Below are positions 1 to 38,918 of a stretch of 38,918 nt of DNA, piece by piece. How positions within the stretch are numbered: position 1 is the first letter of the stretch; each line of letters opens with the position of its first letter. Location of the stretch: the NCBI GenBank assembly GCA_964402475.1, contig CAYOCZ010000001.1, forward strand, positions 1 to 38,918, read 5' to 3'. A program made the translations under genes and the position numbers. Below the pieces are notes generated by a model, which saw only the letters and a program-made list of their open reading frames with translations, did not search any database and had not been told where the DNA came from. This stretch comes from an uncultured bacterium (GTDB lineage Bacteria; Hydrothermota; Tepidihabitantia; Tepidihabitantales; Tepidihabitantaceae).

Positions 1-2
1 TC

Positions 3-389
3 GAGAGGAATCTGCGTCGCGAACTGCTCCGCGAGCGTGAGGCGATGCTCAGGAGTGAGTTGGAGGCAGTGCGGGCCGAACTCGGGCGGATTGGCGCGGG
101 CCGGCCGATCTACCGGGCGGCGAGGAAACCTGTCCTCAAGAGTCGCCCGCAGCCGAAGCTGCCGGCGAATTCCCGGCCGGTGCGCGACGACAGTGCGCGC
201 GCCTTGATTATCCGAACACTGAAGCACTCGCGGCGCCCGATGACGATCAAGGAGCTGACGAAGGCGATTCTACGGAGGGGCTGGAAGAGTGCCCGCAAGT
301 ACCCGGTCAAGACGGTCGACGCCACTCTGCGTACTCACCCGCAGGACTTCCGTCGAACCGCACCCAGCACGTTTGAACTGAATCGTTAG
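3..389 (+). CDS. hypothetical protein (5' end cut by window edge) with basic C-terminal winged-helix-like region
   Basis: The reading frame is open from nt 3, with no stop before the ATG at 45 listed in the ORF track. The stop is at 387-389. The C-terminal ~60 aa (ALIIRTLKHSRRPMTIKELTKAILRRGWKS...VDATLRTHPQDF) looks like a small DNA-binding wHTH/HARE-HTH-type module. Assignment is by eye only. Confidence 0.45.
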   Translation, partial: ERNLRRELLREREAMLRSELEAVRAELGRIGAGRPIYRAARKPVLKSRPQPKLPANSRPVRDDSARALIIRTLKHSRRPMTIKELTKAILRRGWKSARKYPVKTVDATLRTHPQDFRRTAPSTFELNR

Positions 390-542
390 GTCCCGGTTCG
401 TCAGGCTCGCCGGTCGTCAAGCTGCGGCATGACAAGATGGTCGAGTTCGCACAAGAACGATGAGCGATAAGCGCGGAACGATGAGTGCCGAATGCAACGG
501 CTGGCGGCTCACGGCTTGTGGCTTGCGGCTTGAGGCCTTCCG

Positions 543-1049
543 CTATCCGCGCTTGTCCTGACGGCCTTTGCGGAAGAACTCCTCCCACTCGGCGACTTCG
601 GCCGGGGACATCGGCGTGTCCTGAGCGGCCGGCCGGTTGGGGCCGAGCTTGGGAATCGCGGGGCCGAGCTTGACCGCGAACTCGGACGACGGGATGGTCT
701 TTGCCCCGTAGTCGCGCACGTAGCGGACGATGGAATTGTCGGACGTGACCACGGTCCACGACCGGGGGCTCTTCTCCAGCGCGAGCATCGCCTCTATCTT
801 CGCGTCCGCGGTCTGGGGCGCGCGGGAGAAGACAACCTCGATGCCGCCGGGCGGCCGGGTCTGCTGCCCGGCCGTGCCGCGGCCGTCGAATACGACCGTG
901 ATGCGCACGCTCCGCTGCGAGCGATAGACCGCGAGCTTCGCGACCAGCCCGTCCCGCGCCAGTTCGAGGTCGATTCCGACCAGCCGGGCCAGTTCCGGCA
1001 TCGCGTGAATCAGGTTGTACCCGTCGACGACGATGCGTGGGGCAGCCAA
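543..1049 (-). CDS. YacP/Rae1-like NYN-domain (DUF901) putative ribonuclease
   Basis: 168-aa ORF. The pattern IVVDGYNLIH ... ITVVFDG ... VVTSDN is typical of YacP-like NYN/PIN-like nucleases. It starts 3 nt downstream of the stop of the permease gene at 1053, so it is probably co-transcribed. Confidence 0.75.
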   Translation of the reverse strand: MAAPRIVVDGYNLIHAMPELARLVGIDLELARDGLVAKLAVYRSQRSVRITVVFDGRGTAGQQTRPPGGIEVVFSRAPQTADAKIEAMLALEKSPRSWTVVTSDNSIVRYVRDYGAKTIPSSEFAVKLGPAIPKLGPNRPAAQDTPMSPAEVAEWEEFFRKGRQDKRG

Positions 1050-1052
1050 GGG

Positions 1053-3047
1053 CTACGACGCCAGGGCGACCTGGAGCATCAGCGCCACGGTCGCCACGAG
1101 AAGCGAGGCGACGGTGACCACCAGCCCCGTCTTGAACCATTCGCCGAACCTGACGCTCTGTCCGGTCACACGCTCGAACATCCCGATCGCCACCAGGTTG
1201 GCGCTCGAACCGACCATGGTCAGGTTGCCGCCGAAGCAGCCACCGAACAAGAGCGCCCACCAGAGAATCGATGCGTGGGGCAGGCCGACCGCCAGCAGTC
1301 CCTTGACGACCGGGACCAGCGCCGCGACCACCGGCATGTTGTCCACGAAACCCGACGACAACCCGGAGCCCCAGAGCATCAGGATCAGGGCCGAACTGGT
1401 CAAGCCACTGGAACCGAGCCAGCGGGTCAGCGGCGACCGTTCCGCGACCTGCATCAAAAGGTAGCCCATCTTGGTCGTGACGCCGGTATGTTCGAGGCAC
1501 GCGGCGCTGGCGAAGAGAAACATGAAGAAGAGCAGTGTCCACCAGTCGATGCTGCGGGCGATGAGCAGCTTGCCTTTCTCCTGTTCAACGAAGATGATGA
1601 AGGCGACCGCGGCCAGCGGCGCGACCACGAGCATCGTTCCCTCGGGCAGCCGGAGCAGCGCCTCGGCCCGGGCGTGCAGCACTATCAGCAGCACGACGGC
1701 CAGGAAAGTCAGCAGCCCCAGCCGCAGGTCGGCCGGCTTGATGCCCTCGACCGTCCGCTCGAGATCGGTCAGGTTTACCCGCTCGCGCGTGCGCAGCCGC
1801 CCGCGGAACATCAGGATGATGACCGCGCCGACCACAATGCTCGAGAAGAAGGATATCGGCGTGGCCCAGCGCAGAAACATCTCGAAGTTGAGCTGGCCCA
1901 CGAAGGCGAGATAGACGCCGATCGGGTTCCCGACCAGGGTCAGCGCGCTGCCGATGTTGGTGGCAAAGACCAGGGCGAGCAGGTACGGCAGGACCGGAGT
2001 TCGGGTCCGGCGGGCGATCTCCACGGCCAGGCCGAAGGTGACGAGGATGCCGGACACCTCTCCGACAAACCCGGACAGCAGCACCGAGAACCCCATCAGG
2101 ATGAGCAGCAGGACCCAGGGCACGCCGCCCACGCGCTCCACGACCTTGAGCACGACGTACCGGAACACGCCCTTGTCCTCGAGCCACTTGATGAGCACCA
2201 TCATCGACATCACGAAGATGATTGTCGGCAGCGACATGTACTCGACCATGTGCTCAAGGTTCATGACGCCGACCAGCAGCAGGGACGCGAGACCGGTCGC
2301 GACAATTGCCAACCGGAACTTCCAGAACAGCAGCGTACCGACCACCATCCCCAGGAAGATCGCGACGACCAGCGCCTGCCGCCCGAGCCAGGGCGCGGAG
2401 TTGTACTTGAGAAAACCGAGTTGCTCGTAGATGCCGCCGGCGGGAAGCTGGACCGACTTCATCAGCAGGCTGCCCCCGACATAGGCCAGGGCGATTGCCG
2501 CAGCCAGCACGAGCACGGGTCGGTAGCGAACCAGCCTTGACTGCGCCGGCGGGCGCCGGAGAATCCGCACGACCCGCTCGGCGGAGCGCTCCTTCAGCAG
2601 CAGGGCGCGGTGGTACTCGCCAAGGAGAGCCCGGGCGACGTCGGCAAGCACCAGCATGTAGTCGGCCCGCTGCCCCTCGTCCGCGACGATGACCGCGATC
2701 AGCTTGACCGGGCGGCCGTCGGCCGCGTGCCATTCCACGCCGTCTCGGGCTCGGACCAGCGCGACGACCGGATGCGCCGGGCCGGCCGGTATCAACGCAT
2801 GCGGCACGGCGACCTCGTTCCCTACGCCGGTCGAACCCGACTCCTCACGCTTGCTCAGTGCGGCCGCGAGTCGGGCAGCGTCATCGACAAGACCAAGCTG
2901 CGCCATCCGCCCGGCCGCCGCCTCGAACACCTCCGCTGGTGTCTTGGCATCCGGCAGGTCGATGACGAGCTCGGGCCTTGTCGCCTGGGCCAGCAACGCC
3001 CGGTGGTCTCTCGCCTTTGCCGTCTCGCTCGGTTCGGACCCGGTCAC
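1053..3047 (-). CDS. PTS EIIA type-2 domain fused to ArsB/NhaD/CitMHS-type (IT superfamily, SLC13-like) permease
   Basis: 664-aa ORF. The N-terminal ~150 aa has the EIIA-2 (PtsN/fructose family) pattern with the phospho-His loop STGVGNEVAVPHA. The rest is a polytopic membrane protein with duplicated GNPIGVYLAF / GGNLTMVGSSANLV motifs typical of ArsB/NhaD/CitMHS permeases. It is a paralog of 3504..5450. Confidence 0.85.
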   Translation of the reverse strand: MTGSEPSETAKARDHRALLAQATRPELVIDLPDAKTPAEVFEAAAGRMAQLGLVDDAARLAAALSKREESGSTGVGNEVAVPHALIPAGPAHPVVALVRARDGVEWHAADGRPVKLIAVIVADEGQRADYMLVLADVARALLGEYHRALLLKERSAERVVRILRRPPAQSRLVRYRPVLVLAAAIALAYVGGSLLMKSVQLPAGGIYEQLGFLKYNSAPWLGRQALVVAIFLGMVVGTLLFWKFRLAIVATGLASLLLVGVMNLEHMVEYMSLPTIIFVMSMMVLIKWLEDKGVFRYVVLKVVERVGGVPWVLLLILMGFSVLLSGFVGEVSGILVTFGLAVEIARRTRTPVLPYLLALVFATNIGSALTLVGNPIGVYLAFVGQLNFEMFLRWATPISFFSSIVVGAVIILMFRGRLRTRERVNLTDLERTVEGIKPADLRLGLLTFLAVVLLIVLHARAEALLRLPEGTMLVVAPLAAVAFIIFVEQEKGKLLIARSIDWWTLLFFMFLFASAACLEHTGVTTKMGYLLMQVAERSPLTRWLGSSGLTSSALILMLWGSGLSSGFVDNMPVVAALVPVVKGLLAVGLPHASILWWALLFGGCFGGNLTMVGSSANLVAIGMFERVTGQSVRFGEWFKTGLVVTVASLLVATVALMLQVALAS

Positions 3048-3072
3048 GCTGCTATCCGGCGGAATTCGTCGC

Positions 3073-3486
3073 CTAGGCGGCGTTGGTGATGATTATCGGA
3101 CAGGGTAGGCTGGGTATGAACTCCTCGGGCAGCCGGTAGTTGTCGCCGGCCAAGCTGGTGGAGCTGAGGACGATGAGGTCGCTGCCAGTATTGTGCGCGA
3201 CCGCCTGGATGTCATCGACGTCGCCCTCGCGGGCCATTACCGACGCCTTGATGCCCTCGGCCTTGAACTCCTCCTCCAGCCGGTACAGGTCCTGCCACGA
3301 CTTGCGCTCATGGTCCTCGTGCAGCACGCGGCGCCGGGTCGCGCCCTCCGTGCTCACCTCGTGCCCGCAGCCGATGGCGAGCATCGCCGACAGCAGAACC
3401 GAGCTGTTGTGGGCACGCGCCAGTTCCTTCACCATCTGCTTCTCTCCCTGCTTCTCGCTCACGACGTACAGTATCTTGTTGAACAT
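3073..3486 (-). CDS. universal stress protein (UspA) family protein, probably without the ATP-binding glycine motif
   Basis: 137-aa ORF with a USP-like alpha/beta pattern (KILYVVS..., DLIVLSS..., CPIIITN). The usual G-x2-G-x9-G(S/T) ATP loop is not recognisable. It lies between the two EIIA-permease paralogs on the same strand. Confidence 0.7.
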   Translation of the reverse strand: MFNKILYVVSEKQGEKQMVKELARAHNSSVLLSAMLAIGCGHEVSTEGATRRRVLHEDHERKSWQDLYRLEEEFKAEGIKASVMAREGDVDDIQAVAHNTGSDLIVLSSTSLAGDNYRLPEEFIPSLPCPIIITNAA

Positions 3487-3503
3487 TCTCCTGTTGACTC
3501 CTG

Positions 3504-5450
3504 TCAGGGCGCCCGGCCGAGCTGCAGCAGCAAGGAAGCAGTTGCAACCAGCAGCGAGACGCCGGTGATTATTGCTCCGAACCTTATCCAGTCGCGGAAC
3601 CGGATCGACTTGCCGGACACTTTCTCATAGGCCCCGATGGCCACAAGGTTCGCGGTCGAGCCGATGACCGTGAGGTTGCCGCCGAAACACCCGCCGAACA
3701 AGAGTGCCCACCAGAGTATCGTGGCGTGCGGCAGCCCGGTGCGAATCAGATCCTTCACCACCGGAACGAGCGCGGCCACAACCGGCAGGTTGTCGACGAA
3801 CCCCGACGAGATGCCGCTGAACCAGAGCACGAGCACGGTCACAACCGAGGTTACCCCGGCCGGCGACGCGCCGGCTCCGGCCAGTTGCTGGGCGGCGGTC
3901 AGGATGACGTATCCGAGCTTGGTCGTGACGCCGGTATACTCCAGGCAGGCGGCGTTAGCGAACAGGAACATGAAGAAAAGCAACGTCCACCAGTCGATGC
4001 CGCGCTCGACCAGTTGCCGTCCCTTCTCCTGTTCATAGAAAACGATGAAACCGACGACCATCAGCGCCACGGCCACGAGCGCTGTGCCGTCGCCGAGGTG
4101 GAGCAGCAGCTCGATCCGACGGTGGACCGCGATGAGGACAACCACGACCAGAAACGTGATGATGCCGATGCGCAGCCGGGCTGGATCGATGCTCTCCTCG
4201 GCCCGTTCCATGTCCCGGGCGTCAAACTCCACGCGCCGCCCGAAGAAATACCGCCGGTAGAGAAGCAGGCACAACCCGGCGACCACGACCGCGGTCACGG
4301 CCGCGGTCGGCGAGGCCCAGCGCAGGAAATCCTCGAAGCTGAGCTTGCCGGCGAAGGCGATGTAGACGCCGATCGGGTTGCCGACCAGAGTCAGCGCGCT
4401 GCCGACATTTGTGGCGAAGACCAGGCTGAGCAGGTACGGAATCAGCGGGGTCTTCGTCCGCTTCGCCACCTCCAGTGCCAGCCCGAAGGTCACGAGGATC
4501 GCCGATACCTCGTCGGCGAATCCGCCCAGCAGCACGGAAAACGCCATCAGCGTAAGCAGAAGCAGCCACGGCACGCCCCGCACCCGCTGGATCGCCTTGG
4601 CCACGACGTAGCGGAACACGCCGATGTTCTCCAGCCAGCGAACGATCACCATCATCGACATGATGAAGAGGATCGTCGGGATTGACATGAACCTGACCGT
4701 CGTCTCCAGGTCCATCACACCGGCAATCAGTAAGGCGCCCAGGCTCGCCGCGGCGATGGCCACGCGGTACCGCCAGAAGAGCAGGGTGCCGACAACCATC
4801 GCCAGGAAGAGCGTGATGGTCAGTTGCTGGTGGAAAAGCCAGCGTGGCTCGCTGAACCGGGCGAATTCCGGCCCCGCGTACATCCCCTCGGCCGGCAGCC
4901 TGATGGCGGGCAGCACCAGCCCCGCAGCGACAAAGACCAGGGCCACGACCCCGATGAAGACGACCAGCCGCCGGTTGCGCATGAAGAAGCTCTCGTGCGG
5001 CGGGTGGACTATCGCGCGCACGGCTTGGGCGACGTCCCGTACGCGGAGCACGGCGTCCTGCACGTCGGGCTGGTTGAGCGACCGGGCGAGTTCTGCCAGA
5101 ACCGGCAGATACTCCTCGCGTTGGCCGGCCGGCGCCACGATGACCACGAGCAGCTTCACCGGCTCGTGGTCTATCGCGTCCCAGTCGAGTGCGGAGCCAA
5201 GTCGGACGACCGCAACCGCGATCTGCTTGGCATCTGCCAGCATCGCGTGGGGCAGGGCCATGCCGTGCCCGACACCGGTCGAGCCCTGCTGCTCGCGGCG
5301 GATGAGTTCCTCAGTGAGTACGGCCGCGTCCGGGATGACCCCCTTTTCGGCGAGCCTGGCCGCGACCATCCCGAACACCTCGCGCTGGCTCGACACCTTG
5401 GGCACGTCGAAGGCCAGCTCGGCCCGAACGAATTGGCCGAGTTTAACCAT
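3504..5450 (-). CDS. PTS EIIA type-2 domain fused to ArsB/NhaD/CitMHS-type permease (paralog of 1053..3047)
   Basis: 648-aa ORF with the same architecture as 1053..3047. It has the EIIA-2 loop STGVGHGMALPHA, then collinear permease motifs (GNPIGVYIAF, GGNLTVIGSTANLV). Confidence 0.85.
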   Translation of the reverse strand: MVKLGQFVRAELAFDVPKVSSQREVFGMVAARLAEKGVIPDAAVLTEELIRREQQGSTGVGHGMALPHAMLADAKQIAVAVVRLGSALDWDAIDHEPVKLLVVIVAPAGQREEYLPVLAELARSLNQPDVQDAVLRVRDVAQAVRAIVHPPHESFFMRNRRLVVFIGVVALVFVAAGLVLPAIRLPAEGMYAGPEFARFSEPRWLFHQQLTITLFLAMVVGTLLFWRYRVAIAAASLGALLIAGVMDLETTVRFMSIPTILFIMSMMVIVRWLENIGVFRYVVAKAIQRVRGVPWLLLLTLMAFSVLLGGFADEVSAILVTFGLALEVAKRTKTPLIPYLLSLVFATNVGSALTLVGNPIGVYIAFAGKLSFEDFLRWASPTAAVTAVVVAGLCLLLYRRYFFGRRVEFDARDMERAEESIDPARLRIGIITFLVVVVLIAVHRRIELLLHLGDGTALVAVALMVVGFIVFYEQEKGRQLVERGIDWWTLLFFMFLFANAACLEYTGVTTKLGYVILTAAQQLAGAGASPAGVTSVVTVLVLWFSGISSGFVDNLPVVAALVPVVKDLIRTGLPHATILWWALLFGGCFGGNLTVIGSTANLVAIGAYEKVSGKSIRFRDWIRFGAIITGVSLLVATASLLLQLGRAP

Positions 5451-5540
5451 CTACGCCCGCGGGAGAGCAGCGCTTTGGCATGGCGGTGAGAATCATACCA
5501 CCGTGTCCCGCGCTAGTCAACCGGACGGGAGCCGTCCCAT

Positions 5541-5568
5541 TTGACAGCCGCCCAACCATCGTGATAGT
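5541..5568 (+). promoter_or_regulatory. candidate sigma70-type promoter for the GNAT gene (TTGACA-16 nt-GATAGT)
   Basis: TTGACA at 5541-5546, a 16-nt spacer, then GATAGT at 5563-5568. The ATG at 5577 would then lie at or next to the transcription start, giving a leaderless or near-leaderless mRNA. A GGACGG-GAG-CCGTCC inverted repeat (5523-5537) abuts the -35. Pattern match only. Confidence 0.3.
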
Positions 5569-5570
5569 CT

Positions 5571-6497
5571 GTGTGGATGAGAATCGTGAGCTATGAGGAA
5601 CTCCGCGACCCGCGCGACTTCTTCGAATTGACGGAAGCCTGCTTCGGCGAGGTCGCCACGCCCGAACACCCGGGCCTGCTCCGGCGCTATGACGAACGCC
5701 GCAAGCACGAGTTCGGCTTCGGCGTCTATCGCGGCCGGACGCTCGCCTCATTCATCGGTGTCGCGGAACTCACGGTGCGTAACCGCACAGGCGAGACCGA
5801 GTCTGCGCTCGGCATCCACCACGTCGCGACCCACCCGGCCTATGCCCGTCAGGGCCTGTCCCGCCGCCTGTTCGACTTCGTCCATGAACGGTACCCAAAA
5901 GCCGGAAGGAGATTCTCCTTCCTCTACACCAGCCGCTCACTCGTCGCTCGCGCCCTCTATCTCGACCTCGGGTACGCCGAGATACCGCAGGCCGGTGCGC
6001 GAGCTCCCCGCGCCCTGCTCATCCTCCCGCCGACGCACAAACTCCTGAAGCGAAGCCGCACCCGCACCGCCGACCTTGCTGTCGCCGAGAAGCTCTTCGC
6101 CGAGGCCACGACCGGCAAGGCCGGCTTCGTGGTCCGGCCGCACGGCTGGCCCCTTTCCCGCTTGAAGCAGTGGAAACAGAAACTCGATGGTGTCCTCATC
6201 GACCGTGACGGCTACGCGTTCACCGAGCCGGATCCCTTTGGCCGGCGCATCTACGAGTTCTTCGGCCGCAACCGGGCCGCGTACGTCCGCCTGCTCAACC
6301 GCATCTGCGCCGCGACTCGCGGCGGGCTGGTCGACTACTACGTCCGCGACCCGATTCTCAGGCGAATCTACGCCGAGCGCGGCGCGCGGTTCCGGCGCGA
6401 AACCTATTCCAGCCTAATGGTCAAACCCCTCACCAACGCCACGTTCCGCTCTGTCTTCGGCCCCCGCTTCTTCTCGTCTCCTGTAGACCAGTTCTAG
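5571..6497 (+). CDS. GNAT family N-acetyltransferase
   Basis: 308-aa ORF starting at GTG 5571; an alternative ATG is at 5577. The acetyl-CoA motif A is recognisable (IHHVATHPAYARQGLSRRLFDFV). The longer C-terminal part resembles Eis-like two-domain GNATs. Confidence 0.75.
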   Translation: MWMRIVSYEELRDPRDFFELTEACFGEVATPEHPGLLRRYDERRKHEFGFGVYRGRTLASFIGVAELTVRNRTGETESALGIHHVATHPAYARQGLSRRLFDFVHERYPKAGRRFSFLYTSRSLVARALYLDLGYAEIPQAGARAPRALLILPPTHKLLKRSRTRTADLAVAEKLFAEATTGKAGFVVRPHGWPLSRLKQWKQKLDGVLIDRDGYAFTEPDPFGRRIYEFFGRNRAAYVRLLNRICAATRGGLVDYYVRDPILRRIYAERGARFRRETYSSLMVKPLTNATFRSVFGPRFFSSPVDQF

Positions 6498-6518
6498 CCC
6501 GCACCAATCGCGACGCAG

Positions 6519-6590
6519 GTCGCCTTCGAAATCCCCTCGCAAGTCCCCCTGCAAATCACCTCGCAGATGACCGTCGCGGTCGCTCGAACG
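6519..6590. repeat. degenerate 12-nt tandem repeat (4 clear + 2 weak copies) in non-coding spacer
   Basis: The units are GTCGCCTTCGAA / ATCCCCTCGCAA / GTCCCCCTGCAA / ATCACCTCGCAG / ATGACCGTCGCG / GTCGCTCGAACG, read directly at 6519-6590. They begin 22 nt after the GNAT stop. Confidence 0.6.
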
Positions 6591-6969
6591 ACCGCCTTGC
6601 CCACCAGCCTGCAAGAGGCCGTCCATCTCGGCCTGCGAATCCCGGTCCAAACCCATTGCAGAATCGCAGTAGGGCTCGCCCCGAAAACCGACCCCAAAAC
6701 CGCCATCCAAGTCACCCTGAATACCGCGTTCCGAACCACCCGGGGAACCGTCCCGGGGACGGTCTCCAAGGTGGTCCCCAGAATGAGGACTTGGGCGACC
6801 TCGCCCGCTCCTAAAGCAGCCTTCTTCAGCTACTTAGGCCAACGGAGACTTGCCTAACCGTGCCGGTTTCCGCTCCGGACCCGTCCTGTTGGATTCCACG
6901 TCCGAAAAGCCGCGAGTCCGGGCGTCCGAGACTGACTGCCGGGCCTGTTTGTGTTGTGGCTGCTTCCGG

Positions 6970-7593
6970 CTACCGCGTCACGACGACCTTGGTGACGCCC
7001 GACGCCCCACGCTCCGCGCCGTATTCCTGACGGACGAAGTAGACGCCTGGTGCAAGTGCCCGCACGTCATTCGCGCCGGGGCGCAGGCTCAAGACCTTGC
7101 GACCGCTTACGTCCAACAAGCTGGCGACCTGGGGCTTGCTTCTCGACACTTCCGACAGGAACAGCATTCCGCGAATGACAGTGGTGAGCGACTTGTGGCC
7201 TCCGGATAGGAGCACGGGCCCCTCCTCGATTCCGCCACCCACGTCGCGGATGACGGCAATCCTGCTGTCTTTGTCACACGCCGCGTACATCCGGTTGTCC
7301 CGTTCGTTCCAAGCAAAACCGCCACCAAAGCCCTGCGTGCCGAGCGCGCGCACGAAGCTAGTGCCAGCTTAGATGTAGACCCCGCCGTCGTTCGTACGGC
7401 AGTACATCCTGTGATTGATGCTGTTGTAGGCAAACTCGAGGCGACCCTCGGGGAAGGGAGTATGAGGTGACCCCGACAGGTCGAAGCTCTGCACGACCTG
7501 GTTCGTGGCGCAATTGACCACAGTTATGCCCCAGCAGTAGTTTGGTCTTCCCCCTGATGACGCAATCCAGGCCGACTCATGAGCCGCTGGCAG
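6970..7593 (-). pseudogene. remnant of a YVTN/YncE-like beta-propeller repeat protein with T9SS (Por) C-terminal sorting domain; N-terminally truncated and interrupted by an in-frame TAA
   Basis: The C-terminus ASLLDVSGRKVLSLRPGANDVRALAPGVYFVRQEYGAERGASGVTKVVVTR is a typical T9SS type-A tail. Upstream propeller-like repeats are visible (FAWNERDNRMYAACDKDSRIAVIRD; ITVVNCATNQVVQSFDL; FAYNSINHRMYCRTNDGGVYI). My own translation shows the same frame continuing upstream of the track ORF (6970..7353) through an in-frame TAA at 7369-7371, up to a stop at 7594-7596. No start codon or signal peptide is present. Confidence 0.6.
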
Positions 7594-7633
7594 TTATCCG
7601 GGAACCGGGCTCCCCACTTGACTGTCGCCCACA

Positions 7634-8833
7634 TTGGAGAAGAATAGAGGAATGATTGACATGTTCTCCCCCGACTTCGAAATCCGCGACCTCATCATTG
7701 AATATGGCGGCGAAGAAGCGCTCAAGTGCTATCAGTGCGGAATGTGCATGTCGCTCTGCCCTTGGTACCAGGTCGACAACGTCACCTTCACGGTCTATCG
7801 TCTGCCTCAGGCGGTCAGGCTCGGCGCGGTTCTCAATACCGAAGACAAAGAGAAGGTGGCCGCCGAAGTCACCGAACTCTACCGCTGCGTCGGCTGTGAG
7901 GCCTGTCTCTACCAGTGTCCTCGCGGAGTGGATATCCCGGCGGTCCTCCGTGCGGTCCGTCGTATCCTGGTCGAGAACCGGTCGATACCGTCGCCTTTGC
8001 AGAGCACCATCGCCCGCACTCGGGCCACCGGCAACCCGCTCGGCGGCGCGCCTGGAGCGCGCACCGACTGGGCCAAAGGCCTTTCGGTGCCCGTCTTCGC
8101 CCCCGGGACCGAGTACGCGTGGTTCACCTGCTGCACCGCCGACTACGACTCACGCTGCCAGGCGGTAGGCCGGGCGACTGTCAGTATCTTGGCGCGAGCT
8201 CAGGTCTCCTACGGCGTGCTTGGCGCGAAGCAGGTGTGCTGCGGCGAGGCGCTGCGCAAAGCCGGGGCCGAGCAGGTCTTCCGGCAGTTGGCGGAAGACA
8301 ACACCGCGCTCATCACTCGCCTGGAGGTGAAGAAGCTGCTTTTCACCTCTCCCCACTGCCTCAACGGCTTCCGCCGCAACTATGGCGAAATCGCAGCCGG
8401 CCGCGAGCTGGTACACGTGACCCAGCTCTTCGCCCGGCTTATCGACGAAGGCCAGCTCACACCGATGAAGCACCTGGACAAGCGTGTCACCTATCACGAC
8501 CCCTGCACCCTCGGACGCCAGAGCGGAATCTACGAGGAACCACGGCGGGTCCTGCAGAGCATACCCGGGCTCGAGCTGGTCGAAATCGAGGACTTCAACC
8601 GGGACCAGAGCGTATGCTGCGGTGGTGGCGGTGGCGGACTCTGGCTCGACTGGCCCAAGGGCGAACGGCTCTCAGACATCCGGGTCAAGCAGGCGGCCCA
8701 GACCGGTGCCAAGGTTCTCGCGGTCGCGTGCCCCTACTGCCTGCAGATGTTCGAGGACTCGGTCAAAACCATGAACCTCGACCTGGAAGTCCGCGACGTC
8801 GCCGAGCTCCTCGCCGATTCGCTCGGAGAATAG
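7634..8833 (+). CDS. hdrD: HdrD-like (fused HdrC/HdrB-type) soluble Fe-S protein with two CCG domains
   Basis: 399-aa ORF from TTG 7634. ATG 7652 or ATG 7661 are more likely starts; AGAGGA at 7646-7651 is 9 nt before 7661. There are two ferredoxin motifs (CYQCGMCMSLCP, CVGCEACLYQCP). There are two CCG-type Cys-rich domains (FTCCTADYDSRC...VCCGEALRK; HDPCTLGR...VCCGGGGGG...CPYCLQM). No TM segment is obvious. Confidence 0.85.
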   Translation: MEKNRGMIDMFSPDFEIRDLIIEYGGEEALKCYQCGMCMSLCPWYQVDNVTFTVYRLPQAVRLGAVLNTEDKEKVAAEVTELYRCVGCEACLYQCPRGVDIPAVLRAVRRILVENRSIPSPLQSTIARTRATGNPLGGAPGARTDWAKGLSVPVFAPGTEYAWFTCCTADYDSRCQAVGRATVSILARAQVSYGVLGAKQVCCGEALRKAGAEQVFRQLAEDNTALITRLEVKKLLFTSPHCLNGFRRNYGEIAAGRELVHVTQLFARLIDEGQLTPMKHLDKRVTYHDPCTLGRQSGIYEEPRRVLQSIPGLELVEIEDFNRDQSVCCGGGGGGLWLDWPKGERLSDIRVKQAAQTGAKVLAVACPYCLQMFEDSVKTMNLDLEVRDVAELLADSLGE

Positions 8834-8851
8834 CCCACCACCAACGCGCCC

Positions 8852-8877
8852 GAAACCCGGATAGCAGCCCGGGTTTC
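8852..8877 (+). terminator. stem-loop in convergent intergenic region, candidate terminator
   Basis: GAAACCCGG (8852-8860) pairs with CCGGGTTTC (8869-8877) to give a 9-bp stem and an 8-nt loop, 19 nt after the hdrD-like stop. The only U-run is the one inside the 3' stem arm, so it is weak as an intrinsic terminator. Confidence 0.4.
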
Positions 8878-9024
8878 CGTGCTTACAGGAAAATCTCGGT
8901 CTTGGTGGGGTCGGGCCCGGCCTCGGTGATTTCCTTTGTGAATCCGCCCCCCTGTGCGAACCTCGCTTCCTCTGCTGCTGCAGTCCGGGCAAGATTCAGA
9001 CGACCAACCTCCCGGTTTCCACTC

Positions 9025-12000
9025 CTATGACGGGATCGCCTTGAGCGCGGCGTTTATCATCGCCTCGGTCTGCCCGGACTTGAACCCGAGATGGTTGATT
9101 GCGCCCGACGGGCAGATCGCGGCGCAGTTGCCGCAGCCTTTACACAAGGCCTCGTTGATGTGGGATACGGTCCTGTCCGCTCTCTCGACCAGTTCCGGAG
9201 CGTTGTACGGGCATGTGGCCACGCAAAGCCCGCAACCCGCACACACGTTCTCGTCCACCACCGAGGTTGTGGCGCTCGCTTCGTACTTGTCCCTGGAGAG
9301 GATGGTACCTGCCCTTGCTGCCGCGGCCTTTGCCTGGACTATGGCTTCCGGAATGCTCTTGGGCGAATGCGCCAGCCCGGCAAGAAACACGCCTTCGGTC
9401 GCGAAGTCAACCGGCCTCAATTTAACGTGCGCTTCAAGGAAGAAACTGTTTTCGTTCAGCGGGACTTTGAGCATCTGGGAAATGGCCGCGGCATCTTTGT
9501 GCGGGACGATGGCCGGAGCAAGCACGACTAGGTCCGGGCTAACGGTCAGGTCGGTCTCAAGCACCAGATCCCGCGCTTTCACTTTCAGCTTGTCCCCGTC
9601 CTTCTCCACCACCGGCTTCAGTTCCTCGTCATACCTGAGGAATATTATGCCCTTGTCACGCGCACGCTGGTAGTACTCCTCAAGGAATCCATAGGTCCGC
9701 ATATCCCGGTACAGCACGAAGATGTTCACCTTGGGATTGAGTTCCCTGAGCTCAAGAGCATTCTTCACCGCTCCCTGGCAGCACACTCGTGAGCAGTACG
9801 GGTGCTCAGCATCCCTTGACCCGACGCACTGAATCATCACGACGTTCTTGAGCCTGGCCAGCTTGTGGGCCTGTGGGTTCTGCATCCGCTTCTCCAGCTC
9901 GGTCTGGGTGATTACTCTCTCGTCCTCGCCGTACAGGTACTCCATGGGCCTGGATTCCTCGGCGCCGGTCGTAACGATGACAACCCCATGCTCAATCTCG
10001 ATTTGTGCCTTTTGGCTCCCGGCTGTTGGTTCCTGGCCTTTGACCTCAATCGTTGTCTTGTAGTTCCCGATGTAGCCTTTGACATCTTCAATAGCGGCTG
10101 ACTTGTACACCTTGATTCTCGGGTGATTCTCAATCTCCTGGACCAGAGCCTTCAGGTACTGCTGAACATCCTCGCCCTGAATCGTATGGTACAGGTTTCT
10201 CAGGTTCCCGCCCAGTTCACTTTCGCGCTCGACCAGTATGGCGTCGAACCCCTGGTCGGCTAACGACAAGGCGGCCGTCATTCCGGCCAGACCACCGCCG
10301 ATGACCAGTCCTTTCTGAATGACCGGCAGCATCACCGCATACAAGGACTCCAGCAACCCCGCCTTTGCCACCGCCATCTGAACCAGGGTCTTTGCCTTTG
10401 CCGTGGCCTTTTCCGGCACGTGCCCGTGAATCCAGGAACACTGGTCCCGGATGTTCGCCATTTCAAACAGGCACGGGTTCAGGCCGGCTTCGCGCAGGGT
10501 CTCCTGGAACAGCGGCTCGTGGGTTCTGGGCGAGCAGGACGCAACCACGACGCGGTTGAGCCGCTGCTCTTGGATAGTCCTGCTTATTTTCTGCTGGGTA
10601 TCTTGAGAACAGGTAAACAGGTTGTGCTCGCCATAGACGACACCGGGCAGTTTCTTGGCGAATTCAACAACCCCGGGAACGTCCACGACGCTCCCGATAT
10701 TGATGCCGCAGTGACACACGAACACACCGATTCTCGGCGCTTCGCCCCTGACATCCCTTTCCTCGGGGTAGGTTTTGGGTACAATCGCGGTTCCCCGGGC
10801 ATCGGCTACTACGCCTTCGGCCGCGGCCGCGGCGCCCGATGCCTCCATCACGGTCTCCGGTATGTCCTTCGGGCCGCAGGCCGAACCGCATACGAATACC
10901 CCGGGTCGGTTCGTCTCGACCGGTGAGAAAACCGAAGTCTTGAAGAACCGGTACTTGTTCAGCTTTGTGTTCAGCTTATCGGCAAGGACCGCATTGGCCT
11001 TCCTCGGTTCGAGCCCGACCGAAAGCACCACCATGTCGAACTCTTCGCTCAACTGCCGCGGATTGCTCTCCGTGGTGTAATACACAAGCAGGTTCCCGGT
11101 CTCGGGAATCTCCAGGACCTTGCCGACCCGGGACCGAATGAACCGCACCCCATGCTGATCCTTTGCCCGGTTGTAGAACGCGTCGAAATCCTTGCCGTGG
11201 GCCCGGATGTCCATGAAGAATATCGTCGGCTCGACGCCTTTGACGTGCTCCTTGGCGATAATCGCTTCCTTGATCGCGTACATGCAGCAGACCGACGAAC
11301 AGTACTTCCGGTCTTCCATGTCGTCCCGGCTCCCGACGCACTGAATCCAGGCGATTCGCTTCGGTACCTTGCCGTCGTACGGCCGCTGGACGTGGCCGGC
11401 GAAAGGCCCGGAAGCGGCCAGGATGCGCTCGAACTCGATGCTGGTCACGACGTTCCTGCACCTGCCGTACCCGAACTCGTACTTGAGCGAAGGATCGAAC
11501 TTATCCGCGCCGTCCGCGACAATGACCGCGCCGACGTCGAAAGTGAGCTGCTGCTCCTTCTGGTCGAAGTCGATTGCATCCGCTTCGCAGAATTCCTTGC
11601 AAACCTGGCACTCACCGGTCTGCAGGTGGATGCAGTGCTCGGCGTCAATCGTAGCGTAGTTCGGAACCGCCTGCGGGTAGGAGATGTATATCGCCGACCT
11701 CTCCACCAGGCCTTCGTCGAACTCGGACAGAATCGGGACCGGCTTGTTGTGCGTAATCTCCTCGAACTTGATGCACTTGGCCGGACACACGGAAAAGCAC
11801 GCTCCACAGGTCTGGCATACGTCTGACTGGACGTCGAATGCCGGCTGCACCAGCCGCTTATCGCCTCTGCCGGTAAACCCGATTGCTCCTTTCCCCATTC
11901 GGTCGCGGCACATGCGAACGCAGAGCCCGCAGAGCAGACAATCCTCATTCTTCGGCTTGATCCTGGGCTTCCCGACCCCCATCTCCACTGCAAGGCGTTT

Positions 12001-12327
12001 GACCTCTTCGGAATCCGGGCACCGCGCCAGCAGCAGCTCCACCATGATTTTGCGGGTCTGCTTCACACGCGGAGTGTCGGTCTCGACGACAAGCCCGTCC
12101 TGGGCCGGATAGGTGCAGGATGCGTGAATGGATGCCGGGCCGTTGTTTTGGCTCACTTCGACCAGGCAGAGCCGACAGGCACCATAAGCCGGCAGCGCCT
12201 TGTGATAGCACAAGGTGGGGATTTTGATGCCGGCCTTGTTTGCTGCCTGGAGTATCAAGCTGCCCTGTTCGACTTCTACCTGCTTGCCGTTGATTGTCAG
12301 ACTTACCATGCTGTTCTTGTTGCTCAT
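9025..12327 (-). CDS. NuoG/HydA-type N-terminal 2Fe-2S + 4Fe-4S module fused to a tandem HdrA-family flavoprotein; first flavin domain lacks its Rossmann start
   Basis: 1100-aa ORF with an ATGA overlap onto the upstream gene at 12324-12327.
- aa 1-~75 carry a 2Fe-2S pattern C-x10-C-x2-C-x16-C (TLCYHKALPAYGACRLCLVEV...HASC).
- Two 4Fe-4S motifs follow: CLLCGLCVRMC and CQTCGACFSVCP.
- From SEFDEGLVERSAIYISYPQAVPNYATID onward it is collinear with the 1038-aa tandem HdrA (EFERILAASGP, IQCVGSRD, YCSSVCCMYAIKEA, RIGVFVCHCGINIGS).
- The second Rossmann is VIGGGLAGMTAALSLADQG, followed by YCSRVCCQGAVK.
- The C-terminal motifs are CAGCGLCVATCPY / CKGCGNCAAICPSG.
- No GxGxxG occurs before the second domain. 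Confidence 0.9.
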   Translation of the reverse strand: MSNKNSMVSLTINGKQVEVEQGSLILQAANKAGIKIPTLCYHKALPAYGACRLCLVEVSQNNGPASIHASCTYPAQDGLVVETDTPRVKQTRKIMVELLLARCPDSEEVKRLAVEMGVGKPRIKPKNEDCLLCGLCVRMCRDRMGKGAIGFTGRGDKRLVQPAFDVQSDVCQTCGACFSVCPAKCIKFEEITHNKPVPILSEFDEGLVERSAIYISYPQAVPNYATIDAEHCIHLQTGECQVCKEFCEADAIDFDQKEQQLTFDVGAVIVADGADKFDPSLKYEFGYGRCRNVVTSIEFERILAASGPFAGHVQRPYDGKVPKRIAWIQCVGSRDDMEDRKYCSSVCCMYAIKEAIIAKEHVKGVEPTIFFMDIRAHGKDFDAFYNRAKDQHGVRFIRSRVGKVLEIPETGNLLVYYTTESNPRQLSEEFDMVVLSVGLEPRKANAVLADKLNTKLNKYRFFKTSVFSPVETNRPGVFVCGSACGPKDIPETVMEASGAAAAAEGVVADARGTAIVPKTYPEERDVRGEAPRIGVFVCHCGINIGSVVDVPGVVEFAKKLPGVVYGEHNLFTCSQDTQQKISRTIQEQRLNRVVVASCSPRTHEPLFQETLREAGLNPCLFEMANIRDQCSWIHGHVPEKATAKAKTLVQMAVAKAGLLESLYAVMLPVIQKGLVIGGGLAGMTAALSLADQGFDAILVERESELGGNLRNLYHTIQGEDVQQYLKALVQEIENHPRIKVYKSAAIEDVKGYIGNYKTTIEVKGQEPTAGSQKAQIEIEHGVVIVTTGAEESRPMEYLYGEDERVITQTELEKRMQNPQAHKLARLKNVVMIQCVGSRDAEHPYCSRVCCQGAVKNALELRELNPKVNIFVLYRDMRTYGFLEEYYQRARDKGIIFLRYDEELKPVVEKDGDKLKVKARDLVLETDLTVSPDLVVLAPAIVPHKDAAAISQMLKVPLNENSFFLEAHVKLRPVDFATEGVFLAGLAHSPKSIPEAIVQAKAAAARAGTILSRDKYEASATTSVVDENVCAGCGLCVATCPYNAPELVERADRTVSHINEALCKGCGNCAAICPSGAINHLGFKSGQTEAMINAALKAIPS

Positions 12328-12803
12328 CTGTCCTGGCCGTGGTTGGGTGCTTTCCGCATCTCGTCGGTATCCAGCCTGAAGCTGGTTTCGGGGTCCCGAT
12401 GCTCGTATACGAAGTGTGTCTCCGGATGACCGGCAATCAGGGTCGTGAGGGTCTGCTCCATATCGCCAAGAGGCTTGCGGTCGATGTGGCTGTGCCGGAA
12501 GGAAGCCTTCACTCTCGTGCCCTTGCCGACTTCGGAACTGATTTCGATATCACCGCCGGCTTCCCGGGCCGCTTGTGCCAGCAACGGAAGACCCAAGCCT
12601 ACTCTCCGCGTAGTCCTGGTGGTATAGAACGGGTCAAGAACCTTGTCGACGGTCTCCTGGTCCATTCCTCTGCCGTTATCCTCTATCTCAACACTGAGCA
12701 GGTCCTTCTCAACATCCTCGTTGACCCTTATCCTGACTTCTGAGGCCTCTGACTCGACCGAATTCTCGACCACATCAAGAATATGCAAGGACAGATCTTC
12801 CAT
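12324..12803 (-). CDS. stand-alone GHKL (HATPase_c) ATP-binding protein, no DHp/phospho-His domain
   Basis: 159-aa ORF. It has an N-box HILDVVENSVES, G1 DNGRGM and G2 GLGLPL. There is no dimerisation/His-phosphotransfer region. Confidence 0.8.
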   Translation of the reverse strand: MEDLSLHILDVVENSVESEASEVRIRVNEDVEKDLLSVEIEDNGRGMDQETVDKVLDPFYTTRTTRRVGLGLPLLAQAAREAGGDIEISSEVGKGTRVKASFRHSHIDRKPLGDMEQTLTTLIAGHPETHFVYEHRDPETSFRLDTDEMRKAPNHGQDR

Positions 12804-13518
12804 CTTCGTTGTGCAGGGCCTTTCCTATTTCAGTCGCCGTTGCTTCCTTAACGAGGAAAACGGTCGAACTCCTGCCGATATCATCCACGGAATGGGCATC
12901 GGAGGACGCAATCACCGGGAAGCCGAACGCCTGCGGAGAGCCGGGGGGCTCCCTGCCCGGAGAGGCCCTTGCCGATACCTCGACACCGTCCAGAGCCAGT
13001 TCATCGGGGATAAAGCCGAGCTGACCAATAATGCCGAACCGCTCGCGGTCAACGTGGGCCGCAATCGCCACCCCGCCCAGTGAGTGGATCGCGTCCACAA
13101 CCTCGTCAACCGACAACGTGGTTGCCCCGATCAGAAGCCGGTCATTGACGCCGGTCACTTCGTCGTGCTCATCAGCCAGCACCTGCTCTCCGAAAGCCCG
13201 CTCGTCGTTGACCCCGGGCAGATTGTCGTAGATGACGCGCTGGAGCCCGAACAGGCCTTCGTCATCATCAAACAGGACCAGGATGTGTACTTCCTCTTCG
13301 GACGTAACCTCAATCCCGCCGACGACAGCGACTCCTTCCCTGTCCGCCGCCTTTCTCACCGCAACTACGTTTTCTGCAGAGTTGTGGTCGGAAATGCCGA
13401 TTGCATCCAACCCCTGCTGACGCGCCCTGCCTGCTATCCGTCCGGGCAGCATCCCCAGGTCCGCGCAGGGAGAAAGACAGGTGTGGATATGCAGGTCCAT
13501 CCTCAGCTTCTTGAGCAT
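12775..13518 (-). CDS. PHP-domain metal-dependent phosphoesterase
   Basis: Metal-ligand motifs are DLHIHT, ISDHNS, EVHILV, IAAHVDR and ASSDAHS. The track ORF extends to 13581, but that would overlap the upstream DRTGG gene by 53 nt. ATG 13518 (MLKKLRMDLHIH) lies 10 nt after that gene's stop and is preferred. Confidence 0.8.
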   Translation of the reverse strand: MLKKLRMDLHIHTCLSPCADLGMLPGRIAGRARQQGLDAIGISDHNSAENVVAVRKAADREGVAVVGGIEVTSEEEVHILVLFDDDEGLFGLQRVIYDNLPGVNDERAFGEQVLADEHDEVTGVNDRLLIGATTLSVDEVVDAIHSLGGVAIAAHVDRERFGIIGQLGFIPDELALDGVEVSARASPGREPPGSPQAFGFPVIASSDAHSVDDIGRSSTVFLVKEATATEIGKALHNEDGRSVLAYS

Positions 13519-13528
13519 CCCGCCTGCG

Positions 13529-13876
13529 TCACTTCGTGTTCCCGCGGATGCCGATTTCGCAGAGTCTTCCCGCAATCTCAAAGGTCTGCAGGCCGGTCAG
13601 CATGACCGGGATGTCCTCCTGCTCCGCTTTTGCCAGGACCTCCTGCTCCGCTTTCCTTCCGTTCACGATGATGATTCCGGAAAGCTCCTTCAGGGAAGCC
13701 ACGGCAATGATGTTCTGATGGACCTGCAGCGTGACCCAGACATTGCCCTCCCGGGAATTGGCCATCACGTCGCTGAGCAGGTCGCTCGCATAACCGCCGC
13801 TTACTTCTCTGTCGAGGCCGCACCGCGGGGTGGCCGACTCCAGATGGAGTCTTTCCACTATGTCCTTGAGTTTCAT
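13529..13876 (-). CDS. DRTGG-domain protein (short stand-alone form)
   Basis: 115-aa ORF. GGYASDLLSDVMANSREGNVWVTLQVHQNIIAVASL...IPVMLT matches the short DRTGG-family proteins commonly annotated in NuoEF/HydABC-type operons. It has an ATGA overlap with the upstream gene at 13873-13876. Confidence 0.7.
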   Translation of the reverse strand: MKLKDIVERLHLESATPRCGLDREVSGGYASDLLSDVMANSREGNVWVTLQVHQNIIAVASLKELSGIIIVNGRKAEQEVLAKAEQEDIPVMLTGLQTFEIAGRLCEIGIRGNTK

Positions 13877-14832
13877 GATGCCTCGTTCTGCCGCCGAACG
13901 TCCTTGTCAGCCTCGTTTCCGTTAAGGTAGATTACGACCTCGAGATTCGTTCCCTTGCCGATTTGCGAGGCCAGACTCATTTCGTCCGCGCAGTTCCTGA
14001 TATTGCACAAGCCCATTCCGGCCCCGAATCCCATCTCCCGTATCCAGTCAGGGGCAGTAGAAAAACTGGGCTGCATCGCCTGCTCGGTGTCGGGGATTCC
14101 GGGTCCGTTGTCCGATGCGCCGATCGTAATCCGGTCCGAGCATACCGAGACCGTGAGTCTGCCTCCATCGGTGAACACTATGATGTTGATTTCGGCCTCA
14201 AACGCGACAATCGCTATGCGGCGGACTATTTCGGGTCGGATACCGAGCCGATGCAGCGTTTTCTTGAGCCTGCTTGCCGATTGCCCGGCACGGTCGAAAT
14301 CCTTACCGGCTATTTCGTACTTGAGGACCAGGTTCGTTTTGTCCGCGACGATGTCCTCGAAGATGTGACTGGCCCGATAGTGGTGAATCTCCTCCTCGTG
14401 GTACTCGACCTCCAGCTTTCTCAGCAGGCACTTGATGATGTTGCCCTTGGTAATAATCCCGACCAGCTTCTGTCCGTTCCGTTCGATCACCGGGAAGCGG
14501 CCAAACCCGTACTGCTCGAATTTCCTGACGGCATGAACCAGCGGTTCGTCGGCATACAGCGTTTCCGCATCCCTCGTCATCCTGCGCTCGATGATAACGT
14601 CCATTTCTCCCTGGGCCAGACACCTGATGTAGTCCTCGATGCTGATAAGCCCGACGACTCTGCCTTCATCTACTACCGGAACCCCGGAAATGTGCTTCTC
14701 ACGCATCACATCTCTCAGGTTATGAATCGCCTGCTTCGGACTCACCGTGACGACGTCGGCGATCATCGCGTCCCTGACCCGGAGCTCATAAGTCAGCTCC
14801 TGAATCTTAGTGAAGTTCCTATCTTTGGTCAT
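13873..14832 (-). CDS. CBS-pair + GHKL ATPase protein (anti-sigma/serine-kinase-like)
   Basis: 319-aa ORF. It has two CBS motifs (VRDAMIADVVTVSP...HISGVPVVDEGRVVGLISIEDY; ...FGRFPVIERNGQKLVGIITKGNI). The C-terminal GHKL fold shows DNGPGIP and GFGAGMGL. Confidence 0.8.
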   Translation of the reverse strand: MTKDRNFTKIQELTYELRVRDAMIADVVTVSPKQAIHNLRDVMREKHISGVPVVDEGRVVGLISIEDYIRCLAQGEMDVIIERRMTRDAETLYADEPLVHAVRKFEQYGFGRFPVIERNGQKLVGIITKGNIIKCLLRKLEVEYHEEEIHHYRASHIFEDIVADKTNLVLKYEIAGKDFDRAGQSASRLKKTLHRLGIRPEIVRRIAIVAFEAEINIIVFTDGGRLTVSVCSDRITIGASDNGPGIPDTEQAMQPSFSTAPDWIREMGFGAGMGLCNIRNCADEMSLASQIGKGTNLEVVIYLNGNEADKDVRRQNEAS

Positions 14833-15196
14833 TCCTCTTGCTGATGTCCAGATAGCCCAGACCCGTGAGCCCGTTCTTGAACAGCCTGCCGCAACTCACG
14901 AACATCGGCAGGCGGGTAGTCATCAGGACTATGCCCTTCTGCTCGGCCAGCTTGAGCGTCTTTTCGTCCGGCTCCTTGCCGCGGATGAAGCAAATCGCGT
15001 GGATGTCGGCCACGTTGGCCGTGTAGATGACCTGACGGTTCGCCAGTCCTGTCAGGAGGATTGCGTCGGGTTTGGCGAAGGCCAGGACGTCGCTCATCAG
15101 GTCGGAAGCGCAGCCGATTTTCACTTCGGTCTTGAGACTGTCCTGACCGACCAGGACTTCCGCCTCGATGGTCTTGCTGATTTCTTCGAGCGTCAT
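14819..15196 (-). CDS. DRTGG-domain protein (second copy)
   Basis: 125-aa ORF, paralogous to 13529..13876 (CASDLMSDVLAFAKPDAILLTGLANRQVIYTANV...GIVLMTT). It begins 4 nt after the NuoF-like stop. Confidence 0.7.
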   Translation of the reverse strand: MTLEEISKTIEAEVLVGQDSLKTEVKIGCASDLMSDVLAFAKPDAILLTGLANRQVIYTANVADIHAICFIRGKEPDEKTLKLAEQKGIVLMTTRLPMFVSCGRLFKNGLTGLGYLDISKRNDQR

Positions 15197-15200
15197 CCTG

Positions 15201-17060
15201 CTATTTCTTCCATTTCGCCTTTTGCTCTCCGGCCTCTTTCTTCATTGGCTTTAATGGTGGCTTTCCTGTCGTGACCAGTATCGCATCGAACTTGCAGACA
15301 TCATAACAGACCCCGCACTTGATGCATTTGTCCTGGTTTATCGCGTGCGGCGTTTTCTTCGTCCCGGTGACAGCATGGGAAGGGCAGTTCTTTGCGCACA
15401 GCGTGCAACCGGTGCATTTGTCCTTATCCACTTCATATCTAATCAGCGCCCTACACACCTTGGCCGGGCACTTCTTGTCCCTGATATGGGCGACGTACTC
15501 GTCTCTGAAATGGCGCAGGGCGCTCAGCACGGGATTGGGCGCGGTCTTGCCCAACCCGCACAGGGATGCCTCCTTGGTGGCCTCACCCAGCTCCTCCAAG
15601 AGTTCGATGTCACCTTCCTTCCCATTTCCCTCGCAGATGTTCGTCAGGATTTCATGCATCGCGGCGAGGCCTTCGCGGCAGGAAGTGCACCTTCCGCAGG
15701 ATTCGTCTTTCGTGAATCCGATGAAGTACTTGGCGATATCAACCATGCAACTGTCCTCGTCCATCACGATCATCCCACCCGACCCCATGATCGCGCCCGC
15801 CTCCTGCAATCGCTCGTAGTCCACCGGCAGGTCGAGCATGCTCTTCGGGATAACACCGCCGGACGGACCGCCGGTTTGAACGGCTTTGAACTCCCTTCCG
15901 TTCGGAATCCCGCCCCCGATGTCATAGACGATCCGACGCAGGGTTATCCCCATCGGTACTTCCACCAGCCCGGCGTTGTTGATATTCCCGGCCAAGGAGA
16001 ACACCTTGGTGCCTTTGCTCTTCTCTGTCCCGATTGCGGCAAACCACTCTGCCCCGAAGTTGATAATCCTCGGCAAGTTCGTCAGGGTTTCTACATTGTT
16101 GATGACCGTGGGTTTCCCGAACACCCCTCGCTGGACCGGGAAGGGGGGCTTCTGGGTAGGTTCTGCCGGCCGGCCTTCAATCGAGTGAATCAGTGAAGTC
16201 TCCTCCCCGCAGACGAACGCACCGGCCCCACGGAATATCTCGACGTCGAAGTCAAAGCCCGAACCGAATATGTCCTTTCCGAGCAATCCGTACTCCATGG
16301 CCTGACCGGTCGCACTGATCAGCCTCTTGATCGCCAGCGGGTATTCAATCCTGATATACACGTAGCCTTTGCTCGCTCCGATTGCGTAGGCGGCAATCAG
16401 CATCCCCTCAATCAGTGAATGGGGATCAGCCTCAATTATCGACCTGTCCATGAAAGCTCCCGGGTCACCCTCGTCAGCATTGCAGATAAGGTACTTGGGC
16501 GTATTCGGGTTGCTCCGGCAGAACTCCCATTTCCTGCCGGTCGGAAAACCGGCACCACCACGTCCCCTGAGCCCCGAGTCCTTTATCTCCCGGACGACTT
16601 CCTCAGGACTCATATCCTTCAGCACCTTTGCCAGGGCTTTGTACCCGTCCCTGGCGATGTACTCATCTATCTGGTCCGGGTCGATTATCCCCCTGTTCCA
16701 GAGCGCAATCAGTCGCTGGTCACGGTAGAAAGGAACGTCGTGCAGCTTCTCAATCGGGTACAGGGTCTCAGGATGGACGTACATCAGGGACTTCACCGGC
16801 CGGCCCTTGAGCAGGTGCTCCTCAACCAGATGCGGGATGTCTTCTTCTTTCAGGAACTGATAGACCACGTCGTCCGGCTGGACAATCAGCGTCGGTCCCT
16901 TGGTGCAAAGCCAACTGCTCCCGGTAAGGACAACCTGGACTTCATCCTCCAGGTGGTGCTTCCTGATTTCCTCCTCGAGCCGCTTCTTGATTGACAGCGC
17001 CCCGACCGAAACACACATGGTGCAAGTGCAGAGCATTACGTTGGTTCGGTATACCTTCAT
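15201..17060 (-). CDS. NuoF/HydB-like NAD(P)H-FMN subunit with N-terminal thioredoxin-like 2Fe-2S domain and C-terminal 2x[4Fe-4S]
   Basis: Motifs are GLRGRGGAGFPTGRKWEF (FMN/NADH site), ESCGRCTSCREG (N3-type cluster), and CTGCTLCAKNCP / CIKCGVCYDVC. The track ORF starts at ATG 17132. The first 24 aa (MSLCRRTARSLRLLG...) do not look domain-like, so ATG 17060 (MKVYRTNVMLCTC...) is preferred. Confidence 0.9.
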   Translation of the reverse strand: MKVYRTNVMLCTCTMCVSVGALSIKKRLEEEIRKHHLEDEVQVVLTGSSWLCTKGPTLIVQPDDVVYQFLKEEDIPHLVEEHLLKGRPVKSLMYVHPETLYPIEKLHDVPFYRDQRLIALWNRGIIDPDQIDEYIARDGYKALAKVLKDMSPEEVVREIKDSGLRGRGGAGFPTGRKWEFCRSNPNTPKYLICNADEGDPGAFMDRSIIEADPHSLIEGMLIAAYAIGASKGYVYIRIEYPLAIKRLISATGQAMEYGLLGKDIFGSGFDFDVEIFRGAGAFVCGEETSLIHSIEGRPAEPTQKPPFPVQRGVFGKPTVINNVETLTNLPRIINFGAEWFAAIGTEKSKGTKVFSLAGNINNAGLVEVPMGITLRRIVYDIGGGIPNGREFKAVQTGGPSGGVIPKSMLDLPVDYERLQEAGAIMGSGGMIVMDEDSCMVDIAKYFIGFTKDESCGRCTSCREGLAAMHEILTNICEGNGKEGDIELLEELGEATKEASLCGLGKTAPNPVLSALRHFRDEYVAHIRDKKCPAKVCRALIRYEVDKDKCTGCTLCAKNCPSHAVTGTKKTPHAINQDKCIKCGVCYDVCKFDAILVTTGKPPLKPMKKEAGEQKAKWKK

Positions 17061-17199
17061 TCCAATTCCGATTGTCGAATGGCGACTGCCGAGTAACCGA
17101 AGGGAACGTGCCGTCCGACGGCACAACGACATGATGCCTCAGCGGTCTCACATGCTGCGTTTTGCCTTCTGCAATCCGACCTCTGCCTTCTGTTTTTCC

Positions 17200-17586
17200 T
17201 CACGGTACTCTTTCACTCCCGAAAGCCAGCGCGTATTCCTTGACGATCTCCCCTGAAAGGACGTGCCTGACGAATATTTCCTTCGCCTTGTCCGGAGTCA
17301 CGTCCACGTATTTCACCGGCGGCTGGCCCTGGACTTCGACCGTTATCATCGGTTCCCGGCTGCACAGGCCGGCGCAGCTCGAAGGAATCAGAATGACGTC
17401 CTTGACGTCCCGTTCTTCTATCTCAGTCATCAACGCGCTCATCACGGCCCGCGCTCCGGCTGCTATCCCGCAGGTGCCCATATGAACAATGACTTTTGCC
17501 CGGCTGGTCCCTTCACGGAGAGAAATCGTCCTCTTCACCTTCTCGGTTATTCTCGCCAGGTCTTCAGGCCTCAACTTCGGCATCAC
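17200..17586 (-). CDS. thioredoxin-like [2Fe-2S] ferredoxin (HydD-like small subunit)
   Basis: 128-aa [17 protein letters not shown] ... [11 protein letters not shown] is the pattern of thioredoxin-like 2Fe-2S ferredoxins found with NuoEF-type modules. Confidence 0.8.
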
Positions 17587-18517
17587 CCGCCTCCTTGTAG
17601 TGCTTGAGCAACTTCGGGATATGGGACAGCCGGAAATGGCCGTGCATGTCCTCGTTCACCACCACAACCGGAGCCTGGCCGCAGCACCCGAAACAGGATA
17701 TGGTCTCAAGCCCGAACATCAGGTTCTTGGTCGTGTTTCCCACCCTGATGCCGAGAGCTCTCTCAAACGCCTCAAGAATCCGGTTCCCGCCCTTGATGTA
17801 GCAGGCCGTCCCCATGCAGACATTGATGGTGTATTTCCCTCTCGGTTTCAGGCTGAACGCATTGTAGAAAGTGGCTACCTGGTAAATCAGGCTCAGAGGC
17901 ATGTCAAGCTCCTCGGAGATGTAACGCAGCACGTATTCCGGGAGATAGGAATAGCTGATGTTGATGTCGTGCAGAACCGGCAGCAGGGCGCCTTCCCTGT
18001 TCTTGTGCTCCTCGATAATCCGCCGCATTTTCGCCAAATCGTCGGGCTTGAGCTTCACCTCGACCTTCTCCTGGTCAAGGTAGACCGCCTTTGTTACCGG
18101 GCAGTTCTCCACGCATAACCCGCAGCCGGTGCACTTGTCCTCGTTGACATAGCGGGGCTTCTTCTTCACTGTCACCACGAAATTGCCCGGGGTCCCGGTC
18201 AACTGCTCAAGTTCGGCGTTCGTGATGAGCTCGATGTTCGGATGCCTTCCGCAATCAACCAGCTTCGGCGACACGATGCACATCGCGCAATCGTTTGTCG
18301 GGAACGTCTTGTCCAACTGCGCCATGGTCCCGCCGATGGCCGGGCCCGACTCAACCAGGTAGACCTTGAACCCGGAATTGGCCAAATCCAGCGAAGACTG
18401 AATTCCGGCTATCCCGGCACCGATGACAAGCACGGCGCCAACGGGCCGACTTCCGCTTTGGGCAACCGCCGATTCATGCCGATTCACGCCGACGGAAGGA
18501 CTGAATTGCTCGTTCAT
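17564..18517 (-). CDS. fusion of the HdrA N-terminal Rossmann/FAD segment (with first ferredoxin-insert motif) to a NuoE/HydC-type 2Fe-2S domain
   Basis: 317-aa ORF. aa 29-141 ([21 protein letters not shown]...[17 protein letters not shown]...[20 protein letters not shown]) align without gaps to aa 10-122 of the 1038-aa HdrA. The C-terminal half is NuoE-like ([39 protein letters not shown]). Confidence 0.85.
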
Positions 18518-18590
18518 CGTTCAGCGTTCATCTTATTCCAGCTATCTGCGTTCACCTGCGGTTCCGCTTTCGGAGCTCTAGTTTCTCCTC

Positions 18591-19700
18591 TCATTGCATG
18601 CCCGTTCGTCTCTCCGCGCGCTCCCGTTTCCTGGCGGCGACCGTTTCAACCATGGAAAGCACGTTCTTCTTGTCGGTATCCGACAAGGCCGCCAACTGAA
18701 GCCAACCATGGTCCGCTGCCTCGGCGAAGGCCCGCTTCGCCATCGTGGTCCTGATCAGGACGGTGGTATACCCGTCGGCAGAACCGAGGCCGCCTACTGA
18801 GATGTCCGCGAAGTCGTTGGCGAAGTTCCGGCACACAAGGCAGGCCGGCCTCGCGATATCCTCTATCTCGCCGAAAGGAACGCGGATGGTTACGCCGGAC
18901 TTCATCTCCAGCCTGAAATCCTCCTTGACGTTAATCTTCAGGATATCCTCCGGCCTTATGCGGTACTTCTTCACGAATCCCTTGTCCATGAGATCCTCGA
19001 ACGCGAAACACTGCATGCAGAATAGCCCAACAGTGAAGTAAATCGCATCTGCCGGCAGGATGTTCAGGACCTGCATTTTACGGACCGCTGTAATCTGGCA
19101 CGGAGTGCCGACAACCGCCAGTTTCGTGGTTCGCGTCGGACCGAACATCCTCACCACTGGAAGAATCGACACGTAGGTGGAGTACTTTTCGCCGATTCCC
19201 TCGAGATGAGATGATTCGGAGAACTGCGACCCCGCCGCCTGAATCAGTTCTTCACGTGTAGTCGCAATCATCGGCTCGCGGTTGAACAACCCCGTCTTCT
19301 TCGCGGCTATCGCACCGTCGATGGTCTTGCTCTCAAGCATGTAAGCAAGCAACGCGGTGACCACGCCGCCGTCGGTTGCGACCTCTGCGATCTTCGCGTC
19401 CAATGCCCGCGCGGAAATGACATCCCGCAGGTTGCCAACCGGGGCCGACCATCCGAATTTGGCCTTGACGTCTTCGTTGAGCTCCTGGGTCTGGGGACAG
19501 ATGAGATAGCATATCCCGCACCTGAAGCATTTGTCCGGGTCTACATATTGGGGTAGGTTGTCGGTGCAGTGGCACATCTCAATTGCCCCCATCCGGTGGG
19601 CAGTACAGAAGGAAACACACGCCCCGCACTTATTGCACAGACCCTTTCCTATGACGTCCTTGAGAAGGTCGTCAAAGCTCAACTTCGTGCTCTGCTTCAT
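18591..19700 (-). CDS. FrhB/FdhB-family (coenzyme F420 hydrogenase/dehydrogenase beta-like) flavo-Fe-S protein with N-terminal 2x[4Fe-4S]
   Basis: It has CNKCGACVSFC and CFRCGICYLICP, then FrhB-family signatures (VVGTPCQITAVRK; CLVCRNFANDFADISVGGLG). The track ORF reaches 19787 but overlaps the HdrC-like gene. ATG 19700 (MKQSTKL) lies 28 nt after that gene's stop. Confidence 0.8.
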   Translation of the reverse strand: MKQSTKLSFDDLLKDVIGKGLCNKCGACVSFCTAHRMGAIEMCHCTDNLPQYVDPDKCFRCGICYLICPQTQELNEDVKAKFGWSAPVGNLRDVISARALDAKIAEVATDGGVVTALLAYMLESKTIDGAIAAKKTGLFNREPMIATTREELIQAAGSQFSESSHLEGIGEKYSTYVSILPVVRMFGPTRTTKLAVVGTPCQITAVRKMQVLNILPADAIYFTVGLFCMQCFAFEDLMDKGFVKKYRIRPEDILKINVKEDFRLEMKSGVTIRVPFGEIEDIARPACLVCRNFANDFADISVGGLGSADGYTTVLIRTTMAKRAFAEAADHGWLQLAALSDTDKKNVLSMVETVAARKRERAERRTGMQ

Positions 19701-19728
19701 ACTTCTGTTCGCACCGGCTGCCGGTAGT

Positions 19729-20196
19729 TCATTTCGCACTGAACCTGCCCTGAACCATCGACTCGATTCTCTTCTTCTTCTCGGCACCGGGTTTGATCAG
19801 GTATTCCACCAGGTTGCACCTCAAGTCCTGGGCAAACCGGTCAAGTTCCTCCATCTGCTCAAGGCGCTCCCTGGGGGCGAAGCCCTCCTCGACCGCCATC
19901 TCACGCAGCACACCCATCACGTCGGCGAACTTGACGTTCTGCGGGCAATGTGCGTAACAGATGTAACATCTGGCGCACATCCAGATGATATCCGAGGACA
20001 GGACGTCCTTCCGCATCCCCAGAATGGCCATCCGGATGATCTTCCTCGGGTCATAGGTCTCGTTGACTTCCGCGACCGGGCAGCTCGCGGTGCAGGTGCC
20101 ACACGAAAAACAACGCTTGAAGTTCTCGGCCCCGGGTCGCGCGGCGATGTCGTACTTGAACTTCGTATCAAGGTCCTTCACGTCAATTTCATCCAT
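19729..20196 (-). CDS. hdrC: HdrC-like 2x[4Fe-4S] protein (no adjacent HdrB)
   Basis: CFSCGTCTASCPV ... DPRKIIRMAILG ... IWMCARCYICYAHCPQNV is the HdrC pattern. The start is chosen at ATG 20196 (MDEIDVK), preceded by GAGAGGAGG and lying 11 nt after the upstream stop. The track ORF to 20415 overlaps the upstream gene. Confidence 0.8.
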   Translation of the reverse strand: MDEIDVKDLDTKFKYDIAARPGAENFKRCFSCGTCTASCPVAEVNETYDPRKIIRMAILGMRKDVLSSDIIWMCARCYICYAHCPQNVKFADVMGVLREMAVEEGFAPRERLEQMEELDRFAQDLRCNLVEYLIKPGAEKKKRIESMVQGRFSAK

Positions 20197-20207
20197 ACTG
20201 CCTCCTC

Positions 20208-21038
20208 TCAGAACTGCTCCGGCAGTCTCTGCAACTCTGCATACGAGAACACCGGGCCGTCGGTACACACGTACTTGGACCCGATATTGCATCTGCCACA
20301 CTTCCCTATCCCGCACTTCATTCTTCTTTCGAGCGAGGTGTAGATTCTCTCGGGCGGGAATCCGAGCCTGAGCAGGACCGGCAGAGTGTATTTGATCATC
20401 ACCGGCGGTCCGCACACGACGGCCCAGGTATTCCTGGGACTGGGCGCCACTTCCTCGGTCACGGCCGGGACGAAACCCACTTTCTTATCCCAGCCCGCAA
20501 CGTCCTTGTCGATGGTAAGGTGCAGGTGCAAATCGTCGCGCTTCTCCCATTCGGCCAGCTCGTCGCAATAGAGCAGCAAGCCGGGCCTGCGCGCCCCGTA
20601 TATAACCGTGATGTCGGCGAAATCCCCCCGGTGCGCGAACATGTAGACTCCGAGCGACCGGAGTGTCGTAAATGCAAATCCGCCGCTGACAATCAATACG
20701 TTCTGGCCGTTGAACTTCTCCACCGGGTAGTGATTCCCGAACGGACCCCGCAGGCCGATGGTTTCGCCCTGTGCCAGGTAATGAAGCGCGGTCGTAACGA
20801 CCCCGACCCGGTTGACGGTGAATCGCAGGAACCCCTCCTCGGTTGGCGATGATGCAATTCCGAACGGGGCTTCTCCTCTGCCCAGGATGGACAACTGGCA
20901 GAACTGGCCGGGCAGATAGTCGAACGTCTGCTCTTTGTTGCGGAAACTGAGGTCGAACGTCCTCAGGGTTCTGTCGTCCGACTCCGTCCGTATCTTGTCC
21001 ACGGTCATCGAGATGGGCACGTAACAATTACCCGGCAT
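20208..21038 (-). CDS. FlxA/AsrB/HydG-like FAD-NAD(P)-binding subunit with C-terminal 2Fe-2S
   Basis: 276-aa ORF with a ferredoxin-reductase-type fold pattern (PGQFCQLS..., RFTVNRVG, NVLIVSGGFAFTTLRS). The C-terminal cluster motif is CGIGKCGRCNIG...YVCTDGPVF. Confidence 0.8.
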   Translation of the reverse strand: MPGNCYVPISMTVDKIRTESDDRTLRTFDLSFRNKEQTFDYLPGQFCQLSILGRGEAPFGIASSPTEEGFLRFTVNRVGVVTTALHYLAQGETIGLRGPFGNHYPVEKFNGQNVLIVSGGFAFTTLRSLGVYMFAHRGDFADITVIYGARRPGLLLYCDELAEWEKRDDLHLHLTIDKDVAGWDKKVGFVPAVTEEVAPSPRNTWAVVCGPPVMIKYTLPVLLRLGFPPERIYTSLERRMKCGIGKCGRCNIGSKYVCTDGPVFSYAELQRLPEQF

Positions 21039-22047
21039 TAATGAACCTCACAAGTACTTCACGGATATCGAGATTAACCGGACAGCTACGGATGCACCTG
21101 CCGCATCCCACGCACGCCATCTCGCCGTATACGTCAACGAAGTAGTTGAATTTGTGCATCACCCGTTGTCGAAGTCGTTCCTTCCCGGTCGGTCGCGGGT
21201 TGTGTCCGGACGCCTCTTTCGTGAACAAAGGCGCCATGCAGGAATCCCAGATTCTGATTCGCCGGCACTGGTTCGTACCCGACGCCTTTTCGTCTTGAAT
21301 GTCGAAACAGTGACAGGTCGGACACAGGTACGCGCAGGCCGCACAGGAAAGACACTTTCCGGTAAGTTCGTCCCACAAGGGGCTGTCCCAGGCTCTATCC
21401 AAGGCTGATTTCAGGGAAGAGACGTCAACCTTGCCTGCCATCGATGACTCGGCCCGCTCCTTGATGTCGGCAGCCTTACGCAGGTCGGCTGCGGAGGCTT
21501 CCTCGCAAGGGATCCCTTTCAGGAAGTCCATTCCCTTTTCGCTGCGGGGCTCCAATAGAATCGCATCACCGATATCGGTGAGCGCTATATCCGAGCCTTC
21601 TGTGCTGAACGGGCCAGAGCCCAACCAGTTGCAGAAACAGCCGGCCCGTGGTGTGCTGCAGCCCATGGTCACTATGAGTGCATTCCGATATCGCCGCGTC
21701 CAGTATGGGTCATTGTGTTCGCCGGTGCCGAATACCTTGTCCAACATCAACAGGCCCCTTGCATCGCACGGCCTGATGCCGATTACCGCAATCGGCCTGT
21801 CCGGCTCCTGGGTTGGCACCACCTCCCCCTGATTGCCAGTGAGCAATGTCTCGGTCTGGGGAAAGAAAATACCCTTTGCCGACTCATCCGGGTTGGCGAT
21901 GTCCAGCCGTAGCGCTCCGGCCGACTCGACTTCGGCGAAGCGCATCAGGCCACCGCTATCAACCGGGCCGAACAGACGGTACCGAGAAAACAACGCAGCG
22001 ACGAATTCGTCAAGCCGCTTCTTGTCTAGCCGAAGTACCTTACTCAC
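21028..22047 (-). CDS. AsrA/HydB/FlxB-like 4Fe-4S dicluster protein
   Basis: 339-aa ORF with IGIRPCDARGL, CLSCAACAYLCPTCHCFD and CVGCGRCIRSCPVNLDI. It has a GTGA start/stop overlap at 22044-22047. Confidence 0.75.
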   Translation of the reverse strand: MSKVLRLDKKRLDEFVAALFSRYRLFGPVDSGGLMRFAEVESAGALRLDIANPDESAKGIFFPQTETLLTGNQGEVVPTQEPDRPIAVIGIRPCDARGLLMLDKVFGTGEHNDPYWTRRYRNALIVTMGCSTPRAGCFCNWLGSGPFSTEGSDIALTDIGDAILLEPRSEKGMDFLKGIPCEEASAADLRKAADIKERAESSMAGKVDVSSLKSALDRAWDSPLWDELTGKCLSCAACAYLCPTCHCFDIQDEKASGTNQCRRIRIWDSCMAPLFTKEASGHNPRPTGKERLRQRVMHKFNYFVDVYGEMACVGCGRCIRSCPVNLDIREVLVRFINAG

Positions 22048-23006
22048 AGGATGAACTCCTGTTTATCTTCCTCGTTGTAGGCCGCCATGGCCGGTATCTG
22101 GTCGGGAACCAGGCCGGGAGTGTATCCGAATCTCTCCCGCACCTCTCGCTCGACCCTCTGGTTCAAGAGGCTCAGGTTGATACCAAGGGGACAAGCCCGC
22201 TCACACGCCCCGCATTCAACGCACCGCCCCGCCGTATGAAGGGCCCGTACGATGTGAAACAGCATCGTATCGGACAAGTCAGTGCTCTTCCCGAACCACT
22301 GGGGGTCGCTCTGGTCAACGAAACACTCTTCGCAGTAGCACATCGGGCATGCGTTCCGGCAGGCATAGCACCTGATGCACTTGGCGAACTCCTTCTCGAA
22401 GAAGGCCCACCTCTCGGAGGCTCCGAGTTCCTCGAACTTCTCCAGTTCCTGCCGCCCGCATTTCTCCGGTGCCGCTTCTACCGGCTCGGTGATGAACACG
22501 TCGTACACCGGCGGGTTCGGGTAGCGACACCTCTTGCACGAATCAGACAGGACATCGGATCTGTCCATGGATACCTCAAAGTCCTTCCCCTCGAATACGA
22601 CCGTCTCGCCGTCAACCCGGCACCGGGAAACATCCCGATCTTGAACCCGGTCGCGGACCTTCCTATGGTCAAGAACGCCTTCACAGGGAACGCCGATAAT
22701 CAGCACATCCTCACGTTTGACCTGGCCTTCGGCCACATATTGAACCACCGCCCTGCCGTCGCAGCCTTTTGCCACGATTCCCACTCTGTCGCCCTGGGCC
22801 CGGTCGCACCTCCTCAGGTACTGGGCCAGGTTGTTGCCACAGGTGATGTCGAAAATCAGACCGTCTGTATCCGCCTCGCTTCTGGCAAAGACCGGCGTTG
22901 ACCGAAACGCCGTGCTTCCCCGGGCGTGCCCGATCACACAACTGACCTTTTTCTCCTTAAGCAGCTCTTCCACTTTGTCCCTCAGCAACTGCTCTACGTT
23001 CGCCAT
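22044..23006 (-). CDS. FlxC-like 4Fe-4S dicluster protein (same superfamily as 21028..22047, 32471..33565, 33562..34749)
   Basis: 320-aa ORF with CIRCYACRNACPMCYCEEC ... CVECGACERACPLGINL. It starts 1 nt after the MvhD-like stop. Confidence 0.75.
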   Translation of the reverse strand: MANVEQLLRDKVEELLKEKKVSCVIGHARGSTAFRSTPVFARSEADTDGLIFDITCGNNLAQYLRRCDRAQGDRVGIVAKGCDGRAVVQYVAEGQVKREDVLIIGVPCEGVLDHRKVRDRVQDRDVSRCRVDGETVVFEGKDFEVSMDRSDVLSDSCKRCRYPNPPVYDVFITEPVEAAPEKCGRQELEKFEELGASERWAFFEKEFAKCIRCYACRNACPMCYCEECFVDQSDPQWFGKSTDLSDTMLFHIVRALHTAGRCVECGACERACPLGINLSLLNQRVEREVRERFGYTPGLVPDQIPAMAAYNEEDKQEFIL

Positions 23007-23007
23007 G

Positions 23008-23526
23008 TCAGTCTTTCGTGTCCGAAGACCTGACCGCCTTCACCAGTTTCCTGGCAGGACCAAGCCTCTTCACATCCTCGGTGACCCTGGTGACAACCTG
23101 GGCGAACTTCTCGCCTTCGCCGGCCGACACCCAGGAGAATTGAACCCGGCCCGGCTCCAGACCCATGAATTCCAGAACCGTCTTCAATACGGCGAACTTC
23201 CTGCGAGCCACGTAATTCCCCGAGATGTAATGGCAGTCCCCGGGGTGGCAGCCTGAAACCAGAACTCCGTCGAATCCGTTCTGAAGGCACTTGAGAATGA
23301 ATATCGGGTTCACCCTTCCGGAGCAGGGAACCCTGACCGCCCGGATATTGGGAGGGTACTGAATCCTTGAAACCCCGGCAAGGTCGGCCCCGGCGTAGGA
23401 GCACCAGTTGCACAGGAATGCCAGTATCCTGGGTTGCCAGGAATTCCGGGTCTCTGTCCGTTCTGCTCTTTTGTCATCGGCTTTGTGTTCCTGGTGGCTT
23501 CGTGTTGAGTCCATCCGTTCTTTCAT
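23008..23526 (-). CDS. MvhD/FlxD-like [2Fe-2S] protein (copy 1)
   Basis: It has LCNWCSYAGADLAG, VPCSGRV and GCHPGDCHY. The start is taken at ATG 23526, which forms an ATGA overlap with the stop of the tandem HdrA (23523-23525). The track ORF to 23631 lies inside that gene. Confidence 0.85.
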   Translation of the reverse strand: MKERMDSTRSHQEHKADDKRAERTETRNSWQPRILAFLCNWCSYAGADLAGVSRIQYPPNIRAVRVPCSGRVNPIFILKCLQNGFDGVLVSGCHPGDCHYISGNYVARRKFAVLKTVLEFMGLEPGRVQFSWVSAGEGEKFAQVVTRVTEDVKRLGPARKLVKAVRSSDTKD

Positions 23527-26500
23527 GTCGCTATCGCGCTGATCGCTTCGAAAATCTGGTCGTCGGTGAAACCCTTCAGGTTGACGGCGCCGCACCGGCA
23601 GGATGCCGCACAGGCCCCACACCCCTTGCACAGCGCTTCGTTCACTTCGGCAACCGTTTTTACAACCTTCGACGGCATGACCTTGTCCTTCAATTCGATT
23701 GCGGCATAGGCACAGGCTTCAACACAAACACCACAACCGGTGCATCGGTCGGGATTGACCCAGGATACGGTGCCCTCCGCCTCGATGGTCTTCTTGCTCA
23801 GCACGGCCAGGGCCCTTGCCGCCGCGGCCTTTGCCTGGGTGATTGACTCCTCGATGTTCTTCGGGGAATGAGCCAGCCCGCACATGTAGACCCCATCTGT
23901 GGCGAAGTCAACCGGCCTCAGCTTCATGTGGGCCTCAAGGAAGAATCCCTCTTTGTTCAATGGCACCTTGAGCATCTTTGCCAGGATTTCGTTCCCTTCC
24001 GGAGCATCCATCGCAGCCGAAAGCACAACAAGGTCGGCGTCAACTACGACCGTCTTGTCAAGCAGGAAATCCACCAGCTTGATTTTCAGCCTACTGTCCG
24101 GGTCGTTCGGGTCGCCGGGTTCGAGTTCGGGCTTGTGGTCCAAGTCGTATCTCTCGAATATCACTCCGAGGTCCCTCGCCTGGCCGTAATACTTCTCCGC
24201 CAGGCCATAGGTCCTCATGTCCCGGTACAGGACGTACACCTCGGTACCGGAATGCCGTTTCTTGATAAGCGTGGCGTTCTTCACCGCCTGGCCGCAGCAT
24301 ACCCGGCTGCAGTAAAGCCGTTCGCCCTCCCGGGAACCAACGCACTGGATCATAACCACGGTCTTGCATCGCGGAAGGTCGTCAATCCGTTTCTCAAGCT
24401 CAAGCTGGGTAATCACCCGGCTGTTCTTCCCGTAGAAATACTCGACCGGCCGCGATTCCCGGGCCCCGGTGGCGACAACCACAACGCCATGCTCATACTC
24501 GACCACAGATTCCGGGTCTTTATCCATTCCATGCTGCGGCCCTTGACTTTGTGTTTTTGTCTTTGTGTCAGGCTCTCCATCCCGGACTTCGGCGAGGGTT
24601 TTGAAGTGCCCGATGTAACCTTCGATGTTCCGCAGTCTGGCATTCCGGTAGACCGTGATGAGCTCATTCTCCTCCACTCTACCGATAGTCCTGCGCAGGA
24701 GTTCCACGGGGTCTGCACCGCTCAACGTGCTGTGGATGCCGGCCAGGTTGCCGCCGAGTTCGCGTTCTTTTTCCAAAAGACAGACTTCGTACCCGGCGTC
24801 GGCAATTGCCAGTGCCGCAGTCATGCCCGACAGCCCACCGCCGACGACCAGGGCCTTCGGGTTAATTTCAATCGGCAGCCTCCGAAGCGGCACCAGGTTC
24901 CTCGCTTTGGCAATGCCCATTTCCACCAAGTCTTTGACCTTGGCGGTTGCCGATTCGGGTTCGTGCATGTGCGCCCAGCTGCACTGGTCCCTGATGTTCG
25001 CCATCTCGAACAAGTACTCATTCAGACCGGCCTCTCTGAGCGTTTCCCGGAACAGCGGCTCGTGAGTCCTCGGCGTGCACGCGGCCACGAGAACCCGGTT
25101 CAGGTTGTGTTCCCGGACCCGGTCCTTAATCGTGTTCAGGCAGTCTTGGGAACAAGCGTACATGACGTCCTCGGTGCACTCGACGTTGGGCAGGGTCGCG
25201 GCGAACGCGGCAACGTCCTTGACGTCCACCACCCCGGCGATGTTGACCCCGCAGTGACACACAAACACCCCGATTCGCGGCCGCTCGCCCACAACGTCCC
25301 TTTCCGCAGGAAACGTCTTCTTCGACACCTTGTCCTGCCTTTCGAGCGCCAGCAGGCCGGCGCAGCCAGCCACCGCCCCGGAGGCGGACATCACCGATTC
25401 CGGGATGTCCTTGGGTCCGTTCGCCGCGCCGCAGGCGAAGATGCCCGGTCTCGTGGTATTGAGCGGCTCAAACGGAACCGACCGGCAGAACCCGTATTCA
25501 TCCAGCTTGACGTCGGCCTTGTCCGACAGCTCGGCCATGCTCCCGCGGGGCTCCAGGCCGACCGAAAGCACGACCAGGTCGAAAGTCTCGCTGCCCCGCC
25601 TGCCGTACTCCCCGGTGAAGTGAAGCATCAGGTTGCCGTCGTCGGCCGGCGTGACGCGGGCGACTCGCGCCCTTGTGAACTTGACGCCGAACTGCGACTG
25701 GGCCCGTTCGTAGTATTTGTCGAAGTCCTTGCCGAATGCCCTTATGTCCATGAAGAACACGGTCGGCGAGACTCCCTTGCTGTGTTCCTTTGCTATGACC
25801 GCTTCTTTGATAGCGTACATGCAGCAGACCGAGCTGCAGTAATCGTGCTTCCGTTCTATGTCCCTCGAGCCGACGCACTGAACAAAGGCAATTTTGTGCG
25901 GCTCCTTCCCGTCCGACGGTCGCACGACGTGTCCCCTCTGCGGTCCGCTTGCCGAGAGCATCCGTTCAAACTCGATGGATGTCACCACGTTCGGGTACGC
26001 CTTGTACCCGTACTGGCCGTACCCGACCGGATTGTGCGGGTCAACCCCGGTTGCCAGGACGACCGCGCCGCAATTCAGGTTCACAAACCTGTCCTCGTCC
26101 TTGAAGTTGATTGCGTCCGCCGCGCAGGCTTTCTCGCACAGCCTGCACACGCCTTTGGTGAGATACAGGCAGTGCGCCGCGTCAATGACGTAGTTCGACG
26201 GGATGCTCTGGGCGAAGTACCGGTATATCGCCTTTCGCTGCCTGAGTTCCATGTCGAACTCGTCAAGGACCTTGACCGGGCACTTCTCGGCGCAGAGCCC
26301 GCAGCCGACGCACCTGTCCGGGTCAACGTAGCGGGCGTGCTCTCTGATCCGGCACGTGAAATCGCCGGCCGCGCCTTCCACCGAAACGAGCGACGAGCAG
26401 ACGTGGAGCGTAATACCGGGATGCCGTGCGCACTCGCTCATCTTCGGCGAGAGGATGCAAATAGAACAGTCGTTGGTGGGGAACGTCTTGTCCAGTTGGG

Positions 26501-26639
26501 GCATTCTGCCGCCGATTGAAGGGGTCTCCTCCAACAGGTGGACGTCGGCCCCCATCTCCGCAAGGTCGAGTGCTGCCTGGATACCGGCTATCCCGGCGCC
26601 GACTACGAGTACCGACTTGCTGGGAATCTCCACGCTCAA
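23523..26639 (-). CDS. tandem (two-flavin) HdrA-family protein, BamE-like / fused QmoA+QmoB-like
   Basis: 1038-aa ORF with a TTG 26639 or GTG 26633 start.
- First half: [34 protein letters not shown], inserted ferredoxin CVGCGLCAEKCPV / CRLCEKACAADAI, then VQCVGSRD and YCSSVCCMYAIKEA.
- Second half: HdrA N-terminal-domain motif RIGVFVCHCGVNIAG, a second Rossmann LVVGGGLSGMTAALAIADAG, then YCSRVCCGQAVK.
- C-terminal motifs: CTGCGVCVEACAY / CKGCGACAASCRCG. Confidence 0.9.
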   Translation of the reverse strand: MSVEIPSKSVLVVGAGIAGIQAALDLAEMGADVHLLEETPSIGGRMPQLDKTFPTNDCSICILSPKMSECARHPGITLHVCSSLVSVEGAAGDFTCRIREHARYVDPDRCVGCGLCAEKCPVKVLDEFDMELRQRKAIYRYFAQSIPSNYVIDAAHCLYLTKGVCRLCEKACAADAINFKDEDRFVNLNCGAVVLATGVDPHNPVGYGQYGYKAYPNVVTSIEFERMLSASGPQRGHVVRPSDGKEPHKIAFVQCVGSRDIERKHDYCSSVCCMYAIKEAVIAKEHSKGVSPTVFFMDIRAFGKDFDKYYERAQSQFGVKFTRARVARVTPADDGNLMLHFTGEYGRRGSETFDLVVLSVGLEPRGSMAELSDKADVKLDEYGFCRSVPFEPLNTTRPGIFACGAANGPKDIPESVMSASGAVAGCAGLLALERQDKVSKKTFPAERDVVGERPRIGVFVCHCGVNIAGVVDVKDVAAFAATLPNVECTEDVMYACSQDCLNTIKDRVREHNLNRVLVAACTPRTHEPLFRETLREAGLNEYLFEMANIRDQCSWAHMHEPESATAKVKDLVEMGIAKARNLVPLRRLPIEINPKALVVGGGLSGMTAALAIADAGYEVCLLEKERELGGNLAGIHSTLSGADPVELLRRTIGRVEENELITVYRNARLRNIEGYIGHFKTLAEVRDGEPDTKTKTQSQGPQHGMDKDPESVVEYEHGVVVVATGARESRPVEYFYGKNSRVITQLELEKRIDDLPRCKTVVMIQCVGSREGERLYCSRVCCGQAVKNATLIKKRHSGTEVYVLYRDMRTYGLAEKYYGQARDLGVIFERYDLDHKPELEPGDPNDPDSRLKIKLVDFLLDKTVVVDADLVVLSAAMDAPEGNEILAKMLKVPLNKEGFFLEAHMKLRPVDFATDGVYMCGLAHSPKNIEESITQAKAAAARALAVLSKKTIEAEGTVSWVNPDRCTGCGVCVEACAYAAIELKDKVMPSKVVKTVAEVNEALCKGCGACAASCRCGAVNLKGFTDDQIFEAISAIAT

Positions 26640-27103
26640 ACTGTCATCCTCTGCTCTGAAATATCGCCGGCTATCCGCTCGGTCAGCTCTGGAATCATCG
26701 CCTCCAGCTCCGGGCCGCAGCCCTCGTGGAACGTCGTATTGTCCTTCACTTCCACGGCATAGACATCAATCTCCTCCGGTATCTCGTACCCCAGGCTCTT
26801 TCCAAGCTCAATCGCAGTCACAAGACCTGCCCCGTGCGAACACGAAGGGTCCCCCGGGCTGCCGAGGTCTCCAAGACCCAGTTCGTGCAGTGTGCCGGGA
26901 ATTCCCCCTTCTGTTTGTATCGAGTCGATTATGACAAGTTTGTCATACCCGGCAATGTAGTCCAGCAGCCGGATACCGGACAGACTCACCTCCATGACGT
27001 CCACATCGGGCAGACATCGTTTCCTGATTTCACCTGCTATCCCGAGGCCCACTCCGTCATCCGTAAGGATGGAGTTCCCGATGCCGACGATGAGGGTCTT
27101 CAT
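26636..27103 (-). CDS. NiFe-hydrogenase maturation endopeptidase (HyaD/HybD/FrhD family)
   Basis: 155-aa ORF with LIVGIGNSILTDDGVGL and a downstream SCSHGAG. There is an ATGA overlap with the mvhA stop (27100-27103) and a TTGA overlap with the next gene. Confidence 0.85.
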   Translation of the reverse strand: MKTLIVGIGNSILTDDGVGLGIAGEIRKRCLPDVDVMEVSLSGIRLLDYIAGYDKLVIIDSIQTEGGIPGTLHELGLGDLGSPGDPSCSHGAGLVTAIELGKSLGYEIPEEIDVYAVEVKDNTTFHEGCGPELEAMIPELTERIAGDISEQRMTV

Positions 27104-28563
27104 CCTCTCCGCAGCGTCTCTACGACGTCTCCTTCCGGATCTCTGATATTCACCTCAAGCGGCATCTGGCCCGGCAGGCTGTGAGTCGCGCAAGCAAGAC
27201 AGGGGTCATAGGCCCTGAAAGCCATCTCCACCATATTGAGGAGCCCGTCCGAGACATTGCCGCCCTTTATCAACGCTTTCGCCGCCCTCTCAATAGACAT
27301 ACATATCGCAGCAGAGTTATTGAGGGTGGCTACCAGCAGATTGACTTCGGTAATAATGCCTTTCCCGTTCGTCTTGTAGTGATGGTACAGCGTGCCTCGC
27401 GGTGCTTCCACCACTCCGATTCCTTCATCAGGCACTGCTGTCGGGATGGTCCTCACGTTGGGGTCGAGTATCTCCTCATCCTGGGCCAGTTCCAGAAACC
27501 TCTCCGCCGCGTAGAGCAGCTCGATAAGCCTTGCCCAGTGATAGGCGAGGGTATTGTGTACCGGCTTGCCACCCAGAACATCGTACATCTTTTCACACTC
27601 AGCCTGAGCAAGCGGGGTCGCCATTCCGTCGGACGCGTTGAGTCGGGCGAGAGGCGCTACCCTGTAGACGCCGCTGCCCTTCCCGTCGACAAAGCCCTTC
27701 CAGCCCACCGCCTTGAGATACGGGAACTTGATGTAGCTCCACGGTTCAACATGTTCCTCAATATGGTCTAGGTAGTCCTGGGCCTTGAACTTGACGAACT
27801 CCCTGCCTTCGGGGTCGACCACCCGGATGTCACCGTCGTAGAAGTTCACCTTGTTGTTCTCATCCACGAGCCCCATGTAGTAGGTCTCGTGCTTGTAGAT
27901 ATCTCCAACGATGACGTCCACATACTCCTTGTTTTTAAGCACGACGTCCTCAAAGGCCTTGAGCGCGAACCCGGCAAACTCCACCGCATCCTTGCCGGTC
28001 TGGATGTACTCCTGCCGGTCTTCCTTGGTGACTCCTCTGGATACTCCTCCGGGAAGATTGCATACCGGATGAATCACCCTGCCGCCTTGCTTCGTAATGA
28101 CGTTCCGCAGCTTCTTCCTGATGTCGATAACCTGCTTGGCAGCATCAAGGCCCACCTTCCGAATCACACCCAGAATGTTCCTGTCTGCCGCAGGTGCCTG
28201 GGGCCCGACTATGAAATCAGGTCCTCCGAGGAAAAAGAAATGGAGCGTGTGGTCTTCTGCCATGAAAGCGGAATTGATGAGCTCCCTGATTTTCCTGGCA
28301 GCCGGCGGCGGCGCCACCTTGAACAGGTCGTCAAGCGCCTTGCCCGACGCCATGTGATGAGCAGTGGGACAGACCCCGCATATCTTGGGCGTGATTCTCG
28401 CCATCTCCTCTGCCATGCGTCCCTCAGAGAACTTCTCGAATCCCCTGAGTTCAGGCACCTGGAAGTACGCCTTGCTCACGTCCCCCTTGTCATCAAGGAA
28501 TATCTCTATCTTCCCGTGACCTTCGAGCCTGGTTATCGGGTCAATCGTTATTCTCTTCGCCAT
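27100..28563 (-). CDS. mvhA: [NiFe] hydrogenase large subunit, MvhA-like (group 3c-like)
   Basis: 487-aa ORF. It has ITIDPITRLEGHGKIEI, the N-terminal Ni-Fe ligand motif ICGVCPTAHHMAS, and the C-terminal DPCLACATH. A 26-aa tail follows, consistent with protease processing. Confidence 0.92.
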   Translation of the reverse strand: MAKRITIDPITRLEGHGKIEIFLDDKGDVSKAYFQVPELRGFEKFSEGRMAEEMARITPKICGVCPTAHHMASGKALDDLFKVAPPPAARKIRELINSAFMAEDHTLHFFFLGGPDFIVGPQAPAADRNILGVIRKVGLDAAKQVIDIRKKLRNVITKQGGRVIHPVCNLPGGVSRGVTKEDRQEYIQTGKDAVEFAGFALKAFEDVVLKNKEYVDVIVGDIYKHETYYMGLVDENNKVNFYDGDIRVVDPEGREFVKFKAQDYLDHIEEHVEPWSYIKFPYLKAVGWKGFVDGKGSGVYRVAPLARLNASDGMATPLAQAECEKMYDVLGGKPVHNTLAYHWARLIELLYAAERFLELAQDEEILDPNVRTIPTAVPDEGIGVVEAPRGTLYHHYKTNGKGIITEVNLLVATLNNSAAICMSIERAAKALIKGGNVSDGLLNMVEMAFRAYDPCLACATHSLPGQMPLEVNIRDPEGDVVETLRRG

Positions 28564-28573
28564 GTTCTTTTCC

Positions 28574-29566
28574 TCACCCCATCCTCTTCCTTCTTAACAG
28601 TGACGCCGGCAGGCTGAACATGTAGAAGAGCCCGGCCGGGTCATCTACCTGGTTAACCAGGCTCTCTACCTCTTCCTCGGTCGCTTTGTCCTCATCTTCG
28701 ACCCCGAGCATCGAGCCAAGCGCGGAAATCATCTTTGCGCCCTGGTCCAGGGATCCCTTGGGCGGACCAAAACACCCTCGGCAGGGCATGTTCGCGTTGA
28801 TGCACCGCTCCCCGCACCCGGTTCTTGTCGCCGGCCCCAGGCAGATAATTCCTTCTTCAAGAAAGCACTTATTCGGGTCGGCGATGATTTCGTGAGGTCT
28901 TCTTATGGCTCTTATGCTCAGCTTATCCGGCTTGCTGTCTTTTCTCGGACAGGTGTCACACAGGGCCTTGTCAGGCGCGAGCACCGAGCCCTTGACCGGG
29001 AGTTTGCCTTCGAGGATGGCGGTGATTGCGCTCATGATGAGGTCCGGCGGCGGCGCGCAGCCGGGAAGGTAGTAATCCACGTCCACCACCTGGTCCAGGG
29101 TGCGCACCGTGTCGTGGAACTCAGGAAGCTCAAGCTCTACTCCGCCAATCACGGTCTTCTGCTGAGGATAGATGCCCTCGGGATTCCTGACCGAAGGAAC
29201 TCCCTTGTACGCCCTCTCGAAAATGGCGTCCCGGTCCCAGAAGCTCGCAAGTCCGGGAATGCCGCCGAGGTGCGAGCAACTGCCGAAAGCCACGACCAGG
29301 CCTGACTTCTTCGTCAGCAGTTTCACCATCTCTTCCTGCTCCCCGGTCCTCACCGCGCCGTTTATGAAGCTGACCGCGATTGAACCGTCTTTCATCGCCT
29401 CAACGTCCTTGCGCTTGAAGTCCAGGGCAACAGGCCAAAACACGATGTCAACCGCAGCGACGACTGTCAGGATGTCTTCGGCAAGGTCAACCACCGCTTC
29501 CTCGCAGCCCCCGCACGAAGCGCACCAGTAGAACGCAACTTTCGGTTTAGCCATAGCCGCCTCCAT
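28574..29566 (-). CDS. mvhG: [NiFe] hydrogenase small subunit, MvhG-like
   Basis: 330-aa ORF with FYWCASCGGCEEAV, AFGSCSHLGGIPG and the C-terminal Cys clusters CDTCPRK ... CLGPATRTGCGERCINANMPCRGCFGP. An alternative start is ATG 29554. Confidence 0.9.
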   Translation of the reverse strand: MEAAMAKPKVAFYWCASCGGCEEAVVDLAEDILTVVAAVDIVFWPVALDFKRKDVEAMKDGSIAVSFINGAVRTGEQEEMVKLLTKKSGLVVAFGSCSHLGGIPGLASFWDRDAIFERAYKGVPSVRNPEGIYPQQKTVIGGVELELPEFHDTVRTLDQVVDVDYYLPGCAPPPDLIMSAITAILEGKLPVKGSVLAPDKALCDTCPRKDSKPDKLSIRAIRRPHEIIADPNKCFLEEGIICLGPATRTGCGERCINANMPCRGCFGPPKGSLDQGAKMISALGSMLGVEDEDKATEEEVESLVNQVDDPAGLFYMFSLPASLLRRKRMG

Positions 29567-29968
29567 TCAAGACAAGTCCAGAGGACCCAGTTTCCGGATT
29601 GTACCCGCCATCTCGTTTGCCACTCTTGCGAATCTCTCGCCCTCACCCGCGGCAACCCAGTCCAGTTTCACCCGCTCCGGTTCGATTCCGAACTGCCCTA
29701 GGGTTTTCCTGAGCAGCGATATTCTCCGCCTGGCCTTGTAGTTGCCCTTCTTGTAGTGGCAGTCTCCAGGGTGGCATCCCAGTATCAGCACCCCGCTTGC
29801 CCCTTCTCTGAAAGCCTGGAGCACGAACTCCGGCTCCACCCGCCCGCTGCACATCACCCGAACGGTCCTGATGTTCGCCGGGCATTCCAGGTGGGCATCG
29901 CCGGCCCGGTCAGCTCCCTCGTACGAGCACCAGTTGCAGAGAAATCCGACGATTGTCGGTTCTTTCAT
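29567..29968 (-). CDS. mvhD: MvhD [2Fe-2S] subunit (copy 2, adjacent to mvhGA)
   Basis: 133-aa ORF with LCNWCSYEGADRAG, VMCSGRV and GCHPGDCHY. It has an ATGA overlap with the hdrA stop at 29965-29968 and abuts mvhG. Confidence 0.9.
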   Translation of the reverse strand: MKEPTIVGFLCNWCSYEGADRAGDAHLECPANIRTVRVMCSGRVEPEFVLQAFREGASGVLILGCHPGDCHYKKGNYKARRRISLLRKTLGQFGIEPERVKLDWVAAGEGERFARVANEMAGTIRKLGPLDLS

Positions 29969-31899
29969 TTCGCCACTCCTCTAATCTCGGCGAGTATCTG
30001 CTCTCTCGTGAACTGCCTTGCCTTGATTGCGCCGGACGGACACGCGGCCACGCAGGTCCCGCATCCTCTACAGAGCGCCTCATCCACGACCGAAGTCCCT
30101 TTCTCCTTGTCCCGGGTTATCGCGGAATACGGGCAGAGCGGGATGCACGTCCTGCACCCGGAGCACAAATCCTCATCTACGACTGCCACCATTGGTTCCA
30201 GCGCGAGCTTCTCCCCGGGTATGAGCCGGGACAGTATCCTTCCTGCGGCCGCGCCGGCCTGTGCCACCGCGTCTCCGATGTCCTTCGGCCCCTGGCAACT
30301 GCCCGCTGCGAAGACGCCCTCCAGGGCCGTGGCAAAGGGCTTCATCAAAGCGTGCTCTTCGCAGAAGAACCCGTGGTCATCTCTCGAAGTATCGAGAATC
30401 CCGGCCAGTGCCTCAATGTCAGGACTCGGCTCGACCGCGGGCGCAAGCACCACCATGTCCAGCGATACCGTCCCTGCCGGGGAGCCAGTTCCGTATTTCA
30501 CGGCCAGCTTGCCTTTCTCAGCGGCAACGGCCACGACCCCATCGCTCCTTACGAACTCGACACCCTGATCGGTAACCCTGTCATACCACTGCTGGTGTTC
30601 CTTCTTCGGGACGCAGATATCGGAGTAGAAGCAGTACAGCTTCGCGTCAGGCAGCTTCTCTCTCATCACGTGCGCGAGCTTGATTGAATACATGCAGCAT
30701 ATCCCGGAGCAGTATTCCTTCTCTTTCCTGCCGACGCAAAACACGAAAGCGATGGACTTCGGTTTCTCCCCGTTCTTCAGCAGGACCTTTCCGCCGGTCG
30801 GGCCGTTCGAAGCATTCAACCTCTCGAGCTGCAGAGCGGTCACGACATTGTCGAGCTTGCCGTATCCGTACTGAGGCAGCGCTTTCGGGTCGAAAAGCCC
30901 AGCCCCGGTGGCCAGGATGATTGCCCCGACTCTCTTCTCCACGACCTCGTCCTTATCGTCATACCTGATGGCTCCAAACGGACAGGCCTGCTCGCAGACC
31001 CGGCACTCCTCGCCCTTGAACCGCCTGCAGTTGTCCTTGTCAATGACCGGCACGTTCGGCAGAGCGCCGGCAAACGGGGTGAATATCGCCCTTCGCTTTG
31101 ACAACCCCTCGTCATACTCATTAGACACCTCTACCGGGCACGGTTCAACACACGCGCCGCACCCGATGCAGGCTTCTTCATTCACGTACCTTGCCTTCCT
31201 TCTGATTCTAACCGTGAAGTTGCCGAACGACCCGAGCGTTTCCTCTAATTCGCTGTGGGTGAAAACTTCGATGTTCTCCTTCTGAAGGACCTCCTGGAGT
31301 TCCGGCGCAATCATGCAGGGCGCGCACTCCATGGTCGGGTACACCTCTTCGAACCTCGCCGCAAGCCCGCCGATGCAGGGGTTCTTTTCCACGAGATAGA
31401 CCTTCCTTCCTTTCTGGGCAAGCGACAGGCAGGCTTCCAGCCCGGCAACTCCTCCGCCGACGACCAGGACATCGGCCCGGACCTCAATCTCCTTTCTCTC
31501 TATCGGCTCAAGCAATGGAGCTCTGTTTATCGCCGCCATGACCAAGCTCCTTGCTTTCGCGGTTGCCTGGGCCTTGTCAGGAGTCACCCAGGCGCACTGC
31601 TCCCTGATGTTGGTCATCTGCATCAAGAAAGGATTCAGCCCGGCCTCCTCACATGCCCGCATGATCTTCTGCTCGTACATCTTTGGTGTGCAGGCGGCAA
31701 CCACCACCCTCGAGAGCTTCTGCTTCTCGATTTCGGACTTGAGGAACGCCAACCCGTCCGCGGAACAGAGCAGGTTGTGGCTCTTTGCCGCTGCCACACC
31801 CTCAAGGTCCTTCACATCATTGACAATGGTATCCACATCCACCTTGCCTCCGATGTTCGGCCCGCACTTGCACACGTATACGCCGATTCTCTCAGCCAT
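29965..31899 (-). CDS. hdrA: HdrA, canonical four-domain architecture
   Basis: 644-aa ORF.
- N-terminal domain: IGVYVCKCGPNIGG.
- Rossmann: VLVVGGGVAGLEACLSLAQKG, then YPTMECAPCM.
- Inserted ferredoxin: CIGCGACVEPCPV / CRVCEQACPFGAI, then YCSGICCMYSIK.
- C-terminal ferredoxin: CSGCRTCIPLCPY / CRGCGTCVAACPSG.
- AGGGAGG lies 6 nt upstream of the ATG. Confidence 0.92.
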   Translation of the reverse strand: MAERIGVYVCKCGPNIGGKVDVDTIVNDVKDLEGVAAAKSHNLLCSADGLAFLKSEIEKQKLSRVVVAACTPKMYEQKIMRACEEAGLNPFLMQMTNIREQCAWVTPDKAQATAKARSLVMAAINRAPLLEPIERKEIEVRADVLVVGGGVAGLEACLSLAQKGRKVYLVEKNPCIGGLAARFEEVYPTMECAPCMIAPELQEVLQKENIEVFTHSELEETLGSFGNFTVRIRRKARYVNEEACIGCGACVEPCPVEVSNEYDEGLSKRRAIFTPFAGALPNVPVIDKDNCRRFKGEECRVCEQACPFGAIRYDDKDEVVEKRVGAIILATGAGLFDPKALPQYGYGKLDNVVTALQLERLNASNGPTGGKVLLKNGEKPKSIAFVFCVGRKEKEYCSGICCMYSIKLAHVMREKLPDAKLYCFYSDICVPKKEHQQWYDRVTDQGVEFVRSDGVVAVAAEKGKLAVKYGTGSPAGTVSLDMVVLAPAVEPSPDIEALAGILDTSRDDHGFFCEEHALMKPFATALEGVFAAGSCQGPKDIGDAVAQAGAAAGRILSRLIPGEKLALEPMVAVVDEDLCSGCRTCIPLCPYSAITRDKEKGTSVVDEALCRGCGTCVAACPSGAIKARQFTREQILAEIRGVAK

Positions 31900-32043
31900 T
31901 TTGCCTCCCTTTCGCCGGATTCAGGTGCCGCTGCAGTCTGTCACTCGGTGTTGTGCCATCCGCCAGCACTCTCCGTTCCGTCCCCATCTCGATGCTTGTC
32001 TGTGTCCGTCCCCGGCTTCTTCGCTCCGGTCGCAACTCGGGGC

Positions 32044-32469
32044 TCACAAGAAAACCTCCGTCCTTGCCGGGCTTGGCCCCGCCTTCACTATCGTCTCGGA
32101 GAACCCCGTGACGACCTCTTGGAATCGCCCGCCCTCGGACGCGGACACCCACGAAAGCCTGACCCGGTTTGTCTCAAGGCCCAGTTCGTTGAATACCCGC
32201 TGGGTAAGCGCAAACCGCCTTCGGGTATAGTAGTTGCCGGTCTGGTAATGACAGTCTCCCGGATGACAGCCGGCGACCAGTATCCCGTCCGCTCCGTTGA
32301 GAAACGCCTTGAGCACGAAGAGCGGGTCTACCCGGCTCGAACACATCACCCGGATTGCGACCATCGTCGCCGGCATCTTCATCCTCGATACCCCGGCAAG
32401 GTCGGCCCCGGCGTAGGAACACCAGTTGCAGAGGAAACCGACTATGGTGGGCTGGAAATCTCCTGCCAT
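32044..32469 (-). CDS. MvhD/FlxD-like [2Fe-2S] protein (copy 3)
   Basis: 141-aa ORF with LCNWCSYAGADLAG, VMCSSRV and GCHPGDCHY. It starts 1 nt after the upstream stop. Confidence 0.88.
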   Translation of the reverse strand: MAGDFQPTIVGFLCNWCSYAGADLAGVSRMKMPATMVAIRVMCSSRVDPLFVLKAFLNGADGILVAGCHPGDCHYQTGNYYTRRRFALTQRVFNELGLETNRVRLSWVSASEGGRFQEVVTGFSETIVKAGPSPARTEVFL

Positions 32470-32470
32470 G

Positions 32471-33565
32471 CTATGCCCCGACTTCCTTCAGCTCCTCCGC
32501 CTCGAATGTACTGGTCGGGATCTTCTCCTCGGCGTCTCTTCCCGCCAGGTAGTCGAACATCCCCTGGACGCTCCCGGCAAGCCTGGTGAAGATTGACGCA
32601 ACCGGGATATTGACCGGACACGCATCCGAACACATGCCGCAGCCGACGCAGCTCAGGCTGACGTGGAGCATCCGGCCGACGTGGTAGTAGATTGTCCCGA
32701 CCGGCAGCCTCAAACCGCCACGCTGGTCCAGCTCGTCCGACACCGTCCCCGGCTTCTGCTCGGCGTCGGCCGACTCGAAGTGACAGGTATTGCAGTAGCA
32801 CACCGGGCAGGCATTGCTGCACGCATGACAGTTGATGCACCGCCCGAACACCGAAATCAACCCGGATATCCCGAGCGCGTCGGGCGAGAACCGGTCAAGC
32901 ACTGCCGGCCGATGTCCGGCCCGTTCCTCGCCAACCCGCTCAAGCATCCCGGTATCCGGCTCGCTCTCGCTTGACGGACTCAGGCCTTCCAGGAATCGTT
33001 CGCCTTTCTCGGTCTCCGCCAGCATGTCGGTCGTCTGCCTCGTATCCTTCCCGACCAGCGCAACCGTCACGTCCGCACCCTTCGGCACGAATTCCGCGCA
33101 TACCCGGCACGTATCGCGCAGCCCGTCCCAGGTCACGCCGGACTCAAGAGCATCGCGGTGCTTCTCAAGCACCGGGTCAATCCCGCCGAGTACCGACCTC
33201 GTCGGCACCACCCCGCCGCAGGTGCAACTGATGAGCAGCAGGTTGTCCAGCCGCGCCTGTCCCAGCTTGACGAGTTCGAACAGCGCTCGCAGCTCACACG
33301 GCCTCAAGACGACCGCGGTCGGCTCCGGCACCGGCTCCAGCGTTGTCAGCCGGGAAACCATCCTGCCGCCGTTCACCGGCATCAGCGGCACCGTTGGCGC
33401 TGCCCGGCCGAGAAGCTGACGGTCGGCAATCAGTGTGTAGGCGAACCCCCCCGGGTTTACCTCCGCGAGCACAAAAGCCCCGCGTATCCGTTCCTGCTCC
33501 ATCAGGAAACCCAAAAGCTCTCTCACCGCTTCGTCCGGTGTCCCGGGAACCTGGAACCGCTTCAT
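32471..33565 (-). CDS. AsrA/HydB/Flx-type 4Fe-4S dicluster protein (tandem paralog 2)
   Basis: 364-aa ORF with VLRPCELRALFELVK, CINCHACSNACPVCYCNTC and CVGCGMCSDACPVNIPV. It has an ATGA overlap at 33562-33565. Confidence 0.75.
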   Translation of the reverse strand: MKRFQVPGTPDEAVRELLGFLMEQERIRGAFVLAEVNPGGFAYTLIADRQLLGRAAPTVPLMPVNGGRMVSRLTTLEPVPEPTAVVLRPCELRALFELVKLGQARLDNLLLISCTCGGVVPTRSVLGGIDPVLEKHRDALESGVTWDGLRDTCRVCAEFVPKGADVTVALVGKDTRQTTDMLAETEKGERFLEGLSPSSESEPDTGMLERVGEERAGHRPAVLDRFSPDALGISGLISVFGRCINCHACSNACPVCYCNTCHFESADAEQKPGTVSDELDQRGGLRLPVGTIYYHVGRMLHVSLSCVGCGMCSDACPVNIPVASIFTRLAGSVQGMFDYLAGRDAEEKIPTSTFEAEELKEVGA

Positions 33566-34749
33566 TCCACCTTTCCTTCTGAATCCTGGTCTTTGCTCTT
33601 CCCGCTCTGTGTCTCTGTGGTTCCCGGGGCAGAAATTCCTCCCGCGTCCTCGAACGCGTGCAGCTCATCCTCCTTGAAGGTCGTCATCGGCATCGCTTCC
33701 TCCCGGCTGCGGCCAGGCGCGTAGCCGAACTGCTCCTGGACCCCGGCGCCGACGAACGCGAATACCCGGCTGACCGGCACGTCCATCGGACACGCGTCTT
33801 CGCACGCCCCGCACGCGACACACGACAGCGCCATGTGGTACATCCGGCCGACATGGAACTGCATCATGTCACCCGGAAAACGGATGCCGCCCCTGTGCTG
33901 TGCACGGGCGAAATAGTCCTCCGCTCTCAGCCTCACACTGTCGCCCGAGTCAAAGAAGCACTGCCGGCAGTAGCATATCGGGCAGACCCTCATGCAGTTG
34001 TGGCAGTTGACGCAGTCCGCGAACAGCTTCTCAAATCCGTCAACCCCGGCGGCCCTGCCCTTCATCTCCTGGAAGGCGCTGTCCCTGGCCCCGGTGCGGA
34101 CCCTGGCTTCTTTTTCCACCCCGGCTTCCCAGTCCGAAATACCATCGTCGCCCGCGACCCCGGCGTCGGCCAGCAGCCGCTCGCCCCGGTCGCTTCGGTG
34201 GACAACAGCAACCTCGCCGGGCTTACCCCTGAGTAAACCGATATGAACATCGGACGCGACCTCCTGAAGGCTGAAACCCACGCAGCTCTTGCAGTCCGGT
34301 CGCAGGCCGTCGTCTTGCTTTCCCTGCAGAATTTCCTCGAAGCGACGGTCAAACTCCTCCGGGTTCCCCAAGTAGTCCCGCGTCGGAAACGCACCCGGAC
34401 AGTCGATCGTCAACAGCAGCACGTCCTCAAGGTCCACTTGGTTCCGCTTGAACAGCTCGATGGCCGCCCGTGCCTCACACGGCCGCAGCACACACAGGAT
34501 TCCGGGCAAACCACCTCTGCCGCGGCCCATGCTCTGAAGCGCCCGCGCACCCTGCACCGGCATCACCGGCGCCAGCGGGGTTGCCGCCTCAAGCAGCTTT
34601 GGGTCCCGGATCAAGAGGTAAGCGAACGACTCCTTCGATGGGATGCGGCTCGGCACCATGACCGCGTCCGTGGCCTTCAGAAGCAACGCCAGCACCGACC
34701 GCAGCGTGTCGTTCACGCTGCCGTCGACCGGAATTCTCTTGCCCTTCAT
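33562..34749 (-). CDS. AsrA/HydB/Flx-type 4Fe-4S dicluster protein (tandem paralog 1)
   Basis: It has VLRPCEARAAIELFK, CVNCHNCMRVCPICYCRQC and CVACGACEDACPMDVPV. The start is taken at ATG 34749 (MKGKRIP), forming an ATGA overlap with the upstream stop. The track ORF to 34836 lies inside the upstream gene. Confidence 0.75.
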   Translation of the reverse strand: MKGKRIPVDGSVNDTLRSVLALLLKATDAVMVPSRIPSKESFAYLLIRDPKLLEAATPLAPVMPVQGARALQSMGRGRGGLPGILCVLRPCEARAAIELFKRNQVDLEDVLLLTIDCPGAFPTRDYLGNPEEFDRRFEEILQGKQDDGLRPDCKSCVGFSLQEVASDVHIGLLRGKPGEVAVVHRSDRGERLLADAGVAGDDGISDWEAGVEKEARVRTGARDSAFQEMKGRAAGVDGFEKLFADCVNCHNCMRVCPICYCRQCFFDSGDSVRLRAEDYFARAQHRGGIRFPGDMMQFHVGRMYHMALSCVACGACEDACPMDVPVSRVFAFVGAGVQEQFGYAPGRSREEAMPMTTFKEDELHAFEDAGGISAPGTTETQSGKSKDQDSEGKVE

Positions 34750-36371
34750 CTGAGTATCTGCGTTACTTCCTGGTCCATCTGCCTGGTCGTAAACTGGCGG
34801 TGTTGGGCCGCGCCTGACGGACAAGCAGCCGCGCAATTTCCGCAGCCGCGACAGAGCACTTCGTTCACAACCGCGATGTGTCGGTCCTCATTCAGCGTCG
34901 CTGCCCCGTAGGCACAGGCGGCGACACAGATCCCACAGCCCACGCAAAGGGCTTCCGCCACTTCGGACGTCCTGGTTTCCAGCCTCAGCCGTCGGCCCGG
35001 AACCAGCGCCGAAAGCACCTTGCCTGCCGCGGCCCCGGCCTGGGCCGTCGCATCGAGCGCGCCGGCAGGGCCACGGCAGCCGCCGACTACGAACACACCC
35101 TCGGTCACCGTTCCGACCGGGTTCAGCACCGGGTGCTCTGACTGGAAGAAGCCGTGCTCGTCCAAAGGGATGTTGAACATCCGTGCGAATTCCGCGTTCG
35201 CCGGACCAGCCGCCACGCCCGCAGACAGAACTACCGCGTCGGCAACCACGCTGCCGCTCGAGCCGTCCTCCTGCCGGTACCTGACGACCAGTCCCGGGCC
35301 CTCCCTGGCCACATCGATATCCCGGAACCTGACGAAACGCACGCCCGTCTTTGCCGTTTCGTGGTAGAACCGGTCGTGCTCCGTGCCCGGCAGGCACAGG
35401 TCGCGGTAGAACTCGGTAACCTCGGTTTCAGCCGAGGCTTCCTTCACGCGACGGGCGACTCTCATCGCTTCGACACAGCAGGTCCCGGAGCAGTATCCCA
35501 GCTTCTCCCGACCCACACAGTGAATCACCGCGACCGACTTCGGATGCCCGTCCGAAGCGTCGCTTGCGGCCTTCTCAAACTCGCGGACCGTGCTCACACC
35601 CTCGAGCTCACGATACCCGTAACCGGCGAGCCCGGTCGGGTCGAACGCCACTGCCCCGGTTGCGAGCACCACTGAACCGGCCTTGAGTTGAACTTCGTTG
35701 CCTTCTCGGGTTTCCAGGTGCGCGACGAAACTTCCGAAGAACCCAAGCAGCTCCCTGATTTTGCAGTGCTCGTATACCTCTATCAGCGGGTTGTTCCTCA
35801 GCGCGTCAACCCGCGCAGCCATCCATTCCCGGTCCCGCCGCGTTCCGCCCGGTTCGTCCTTCTCCAGAAGAAAGACCTTCCTGCCCTTCTGCGCGATCCT
35901 CAGGGCTGCCTCAATCCCGGCCGTTCCCCCGCCGATAACGATGGTATCCGGGCTGCACTCGATTTCTTTCTGCTCGAGCGGCCAGTGATACCTGACCCGG
36001 CCGATCGCTGCCCGGATGAAACGCAGAGCCTTGCTCGTCGCCTGTTCCTTGTCCGGCGTGGCCCAGGCGCACTGCTCGCGGATGTTCACCATCTGGAACA
36101 CGTGGGCGTTGAGCCCGGCGTTCGCGACTACCTGCTCGAACGTGGCCTGGTGCTGCTTGGGCGAACAGGCCGCTATGACCACACGCTCGTACCCGCGCTC
36201 TTTGATGCTCTCGGTCACGAACCGCTTGCCGTCCTCGGAACAAAGCAGCTTGAAACGCTCTATCCCGGCGACCTTGGCGTCCTTCTTTATTTCGGCTGTT
36301 ATCCGGTCCAGGTCAATTGCCTCGGCGATGTTCGGCCCGCACTCGCACAGGTAGAGACCGATTTTACCCAT
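34746..36371 (-). CDS. HdrA-family flavoprotein, B-type (QmoB-like without MvhD tail): N-terminal Fe-S domain + FAD domain without ferredoxin insert + C-terminal ferredoxin
   Basis: 541-aa ORF with KIGLYLCECGPNIAE, IVIGGGTAGIEAALRIAQKG, GYCSGTCCVEAMR and CVGCGICVAACAY / CRGCGNCAAACPSG. It is collinear with the second half of the 1038-aa protein and has an 8-nt overlap with the upstream gene. Confidence 0.88.
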   Translation of the reverse strand: MGKIGLYLCECGPNIAEAIDLDRITAEIKKDAKVAGIERFKLLCSEDGKRFVTESIKERGYERVVIAACSPKQHQATFEQVVANAGLNAHVFQMVNIREQCAWATPDKEQATSKALRFIRAAIGRVRYHWPLEQKEIECSPDTIVIGGGTAGIEAALRIAQKGRKVFLLEKDEPGGTRRDREWMAARVDALRNNPLIEVYEHCKIRELLGFFGSFVAHLETREGNEVQLKAGSVVLATGAVAFDPTGLAGYGYRELEGVSTVREFEKAASDASDGHPKSVAVIHCVGREKLGYCSGTCCVEAMRVARRVKEASAETEVTEFYRDLCLPGTEHDRFYHETAKTGVRFVRFRDIDVAREGPGLVVRYRQEDGSSGSVVADAVVLSAGVAAGPANAEFARMFNIPLDEHGFFQSEHPVLNPVGTVTEGVFVVGGCRGPAGALDATAQAGAAAGKVLSALVPGRRLRLETRTSEVAEALCVGCGICVAACAYGAATLNEDRHIAVVNEVLCRGCGNCAAACPSGAAQHRQFTTRQMDQEVTQILR

Positions 36372-37683
36372 CCCCGCTCCCTGCCGGCCTTTCTTGTGTT
36401 TCTTCGCCCGGTCCTGTCTCTGTGTCTTTGTGATTCATCTTCAGGACGCCGGCTGCGGCCGCCTCAGCCTGAATTACTACCGTCTGCATGTCTTTCGGGC
36501 CGCTGTTGCACCCGGCGATGAACACCCCGGGCCGGGTCGCGGTTGCCGGTTCGCTCCCGGCGGTGCGGAAAAACCCGAAGCCGTCCGTCTCTATACCCAG
36601 CAACTCAGCCAGGGCCGCGGCACCAGAACCCGGCTCGATGGCCGGAGCCAACACCGCCATGTCTACTTCGTCCGACTCACTCTTCCCGTTCGCCTGGAAT
36701 TCTATCCTTACTCCTGAGCCGTTTGCCGAAATCCCGGGCACAGCCTTGGTCCGCACCAGCTTGACGCCCTTCTCGAGCGCGGTCTCCAGGAACCGCTGGC
36801 TGTCCTTCCCCGGAACTGAAACCTCCTGGATGAATTCGTGCACCTCGACCCCTTCCAGCTTGTCGAACGCATAGCGGGCGAACTTGGCAAGGTAGCGGCA
36901 GCAGACCTGGGAGCAGTACCCCTTCTCCCTGCGGCCCGCGCAGTGAATGAGCGCGACCGACTTCGGTTTCTTGCCGTCCCGTGTCCGGATTTCGCCCTCG
37001 GTCGGCCCGTTCGAAGCCCGCAGCCGTTCGAACTCAAACGCGTTGTATACGTTCTCAAGCCTATCCGGCAGACCGGCGCCGCTCAGCCGGTATCCGGTGG
37101 CAACGACAATTGCCCCGACCTTCACCTCCCGCTCCTCGTCCTTGTCCTCGTAGTTGATCGCGTCGAACATGCACGCGTCCCGGCACGCGGTACACTCCTC
37201 GCCCTTCGACCGCAGACACTCACCCATCGCGATCGCCGGCGCGTTGGGCAGGGCCCCGGCACAGGCGACGTAGATGGCCTTGCGCTGCGACAGCCCTTCC
37301 TCGAACTCGTTGGCAGCGGTGACCGGACACGGCTCGAAACAGGCCGCGCACCCGATGCAGTTCTCCAGGCTGACGTACCGGGCGCGGCGCAAGAGCGTCA
37401 CGCCGAACGCGCCCGCCTCGCCGCGGACGTCCTTCACCTCGGTCAGGGTGAGCAACTCGACATTCTGGTTCTCGATGACGTCCGACTGCTTCGGGGCGAT
37501 CATGCAGGTGGCGCACTCCAGATTCGGAAACACCTCCTCCGACTTGATGACGTTGCCGCCGAAGTAGGCCTGCCGCTCCACGAGGTACACCTTCCGGCCC
37601 GCGTTCGCCAGCACCAGGCTGGCTTCGACGCCGGCCAGCCCGGCACCGATGACAAGGACGTCGGTCGTCTGGTCGGCCATCAC
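36364..37683 (-). CDS. HdrA-family flavoprotein, A-type (QmoA-like): FAD domain with ferredoxin insert only
   Basis: 439-aa ORF from GTG 37683; ATG 37680 is equally possible. It has VLVIGAGLAGVEASLVLANAG, VFPNLECATCMIAPK, CIGCAACFEPCPV / CTACRDACMFDAI and GYCSQVCCRYLAK. It is collinear with the first half of the 1038-aa protein. Confidence 0.88.
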   Translation of the reverse strand: MMADQTTDVLVIGAGLAGVEASLVLANAGRKVYLVERQAYFGGNVIKSEEVFPNLECATCMIAPKQSDVIENQNVELLTLTEVKDVRGEAGAFGVTLLRRARYVSLENCIGCAACFEPCPVTAANEFEEGLSQRKAIYVACAGALPNAPAIAMGECLRSKGEECTACRDACMFDAINYEDKDEEREVKVGAIVVATGYRLSGAGLPDRLENVYNAFEFERLRASNGPTEGEIRTRDGKKPKSVALIHCAGRREKGYCSQVCCRYLAKFARYAFDKLEGVEVHEFIQEVSVPGKDSQRFLETALEKGVKLVRTKAVPGISANGSGVRIEFQANGKSESDEVDMAVLAPAIEPGSGAAALAELLGIETDGFGFFRTAGSEPATATRPGVFIAGCNSGPKDMQTVVIQAEAAAAGVLKMNHKDTETGPGEETQERPAGSGDG

Positions 37684-38108
37684 TCGATGAACGGCCTGGT
37701 TCGCAGCGGATTCGGCCCCAGCCCGGCGATGTGACTGCTGAACTCCTTCGTCACCTCGGAATAGCGCTTGCCCTCCGAAGCCGAAATCCAGGACAGCCGA
37801 AACCGCGCCGGGTCAAGCTCCAGCACGTCCAGTATCCCCCGCAAGAGCGCGAACCTCCGCCGGGCATTGTAGTTGCCGGTCTGGTAGTGGCAGTCGCCCG
37901 GATGGCACCCGGCGACCAGCACACCGTCAGCGCCGCGCAGGTAAGCGGCGACCAGTAGCACCGGGTTGACTCGACTCGAACACATCACCCGGATTGTCGT
38001 CAGGGTTGCAGGTATCTCCAGCTTGTTGCTGCCTGCCTGGTCCGCCGCCGCGTAGGAACACCAGTTGCACAGAAAGCCGACAATGTTCGGCTCGAAGCTG
38101 CCAGCCAC
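37680..38108 (-). CDS. MvhD/FlxD-like [2Fe-2S] protein (copy 4)
   Basis: It has LCNWCSYAAADQAG, VMCSSRV and GCHPGDCHY. The track ORF starts at 38192, inside tusA. GTG 38108 gives an N-terminus (V)AGSFEPNIVGFLCNW that matches MAGDFQPTIVGFLCNW of copy 3, and lies 8 nt after the tusA stop. Confidence 0.85.
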   Translation of the reverse strand: MAGSFEPNIVGFLCNWCSYAAADQAGSNKLEIPATLTTIRVMCSSRVNPVLLVAAYLRGADGVLVAGCHPGDCHYQTGNYNARRRFALLRGILDVLELDPARFRLSWISASEGKRYSEVTKEFSSHIAGLGPNPLRTRPFIE

Positions 38109-38116
38109 TGCTCTAC

Positions 38117-38338
38117 CTAGAACTGGACCTGGGCGTTGAACTTTCCTCCCTCGTCCCGACAGAAAAGCAGGGTTTTGCCCGTCTTCTTGCACCAGTTCTC
38201 GATGTCGCGCGGGAACGAGGGGCAGTCGGCCAGCACCTCAAGCACGTCCCCGGCCTGCAGGTTCGGCGCCTCAATCGCCATCTTCAAGATCGGCTGGGGG
38301 CACTTCAGCCCCAGCACATCGAGCGTCTTGTTTGCCAT
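38117..38338 (-). CDS. tusA: TusA/SirA-family sulfur carrier protein
   Basis: 73-aa ORF. LDVLGLKCPQPILKMA carries the CPxP active-site Cys motif of TusA. Confidence 0.85.
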   Translation of the reverse strand: MANKTLDVLGLKCPQPILKMAIEAPNLQAGDVLEVLADCPSFPRDIENWCKKTGKTLLFCRDEGGKFNAQVQF

Positions 38339-38347
38339 GGCTCCTCC

Positions 38348-38701
38348 TCAGAACGAAAACGTCGTCTGTGCGCCCTGGATCTCGGTCAGGAACGTGGTTG
38401 CTCCGACCAGCTCGATATCATTGCGCAGGTCTTCCTTCTTCACGTCGCATGCCTCGAGTCCCAGCTCACAGAAATACAACTTGCCGCCGAGGGTCTTTAC
38501 CCCGTTCCACATCTCGATAAGGTCGGGATAACCCTTTTTCTTCGTACCCTCAATCACACCCGGTTTAAGCGCCGCAACCGCGCCCGGGGTGAAGAACACA
38601 TACACCGTGTCTCCGCTCGCCGCCGCGGACGAACCCAGCACGAACGTCGGAAACAGGCTCTTCGGTTCGGATCCGTTGCAGACAATGGCCACTTTGCCCA
38701 T
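38348..38701 (-). CDS. DsrE/DsrF-like family protein (COG2210-type)
   Basis: 117-aa ORF with KVAIVCNGSE..., FFTPGAV, and a conserved-position Cys in YFCELGLEA. A strong RBS, AAAGGAGGTAACG, lies directly before the ATG at 38701. Confidence 0.75.
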   Translation of the reverse strand: MGKVAIVCNGSEPKSLFPTFVLGSSAAASGDTVYVFFTPGAVAALKPGVIEGTKKKGYPDLIEMWNGVKTLGGKLYFCELGLEACDVKKEDLRNDIELVGATTFLTEIQGAQTTFSF

Positions 38702-38820
38702 CGTTACCTCCTTTTGAGTTCTCGTGCAGGGAACAACCGCCCAAGCCTAGCCGCGAAACGGAACTACCGCGACAGACCGAGTACACCGGCTAACCTGCAC
38801 ATGTGATTGATCTGATGAAT

Positions 38821-38848
38821 ATGATAGAAGCTCACCAAGTGGTGTCAA
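38821..38848 (-). promoter_or_regulatory. candidate sigma70-type promoter of the supercluster (TTGACA-16 nt-TATCAT on minus strand)
   Basis: The minus-strand reading is GGC TTGACA CCACTTGGTGAGCTTC TATCAT ATTC. The -35 is at 38848-38843 and the -10 at 38826-38821. This implies a leader of roughly 110 nt before the DsrE-like ATG. Local GC is visibly lower than in the surrounding DNA. Confidence 0.5.
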
Positions 38849-38872
38849 GCCAGAAATACCGCTAGTGTGGAC

Positions 38873-38918
38873 CCACAGCGATAATGTCATAGGGTAATGC
38901 CACAGCGAAAGTGTCATA
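38873..38918. repeat. two 19-nt direct repeats (27-nt period) upstream of the promoter, cut by the window edge
   Basis: CCACAGCGATAATGTCATA (38873-38891) and CCACAGCGAAAGTGTCATA (38900-38918) match at 16 of 19 positions. Further copies may lie beyond the window. Confidence 0.6.

Follow-up and report, generated by a model that had tools for sequence, protein, structure and literature searches.

A 29-gene bacterial array that appears to join four separately conserved HdrA-type redox modules

In solved bifurcating complexes, MvhD or ElpC wires a donor arm to the FAD of HdrA (PMC12350162). A cluster of Hdr, TusA, and sulfurtransferase genes in the Cloacimonadota genus Ca. Stygibacter has been given a sulfur-oxidizing reading (Williams et al. 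2021; PMC8542988). Here, we analyze a stretch of 38,918 nucleotides from an uncultured anaerobic bacterium (the window), in which, as an earlier note on this DNA had claimed, Mvh-, Flx-, Qmo-like, and Bam/NuoEF-like parts are united. The MvhD, HdrA, MvhA, ElpB/FdhB, and BfuB/BfuC proteins encoded there are homologous to subunits of the solved complexes. Judged from sequence, the array is best described as four separately conserved HdrA-type modules, namely, sulfur-carrier-linked (A), hydrogenase (M), NAD(P)H (B), and NADH/ferredoxin (C) modules.

The array (9025-38701) holds 29 genes, recognized as long open reading frames with family support, and every one lies on the minus strand, as first proposed. 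The stored gene calls of the source contig (ENA ERZ27245787 k141_419578; 39,262 bp) give the same 29 genes, as do those of identical DNA in JGI assemblies; the 29th is TusA (38117-38338). Content was checked by Pfam, NCBIfam, and PDB searches. With overlaps written as negative values, the junctions measure 9, 8, -1, -8, -4, -4, 1, 144, -4, 12, 10, -4, -4, and -4 nt from g01 to g15 and 1, -4, -11, 11, -11, 73, -20, 139, 4, -14, -4, 10, -29, and -4 nt from g15 to g29. The original count of 25 tight junctions out of 28 stands, even with a limit of 12 nt rather than 28 nt, and the three gaps above 70 nt fall exactly where they had been placed. That 29 tightly packed, co-directional genes share one functional theme is far beyond chance, and a single operon is a plausible prediction. 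One strong promoter-like site lies ∼120 nt upstream of dsrE, and the direct repeats directly upstream of its −35 hexamer form a candidate operator. Scans of the three long gaps found no terminator-like site or structured RNA; the longest has no Rfam match and a folding z-score of −0.75. The array's largest plus-strand open reading frame (23868-26519; 883 aa) lacks a Pfam match and is read as a GC-rich antisense artifact.

38873..38918, minus strand: two direct repeats, TATGACA(C/T)T(T/A)TCGCTGTGG, 27 nt apart, read from the sequence
38821..38848, minus strand: sigma-70-like promoter, TTGACA-16-TATCAT, 11 of 12 consensus matches (consensus match only)
31900..32043, minus strand: 144-nt spacer, module A/M boundary
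18518..18590, minus strand: 73-nt gap
17061..17199, minus strand: 139-nt gap
8852..8878, no strand: GC-rich hairpin between convergent genes, a possible two-way terminator

DNA that is 99.8 to 100% identical occurs in contigs of four other datasets (three assemblies of other samples and one Logan run), and contigs from other assemblies span each junction from g06 to past g29. Because this near-identical DNA crosses the junctions, the contig chimera against which the earlier note had cautioned is excluded. The GC step at ∼32,000 is also present in a related metagenome-assembled genome (MAG) locus, L003 (63.6% versus 59 to 61%). The array is real, contiguous, and independently reassembled.

Module A (g01 to g08) consists of DsrE, TusA, MvhD, a split HdrL, two FdhB/ElpB-like proteins, and another MvhD.

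38348..38701, minus strand: g01, DsrE-like sulfur carrier, 117 aa (PF13686 and PF02635)
38117..38338, minus strand: g02, TusA, 73 aa (NF001423)
37680..38108, minus strand: g03, MvhD-1, 142 aa (PF02662, E = 2.7e-47)
36364..37680, minus strand: g04, HdrA half of QmoA type, 438 aa (aligns with g14 residues 7-454)
34746..36371, minus strand: g05, HdrA half of QmoB type, 541 aa (aligns with g14 residues 455-1036)
33562..34749, minus strand: g06, FdhB/ElpB-like Fe-S protein, 395 aa (PDB FdhB chains, E = 4e-24 to 1e-18)
32471..33565, minus strand: g07, FdhB/ElpB-like Fe-S protein, 364 aa (family profile and AF2 model)
32044..32469, minus strand: g08, MvhD-2, 141 aa (PF02662, E = 2e-51)

Cys78 of g01 is invariant in 14 homologues, and the GLKCPQP cysteine (C13) and C50 of g02 are invariant in 17. 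In the g05 product, the FAD domain is preceded by a Cys domain at the N terminus and followed by a 2x[4Fe-4S] domain at the C terminus. All four MvhD proteins of the array match PF02662 (E = 1e-47 to 1e-55), and the proposed tally of six HdrA-family genes and four MvhD genes is supported by the Pfam, NCBIfam, and PDB searches. The g06 and g07 proteins share 34% identity; the NCBIfam search gave no family for g06. The family profile of g07, with 15 invariant cysteines, matches FdhB 9T1S_M over its full length (E = 5e-53), and the top folds for its AF2 model (pLDDT, 84.8) are ElpB 8RVU_E and FdhB 7BKB_E (TM, 0.69 to 0.71). Four Fe-S proteins had been assigned to the AsrA/HydB type, which suits g17 (module B), but g06, g07, and g16 resemble FdhB/ElpB instead, with g06 and g16 placed there by their own PDB matches.

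Of the loci with enough flank, all 10 have TusA upstream of module A, and 8 of the 10 have DsrE there. Far from the afterthought they were first taken for, the two are the most conserved partners of the module. They could serve another purpose. In Cloacimonadota-type loci, a second TusA, YeeE (PF04143), rhodaneses, and a porin come after HdrC.

Module M (g09 to g13) consists of HdrA, MvhD, MvhG, MvhA, and a protease.

29965..31899, minus strand: g09, canonical full-length HdrA, 644 aa (HdrA2 model, 688 bits, residues 4-642)
29567..29968, minus strand: g10, MvhD-3, 133 aa (PF02662, E = 5e-54)
28574..29554, minus strand: g11, [NiFe] hydrogenase small subunit, MvhG/VhuG type, 326 aa (PF01058; VhuG model, 198 bits)
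27100..28563, minus strand: g12, [NiFe] hydrogenase large subunit, group 3, Mvh-like, 487 aa (VhuA model, 393 bits)
26636..27103, minus strand: g13, hydrogenase maturation endopeptidase, 155 aa (TIGR00072, 84 bits)

All four domain motifs were found in g09. The NiFe hydrogenase with its protease was correctly recognized from the outset: in MvhG/MvhA, the RxCGxC and DPCxxCxxH motifs are intact (RICGVC and DPCLACATH in g12), the C-terminal extension is 25 residues, and the maturation protease is next. The PDB matches of g12 include 7T2R_D (416 bits) and MvhA 5ODC_F (387 bits).

Module B (g14 to g19), HdrL-FlxDCBA-HdrC, is of the Flx/Flox type.

23523..26639, minus strand: g14, HdrL, 1038 aa (QmoA-like half fused to QmoB-like half)
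23008..23526, minus strand: g15, MvhD-4/FlxD, 172 aa (PF02662, E = 5e-55)
22044..23006, minus strand: g16, FlxC-position Fe-S protein, 320 aa (PDB FdhB 7BKB_E, E = 1e-29)
21028..22047, minus strand: g17, FlxB/HydB/AsrA-type Fe-S protein, 339 aa (PF17179, E = 4e-34)
20208..21038, minus strand: g18, FlxA/HydG/AsrB-type NAD(P)H:FAD protein with [2Fe-2S], 276 aa (PF00970, PF00175, and PF10418; HydG and AsrB models)
19729..20196, minus strand: g19, HdrC-like 2x[4Fe-4S] protein, 155 aa (TIGR03290, 93 bits)

Relatives of g14 in GTDB genomes number more than 588. The g16 protein resembles the C-terminal half of FdhB, and its PF04432 match is weak. The g17 protein matches the ShyB (181 bits), HydB, and AsrA models and sulfhydrogenase beta 9NEZ_B (E = 1.5e-41), and g19 also matches the QmoC N-terminal region (78 bits).

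Module C (g20 to g29) combines an FrhB-like protein with an HdrL split by Bfu-type NuoE/NuoF/NuoG and five embedded regulators.

18591..19739, minus strand: g20, FrhB-family flavo-Fe-S protein, 382 aa (PF04422 and PF04432)
17564..18517, minus strand: g21, N-terminal third of an HdrA flavin domain fused to NuoE/BfuC, 317 aa
17200..17583, minus strand: g22, thioredoxin-like [2Fe-2S] protein, 127 aa (weak PF01257; fdxn_Clost model)
15201..17060, minus strand: g23, BfuB/HydB-type NuoF, 619 aa (7T2R_B, 824 bits, residues 1-594)
12324..15196, minus strand: g24-g28, regulator cassette
14819..15196, minus strand: g24, DRTGG
13873..14832, minus strand: g25, CBS+HATPase
13529..13876, minus strand: g26, DRTGG
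12775..13518, minus strand: g27, PHP
12324..12803, minus strand: g28, HATPase
9025..12327, minus strand: g29, NuoG/BfuA N terminus fused to the rest of HdrL, 1100 aa

The g20 protein matches 8RJA_E and 8RIU_B (E = 1e-41), and an FrhB-family gene also lies directly upstream of module C elsewhere (L164 and L165). Both g21 domains occur in nearly all of the best 120 homologue clusters (58 to 99% identical), and the position of g22 is kept in L002, L162 to L165, L176, and L177. The NuoE/NuoF/2Fe-2S set that the earlier note had listed is present, and its type can be refined, as NuoE and NuoF belong to the bifurcating Bfu (HydABC) type: g23 has a [2Fe-2S] domain at its N terminus and a 2x[4Fe-4S] domain at its C terminus, its nine best PDB matches are all Bfu-family B subunits, and respiratory NuoF matches at ∼410 bits over the core only. 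The NuoG/BfuA part of g29 has [2Fe-2S] and two 4Fe-4S motifs. The HdrL of this module is split in its first flavin domain, within the inserted ferredoxin domain; relatives have a GltD/NfnB-like NAD(P)H insert where the window has the NuoE...NuoG parts. At 51% identity in each case, g14 can be aligned with g21 (over 6-135) and with g29 (over 89-1035), which shows residues 25-157 of g21 to be the missing N terminus of the first flavin domain of g29. The proposed seven HdrA flavin domains are therefore the total, with no extra detached fragment. The 29-gene count was right, but the inventory lacked the five regulators, whose order is kept within module C in L002, L162 to L165, and L176 and which adjoin HdrA-MvhDGA in L084 to L088.

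Convergent with g29 lies one further gene of interest.

7634..8833, plus strand: HdrD/TfrB-like protein, 399 aa (PF02754, E = 7e-29; TfrB model, 162 bits)

Its product combines 2x[4Fe-4S] with two CCG domains and is alone in the window in having a CCG thiol:disulfide catalytic domain. In JGI contigs from this population, the gene is found at the same position; its membership in the system is uncertain.

We compared ∼170 related loci, in which the four modules stand apart or are differently ordered and oriented. The combination A plus B, in some cases together with a C-type HdrL, occurs in MAGs labeled Cloacimonadota, WOR-3, Eisenbacteria, Delongbacteria, and Desulfobacterales, where its neighbors often include a second TusA, a YeeE-type transporter, and rhodaneses. 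L003 (82 to 88% nucleotide identity) has A, B, and C without Mvh, lacking g09 to g13, g22, and g24 to g28; L082 has A, HdrA, MvhD, and B without a hydrogenase; M is convergent with A in L084 to L086; and C stands on its own in L162 to L165 and L176. The nine-gene order of module C is kept in unrelated contigs. L177 holds HdrC, HdrB, a Bfu-split HdrL, MvhD, MvhG, and MvhA within ∼12 kb, so the union of hydrogenase, NuoEF, and HdrA is not unique to the window. All four modules together were seen in no other organism among the ∼170 loci or in the searched literature, in agreement with the earlier claim that the full combination is undescribed. Because the sub-combination A plus B (plus C) is widespread, the locus is an extreme member of a recurring supercluster, not a one-off.

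These comparisons bear on the view, raised as one option in the earlier note, that one operon yields one giant complex, in which all 24 redox proteins would form a megadalton machine using H2, NAD(P)H, and NADH at once. The 25 tight junctions, the single upstream promoter-like site, and gaps free of terminator-like sites or structured RNA fit such a machine, and HdrA systems are known as megadalton supercomplexes (PMC12350162). We nevertheless regard it as unlikely. In close relatives, the modules are separate, reordered, or reoriented, with or without the hydrogenase, and two of the three long gaps adjoin module boundaries. Furthermore, every HdrA/HdrL unit comes with a separate donor arm, and there is a dedicated MvhD in A, in M, and in B, a pattern expected of independent complexes. 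The modules are probably several complexes with common ferredoxin and sulfur-carrier pools rather than one machine.

On balance, we favor a lineage-specific, head-to-tail concatenation of four separable, soluble HdrA/HdrL redox modules that would bifurcate electrons with a sulfur-based acceptor. Most likely, soluble flavin-based bifurcation or confurcation would link H2, NAD(P)H, and NADH to ferredoxin and this acceptor; a crude hydropathy scan revealed no obvious membrane subunit. Modeled on homologous solved complexes, each module would pass mid-potential electron pairs to an HdrA-type bifurcating FAD, through the [2Fe-2S] protein MvhD in A, M, and B and through fused BfuA clusters in C. The donors would be H2, NAD(P)H, and NADH with ferredoxin, plus a hydride carrier at the ElpB/FrhB-like flavoproteins, whose archaeal homologues use F420. 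The low-potential branch would reduce ferredoxin, and the high-potential branch would run through HdrC-like clusters to the sulfur-based acceptor. The likeliest acceptors would be sulfane sulfur or persulfide on TusA/DsrE and a disulfide at the neighboring HdrD-like protein. All steps are expected to be reversible (confurcation). For the hydrogenase large subunit as for the Bfu subunits, the best match is A. mobile NiFe-HydABCSL, which means that a different wiring is possible.

The array could instead be a sulfur-free redox balancer, a bifurcating hydrogenase/transhydrogenase hub (H2 or NADPH, ferredoxin, and NAD+) analogous to HydABC plus Nfn, with the high-potential branch ending at the NAD(P)+ site of FlxA or FrhB and TusA/DsrE incidental. 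Pfam and NCBIfam searches detected no HdrB or other CCG catalytic subunit in the array, and none was detected in the A plus B loci of other phyla, which also counts against the reading favored above. There are also three nucleotide-type sites (FlxA, BfuB, and the GltD-like insert in relatives), an 11-nt overlap between g19 (HdrC) and g20 (FrhB-like), and a module C that exists alone with NADH and ferredoxin sites only; in L176, no third-substrate partner is visible beside it, a further point against the favored reading. However, TusA/DsrE head module A in essentially all well-flanked loci across several phyla, sulfur import genes flank the core, and HdrB/CCG or GcvH-like partners adjoin module C in L162 and L177, which makes a sulfur-free hub improbable.

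Sulfur could also enter as the donor, as in sHdr, with sulfane sulfur delivered by YeeE/TusA/DsrE being oxidized and electrons passing to NAD(P)+ and ferredoxin. Williams et al. read their related cluster in this way (PMC8542988), and TusA, DsrE, and rhodanese cascades are reported to serve sHdr (PMC11094781). We consider this very unlikely, as the array lacks the parts that define sHdr, namely, an HdrB1/B2 CCG subunit (Pfam/NCBIfam) and an LbpA/GcvH-like protein, and the dominance of donor modules (hydrogenase, FlxA, and Bfu) fits electron input. Least credible is tandem bifurcation of the Bam kind, in which Bfu and HdrL (module C) would supply electrons far below the potential of ferredoxin to a reductase with a difficult reaction, for example of the BamB/AOR type, encoded elsewhere. 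Bfu with HdrA is otherwise described for BamDEFGHI only (PMC9304861), g14 and g29 have a two-domain HdrA architecture like that of BamE, and the HdrD-like gene adjoining the array is BamD-like, but BamB/AOR and BamC are absent from the window and from the module C contexts examined, where the partners seen are sulfur/thiol proteins, hydrogenase, or none.

What is new in the array is the combination of known parts, which is unusually complete; the kind of system is not new. The end reaction was rightly left open in the earlier note, the array being without HdrB, and TusA/DsrE are the best lead to it.

ORFs listed in all six frames, their translations, and scans against Pfam and NCBIfam yielded 29 protein-coding genes, all on the minus strand and running from 38701 to 9025 (numbered g01 to g29 in that order). 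The stored gene calls of the source contig (ENA ERZ27245787 k141_419578, a 39,262-bp metagenome contig of which the window is nearly all) and of identical DNA in JGI assemblies contain the same set, in agreement with the 29 co-directional genes that the earlier note had placed at 9025-38701. With gene starts backed by homologue alignments, 25 of the 28 junctions are overlaps or gaps of at most 12 nt; the other three, at the same coordinates as the long gaps reported in that note (31900-32043, 18518-18590, and 17061-17199), measure 144, 73, and 139 nt. The longest plus-strand ORF within the array (883 aa, opposite hdrL) had no Pfam match.

Features within and around the array (L172 is the source contig)
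1053-3047 and 3504-5450, minus strand: two tandem paralogous CitMHS-type permeases, each with an N-terminal PTS EIIA-2 regulatory domain
3073-3486, minus strand: universal stress protein gene between the two permease genes
7634-8833, plus strand: HdrD/TfrB-like protein with two CCG domains, convergent with g29
8852-8878: GC-rich hairpin between the HdrD/TfrB-like gene and g29
12324-15196, minus strand: cassette of DRTGG, CBS+HATPase, DRTGG, PHP, and HATPase genes (g24 to g28)
38848-38821, minus strand: promoter-like consensus match, TTGACA-16-TATCAT
38873-38891 and 38900-38918, minus strand: two copies of TATGACA(C/T)T(T/A)TCGCTGTGG, 27 nt apart, directly upstream of the promoter-like site
L172:3-461, past the end of the window (38918): divergent gene for a 153-aa product that has an HTH of the transposase type (HTH_23, HTH_Tnp_1)

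Consensus scans for internal terminators and promoters found sites no more often than in shuffled sequence, and the three long gaps had none. No riboswitch or other structured RNA was found in these gaps, which gave no Rfam match and folding z-scores of -0.75, -0.15, and -0.03. The tight packing of the genes and the strong promoter-like site upstream of them are compatible with one long transcript, though not proof of it, and the same holds for the absence of terminator-like sites and structured RNA from the gaps. The repeat pair next to the promoter-like site may be a candidate operator for some regulator. The 17061-17199 spacer, between the gene for a thioredoxin-like protein and nuoF, shows no unusual RNA structure in the window; among related loci (given L-numbers here), this spacer is about 280 to 300 nt long in L002 and L164 and 25 nt long in L177.

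The earlier note had asked whether the contig might be chimeric. This is excluded by contigs from four other datasets (JGI 3300022553, JGI 3300025824, ENA ERZ23498689, and Logan SRR6481098) that are 99.8 to 100% identical to the window and jointly span 34366 (in g06) down to 5921 with every junction included, taking in g08|g09, g13|g14, the run from g14 to g29, and the convergent neighbor. GC content steps at ∼32 kb (63% in g01 to g08 versus 57 to 59% in the rest); since the related metagenome-assembled genome (MAG) locus L003 shows the same step (63.6% versus 59 to 61%), it is a property of the genes. Three of the assemblies (JGI 3300022553, JGI 3300025824, and Logan SRR6481098) break within mvhA at ∼27,700-27,710, a point bridged by the window contig and by ERZ23498689 scaffold_8331. 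The sequence has no repeat at this point, and the two halves of MvhA compare about equally with the same relatives (N-terminal, 87 to 89%; C-terminal, 81 to 85%); the shared break is possibly a strain-level fork. At the end of the source contig, the gene with the transposase-type HTH lies 287 nt upstream of dsrE, and an IS element may border the cluster and account for the contig break. The taxon label is uncertain (Desulfobacterales or WOR-3/Stahlbacteria), and one bin label may be wrong: the closest syntenic MAG locus, L003, is labeled Desulfobacterales, L002 is labeled WOR-3, and the 90%-identity cluster of MvhA includes PIP14045.1 from a "Ca. Stahlbacteria" MAG.

The array contains seven HdrA-type flavin domains in four units, which correspond to four modules: A (g01 to g08), M (g09 to g13), B (g14 to g19), and C (g20 to g29). 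Three of the units are HdrL, which combines a QmoA-like and a QmoB-like half (joined in one protein in g14). Pfam found no CCG (HdrB) domain (PF02754) among the 29 products, and so no HdrB with two CCG domains as a disulfide-reducing site. A crude hydropathy scan found no obvious transmembrane segment among them and no membrane anchor of the QmoC or HdrE type.

Module M encodes a canonical four-domain HdrA, MvhD-3, MvhG, and MvhA, followed by a protease gene. The MvhD connector lies beside a full-length HdrA: g10 (PF02662, E = 5e-54) overlaps g09 by 4 nt, and g09 matches HdrA across residues 4 to 642. In MvhA (g12), the L1 and L2 Ni-Fe motifs are intact, and the C terminus is extended as in subunits trimmed by a maturation protease. 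The best NCBIfam models for the hydrogenase subunits were VhuA and VhuG, both scoring below their curated cutoffs. On sequence, MvhA is clearly placed among the group 3 [NiFe] hydrogenases. The module has the same components (HdrA, MvhD, MvhG, MvhA, and protease) as MvhADG-HdrABC of hydrogenotrophic methanogens (PDB 5ODC), and its HdrA, MvhD, and MvhA strongly match the solved subunits. Unlike that system, the array lacks HdrB, its sole HdrC sits in module B, and its MvhA is slightly nearer to HydL of the Acetomicrobium mobile NiFe-Bfu (416 bits, the best PDB match) than to MvhA (387 bits, the next). CoM-S-S-CoB is an unlikely substrate because the host is a bacterium.

Module A begins with DsrE, whose Cys78 is invariant in 14 homologues, and TusA, whose C13 (in CPQP) and C50 are invariant in 17 homologues. 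MvhD-1 (g03) comes next. The HdrL of this module is split into two genes, g04 for the QmoA-like half and g05 for the QmoB-like half. These are followed by two paralogous Fe-S proteins of 364 to 395 aa, g06 and g07, and then by MvhD-2 (g08). The earlier note had filed g06, g07, g16, and g17 together as AsrA/HydB-type proteins, and all four do have a CPxC[YH]C motif when the sequences are read by eye. Only g17 proved to be of the true HydB/ShyB/AsrA type; for the other three we dropped that filing, as NCBIfam returned no family for them and FdhB/ElpB was best by profile and fold. A profile of 30 g07 homologues matched methanogen FdhB (9T1S_M) over its full length (E = 5e-53), the g07 fold scored a TM of 0.69 against ElpB and 0.49 against the sulfhydrogenase beta subunit, and g06 and g16 match FdhB by sequence. 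In solved complexes, ElpB/FdhB carries FAD and four [4Fe-4S] clusters. This type of subunit is encoded right beside an MvhD/ElpC-type connector here, with g07 lying 1 nt upstream of g08. As with ElpB and ElpC in ElpABC-HdrABC of Methanothermobacter marburgensis (8RVU; PMC12350162), g06, g07, and g16 share modules with MvhD genes; in contrast to that system, the array has neither ElpA nor HdrBC, carries two paralogous ElpB-like genes in tandem, and belongs to a bacterium.

Module B is ordered HdrL (g14, 1,038 aa), MvhD-4/FlxD (g15), g16, g17, g18, and HdrC (g19). The g16 product resembles the C-terminal half of FdhB and occupies the FlxC position, g17 matches 9NEZ_B (E = 1.5e-41), and g18 is of the FlxA/HydG/AsrB type. 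FlxA (g18), FlxB (g17), and FlxD (g15) are thus encoded together with an HdrA-type gene (g14), and HdrC is present while HdrB is not. The module shares FlxA, FlxB, FlxD, an HdrA-type flavoprotein, and HdrC with FlxABCD-HdrABC of Desulfovibrio and with Hdr/Flox and HdrABC/HdrL of Syntrophobacter fumaroxidans (PMC5947623), and, like FlxABCD-HdrABC, it has an Fe-S protein in the FlxC position. It differs from FlxABCD-HdrABC in its reversed order (hdrL-flxDCBA-hdrC), in having a two-domain HdrL in place of HdrA, and in the missing HdrB. Desulfotomaculum-type loci keep module B, with HdrC followed by an HdrB-like gene.

In module C, which starts with an FrhB-family gene (g20), the first flavin domain of HdrL is interrupted, the opening lying within its inserted ferredoxin domain. 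The N-terminal third of the HdrA flavin domain is fused to NuoE in g21, and the N terminus of NuoG/BfuA is fused to the rest of HdrL in g29. These two genes make up one HdrL because g14 aligns at residues 6 to 135 with g21 and at 89 to 1035 with g29, with 51% identity in each case. What the earlier note had counted as a detached HdrA fragment next to seven flavin domains is therefore the missing N-terminal piece of the g29 HdrL, and the total is seven. Between the two lie g22, a thioredoxin-like [2Fe-2S] protein, and g23, a NuoF of the BfuB/HydB type, Bfu being the HydABC-type bifurcating family whose C, B, and A subunits resemble NuoE, NuoF, and NuoG. The layout of g23 is that of BfuB ([2Fe-2S], FMN/NADH core, and C-terminal 2x[4Fe-4S]), with BfuC supplied by g21: g23 matches 7T2R_B end to end (824 bits, residues 1 to 594), and its nine best PDB matches are all Bfu-family B subunits, whereas respiratory NuoF reaches half the score over the core (131 to 530) only. 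HydC chains are the best matches to the NuoE domain of g21. The N terminus of g29 has a [2Fe-2S] domain and two CxxCxxCxxxC motifs, with the 247-aa BfuA-like chain 9MQX_A as its best PDB match; reading the sequence by eye, we saw no HxxxCxxCxxxxxC motif there.

NiFe-HydABCSL of A. mobile (7T2R) provides the best PDB match for both g23 and g12, and strong matches also for the NuoE domain of g21 and the N terminus of g29. Unlike in that enzyme, only the N-terminal part of BfuA is present in the window, fused to HdrL, and the hydrogenase genes adjoin HdrA and MvhD rather than the Bfu genes. The sole described union of Bfu (NuoEFG-like), two-domain HdrA (BamE), and MvhD (BamF) is Bam-Bfu of the class II benzoyl-CoA reductase BamDEFGHI of Geobacter metallireducens (PMC9304861). 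The array has this combination, with g21, g23, and g29 corresponding to BamGHI (BfuC, BfuB, and BfuA) along with MvhD genes, and in other lineages MvhD directly follows the g29 homologue. As in Bam-Bfu, an HdrD-like (BamD-like) gene adjoins the array. In contrast to Bam-Bfu, the array carries BfuC and BfuA as parts of the split HdrL polypeptides, has five regulator genes inserted, and lacks a BamBC tungsten reductase; AOR-family (BamBC-type) matches were absent both among the window proteins and in the module C contexts examined.

The fusions of module C are not peculiar to the window. Among the 120 best homologue clusters of the HdrA'-NuoE fusion, 58 to 99% identical, 119 list FAD_oxidored together with 2Fe-2S_thioredx; the names on these clusters, where given, are nearly always "NuoE" or "NAD(P)H-dependent oxidoreductase subunit E." The module C HdrL occurs as a single ∼1,500-aa protein in many relatives (L005, L013, L017, L039, L058, L077, and L081), and the L017 protein has, where the window has the NuoE and NuoG parts, an NAD(P)H insert resembling GltD/NfnB (Fer4_20 plus Pyr_redox_2). 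Cultured organisms with module B and a GltD-type module C include Desulfotruncus alcoholivorax DSM 16058 and Desulfofundulus thermosubterraneus DSM 16057. The five-gene cassette g24 to g28 moves as a unit, either within the Bfu-HdrL module or adjoining HdrA-MvhDGA (L084 to L088, L162 to L165, and L176), and may be a dedicated redox or nucleotide sensor.

We compared all window proteins with 80 GTDB loci (HdrL as the anchor) and 80 metagenome loci (HdrA as the anchor). The Desulfobacterales-labeled MAG locus L003 is collinear with the window at 82 to 88% nucleotide identity and lacks g09 to g13, g22, and g24 to g28. A block of DsrE, TusA, MvhD, HdrL (split or fused), two ElpB-like proteins, MvhD, HdrL, FlxDCBA, and HdrC, that is, modules A and B, recurs across MAGs labeled Cloacimonadota, Armatimonadota, Eisenbacteria, Delongbacteria, and "bacterium." Of 10 loci with enough flanking sequence, all have TusA upstream of module A and 8 have DsrE there. 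Cloacimonadota-type loci continue after HdrC with a second TusA, a YeeE-type "sulphur transport" protein, several rhodaneses, and a porin.

The other modules likewise occur in partial combinations. The WOR-3 MAG locus L002 has modules B and C, and the nine-gene order of module C is identical in the unrelated contigs L162 to L165 and L176, standing alone once (L176). In L164, module C directly follows an FrhB-family gene, with TusA, YeeE, and rhodaneses farther upstream. In L162 (ENA ERZ23498859 scaffold_1, 344-10004), the genes ahead of it encode a GcvH-like protein, a fusion of response-regulator, GcvH, and HdrC-like parts, a CCG (HdrB-like) protein, and OsmC, and NuoF is fused to a GltD-like domain (1,063 aa); these neighbors and this fusion hint at a lipoyl-protein disulfide as the acceptor in that lineage. 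In L084 to L086, HdrA, MvhD, MvhG, MvhA, and the protease come after the regulator cassette, and module A is convergent (TusA and DsrE included in L085 and L086); in L088, the cassette lies downstream. L082 has g08, HdrA, MvhD, and HdrL, and the hydrogenase genes are missing. Its 676-nt mvhD-2/hdrA spacer holds an MvhD-like remnant (L082:1110-1268; 43% identity to g10 residues 80 to 132), which may be a rearrangement scar at the A/M boundary. L177 (ENA ERZ27247117 k141_452219, 7667-20175), with HdrC, HdrB, a toxin-antitoxin pair, HdrA'-NuoE, Trx, NuoF, NuoG'-HdrL, MvhD, MvhG, and MvhA, is a far smaller union of Bfu, HdrL, Mvh, and HdrBC and would lend itself better to reconstitution.

No compared locus from another organism had MvhGA and FlxCBA within 10 kb, and to date only this population is known to carry all four modules stacked together. 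The array itself, observed in the earlier note as one co-directional run, stands as described. The accompanying interpretation, a single locus uniting these modules in one or several very large complexes, is partly supported: the array is a concatenation of separable modules.

The array is none of the systems it resembles. The absence of HdrB sets it apart from MvhADG-HdrABC and FlxABCD-HdrABC, and that of BamBC sets it apart from BamB-I. The g04/g05 pair, and HdrL generally, show the QmoA-plus-QmoB layout of QmoABC from sulfate reducers, but there is no membrane QmoC (g19 matches only its soluble N-terminal part), no aprAB in the window, and MvhD is separate rather than fused to QmoB; the lack of QmoC and apr genes excludes QmoABC. 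With the sulfur-oxidizing sHdr-LbpA system and its TusA, DsrE, and rhodanese (PMC11094781), the array shares Hdr-type genes headed by DsrE and TusA, and related loci of the array also have YeeE and rhodaneses. Differing from sHdr-LbpA, the window has multiple donor modules and MvhD connectors, and it has no HdrC1/C2 pair. It is not sHdr because HdrB1/B2 and LbpA are missing, the 29 products containing no CCG and no GCV_H domain beside TusA and DsrE. Parts, and probably mechanism, are common to the array and all of Mvh-Hdr, Flx-Hdr, Qmo, Bam, and sHdr, and the array stacks known kinds of HdrA-based bifurcating modules with unusual completeness.

HdrL, Hdr/Flox, and HdrABC/HdrL have been described in Desulfobacterium autotrophicum and S. 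fumaroxidans (PMC2702500; PMC5947623), and Williams et al. (2021) noted a Cloacimonadota relative of the recurring block in passing and read it as sulfur oxidation (PMC8542988). In the literature searched, nothing combined Cloacimonadota, heterodisulfide reductase, and MvhD, and no description was found of Bfu-split HdrL or of bacterial ElpB-like arms. The DRTGG/CBS/PHP/HATPase cassette was also undescribed in such a context, the word "DRTGG" occurring in none of the papers listed.

Reasoning from the solved Mvh-Hdr, Fdh-Hdr, Elp-Hdr, and Bfu complexes, and taking the homologies, domain wiring, and synteny as observed, we propose that each HdrA/HdrL unit would take electron pairs from its own donor arm. 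The arms would be MvhAG for H2, FlxABC for NAD(P)H, Bfu for NADH with ferredoxin, and ElpB/FrhB-like flavoproteins for some putative hydride carrier, linked to the flavin units by an MvhD [2Fe-2S] protein in modules A, M, and B and by the fused BfuA clusters in module C. Every unit would bifurcate at FAD, sending one branch to ferredoxin and one to an acceptor of higher potential. Module C would join Bfu and HdrA sites in a fused tandem, in line with the proposal of Schut et al. for BamGHI plus BamE (PMC9304861).

The higher-potential acceptor is most likely carrier-bound sulfane sulfur, which we favor given the missing HdrB and the constant company of TusA, DsrE, YeeE, and rhodaneses. Alternatively, the acceptor could be a disulfide handled by the adjacent HdrD-like protein, the sole CCG (thiol:disulfide catalytic) protein in the window, which is encoded on the opposite strand to the array. 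Carried further, the sulfane-sulfur reading would make the recurring core, with or without the Bfu-split HdrL, an unrecognized class of HdrB-independent cytoplasmic energy-conserving sulfane-sulfur reductase in several uncultured phyla, including Cloacimonadota and WOR-3/Stahlbacteria. In it, TusA/DsrE-bound persulfide would replace the heterodisulfide as the high-potential acceptor, and the Bfu and HdrA bifurcation sites of module C, fused in one polypeptide pair, would work in tandem. We consider this extended proposal rather unlikely as a whole.

HdrA modules are abundant outside methanogens, and their partners and acceptors are mostly unknown. The array displays a modular grammar in which one HdrA/HdrL unit is paired with one donor arm, with an MvhD connector in three of the four modules, and four such units are stacked. 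Two subfeatures stand out: the fusion of Bfu with HdrL, and the core that lacks HdrB and is linked to TusA and DsrE. HdrA'-NuoE and NuoG'-HdrL form a widespread fusion missed by annotation, in which a Bfu-type NADH/ferredoxin site would be wired into the inserted ferredoxin domain of HdrA; relatives have a GltD-like NAD(P)H domain at the same HdrA position. Bacterial ElpB/FdhB-like donor arms are encoded beside HdrA and MvhD genes, an arm that was characterized in methanogens only in 2025. The steady link to TusA, DsrE, YeeE, and rhodaneses in the absence of HdrB points to a sulfur-carrier acceptor, which can be tested. If confirmed, these findings would provide defined gene sets for heterologous reconstitution and would change the annotation of energy metabolism in Cloacimonadota, WOR-3, and related MAGs.

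Follow-up and report, generated by a model that had tools for sequence, protein, structure and literature searches.

Complementary Halves of an HdrA Flavin Domain on a NuoE-like and a NuoG-like Subunit

Introduction

A Bfu-type module coupled to a tandem HdrA has a precedent in class II benzoyl-CoA reductase (BCRII), Bam[(BC)2DEFGHI]2 or "Bam-Bfu" (bioRxiv 10.64898/2026.04.10.717634; Schut et al. 2022, PMC9304861). In this enzyme, BamG is NuoE-like, BamH is NuoF-like and BamI is NuoG-N-like with three clusters, and the bifurcating FAD is held by the N-terminal TrxR unit of the tandem HdrA BamE (bioRxiv 10.64898/2026.04.10.717634; PMC9304861). BamGHI are functionally coupled to BamE, for whose second TrxR domain a mainly structural role has been proposed (bioRxiv 10.64898/2026.04.10.717634); a domain of the HdrA type can thus be retained even if its flavin has no catalytic part. 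In PMC9304861, none of the Bfu members described has its catalytic domain split across BfuC and BfuA. Related gene arrangements have been noted as "hdrA_N-unknown-hdrA_C" in Deltaproteobacteria (Zhang et al. 2006, PMC1794560) and as nuoEFG-mvhD-hdrA clusters in Desulfotignum phosphitoxidans (PMC4046663). Here, we describe an operon in which one HdrA unit is divided between a BfuC-like and a BfuA-like protein, as had been proposed in a sequence-only reading of the window, i.e., the whole stretch of 38,918 nucleotides that was analysed.

Results

The operon and the comparator used to define the breakpoints (the 1038-aa tandem HdrA, which lies outside the split enzyme) comprise the following features.

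17564..18517, reverse strand: HdrA-N::BfuC (NuoE/HydC-like) fusion, 317 aa (Pfam, BLASTP, PDB sequence search)
18095..18433, reverse strand: HdrA-N fragment, aa 29-141 of the 317-aa fusion (5odc_A match, homologue conservation)
18038..18094, reverse strand: linker of ~19 aa (aa 142-160), from HdrA-N to the NuoE four-helix bundle
17567..18037, reverse strand: BfuC/NuoE/HydC domain, aa 161-317, thioredoxin-like [2Fe-2S] site (PF01257, 8a6t_C)
17200..17586, reverse strand: small thioredoxin-like [2Fe-2S] protein, 128 aa (weak PF01257 match)
15201..17132, reverse strand: BfuB (NuoF/HydB-like), FMN/NADH subunit (Pfam, 7t2r_B and 7q4v_B matches)
12324..15196, reverse strand: accessory block of five genes (Pfam)
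14819-15196: accessory DRTGG gene (Pfam)
13873-14832: accessory CBS + HATPase gene (Pfam)
13529-13876: second accessory DRTGG gene (Pfam)
12775-13581: accessory PHP gene (Pfam)
12324-12803: accessory HATPase gene (Pfam)
9025..12327, reverse strand: BfuA::deltaN-HdrA(unit 1)::HdrA(unit 2) fusion, 1100 aa (Pfam, BLASTP, PDB search, 19-orthologue alignment)
11767..12327, reverse strand: BfuA/NuoG-N module, aa 1-187 of the 1100-aa protein (9mqx_A, Foldseek)
10768..11727, reverse strand: HdrA unit 1 without its N-terminus, aa 201-520 (5odc_A, orthologues, AF2)
9028..10743, reverse strand: HdrA unit 2, aa 529-1100 (5odc_A, Pfam)
23523..26639, reverse strand: unsplit tandem HdrA paralogue, 1038 aa, flx-type cluster

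An HdrD-like gene at 7634-8833 is convergent to this operon.

The two fusion proteins

The 317-aa protein aligns over aa 25-157 with aa 6-135 of the 1038-aa HdrA (BLASTP, 51% identity, E 1e-43), and the first gap does not occur before aa 144, in agreement with the gapless match of aa 29-141 that had been claimed. FAD_oxidored/Pyr_redox_2 was found at aa 29-79, Fer4 at aa 123-141 and 2Fe-2S_thioredx at aa 165-308 (PF01257, E 4e-46). Consistently, aa 29-142 match aa 146-259 of Methanothermococcus thermolithotrophicus HdrA (5odc_A), and aa 162-310 match aa 15-163 of HydC (8a6t_C, E 6e-43), the NuoE/HydC-type domain to which the chain was expected to switch. The HdrA-N fragment represents the first ~115 residues of the HdrA flavin domain, with the GxGxxG beta-alpha-beta (Rossmann) unit (G33, G35, G38), the NDCxxC motif ([11 protein letters not shown]77xxC80) and the first CxxCxxCxxxCP motif of the inserted ferredoxin (C129-C139). 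From the 5odc_A match, C80 corresponds to HdrA Cys197, a ligand of the partner's N-domain cluster (PMC9012536). The same architecture is present in >120 homologous 90%-identity clusters.

The 1100-aa protein is collinear with the 1038-aa HdrA up to the C-terminus (51% identity over 968 columns), also as claimed, and true HdrA homology starts at aa ~197 ("PILSEFDEGL" versus "VLDEFDMEL"). In place of the GxGxxG segment of unit 1, aa 1-187 form a complete NuoG-N/BfuA-type module with Fer2_4 at aa 6-85; aa 8-187 match aa 5-184 of the 247-aa "NuoG-like" subunit of the bifurcating WOR-Bfu (9mqx_A, E 2e-32; Foldseek TM 0.69). The cysteines of its [2Fe-2S] cluster (C40, C51, C54, C71) and two [4Fe-4S] clusters (C130-C140, C171-C181) are invariant or almost invariant among 19 aligned orthologues, and the His-ligated cluster motif is absent from aa 1-187. 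BLASTP paired C171-C181 with the first ferredoxin motif of HdrA; this pairing was rejected as motif similarity only, because BfuA homology covers that motif.

Unit 1, which matches 5odc_A aa 245-500, contains Lys353 and three motifs: the second of the inserted ferredoxin (C232, C240, C243, C247), that of the CxGSRD...YCSxxCC cluster and the C-terminal one for FAD (G481...PKDIP490). By the same match, K353 corresponds to HdrA Lys409, and K353 is probably equivalent to BamE Lys280. Unit 2 consists of an N-terminal cluster domain, a complete TrxR-like FAD domain that lacks an inserted ferredoxin, and a C-terminal 2x[4Fe-4S] ferredoxin (5odc_A aa 2-237 and aa 471-642); it has no Cys at the position equivalent to HdrA Cys197 (BLASTP, orthologue alignment). 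A scan of the 1100-aa protein for GxGxx[GA] returned only GKGAIG at 145, which sits in the BfuA ferredoxin domain and is not kept in homologues, and GGGLAG at 677, the Rossmann unit of unit 2. The scan and the orthologue alignment therefore place no cryptic dinucleotide-binding motif in the truncated unit, and the claim of a missing Rossmann segment stands.

Complementary breakpoints

HdrA-N homology stops at CPV (aa 141 of the 317-aa protein, aa 122 of the 1038-aa paralogue), and HdrA-C homology begins at aa ~197 of the 1100-aa protein (aa ~124 of the paralogue). The two halves are thus complementary within ~3 residues, with no segment duplicated and none lost. The inserted 2x[4Fe-4S] ferredoxin is cut in two as well. 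Each cluster of a clostridial-type 2x[4Fe-4S] fold draws ligands from both motifs. Since the BfuA module is complete by itself, the 1100-aa protein has no partner in cis for its second ferredoxin motif. By sequence correspondence, the cut further places the predicted ligand of the partner's N-domain cluster, C80, on the NuoE fusion. In a separate class of tandem HdrAs, a GltD/NfnB-like NAD(P)H module is inserted in frame between the same two Cys motifs; this loop therefore tolerates, and serves for, the wiring-in of pyridine-nucleotide modules.

The HdrA-N::NuoE protein could instead complement or regulate another HdrA, e.g., one of the neighbouring Flx/Qmo-type HdrAs, as five or more other HdrA-type genes lie in the window (including 23523-26639, 29965-31899, 34746-36371 and 36364-37683). 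This is quite improbable, as each of the window paralogues with a TrxR-N segment has its own GxGxxG, the 1100-aa protein is the only N-truncated HdrA in the window and has an exactly fitting breakpoint, and the operon linkage is strict in other genomes, many of which are without the neighbouring clusters.

Recurrence in other genomes

Both halves are present in all 28 loci with enough flanking DNA to be evaluated (the window, 21 genome loci, 3 loci from metagenomes and 3 additional gene contexts), always in the order HdrA-N, NuoE, NuoF, BfuA::HdrA-C. A NuoE fusion lacking an N-truncated HdrA partner was never seen (21/21 genome loci, 3/3 metagenome loci, the three contexts and the window). The layout recurs among many anaerobes, both bacterial and archaeal. 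The operon is conserved in at least eight bacterial phyla (hosts in Cloacimonadota, Spirochaetota, Latescibacterota, Bacillota, Desulfobacterota, Ignavibacteriota, Acidobacteriota, Planctomycetota and Chloroflexota) and three archaeal lineages (Altiarchaeales, Thermoplasmata and one other archaeon). HdrA-N is a free gene of ~124-144 aa in some lineages, in some of which a TGA (Sec) codon followed by a conserved hairpin occupies the C80 position, and at one locus it is fused to an HdrA N-domain instead; wherever either is the case, the partner is truncated at the same place. The split forms were not recovered as one clade in a crude NJ tree, so a single cassette-insertion origin is unsupported.

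Mis-assembly, a frameshift or a chimeric contig might be suspected, given that the window is a metagenome contig (ENA ERZ27245787 k141_419578) and that a related locus is visibly frameshifted. Nevertheless, both fusion junctions lie within long intact ORFs, 6 contigs from different samples encode the identical protein, and the architecture recurs in dozens of independent assemblies from many phyla, which makes the chance of an artefact practically negligible.

Functional constraint on the two halves

HdrA-N is more conserved than the NuoE domain to which it is attached, in mean pairwise identity (74% vs 58%) and in invariant columns (42% vs 15%; 30 homologues aligned for HdrA-N). The linker is poorly conserved (40% mean pairwise identity) and has pLDDT <50 in the AF2 model. 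In unit 1, K353, G481/P486/D488/I489/P490, the second ferredoxin motif and the CxGSRD...YCSxxCC motif are invariant among the 19 orthologues. Unit 1 is modelled with pLDDT 78-97 (Foldseek versus 5odc_A, 341 columns, rmsd 4.3). Even without the missing piece, AF2 models aa 1-540 as a monomer with confidence (pLDDT 87, pTM 0.74), i.e., the prediction shows no sign of an "incomplete" domain, a result that counts neither way by itself.

These data bear on whether the split is vestigial, with HdrA-N a leftover or docking tag on NuoE, unit 1 a flavin-free scaffold or wire, and FAD on unit 2 only. The confident model of the truncated unit would fit such a state, as would low AF2 confidence at aa 63-81 and 123-151 of the 317-aa fusion and the mainly structural role proposed for the second TrxR domain of BamE (bioRxiv 10.64898/2026.04.10.717634). 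It is nonetheless unlikely, since HdrA-N is the best-conserved part of the fusion, its invariant residues include the GxGxxG glycines, E56, [14 protein letters not shown] and all four ferredoxin-motif Cys, the FAD-contact residues of the C-terminal piece (K353, GxxxxPKDIP) are invariant, some lineages spend a selenocysteine on HdrA-N, and HdrA-N is retained as a separate gene where unfused. The earlier reading had left open whether the first FAD domain is non-functional or completed in trans; HdrA-N conservation, survival as a free gene and the Sec codon favour the latter.

Operon partners

BfuB, the FMN/NADH subunit, has an N-terminal Trx-like domain and a C-terminal 2x[4Fe-4S] domain (Pfam). 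Bifurcating BfuB/HydB proteins of known structure are homologous to it over the full length (7t2r_B aa 1-594 to aa 25-618, E 1e-246; HydB 7q4v_B was also matched). The real start of BfuB is probably Met25, near position 17060. The small Trx-like [2Fe-2S] gene is present in many, but not all, homologous operons, with a conserved 127-aa gene in the same position at 11 loci, and the accessory block lies between bfuB and the BfuA::HdrA gene at ten. DRTGG, CBS-HATPase and PHP genes and a small Trx-like [2Fe-2S] protein are known from hydrogenase-type operons.

Discussion

Complementary breakpoints, lack of a cryptic GxGxxG, conserved co-occurrence and the higher conservation of HdrA-N than NuoE are best explained by completion in trans: HdrA unit 1 is probably built from two chains, uniting the Bfu module and the tandem HdrA in one complex. 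We infer the following model of its physical assembly, FAD occupancy, internal wiring, external substrates and direction of electron flow. The products of 17564-18517, 17200-17586, 15201-17132 and 9025-12327 would most likely form one soluble complex, in which BfuC, BfuB and BfuA, as an NADH- and ferredoxin-dependent module of the HydBC/Bfu type, are covalently joined to the tandem HdrA. Unit 1 would have its counterpart in TrxR1/B-FAD, the bifurcating unit of BamE. The BfuC fusion (aa 29-141) would contribute the Rossmann unit that binds ADP in the FAD site, the CxxC pair, whose second Cys would be the fourth ligand of the N-domain [4Fe-4S] cluster, and the first of the two Cys motifs in the inserted ferredoxin. 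The BfuA fusion (aa ~197-520) would contribute the second ferredoxin motif, the TrxR-domain cluster, the C-terminal FAD motif and Lys353 at flavin N5, such that the two chains would have in common the FAD, the two clusters of the inserted ferredoxin and one more cluster. In topological terms, the Bfu trimer would then occupy the loop that separates the two Cys motifs of the inserted ferredoxin, and the genes are ordered as if a bfuCBA cassette lay within an hdrA reading frame. Given the short tethers, BfuA may make contact with the inserted ferredoxin and not with the C-terminal one. Between NADH plus ferredoxin, at the FMN site of Bfu, and the FAD of HdrA, electrons would move in two bifurcation or confurcation stages in series. 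The layout thus suggests a two-stage bifurcating enzyme that is hard-wired. That one complex would have two bifurcation-capable flavin sites, as earlier proposed, is supported as a reading but not as a novelty, given the BCRII precedent.

For the split itself, our literature search found no description of an HdrA divided across BfuC and BfuA subunits, as the sequence-only reading had supposed. Interrupted hdrA genes or nuoEFG-mvhD-hdrA linkage were seen in PMC1794560 and PMC4046663, but the inserted genes are not named as bfuCBA there, and a complementary NuoE/NuoG-N fusion or bisected FAD and ferredoxin domains are not mentioned.

The enzyme shares with HdrA of MvhAGD-HdrABC (5ODC) the N-domain cluster, the TrxR-like FAD domain, the inserted and C-terminal ferredoxins and the Cys197 and Lys409 equivalents, and the N-domain/Cys197 complementarity between its units obeys the tandem-HdrA rule (ANME HdrA3/4; PMC9012536). 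Unlike in 5ODC and tandem HdrAs, two polypeptides share one unit, with the division falling midway through the inserted ferredoxin, and, unlike the 5ODC system, the operon has no HdrBC genes. BfuB, BfuC and the short BfuA match type 2 Bfu enzymes end to end (WOR-Bfu 9mqx, NiFe-HydABCSL 7t2r, FeFe-HydABC 7q4v, 8a6t), whereas the "third substrate" module is here a tandem HdrA fused to BfuA, and BfuC also bears the N-terminal piece of that HdrA. With BCRII, it has in common the HydBC/Bfu-type NADH and ferredoxin module coupled to a fused tandem HdrA and, in most orthologous operons, a co-encoded MvhD-like adaptor (BamF in BCRII); in the window, no mvhD follows the 1100-aa gene. The tungsten BamBC catalytic subunits are absent here, as is a BamD-like gene from the window operon. 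In BCRII, BamG, BamI and BamE are separate and complete, whereas here the BamI-like part is fused to the BamE-like part and the ~120 N-terminal HdrA residues reside on the BamG-like subunit.

Domain organization of the split-HdrA operon

Every relevant gene of the split-HdrA operon is carried on the minus strand, and the core is transcribed in the following order:

17564-18517, minus strand, HdrA-N::NuoE fusion, 317 aa, first in transcription order
17200-17586, minus strand, thioredoxin-like [2Fe-2S] protein, 128 aa, second
15201-17132, minus strand, NuoF/HydB-like protein (BfuB), 643 aa, third
12324-15196, minus strand, five accessory genes (DRTGG, CBS-HATPase, DRTGG, PHP, HATPase), between the BfuB gene and the 1100-aa gene
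9025-12327, minus strand, BfuA::HdrA fusion, 1100 aa, last of the core

A promoter and terminator scan of positions 8500-20500 returned nothing above shuffled expectation. The domain map was drawn from Pfam and from comparison with solved structures. Structure-sequence comparison places aa 29-142 of the 317-aa protein on aa 146-259 of HdrA in PDB 5ODC, a segment that begins the thioredoxin-reductase-like (TrxR) FAD domain and also holds Cys motif 1 of the inserted ferredoxin. After about 19 linker residues comes a HydC/NuoE domain (PF01257, E 4e-46; HydC structure 8a6t_C, E 6e-43), and the AF2 model shows the helices of the BfuC four-helix bundle at aa 158-217. The 643-aa protein matches bifurcating BfuB/HydB end to end (aa 25-618 on aa 1-594 of 7t2r_B, E 1e-246), with an FMN/NADH domain, NADH_4Fe-4S, an N-terminal Trx-like [2Fe-2S] domain and a C-terminal 2x[4Fe-4S] domain recognized by Pfam. 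The 1100-aa protein opens with a complete short BfuA/NuoG-N module, of which aa 8-187 match aa 5-184 of the NuoG-like 9mqx_A (E 2e-32; Foldseek TM 0.69). This module contains a Fer2_4 domain (Pfam) with one [2Fe-2S] and two [4Fe-4S] motifs, and on inspection of the sequence it lacks the His-ligated cluster motif, as does type 2 BfuA. It is followed by HdrA residues 245-500 (5ODC numbering) and by a second HdrA unit with an N-terminal cluster domain, a complete FAD domain and a C-terminal ferredoxin.

HdrA is cut between the two Cys motifs of its inserted ferredoxin

The sequence-only reading had claimed that one HdrA is split between the NuoE fusion and a 2Fe-2S::HdrA fusion, and alignments to the unsplit 1038-aa tandem paralogue (23523-26639, minus strand) confirm it. 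In BLASTP comparisons, aa 25-157 of the 317-aa protein align to this paralogue at 51% identity (E 1e-43), gapless up to aa 144, and the 1100-aa protein is collinear with it from aa ~197 to the C-terminus, also at 51% identity. The homology of the N-piece ends at "CPV", aa 122 of the paralogue, and that of the C-piece starts again at "(P)ILSEFDEGL", aa ~124; thus, the cut is clean and complementary. The GxGxxG of unit 2 is present in cis (GGGLAG at 677 of the 1100-aa protein), and that of unit 1 is found only on the 317-aa protein (GAGIAG at 33). A cryptic dinucleotide-binding motif in the 1100-aa protein had been named as an observation that would speak against the split; a GxGxx[GA] scan found no GxGxxG in aa 188-670. 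The one candidate considered, GKGAIG at 145, lies within the BfuA Fe-S domain and is not conserved.

The cut takes away more than the Rossmann unit. When mapped on 5ODC, it falls between both Cys motifs of the inserted 2x[4Fe-4S] ferredoxin, leaving motif 1 (C129, C132, C135, C139) on the 317-aa protein and motif 2 (C232, C240, C243, C247) on the 1100-aa protein, all eight cysteines being invariant. In 2x[4Fe-4S] ferredoxin folds the ligands of each cluster come from both Cys motifs, and therefore both clusters would need both polypeptides. As judged from the sequences, the two-motif ferredoxin would be complete only if the 317-aa and 1100-aa chains assemble. Alternatively, the ferredoxin could be completed in cis by the second BfuA Cys motif, a pairing that BLASTP offers; this is ruled out because the homology of BfuA to 9mqx_A and HydA spans that motif.

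In the alignment to 5odc_A, the lysine at flavin N5 (HdrA Lys409) is matched by Lys353 of the 1100-aa protein. By position, Lys353 probably corresponds to Lys280 at the bifurcating FAD of BamE in class II benzoyl-CoA reductase (BCRII; numbering from bioRxiv 10.64898/2026.04.10.717634). On the 317-aa protein, C80 falls on HdrA Cys197. This cysteine, in the TrxR domain of one HdrA, is a ligand of the N-domain cluster in the partner HdrA (PMC9012536). In tandem HdrAs, one unit has an N-domain without Cys197 and the other unit the reverse (PMC9012536). Unit 2 of the 1100-aa protein has an N-domain at aa 529-665 (5odc aa 2-130) and no Cys at the Cys197 position, and the Cys197 equivalent for its N-domain cluster sits on the NuoE fusion, as C80. 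With Lys353 and C80 matching these residues, the split unit bears the hallmarks of a bifurcating flavin site.

Both pieces are conserved

Conservation was computed over 30 diverse HdrA-N::NuoE fusions.

Table. Conservation along the HdrA-N::NuoE fusion (30 fusions)
HdrA-N (aa 29-141): mean pairwise identity 74%; invariant columns 42%
Linker (aa 142-160): mean pairwise identity 40%; invariant columns 6%
NuoE domain (aa 161-308): mean pairwise identity 58%; invariant columns 15%

Invariant residues of HdrA-N include G33, G35, G38 and the four ferredoxin cysteines. Across 19 orthologues of the 1100-aa protein, motif 2 of the ferredoxin, the Cys cluster of the TrxR domain, K353 and the FAD motif near the C-terminus (G481, P486, D488, I489, P490) are invariant. 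Such conservation of both pieces does not fit a decaying remnant.

The AF2 model of the 317-aa protein is confident for the NuoE domain and the beta-alpha-beta unit, and pLDDT falls below 50 at aa 63-81 and 123-151, the most conserved segments. This fits, and does not prove, a need of these segments for cofactors or a partner. Residues 1-540 of the 1100-aa protein gave a confident model (pLDDT 87, pTM 0.74) that matches HdrA 5odc_A (341 columns, rmsd 4.3) and BfuA 9mqx_A. These monomer models are descriptive and add little.

The two fusions occur together across anaerobic lineages

The HdrA-N::NuoE architecture is found in more than 120 clusters at 90% identity, with members of about 290-325 aa that are 57-99% identical. 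A forward scan of one genome per species gave 25 loci with HdrA-N beside NuoE. The lineages represented include Cloacimonadota, Spirochaetota, Latescibacterota, Eubacteriales, Desulfobacterota, Melioribacter, Acidobacteriota, Sedimentisphaerales, Altiarchaeales, Thermoplasmata and another archaeon. It had been asked whether the NuoE fusion regularly occurs without its truncated partner; in none of the 21 loci with enough downstream DNA does it do so, a BfuA::deltaN-HdrA gene following NuoF in 21/21. In the opposite direction, a metagenome scan that started from the 1100-aa family returned 14 BfuA::deltaN-HdrA loci, and HdrA-N is present in all three of these that have enough upstream DNA. Three additional gene contexts agree, with HdrA-N and BfuA::deltaN-HdrA together. 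The gene order is constant: HdrA-N, NuoE, (Trx), NuoF, (accessory genes), BfuA::HdrA-C and usually MvhD. The mvhD gene is the last in most orthologous operons, and an HdrD-like gene is present in some.

Variants of the split differ in how the N-piece is carried. HdrA-N is a free gene of about 125 aa in four Desulfobacterota genome loci and one metagenome locus (L018:9718-10100, L019:10001-10380, L047:10001-10380, L073:10013-10380 and L088:1411-1800; L numbers denote homologous loci, with coordinates within the locus). In these genes an in-frame TGA stands exactly where C80 (Cys197), the second cysteine of NDCxxC, would be encoded, and a conserved hairpin, CTGGTCGAGGTCGGCCGG, is found 18 nt downstream of the TGA, as expected for a bacterial SECIS. 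They are probably selenoproteins of about 125 aa that gene callers have missed, and HdrA is a known selenoprotein family (PMC1794560). A free Cys-type HdrA-N gene (124-144 aa) forms a family on 23 contigs and in a Chloroflexota MAG; its partner is a BfuA::HdrA-C protein of 510-532 aa, and HdrA unit 2 is a separate gene. In a Thermoplasmata MAG (L022:244-5141), an HdrA N-terminal cluster domain stands in front of HdrA-N::NuoE (417 aa) and the partner is BfuA with a single HdrA C-piece (592 aa), so that here the split at this point affects a canonical single HdrA. Across the variants, HdrA is cut at one position and the C-piece is always fused to BfuA.

The BfuB genes also vary. At five loci (L003:7038-10088, L004:11337-14426, L007:10810-13989, L012:11314-14382 and L082:4023-7082) they encode about 1020-1060 aa, with a GltD/NfnB-like Fer4_20 + Pyr_redox_2 module replacing or extending the C-terminus, which suggests, from domain content, an extra NADPH site in some members.

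Genomic neighbourhood

The window operon is preceded by HdrC-like and FrhB-like genes, by a cluster of flxABCD type that includes the unsplit tandem HdrA, and by an [NiFe] hydrogenase of Mvh type accompanied by another HdrA. No mvhD adjoins the 1100-aa gene in the window; MvhD genes are located at 23008-23631 and 29567-29968. The MvhD-like adaptor of BCRII is BamF, and its HdrD-like subunit is BamD. A convergent gene at 7634-8833 (plus strand), which encodes an HdrD/GlpC-like protein of 399 aa with Fer4_8 and two CCG domains, stops about 190 nt short of where the 1100-aa gene ends; its product may be a partner of the split enzyme, in the manner of BamD in BCRII. Elsewhere, the companions of the operon are MvhD, HdrD-like proteins, a ferredoxin::NarI-like membrane protein or a formate-dehydrogenase-like pair.

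Several further observations concern these surroundings. Directly upstream of HdrA-N::NuoE, a gene for a protein of about 385 aa is found at L004:8797-10011, L006:8827-9981, L008:8815-9984, L010:8857-10005, L013:8818-9984 and L016:7694-8860. An N-terminal 4Fe-4S dicluster was present in the three proteins scanned (L004, L006, L013), together with a NarI-like (nitrate reductase gamma) membrane domain in L006; such a protein could link the complex to the quinone pool. At L159:9715-10203 and L161:11222-11746, gene calling gives two short ORFs (67-79 and 75 aa) for the MvhD (FlpD) gene downstream of the split HdrA, perhaps owing to a selenocysteine codon such as the one reported in BamF; next come genes for a molybdopterin (formate-dehydrogenase-like) protein and an FrhB-like protein. 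Within the window, a module at 32471-37683 (minus strand) encodes a QmoA-like HdrA (36364-37683, 439 aa), a QmoB-like HdrA (34746-36371, 541 aa) and two FlxB/C-like Fe-S proteins (33562-34836, 32471-33565); the 1038-aa unsplit tandem HdrA resembles a QmoA-like and a QmoB-like protein of this kind joined together. An HdrC-like (Fer4_8) ORF of 228 aa (19729-20415, minus strand) overlaps the start of the FrhB-like gene; its true start is probably later, the public gene call on the identical contig being 155 aa (L164:322-789). The left end of the window is unrelated to the redox cluster, with CitMHS-EIIA transporters and a GNAT gene; the transporters (1053-3047 and 3504-5450, minus strand) are tandem paralogues in which a PTS EIIA-2 domain is fused to a CitMHS permease.

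Proposed assembly and electron wiring

Completion in trans of HdrA unit 1 by the NuoE fusion is the best-supported reading, and we consider it likely. The 317-, 128-, 643- and 1100-aa proteins would then form one complex, in which the Bfu trimer is placed, topologically, inside the inter-motif loop of the HdrA inserted ferredoxin. A tether of about 19 residues would join HdrA-N to the helical bundle at the N-terminus of BfuC, and one of about 18 residues would run from the last cluster motif of BfuA to the second ferredoxin half. In BCRII, a BfuC-type helical bundle touches the BfuA-like BamI (bioRxiv 10.64898/2026.04.10.717634). The gene order is what a bfuCBA cassette inside an hdrA reading frame would give, and an origin by such an insertion is possible. 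In a crude neighbour-joining tree of the HdrA-C segment, split forms are interleaved with unsplit and GltD-insert forms; no single event is shown, and we do not use the tree as evidence.

Electrons could take either of two routes. In the first, BfuA would pass them to the C-terminal ferredoxin, then to MvhD and to FAD, as in BCRII (bioRxiv 10.64898/2026.04.10.717634). In the second, BfuA would connect directly to the inserted ferredoxin, as hinted at by the short tethers, and both bifurcating centres would be wired otherwise than in BCRII. It is possible, if rather doubtful, that the Bfu trimer is in effect one very large domain inserted in the loop of the HdrA inserted ferredoxin, the low-potential exit of canonical HdrA, so that the low-potential branch of the HdrA FAD runs directly to BfuA and the Bfu FMN site and the MvhD/C-terminal-ferredoxin entry is left free for a separate mid-potential donor; this would be a widespread, uncharacterised serial bifurcating class with a flavin site built from two subunits, maybe of cassette origin. 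The donor might be a hydrogenase, formate dehydrogenase or FrhB-type module, all of which occur beside split-HdrA operons.

The same loop is occupied in another group of proteins. Tandem HdrAs of about 1560 aa carry an in-frame GltD/NfnB-like module (Fer4_20 + Pyr_redox_2, ~430 aa) at about 50 loci (for example L040:9968-14653, plus strand; the others are among L024-L158). As in the Bfu split, the module separates Cys motif 1 of the inserted ferredoxin from Cys motif 2, but its position is about 30 residues further downstream. The GltD-like insert is a second, independent way to wire an NAD(P)H module into this loop, which has thus been used twice to attach a pyridine-nucleotide module.

Comparison with known systems

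By flavin-based electron bifurcation, anaerobes can drive reactions that lie below the redox window usual in biology. It is a current question how such modules are combined with one another, and the first Bfu-HdrA structure, that of BCRII, dates only from 2026. In the present family, spread across many anaerobic phyla and archaea, the two kinds of module are joined so closely that the BfuC and BfuA fusions would have in common the flavin site of HdrA, two or three Fe-S clusters and perhaps a selenocysteine. If confirmed, it would be a new and abundant type of Bfu ("Hdr-Bfu"), a natural split-protein system to test which HdrA elements bifurcation needs, and a case in which NAD(P)H modules dock at the loop between the motifs of the inserted ferredoxin, where the GltD-like insertion also lies. 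Annotation, at present "NADH:ubiquinone oxidoreductase subunit E" or "2Fe-2S-binding protein", would also be corrected.

Earlier work noted nuoEFG-mvhD-hdrA clusters in a genome paper (PMC4046663) and an "hdrA_N-unknown-hdrA_C" arrangement (PMC1794560). In the literature covered, including the Bfu classification (PMC9304861), the ANME HdrA survey (PMC9012536), an archaeal fusion/fission survey and an HdrA domain-architecture preprint, we found no description of a bifurcating HdrA unit divided between BfuC and BfuA fusions, nor of the wide distribution and the free and Sec-containing variants of the split HdrA; an earlier mention is possible.

From sequence comparison, the HdrA-family features appear to be all present across the pair (GxGxxG FAD domain, N5 Lys and C-terminal FAD motif, inserted ferredoxin, Cys197 completion), as are those of the Bfu family (BfuB, BfuC, and BfuA with N-terminal [2Fe-2S] and [4Fe-4S]). 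No AOR-type (BamB/BamC tungsten) domain was found among the Pfam-scanned ORFs of 307-34836 or in the orthologous loci mapped by BLAST. That BCRII couples a HydBC/Bfu module to a tandem HdrA was proposed in PMC9304861 and seen in its structure (bioRxiv 10.64898/2026.04.10.717634). Thus, the idea of two bifurcating flavin sites in one complex, put forward in the sequence-only reading, is not new. The arrangement differs: in BCRII, BamE, BamG and BamI are separate and complete, whereas here the BamI-like and BamE-like proteins are fused and the N-terminus of BamE is carried on the BamG-like protein.

What the first reader, a model, noticed from the sequence alone, without database searches (positions are those of the whole stretch)
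12324..15196. Five-gene DRTGG / CBS-GHKL / DRTGG / PHP / GHKL module embedded between the NuoF-like gene and the 2Fe-2S::HdrA gene
Seen:
- The five genes are a 125-aa DRTGG, a 319-aa CBS-pair+GHKL ATPase, a 115-aa DRTGG, a ~247-aa PHP phosphoesterase and a 159-aa stand-alone GHKL ATPase.
- They are chained by overlaps: a 14-nt overlap at 14819-14832, ATGA at 13873-13876, a 29-nt overlap at 12775-12803, and ATGA at 12324-12327.
- Neither ATPase has a DHp/phospho-His region.
- No receiver, STAS, sigma-factor or DNA-binding gene is in the cluster.

Established: similar HATPase/PHP/DRTGG gene sets are often annotated inside NuoEF-type (HydABC) bifurcating hydrogenase operons of Thermotogae and Firmicutes. 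To my knowledge their function is unassigned.

Inference: this is a post-translational, possibly adenine-nucleotide-sensing (CBS) kinase/phosphatase-like switch acting on the enzyme rather than on transcription. Here the catalytic partner is HdrA-type, not [FeFe]-hydrogenase, which argues that the module travels with and targets the NuoEF part.
Basis: partly seen in the sequence, partly recalled or inferred. Interest (0 to 1): 0.65.

Follow-up and report, generated by a model that had tools for sequence, protein, structure and literature searches.

The report
Conserved regulatory cassette riding with NuoEF
Five small, tightly packed genes (two ATP-binding kinase-like proteins, two small DRTGG proteins and a metal phosphoesterase) form a cassette conserved across some twenty bacterial phyla. 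It nearly always sits beside the NADH-handling NuoE/NuoF module of anaerobic redox enzymes, including a complex I operon, and is probably an unstudied ATP-dependent switch on these enzymes.

Summary
All five ORFs, their lengths, the four overlaps and the domain calls are as described.

- **Conservation.** The CBS-GHKL protein has more than 5,400 homologues at about 60% identity across phyla. In 48 related loci with at least 6 kb on both flanks, DRTGG1 is present in 47, DRTGG2 in 45, PHP in 44 and the small GHKL in 39. NuoE, a HydD-like [2Fe-2S] ferredoxin and NuoF are present on the same strand in 42.
- **Partner enzyme.** The third, catalytic subunit varies: HdrA plus Mvh [NiFe]-hydrogenase, NuoG/Fdh-like, GltD fusions, [FeFe]-HydA. 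In Nitrospirota it is a complete nuoB–K complex I operon with the cassette inserted between nuoD and nuoE.
- **Fusions.** Natural fusions join PHP to the small GHKL, and the small GHKL to the HydD-like ferredoxin.
- **Folds and sites.** The CBS-GHKL C-terminal half has a SpoIIAB-like fold with an invariant ATP site. The small GHKL resembles a histidine-kinase catalytic domain without a DHp. The two DRTGG proteins are paralogues sharing an invariant D-x-x-S.
- **Exceptions.** A two-gene core (DRTGG1 + CBS-GHKL) also heads NuoEF-less group-3b-like [NiFe]-hydrogenase operons. The PHP's nearest solved relatives are nucleotide phosphoesterases.

Best reading: a non-transcriptional, ATP- and adenylate-dependent switch, like partner switching, acting on NAD(P)H-linked iron-sulfur flavoenzymes. 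The phosphorylation chemistry is inferred, not shown. I found no functional study.

The parts
14819..15196 (-). DRTGG1: 125-aa stand-alone DRTGG-fold protein. D32, L33 and S35 are invariant and M34 nearly so (motif DLMS). Conserved cysteines: C29 invariant, C69 and C102 about 90%.
   Evidence: Pfam PF07085, 2e-6. Alignments A2 and A4. AF2 pLDDT 92, with S35 at the N-terminus of helix 34-40. Foldseek AF1212 (2ioj) TM 0.78-0.81. Present in 47 of 48 fully flanked loci.
13873..14832 (-). CBS-pair + SpoIIAB-like GHKL ATPase (319 aa). It is the candidate adenine-nucleotide sensor and Ser/Thr kinase or ATP-dependent clamp.
   Evidence: Pfam CBS x2 and HATPase_c. TIGR01925 spIIAB 8e-12 on residues 226-299. 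AF2 pLDDT 79. Foldseek SpoIIAB TM about 0.8, CBS proteins TM 0.8-0.9. ATP-site residues invariant in 104 of 104 sequences. More than 5,491 homologues.
13529..13876 (-). DRTGG2: 115-aa paralogue of DRTGG1 with the same invariant D32/S35, but without the conserved cysteines.
   Evidence: Pfam PF07085, 1.8e-6, plus a weak Hpr_kinase_N hit. Alignment A3. hhalign of A4 against A3: 99.8% probability. Present in 45 of 48 loci.
12775..13518 (-). PHP-family metal phosphoesterase (247 aa from the ATG). All metal-ligand motifs are conserved.
   Evidence: Pfam PHP + PHP_C. Conserved motifs HxH, DHN, E, H, H, DxH. Nearest PDB entries 3e0f/3o0f and RNase AM 7ug9. Natural PHP::GHKL fusions. Present in 44 of 48 loci.
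12324..12803 (-). Small stand-alone GHKL ATPase of the histidine-kinase CA type (159 aa). It has no DHp domain and carries a conserved C-terminal H-x-D-R-x-P-x-G extension.
   Evidence: HATPase_c 1.1e-19. Best matches are AtoS, KinB and WalK CA domains. 262 clusters at E<=1e-30, with fusions to PHP and to the HydD-like ferredoxin. Present in 39 of 48 loci.
17200..17586 (-). HydD/HndB-like thioredoxin-like [2Fe-2S] ferredoxin (128 aa). It is a probable sixth member of the module, or its docking partner.
   Evidence: Weak 2Fe-2S_thioredx hit. Natural fusions to the small GHKL at 40-42% identity. Lies next to the small GHKL in arrangement B and sits between nuoE and nuoF in the Nitrospirota complex I operons. 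Absent from the purified NiFe-HydABCSL enzyme (PMC8880783).
15201..17132 (-). Bfu-type NuoF (BfuB). It has an N-terminal thioredoxin-like domain, the FMN/NADH domain and a C-terminal 2x[4Fe-4S] domain. It is the likely target enzyme core.
   Evidence: Pfam and NCBIfam. On the same strand within 8 kb in 42 of 48 loci.
17564..18517 (-). An HdrA N-terminal FAD-binding fragment fused to NuoE (BfuC).
   Evidence: Residues 27-148 match HdrA2 140-262; residues 165-308 match 2Fe-2S_thioredx/NuoE.
9025..12327 (-). A HydA/NuoG-like 2Fe-2S/4Fe-4S N-terminal domain fused to the remainder of HdrA (1100 aa). It occupies the BfuA position.
   Evidence: Orthologues of 1084-1121 aa occupy the same position in loci of arrangement A.
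20208..22047 (-). A Fer4_22 protein (339 aa) and a FAD/NAD-binding protein (276 aa) upstream in the same operon. The same pair directly follows the two-gene core in the NuoEF-less loci.
   Evidence: Pfam. L003, L009 and L011.

Best explanation
**What it is.** The five genes, probably together with the neighbouring HydD-like [2Fe-2S] ferredoxin, encode a non-transcriptional, ATP-dependent regulatory switch. It acts on cytoplasmic NAD(P)H-linked iron-sulfur flavoenzymes, above all the Bfu-type NuoE/NuoF core.

**Proposed working (inferred).**
1. The CBS pair of the 319-aa protein reads adenine-nucleotide status.
2. That reading controls its SpoIIAB-like GHKL domain, which binds and/or phosphorylates its adjacent partner DRTGG1. 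The candidate site is the invariant D32-x-x-S35 at a helix N-terminus.
3. A second sub-module works alongside it: DRTGG2, the PHP phosphoesterase and the small HK-type GHKL. These provide a second kinase-like ATPase and the opposing hydrolase, and they dock on the enzyme through HydD.
4. The phosphorylated or unphosphorylated DRTGG proteins, or the ATPases themselves, then hold or release the NADH/ferredoxin module. Electron flow is thereby matched to energy charge and redox state.

**Shown here.** Conserved gene order across phyla, linkage to NuoEF, the natural fusions, intact ATP and metal sites, and the folds.

**Inferred only.** Protein phosphorylation, the identity of the acceptor, and the effect on enzyme activity.
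For: - **Wide, strong conservation.** The CBS-GHKL has more than 5,491 homologues at about 60% identity across phyla.
- **Synteny.** In 48 fully flanked loci: DRTGG1 47, DRTGG2 45, PHP 44, small GHKL 39, and NuoF, NuoE and HydD-like ferredoxin 42 each.
- **Partner-independent linkage to NuoEF.**
  - HdrA long and short forms, NuoG/Fdh-like, GltD fusions
  - [FeFe]-HydA with HydEFG
  - Mvh [NiFe]-hydrogenase downstream
  - Insertion between nuoD and nuoE of a nuoB-K operon in Nitrospirota, whose NuoF is Bfu-type and 57.5% identical to the window's
- **Rosetta-stone fusions.** PHP::GHKL and GHKL::HydD-like ferredoxin.
- **ATP site.** Invariant in 104 of 104 CBS-GHKL sequences; canonical adenosyl-binding G-x-x-S/T-x-x-D in both CBS domains.
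- **SpoIIAB-like fold**.
- **DRTGG proteins.** Paralogous, with subfamily-specific invariant D32 and S35. S35 sits at a helix N-terminus.
- **PHP.** Metal ligands conserved.
- **No recurrent DNA-binding, STAS, sigma or receiver gene** in or next to the cassette.
- **Translational coupling** through the four overlaps.
Against: - No biochemical evidence exists for kinase or phosphatase activity or for any phospho-acceptor.
- The DRTGG fold is unrelated to STAS or receiver folds.
- The PHP's closest solved and curated relatives act on nucleotides or RNA: pAp phosphatase, RNase AM, TrpH.
- The two-gene core occurs without NuoEF in front of group-3b-like [NiFe]-hydrogenase operons. L040 and L059 lack NuoF nearby.
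- All loci were anchored on the CBS-GHKL gene and are its 80 best matches. The reverse statistic, the fraction of NuoF genes that carry the cassette, was not measured.
- The conserved linker helix of the CBS-GHKL is modelled with low confidence.
Confidence: 0.5

Rival explanations
1. Maturation or assembly factors. The GHKL ATPases, PHP and DRTGG proteins would help load FMN or Fe-S cofactors, or assemble the NuoE/HydD/NuoF module, rather than regulate it.
For: - Authors of the NiFe-HydABCSL structure list HydD, HydP and HisK as 'maturation and/or regulation'.
- In L047 the cassette directly follows hydF-hydG-hydE.
- The purified enzyme was flavin-free as isolated.
- GHKL ATPases include chaperones such as Hsp90 (general knowledge).
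Against: - The two GHKL domains resemble protein kinases (SpoIIAB, HK CA domains), not Hsp90 or MutL.
- From general knowledge, characterised HydABC and complex I enzymes such as those of E. coli and Thermus assemble without such genes. This was not tested here.
- A CBS sensor domain fits regulation better than assembly.
- The same core precedes NuoEF-less enzymes.
Confidence: 0.15
2. A small-molecule (nucleotide) signalling unit. The PHP would hydrolyse a nucleotide signal such as pAp, Ap4A or an NAD-derived nucleotide. The CBS/DRTGG proteins would bind that signal, as in CBS-pyrophosphatases. The GHKL domains would act as ATP-dependent clamps, with no protein phosphorylation.
For: - The PHP's nearest relatives are 3',5'-bisphosphate nucleotidase, RNase AM and TrpH types.
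- CBS + DRTGG is the nucleotide/Ap4A-regulated insert of CBS-pyrophosphatases (PDB 3l2b/3l31; abstracts listed).
- AcuB-type CBS adaptors bind AMP, ADP, ATP and Ap4A.
Against: - PHP is fused to an HK-type catalytic domain in several lineages. That pairing looks like opposing kinase and phosphatase activities.
- D32 and S35 of the DRTGG proteins are specific to this subfamily and are not general ligand-binding residues of the domain (alignment to AF1212).
Confidence: 0.15
3. Classical anti-sigma or partner-switching control of transcription. The SpoIIAB-like protein would sequester a sigma factor or other regulator encoded elsewhere in the genome.
For: - SpoIIAB is the best GHKL match.
- Sources name homologues 'anti-sigma regulatory factor (Ser/Thr protein kinase)' or 'Anti-sigma F factor'.
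Against: - No sigma factor, STAS or PP2C gene recurs in 79 loci.
- The cassette sits inside structural operons and is translationally coupled to enzyme subunits.
- The GHKL::HydD fusions tie it to the enzyme.
Confidence: 0.1
4. An unorthodox His-Asp phosphorelay. The small HK-type GHKL would phosphorylate a His in trans, such as H156 of the CBS-GHKL linker, and pass the phosphate to D32 of the DRTGG proteins.
For: - The small GHKL is most similar to true HK catalytic domains.
- The linker motif YRASH(I/F)F is conserved.
- D32 is invariant in both DRTGG proteins.
Against: - H156 is replaced by K, Y or R in 14 of the 104 sequences, where H is kept in 85.
- There is no HisKA match.
- The model shows a single low-confidence helix, not a DHp hairpin.
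- The DRTGG fold is not a receiver fold.
Confidence: 0.05

Closest known systems
SpoIIAB/SpoIIAA/SpoIIE and RsbW/RsbV/RsbU partner-switching modules
   Same: - A small GHKL Ser-kinase-like protein with the SpoIIAB fold (Foldseek TM about 0.8).
- Small single-domain partner proteins encoded next to it.
- An opposing metal-dependent phosphoesterase.
- The candidate acceptor Ser sits at a helix N-terminus.
   Different: - The partners are DRTGG-fold, not STAS.
- The hydrolase is PHP, not PP2C.
- There is no sigma factor.
- The kinase carries an N-terminal CBS pair.
- A second, HK-type GHKL is present.
- The cassette lies inside enzyme operons.
'HisK' and 'HydD' genes of HydABC / NiFe-HydABCSL (Bfu) operons (PMC8880783, PMC9304861, PMC3608648, PMC8163306)
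   Same: From their description and position in the operon, the small GHKL and the HydD-like ferredoxin appear to be the same gene types (inferred; their sequences were not compared here). They are noted between or beside hydC and hydB, are absent from the purified holoenzyme, and have no assigned function.
   Different: - The papers I read do not describe the CBS-GHKL, the two DRTGG proteins or the PHP as a unit.
- They do not describe linkage to non-hydrogenase Bfu enzymes or to complex I.
- They do not report the PHP::GHKL or GHKL::HydD fusions.
Regulatory insert of CBS-pyrophosphatases (CBS-DRTGG-CBS; PDB 3l2b/3l31)
   Same: CBS pair and DRTGG fold work together. They are regulated by AMP, ADP, ATP and Ap4A (abstracts listed; structural matches).
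   Different: - There the domains are fused inside one enzyme and act allosterically.
- Here the DRTGG domains are free-standing proteins, and the CBS pair is fused to a kinase-like ATPase.
HPr kinase/phosphorylase
   Same: Its N-terminal domain shares the DRTGG-like fold. It is a Ser kinase/phosphorylase that senses metabolic state.
   Different: Its catalytic domain is a P-loop kinase, not a GHKL. It has no CBS or PHP domain.
PHP-family protein phosphatases CpsB/YwqE (recalled from memory) and PHP nucleotide phosphoesterases (TrpH / RNase AM / pAp phosphatase)
   Same: The PHP fold with a full metal-ligand set. Sequence affinity is to the TrpH / RNase AM branch.
   Different: - No detectable sequence match to CpsB/YwqE was returned.
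- The substrate is unknown.
- This PHP is fused to a GHKL domain in Planctomycetota.

Membership tests
DRTGG domain (PF07085) | Match to the Pfam model above the gathering score | tested here: met
   28.0 and 28.1 bits against a cut-off of 25.2.
DRTGG domain (PF07085) | The DRTGG alpha/beta fold, as in AF1212 and the CBS-PPase insert | tested here: met
   AF2 pLDDT 92. Foldseek 2ioj TM 0.78/0.81, 3l2b TM 0.66. DRTGG2 is a paralogue by hhalign at 99.8%.
DRTGG domain (PF07085) | The name-giving D-R-T-G-G residues | tested here: not met
   The corresponding positions read TGLxNxQ and (I/V)RGKxP in DRTGG1, and TLQxHxN and GRxP in DRTGG2. The subfamily has its own invariant D32/S35 instead.
CBS pair (Bateman module) | Two CBS repeats with the adenosyl-binding G-h-h-S/T-x-x-D motif | tested here: met
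   PF00571 x2, 6.9e-27. G61/S64/D67 and G125/T128/D131 are conserved in 88-104 of 104 sequences; the window has N131. Fold TM 0.8-0.9 to MJ0922 and MJ0100. Ligand binding itself was not tested.
GHKL (Bergerat-fold) ATPase | N box (E..N), G1 (DxGxG), G2 (GxGxG) and G3 motifs | tested here: met
   CBS-GHKL: E212, N216, D241, G243, G245, G268-G274, G294 and T295 are invariant or near-invariant. Small GHKL: N, G1, F, G2 and G3 boxes are conserved.
Two-component sensor histidine kinase | A DHp/HisKA dimerisation domain with an invariant phospho-acceptor His | tested here: not met
   No HisKA-type match. Linker H156 is kept in only 85 of 104 sequences. The model shows a single low-confidence helix. 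The small GHKL starts directly with the N box.
Two-component sensor histidine kinase | A cognate receiver-domain partner | tested here: not met
   No Response_reg gene lies in the operon or recurs next to the cassette. Unrelated two-component pairs lie several kb away in some loci.
SpoIIAB/RsbW anti-sigma Ser kinase (partner switching) | A SpoIIAB-type GHKL fold | tested here: met
   TIGR01925 gives 8e-12, a partial match below the curated cut-off. PDB 1til, 1l0o and 1th8 match by sequence and by fold, TM about 0.8.
SpoIIAB/RsbW anti-sigma Ser kinase (partner switching) | A STAS-domain antagonist, a PP2C phosphatase and a sigma-factor target | tested here: not met
   None is in the window genes scanned or recurs in the 79 loci. 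DRTGG and PHP occupy the equivalent positions.
SpoIIAB/RsbW anti-sigma Ser kinase (partner switching) | Ser phosphorylation of the antagonist | not testable with these tools
   This needs an in vitro kinase assay or phosphoproteomics.
PHP phosphoesterase | The conserved His/Asp/Glu metal-ligand motifs | tested here: met
   HxH, DHN, E, H, H and DxH are conserved across 63 sequences. Pfam PHP + PHP_C.
PHP protein phosphatase (CpsB/YwqE type) | Sequence relationship to CpsB/YwqE and phosphoprotein substrates | tested here: inconclusive
   The best curated and solved relatives are the TrlF, CehA/McbA, pAp-phosphatase, RNase RNM/AM and 3e0f types. No CpsB match was returned. The substrate is untested.
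Bfu (BfuBC / HydBC) electron-bifurcating core | NuoF with an extra N-terminal thioredoxin-like [2Fe-2S] domain and a C-terminal 2x[4Fe-4S] domain, plus NuoE | tested here: met
   Pfam: Complex1_51K, NADH_4Fe-4S, Fer4 x2 and a weak 2Fe-2S_thioredx hit at residues 29-105. NuoE domain in the 317-aa protein. Bifurcation itself is not testable here.

The most novel reading that the evidence does not exclude
The cassette is a general, previously unrecognised post-translational on/off switch for the NADH/ferredoxin (Bfu-type NuoE/HydD/NuoF) module. It is used alike by bifurcating hydrogenases, HdrA-linked enzymes, Nfn/Fdh-like enzymes and a Nitrospirota complex I. It works as a new kind of partner-switching system:
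- DRTGG proteins replace STAS antagonists.
- A PHP enzyme replaces PP2C.
- A CBS-gated SpoIIAB-like kinase reads energy charge.
- The Cys-rich DRTGG1 and/or HydD reads redox state.
Probability: 0.35. Interest if true: 0.8.

Novelty: new variant of a known kind. Interest (0 to 1): 0.62.

Why it matters
Bfu-type NuoEF modules drive electron bifurcation and confurcation in hydrogen, formate, NADPH and heterodisulfide metabolism across anaerobes. Structural work has concentrated on catalysis, and I found no direct control of these enzymes described in the papers searched.

If this cassette is an energy-charge- or redox-gated switch, several things follow:
- It would explain genes that have been annotated in these operons for about 15 years without a function ('HisK', 'HydD').
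- It would give a first handle on post-translational regulation of electron bifurcation, and of a complex I variant.
- It would add a new architecture (GHKL + DRTGG + PHP) to bacterial protein-switch systems.
- It is directly testable with purified proteins. It also bears on engineering hydrogen- or ethanol-producing anaerobes.

Tried and rejected
- **H-cluster motif search.** I used it to classify third subunits. Only L047 matched. NCBIfam and Pfam then showed the other hits to the 1100-aa protein are HdrA, NuoG/Fdh-like or GltD fusions, not HydA.
- **The linker motif YRASH as an H-box.** Rejected as obligate, because the His is kept in only 85 of 104 sequences.
- **HydD-like ferredoxin as a mimic of the NuoF N-terminal domain.** BLASTP found no similarity, so the idea is left unsupported.
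- **Curated families.** NCBIfam has no specific family for any of the five proteins. A PDB sequence search found no close solved homologue of any whole protein.
- **Literature.**
  - Only 18 papers mention DRTGG, and none does so in a NuoEF, Bfu or complex I context.
  - Searches combining the HK-like ATPase or PHP with hydrogenase or NuoEF terms found only passing mentions.
  - PMC4248817 (the R. albus HydS paper) is not held.
- **Transcription.** One metatranscriptome holds a 240-nt contig matching the CBS-GHKL gene with one mismatch. That is too little to show co-transcription.
- **An apparent DRTGG2-CBS overlap ORF in L021.** It is an ORF-calling artefact caused by an upstream start in another frame.

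Full report
**1.

All five ORFs are on the minus strand at the stated coordinates:
- DRTGG1, 14819-15196, 125 aa
- CBS pair + GHKL, 13873-14832, 319 aa
- DRTGG2, 13529-13876, 115 aa
- PHP, 12775-13518, 247 aa from the ATG. The longest ORF begins at a TTG at 13581, but homologues of 245-250 aa align from the ATG.
- small GHKL, 12324-12803, 159 aa

- ATGACCAAAGATAG, a 14-nt overlap
- ATGA at 13873-13876
- a 29-nt overlap at 12775-12803
- ATGA at 12324-12327, the junction with the next gene

Pfam confirms every domain call. The flanking genes are a Bfu-type NuoF (15201-17132) and a 1100-aa protein whose N-terminus resembles that of HydA/NuoG and whose remainder is HdrA (9025-12327).

Neither ATPase matches a HisKA-type family. 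No receiver, STAS, sigma or HTH gene was found in the operon (9025-22047) or among the other window genes scanned.

**2. It is a conserved cassette, not a local oddity**

The CBS-GHKL protein has more than 5,491 homologues at E<=1e-5. The best 120 are still 57-100% identical although they come from many phyla (alignment A1).

They span about 20 phylum-level lineages:
- Chloroflexota
- Cloacimonadota
- Planctomycetota
- Hydrogenedentota
- TA06
- Acidobacteriota
- Melioribacter
- Deltaproteobacteria / Thermodesulfobacteriota
- Spirochaetota
- Gemmatimonadota
- Bacteroidota
- Delongbacteria
- Bipolaricaulota
- Fidelibacterota
- Nitrospirota
- Aerophobetes
- From protein names in the homologue searches: KSB1, WOR-3, Stahlbacteria, Actinobacteria, Armatimonadetes and Clostridia

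I ran BLASTP of the window proteins against all ORFs of these loci. The order DRTGG1 – CBS-GHKL – DRTGG2 – PHP – small GHKL recurs in most of them.

| Component | Present in the 48 loci with >=6 kb on both sides |
|---|---|
| DRTGG1 | 47 |
| DRTGG2 | 45 |
| PHP | 44 |
| small GHKL | 39 |
| NuoF, NuoE and a ~125-aa thioredoxin-like [2Fe-2S] ferredoxin, same strand within 8 kb | 42 each |

Independent gene calls with precomputed Pfam hits show the same order in two further contigs, L081 and L082.

**3. What the cassette travels with**

The third subunit next to NuoEF is not constant.
- **Arrangement A, as in the window:** NuoE – Fdx – NuoF – cassette – HdrA-long (1084-1121 aa). It is usually followed by MvhD, the small and large subunits of a [NiFe]-hydrogenase, and a HycI protease.
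- **Planctomycetota:** a short HdrA of about 590-600 aa, and PHP fused to the small GHKL (L017).
- **Anaerolineae and others:** the cassette precedes NuoE – small GHKL – Fdx – NuoF. The next gene is NuoG/Fdh-like, or NuoF is fused to a GltD-like domain, or an Fdh-like protein is fused to NuoE.
- **L047:** NuoF – [FeFe]-HydA – HydF – HydG – HydE – DRTGG1 – CBS-GHKL – DRTGG2.
- **Nitrospirota and one Thermodesulfobacteriota locus:** the cassette lies inside a respiratory complex I operon. In the two loci read gene by gene (L071, L063) the order is nuoB – nuoC – nuoD – [five genes] – nuoE – fdx – nuoF – nuoG – nuoH – nuoI – nuoJ – nuoK. That NuoF is Bfu-type and 57.5% identical to the window's over 591 residues.

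Two qualifications apply.
- **A two-gene core without NuoEF.** In L003, L009, L011 and apparently L015, only DRTGG1 + CBS-GHKL (with or without DRTGG2) are present.
  - They are followed by a Fer4_22 protein and/or a FAD/NAD protein, both of them in L003, L009 and L011.
  - In L003, the locus read gene by gene, a [NiFe]-hydrogenase small subunit, large subunit and HycI then follow. This is a group-3b-like NAD(P)-linked hydrogenase without NuoEF.
  - The window's own operon contains the same Fer4_22 + FAD/NAD pair upstream.
- **Sampling bias.** All loci were anchored on the CBS-GHKL gene, so the fraction of NuoF genes that carry the cassette was not measured.

**4. Anatomy of the proteins**

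*CBS-GHKL.* The AF2 model has mean pLDDT 79. It shows three parts:
- a confident CBS pair, residues 9-139
- a low-confidence linker helix, residues 149-162
- a confident GHKL domain, residues 168-302

Foldseek matches the N-terminal half to CBS proteins, including the nucleotide- and Ap4A-binding AcuB. It matches the C-terminal half to SpoIIAB at TM about 0.8. Sequence searches agree.

Across 104 sequences the ATP-site residues E212, E214, N216, D241, G243, G245, G268-G274 and N277 are invariant. Both CBS repeats keep the adenosyl-binding G-x-x-S/T-x-x-D motif.

The linker carries a highly conserved acidic amphipathic motif (E148, F158, D160, D164). Its His156 is kept in only 85 of 104 sequences, so it is unlikely to be an obligate phospho-acceptor. 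It looks more like an interface.

*Small GHKL.*
- It is most similar to true histidine-kinase catalytic domains: AtoS 1e-17, and PDB KinB and WalK.
- It keeps the N, G1, F, G2 and G3 boxes but starts directly at the N box.
- It has a conserved C-terminal H-x-D-R-x-P-x-G extension.
- The family has 262 clusters (50% identity) at E<=1e-30. It includes natural fusions to PHP (P0374, P0381) and to the HydD-like ferredoxin (P0472, P0414; 40-42% identical to the window's 128-aa ferredoxin).

*DRTGG1 and DRTGG2.*
- They are paralogues (hhalign 99.8%) with the DRTGG fold (AF2 pLDDT 92; AF1212 TM about 0.8).
- They lack the name-giving residues and instead share an invariant D32 and S35 (DL[M/L]S).
- S35 lies at the N-terminus of helix 34-40, just after a strand.
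- These residues are not conserved in AF1212 (alignment).
- DRTGG1 alone has conserved cysteines: C29 invariant, C69 and C102 about 90%.

*PHP.* It keeps all metal-ligand motifs. Its nearest curated and solved relatives are the nucleotide/RNA phosphoesterases of the TrpH / RNase AM / pAp-phosphatase type.

**5. How it most likely works**

The data argue for a regulatory role that is not transcriptional:
- two intact kinase-like ATP sites
- a nucleotide-sensor domain
- a metal phosphoesterase
- two small paralogous partner proteins
- no DNA-binding protein
- translational coupling to enzyme subunits
- gene fusions that tie PHP to the small GHKL, and the small GHKL to HydD

The purified NiFe-HydABCSL enzyme lacks 'HisK' and 'HydD', so they are not stable catalytic subunits (PMC8880783; PMC9304861).

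The gene pattern suggests two sub-modules:
- DRTGG1 + CBS-GHKL, which are always together and overlap by 14 nt
- DRTGG2 + PHP + small GHKL (+ HydD), which accompany NuoEF

By analogy with partner switching, I propose three steps.
1. The GHKL proteins bind and/or phosphorylate the DRTGG proteins at S35.
2. The PHP reverses this.
3. The state of the switch controls the NAD(P)H/ferredoxin module. The CBS pair reports adenylate status, and the DRTGG1 cysteines and/or HydD report redox state.

Every chemical step here is inference.

I put about 0.7 on 'regulatory rather than catalytic or assembly'. I put about 0.5 on the switch model as stated, and about 0.35 on DRTGG phosphorylation specifically. 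The rivals are set out separately: an assembly factor, nucleotide-signal processing by the PHP, a remote sigma factor, and an unorthodox phosphorelay.

**6. Comparison with what is known**

The closest systems are:
- SpoIIAB-type partner switching: the fold and the logic match, but the STAS, PP2C and sigma parts are all missing
- the CBS-DRTGG regulatory insert of CBS-pyrophosphatases
- HPr kinase/phosphorylase, whose N-terminal domain has the same fold
- the 'HisK/HydD' genes already noted in HydABC-type operons

In the searchable literature I found only passing mentions of an HK-like ATPase near bifurcating or sensory hydrogenases (PMC3608648, PMC8163306, PMC5037454, PMC8880783, PMC9304861). 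No paper links DRTGG or PHP proteins to NuoEF, Bfu or complex I. NCBIfam has no dedicated family for any of the five proteins.

**7. Verdict**

This is a real, widely conserved and uncharacterised cassette.
- Its existence has been half-noticed before. What this analysis adds:
  - the extent of the cassette
  - its two-part structure
  - its fusions
  - its linkage to NuoEF whatever the partner enzyme
  - its presence in a complex I operon
- It is best filed as a new variant of kinase/phosphatase partner-switch regulation, with its function still to be shown.
- Interest is moderate to high (0.62). It is not astonishing to a specialist, but it turns a long-standing annotation gap into a set of direct experiments.

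Noticed in passing
L071:7173-20027, L063:7274-20208 (also L064-L067, L076, L078, L057): In Nitrospirota the cassette is inserted between nuoD and nuoE of a complete nuoB-K complex I operon. An extra HydD-like ferredoxin gene lies between nuoE and nuoF. The NuoF is Bfu-type, with an N-terminal [2Fe-2S] domain and a C-terminal 2x[4Fe-4S] domain, and is 57.5% identical to the window's. This suggests a complex I with a ferredoxin-reactive or bifurcating-type N-module.
   Followed up: partly
window 17564-18517 and 9025-12327: HdrA is split. Its N-terminal FAD-binding fragment (matching HdrA2 residues 140-262) is fused to NuoE. The rest (from about HdrA2 residue 250, in three matched stretches) is fused behind a HydA/NuoG-like 2Fe-2S/4Fe-4S domain in the 1100-aa protein. 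The two halves are encoded about 5 kb apart, on either side of NuoF and the cassette. The same layout is seen in L081, L082 and the loci of arrangement A.
   Followed up: partly
P0374, P0381, L017:11299-12489 (PHP::GHKL); P0472, P0414 (GHKL::HydD-like ferredoxin): Natural gene fusions link PHP to the small GHKL, and the small GHKL to the thioredoxin-like ferredoxin. In P0414 the aligned cysteines of the ferredoxin part are replaced, so that copy may not bind a cluster.
   Followed up: partly
L003:9575-15405 (also L009, L011, L015): Only DRTGG1 + CBS-GHKL (with or without DRTGG2) are present. In L003, which was read gene by gene, they directly precede a Fer4_22 / FAD-NAD / [NiFe] small subunit / large subunit / HycI operon. 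This is a group-3b-like hydrogenase without NuoEF, PHP or the cassette's small GHKL.
   Followed up: partly
window 14819-15196 (DRTGG1 residues C29, C69, C102): DRTGG1, but not DRTGG2, has three conserved cysteines, and many homologues have a fourth in a C-terminal G-C-S motif. They could bind a metal or Fe-S cluster, or act as a thiol redox sensor.
   Followed up: no
window 12324-12803, residues ~102-113: The small GHKL has a conserved H-x-D-R-x-P-x-G motif just after the G3 box. Most homologues are about 180-190 aa, so the window's copy (159 aa) has a shorter C-terminal tail.
   Followed up: no
window 23523-31899: A second redox cluster lies upstream on the same strand. It comprises a 1038-aa double HdrA-like protein, a likely maturation protease (155 aa), likely [NiFe]-hydrogenase large (487 aa) and small (330 aa) subunits, an MvhD-like protein (133 aa) and a 644-aa HdrA. 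Further HdrA-like genes lie at 34746-37683. Only the 1038-, 644-, 541- and 439-aa proteins were scanned with Pfam. The rest are read from sequence features.
   Followed up: partly
window 7634-8833 (+): An HdrD-like protein (Fer4_8 plus two CCG domains) is encoded convergently. It ends 192 nt from the end of the HdrA fusion gene.
   Followed up: no
window 1053-3047 and 3504-5450 (-): Two paralogous genes lie in tandem, separated by a 137-aa ORF with no Pfam hit. Each encodes a PTS_EIIA_2 domain fused to a CitMHS-type transporter. A YacP-like NYN-domain gene lies at 543-1049.
   Followed up: no
window 13912-14151: A 240-nt contig from a marine-sediment metatranscriptome (run X14) matches the CBS-GHKL gene with one mismatch. 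This is weak evidence that the gene, or a very close relative, is transcribed in situ. The window sequence itself recurs in freshwater, lake, sediment and cold-seep metagenomes.
   Followed up: partly
window 21846-22901 (+), 15345-16196 (+), 13963-14844 (+) and similar: Long antisense ORFs lie opposite the real genes. They are products of the 56-66% G+C content and are not genes. One of them (351 aa) is longer than the real Fer4_22 gene it overlaps.
   Followed up: yes
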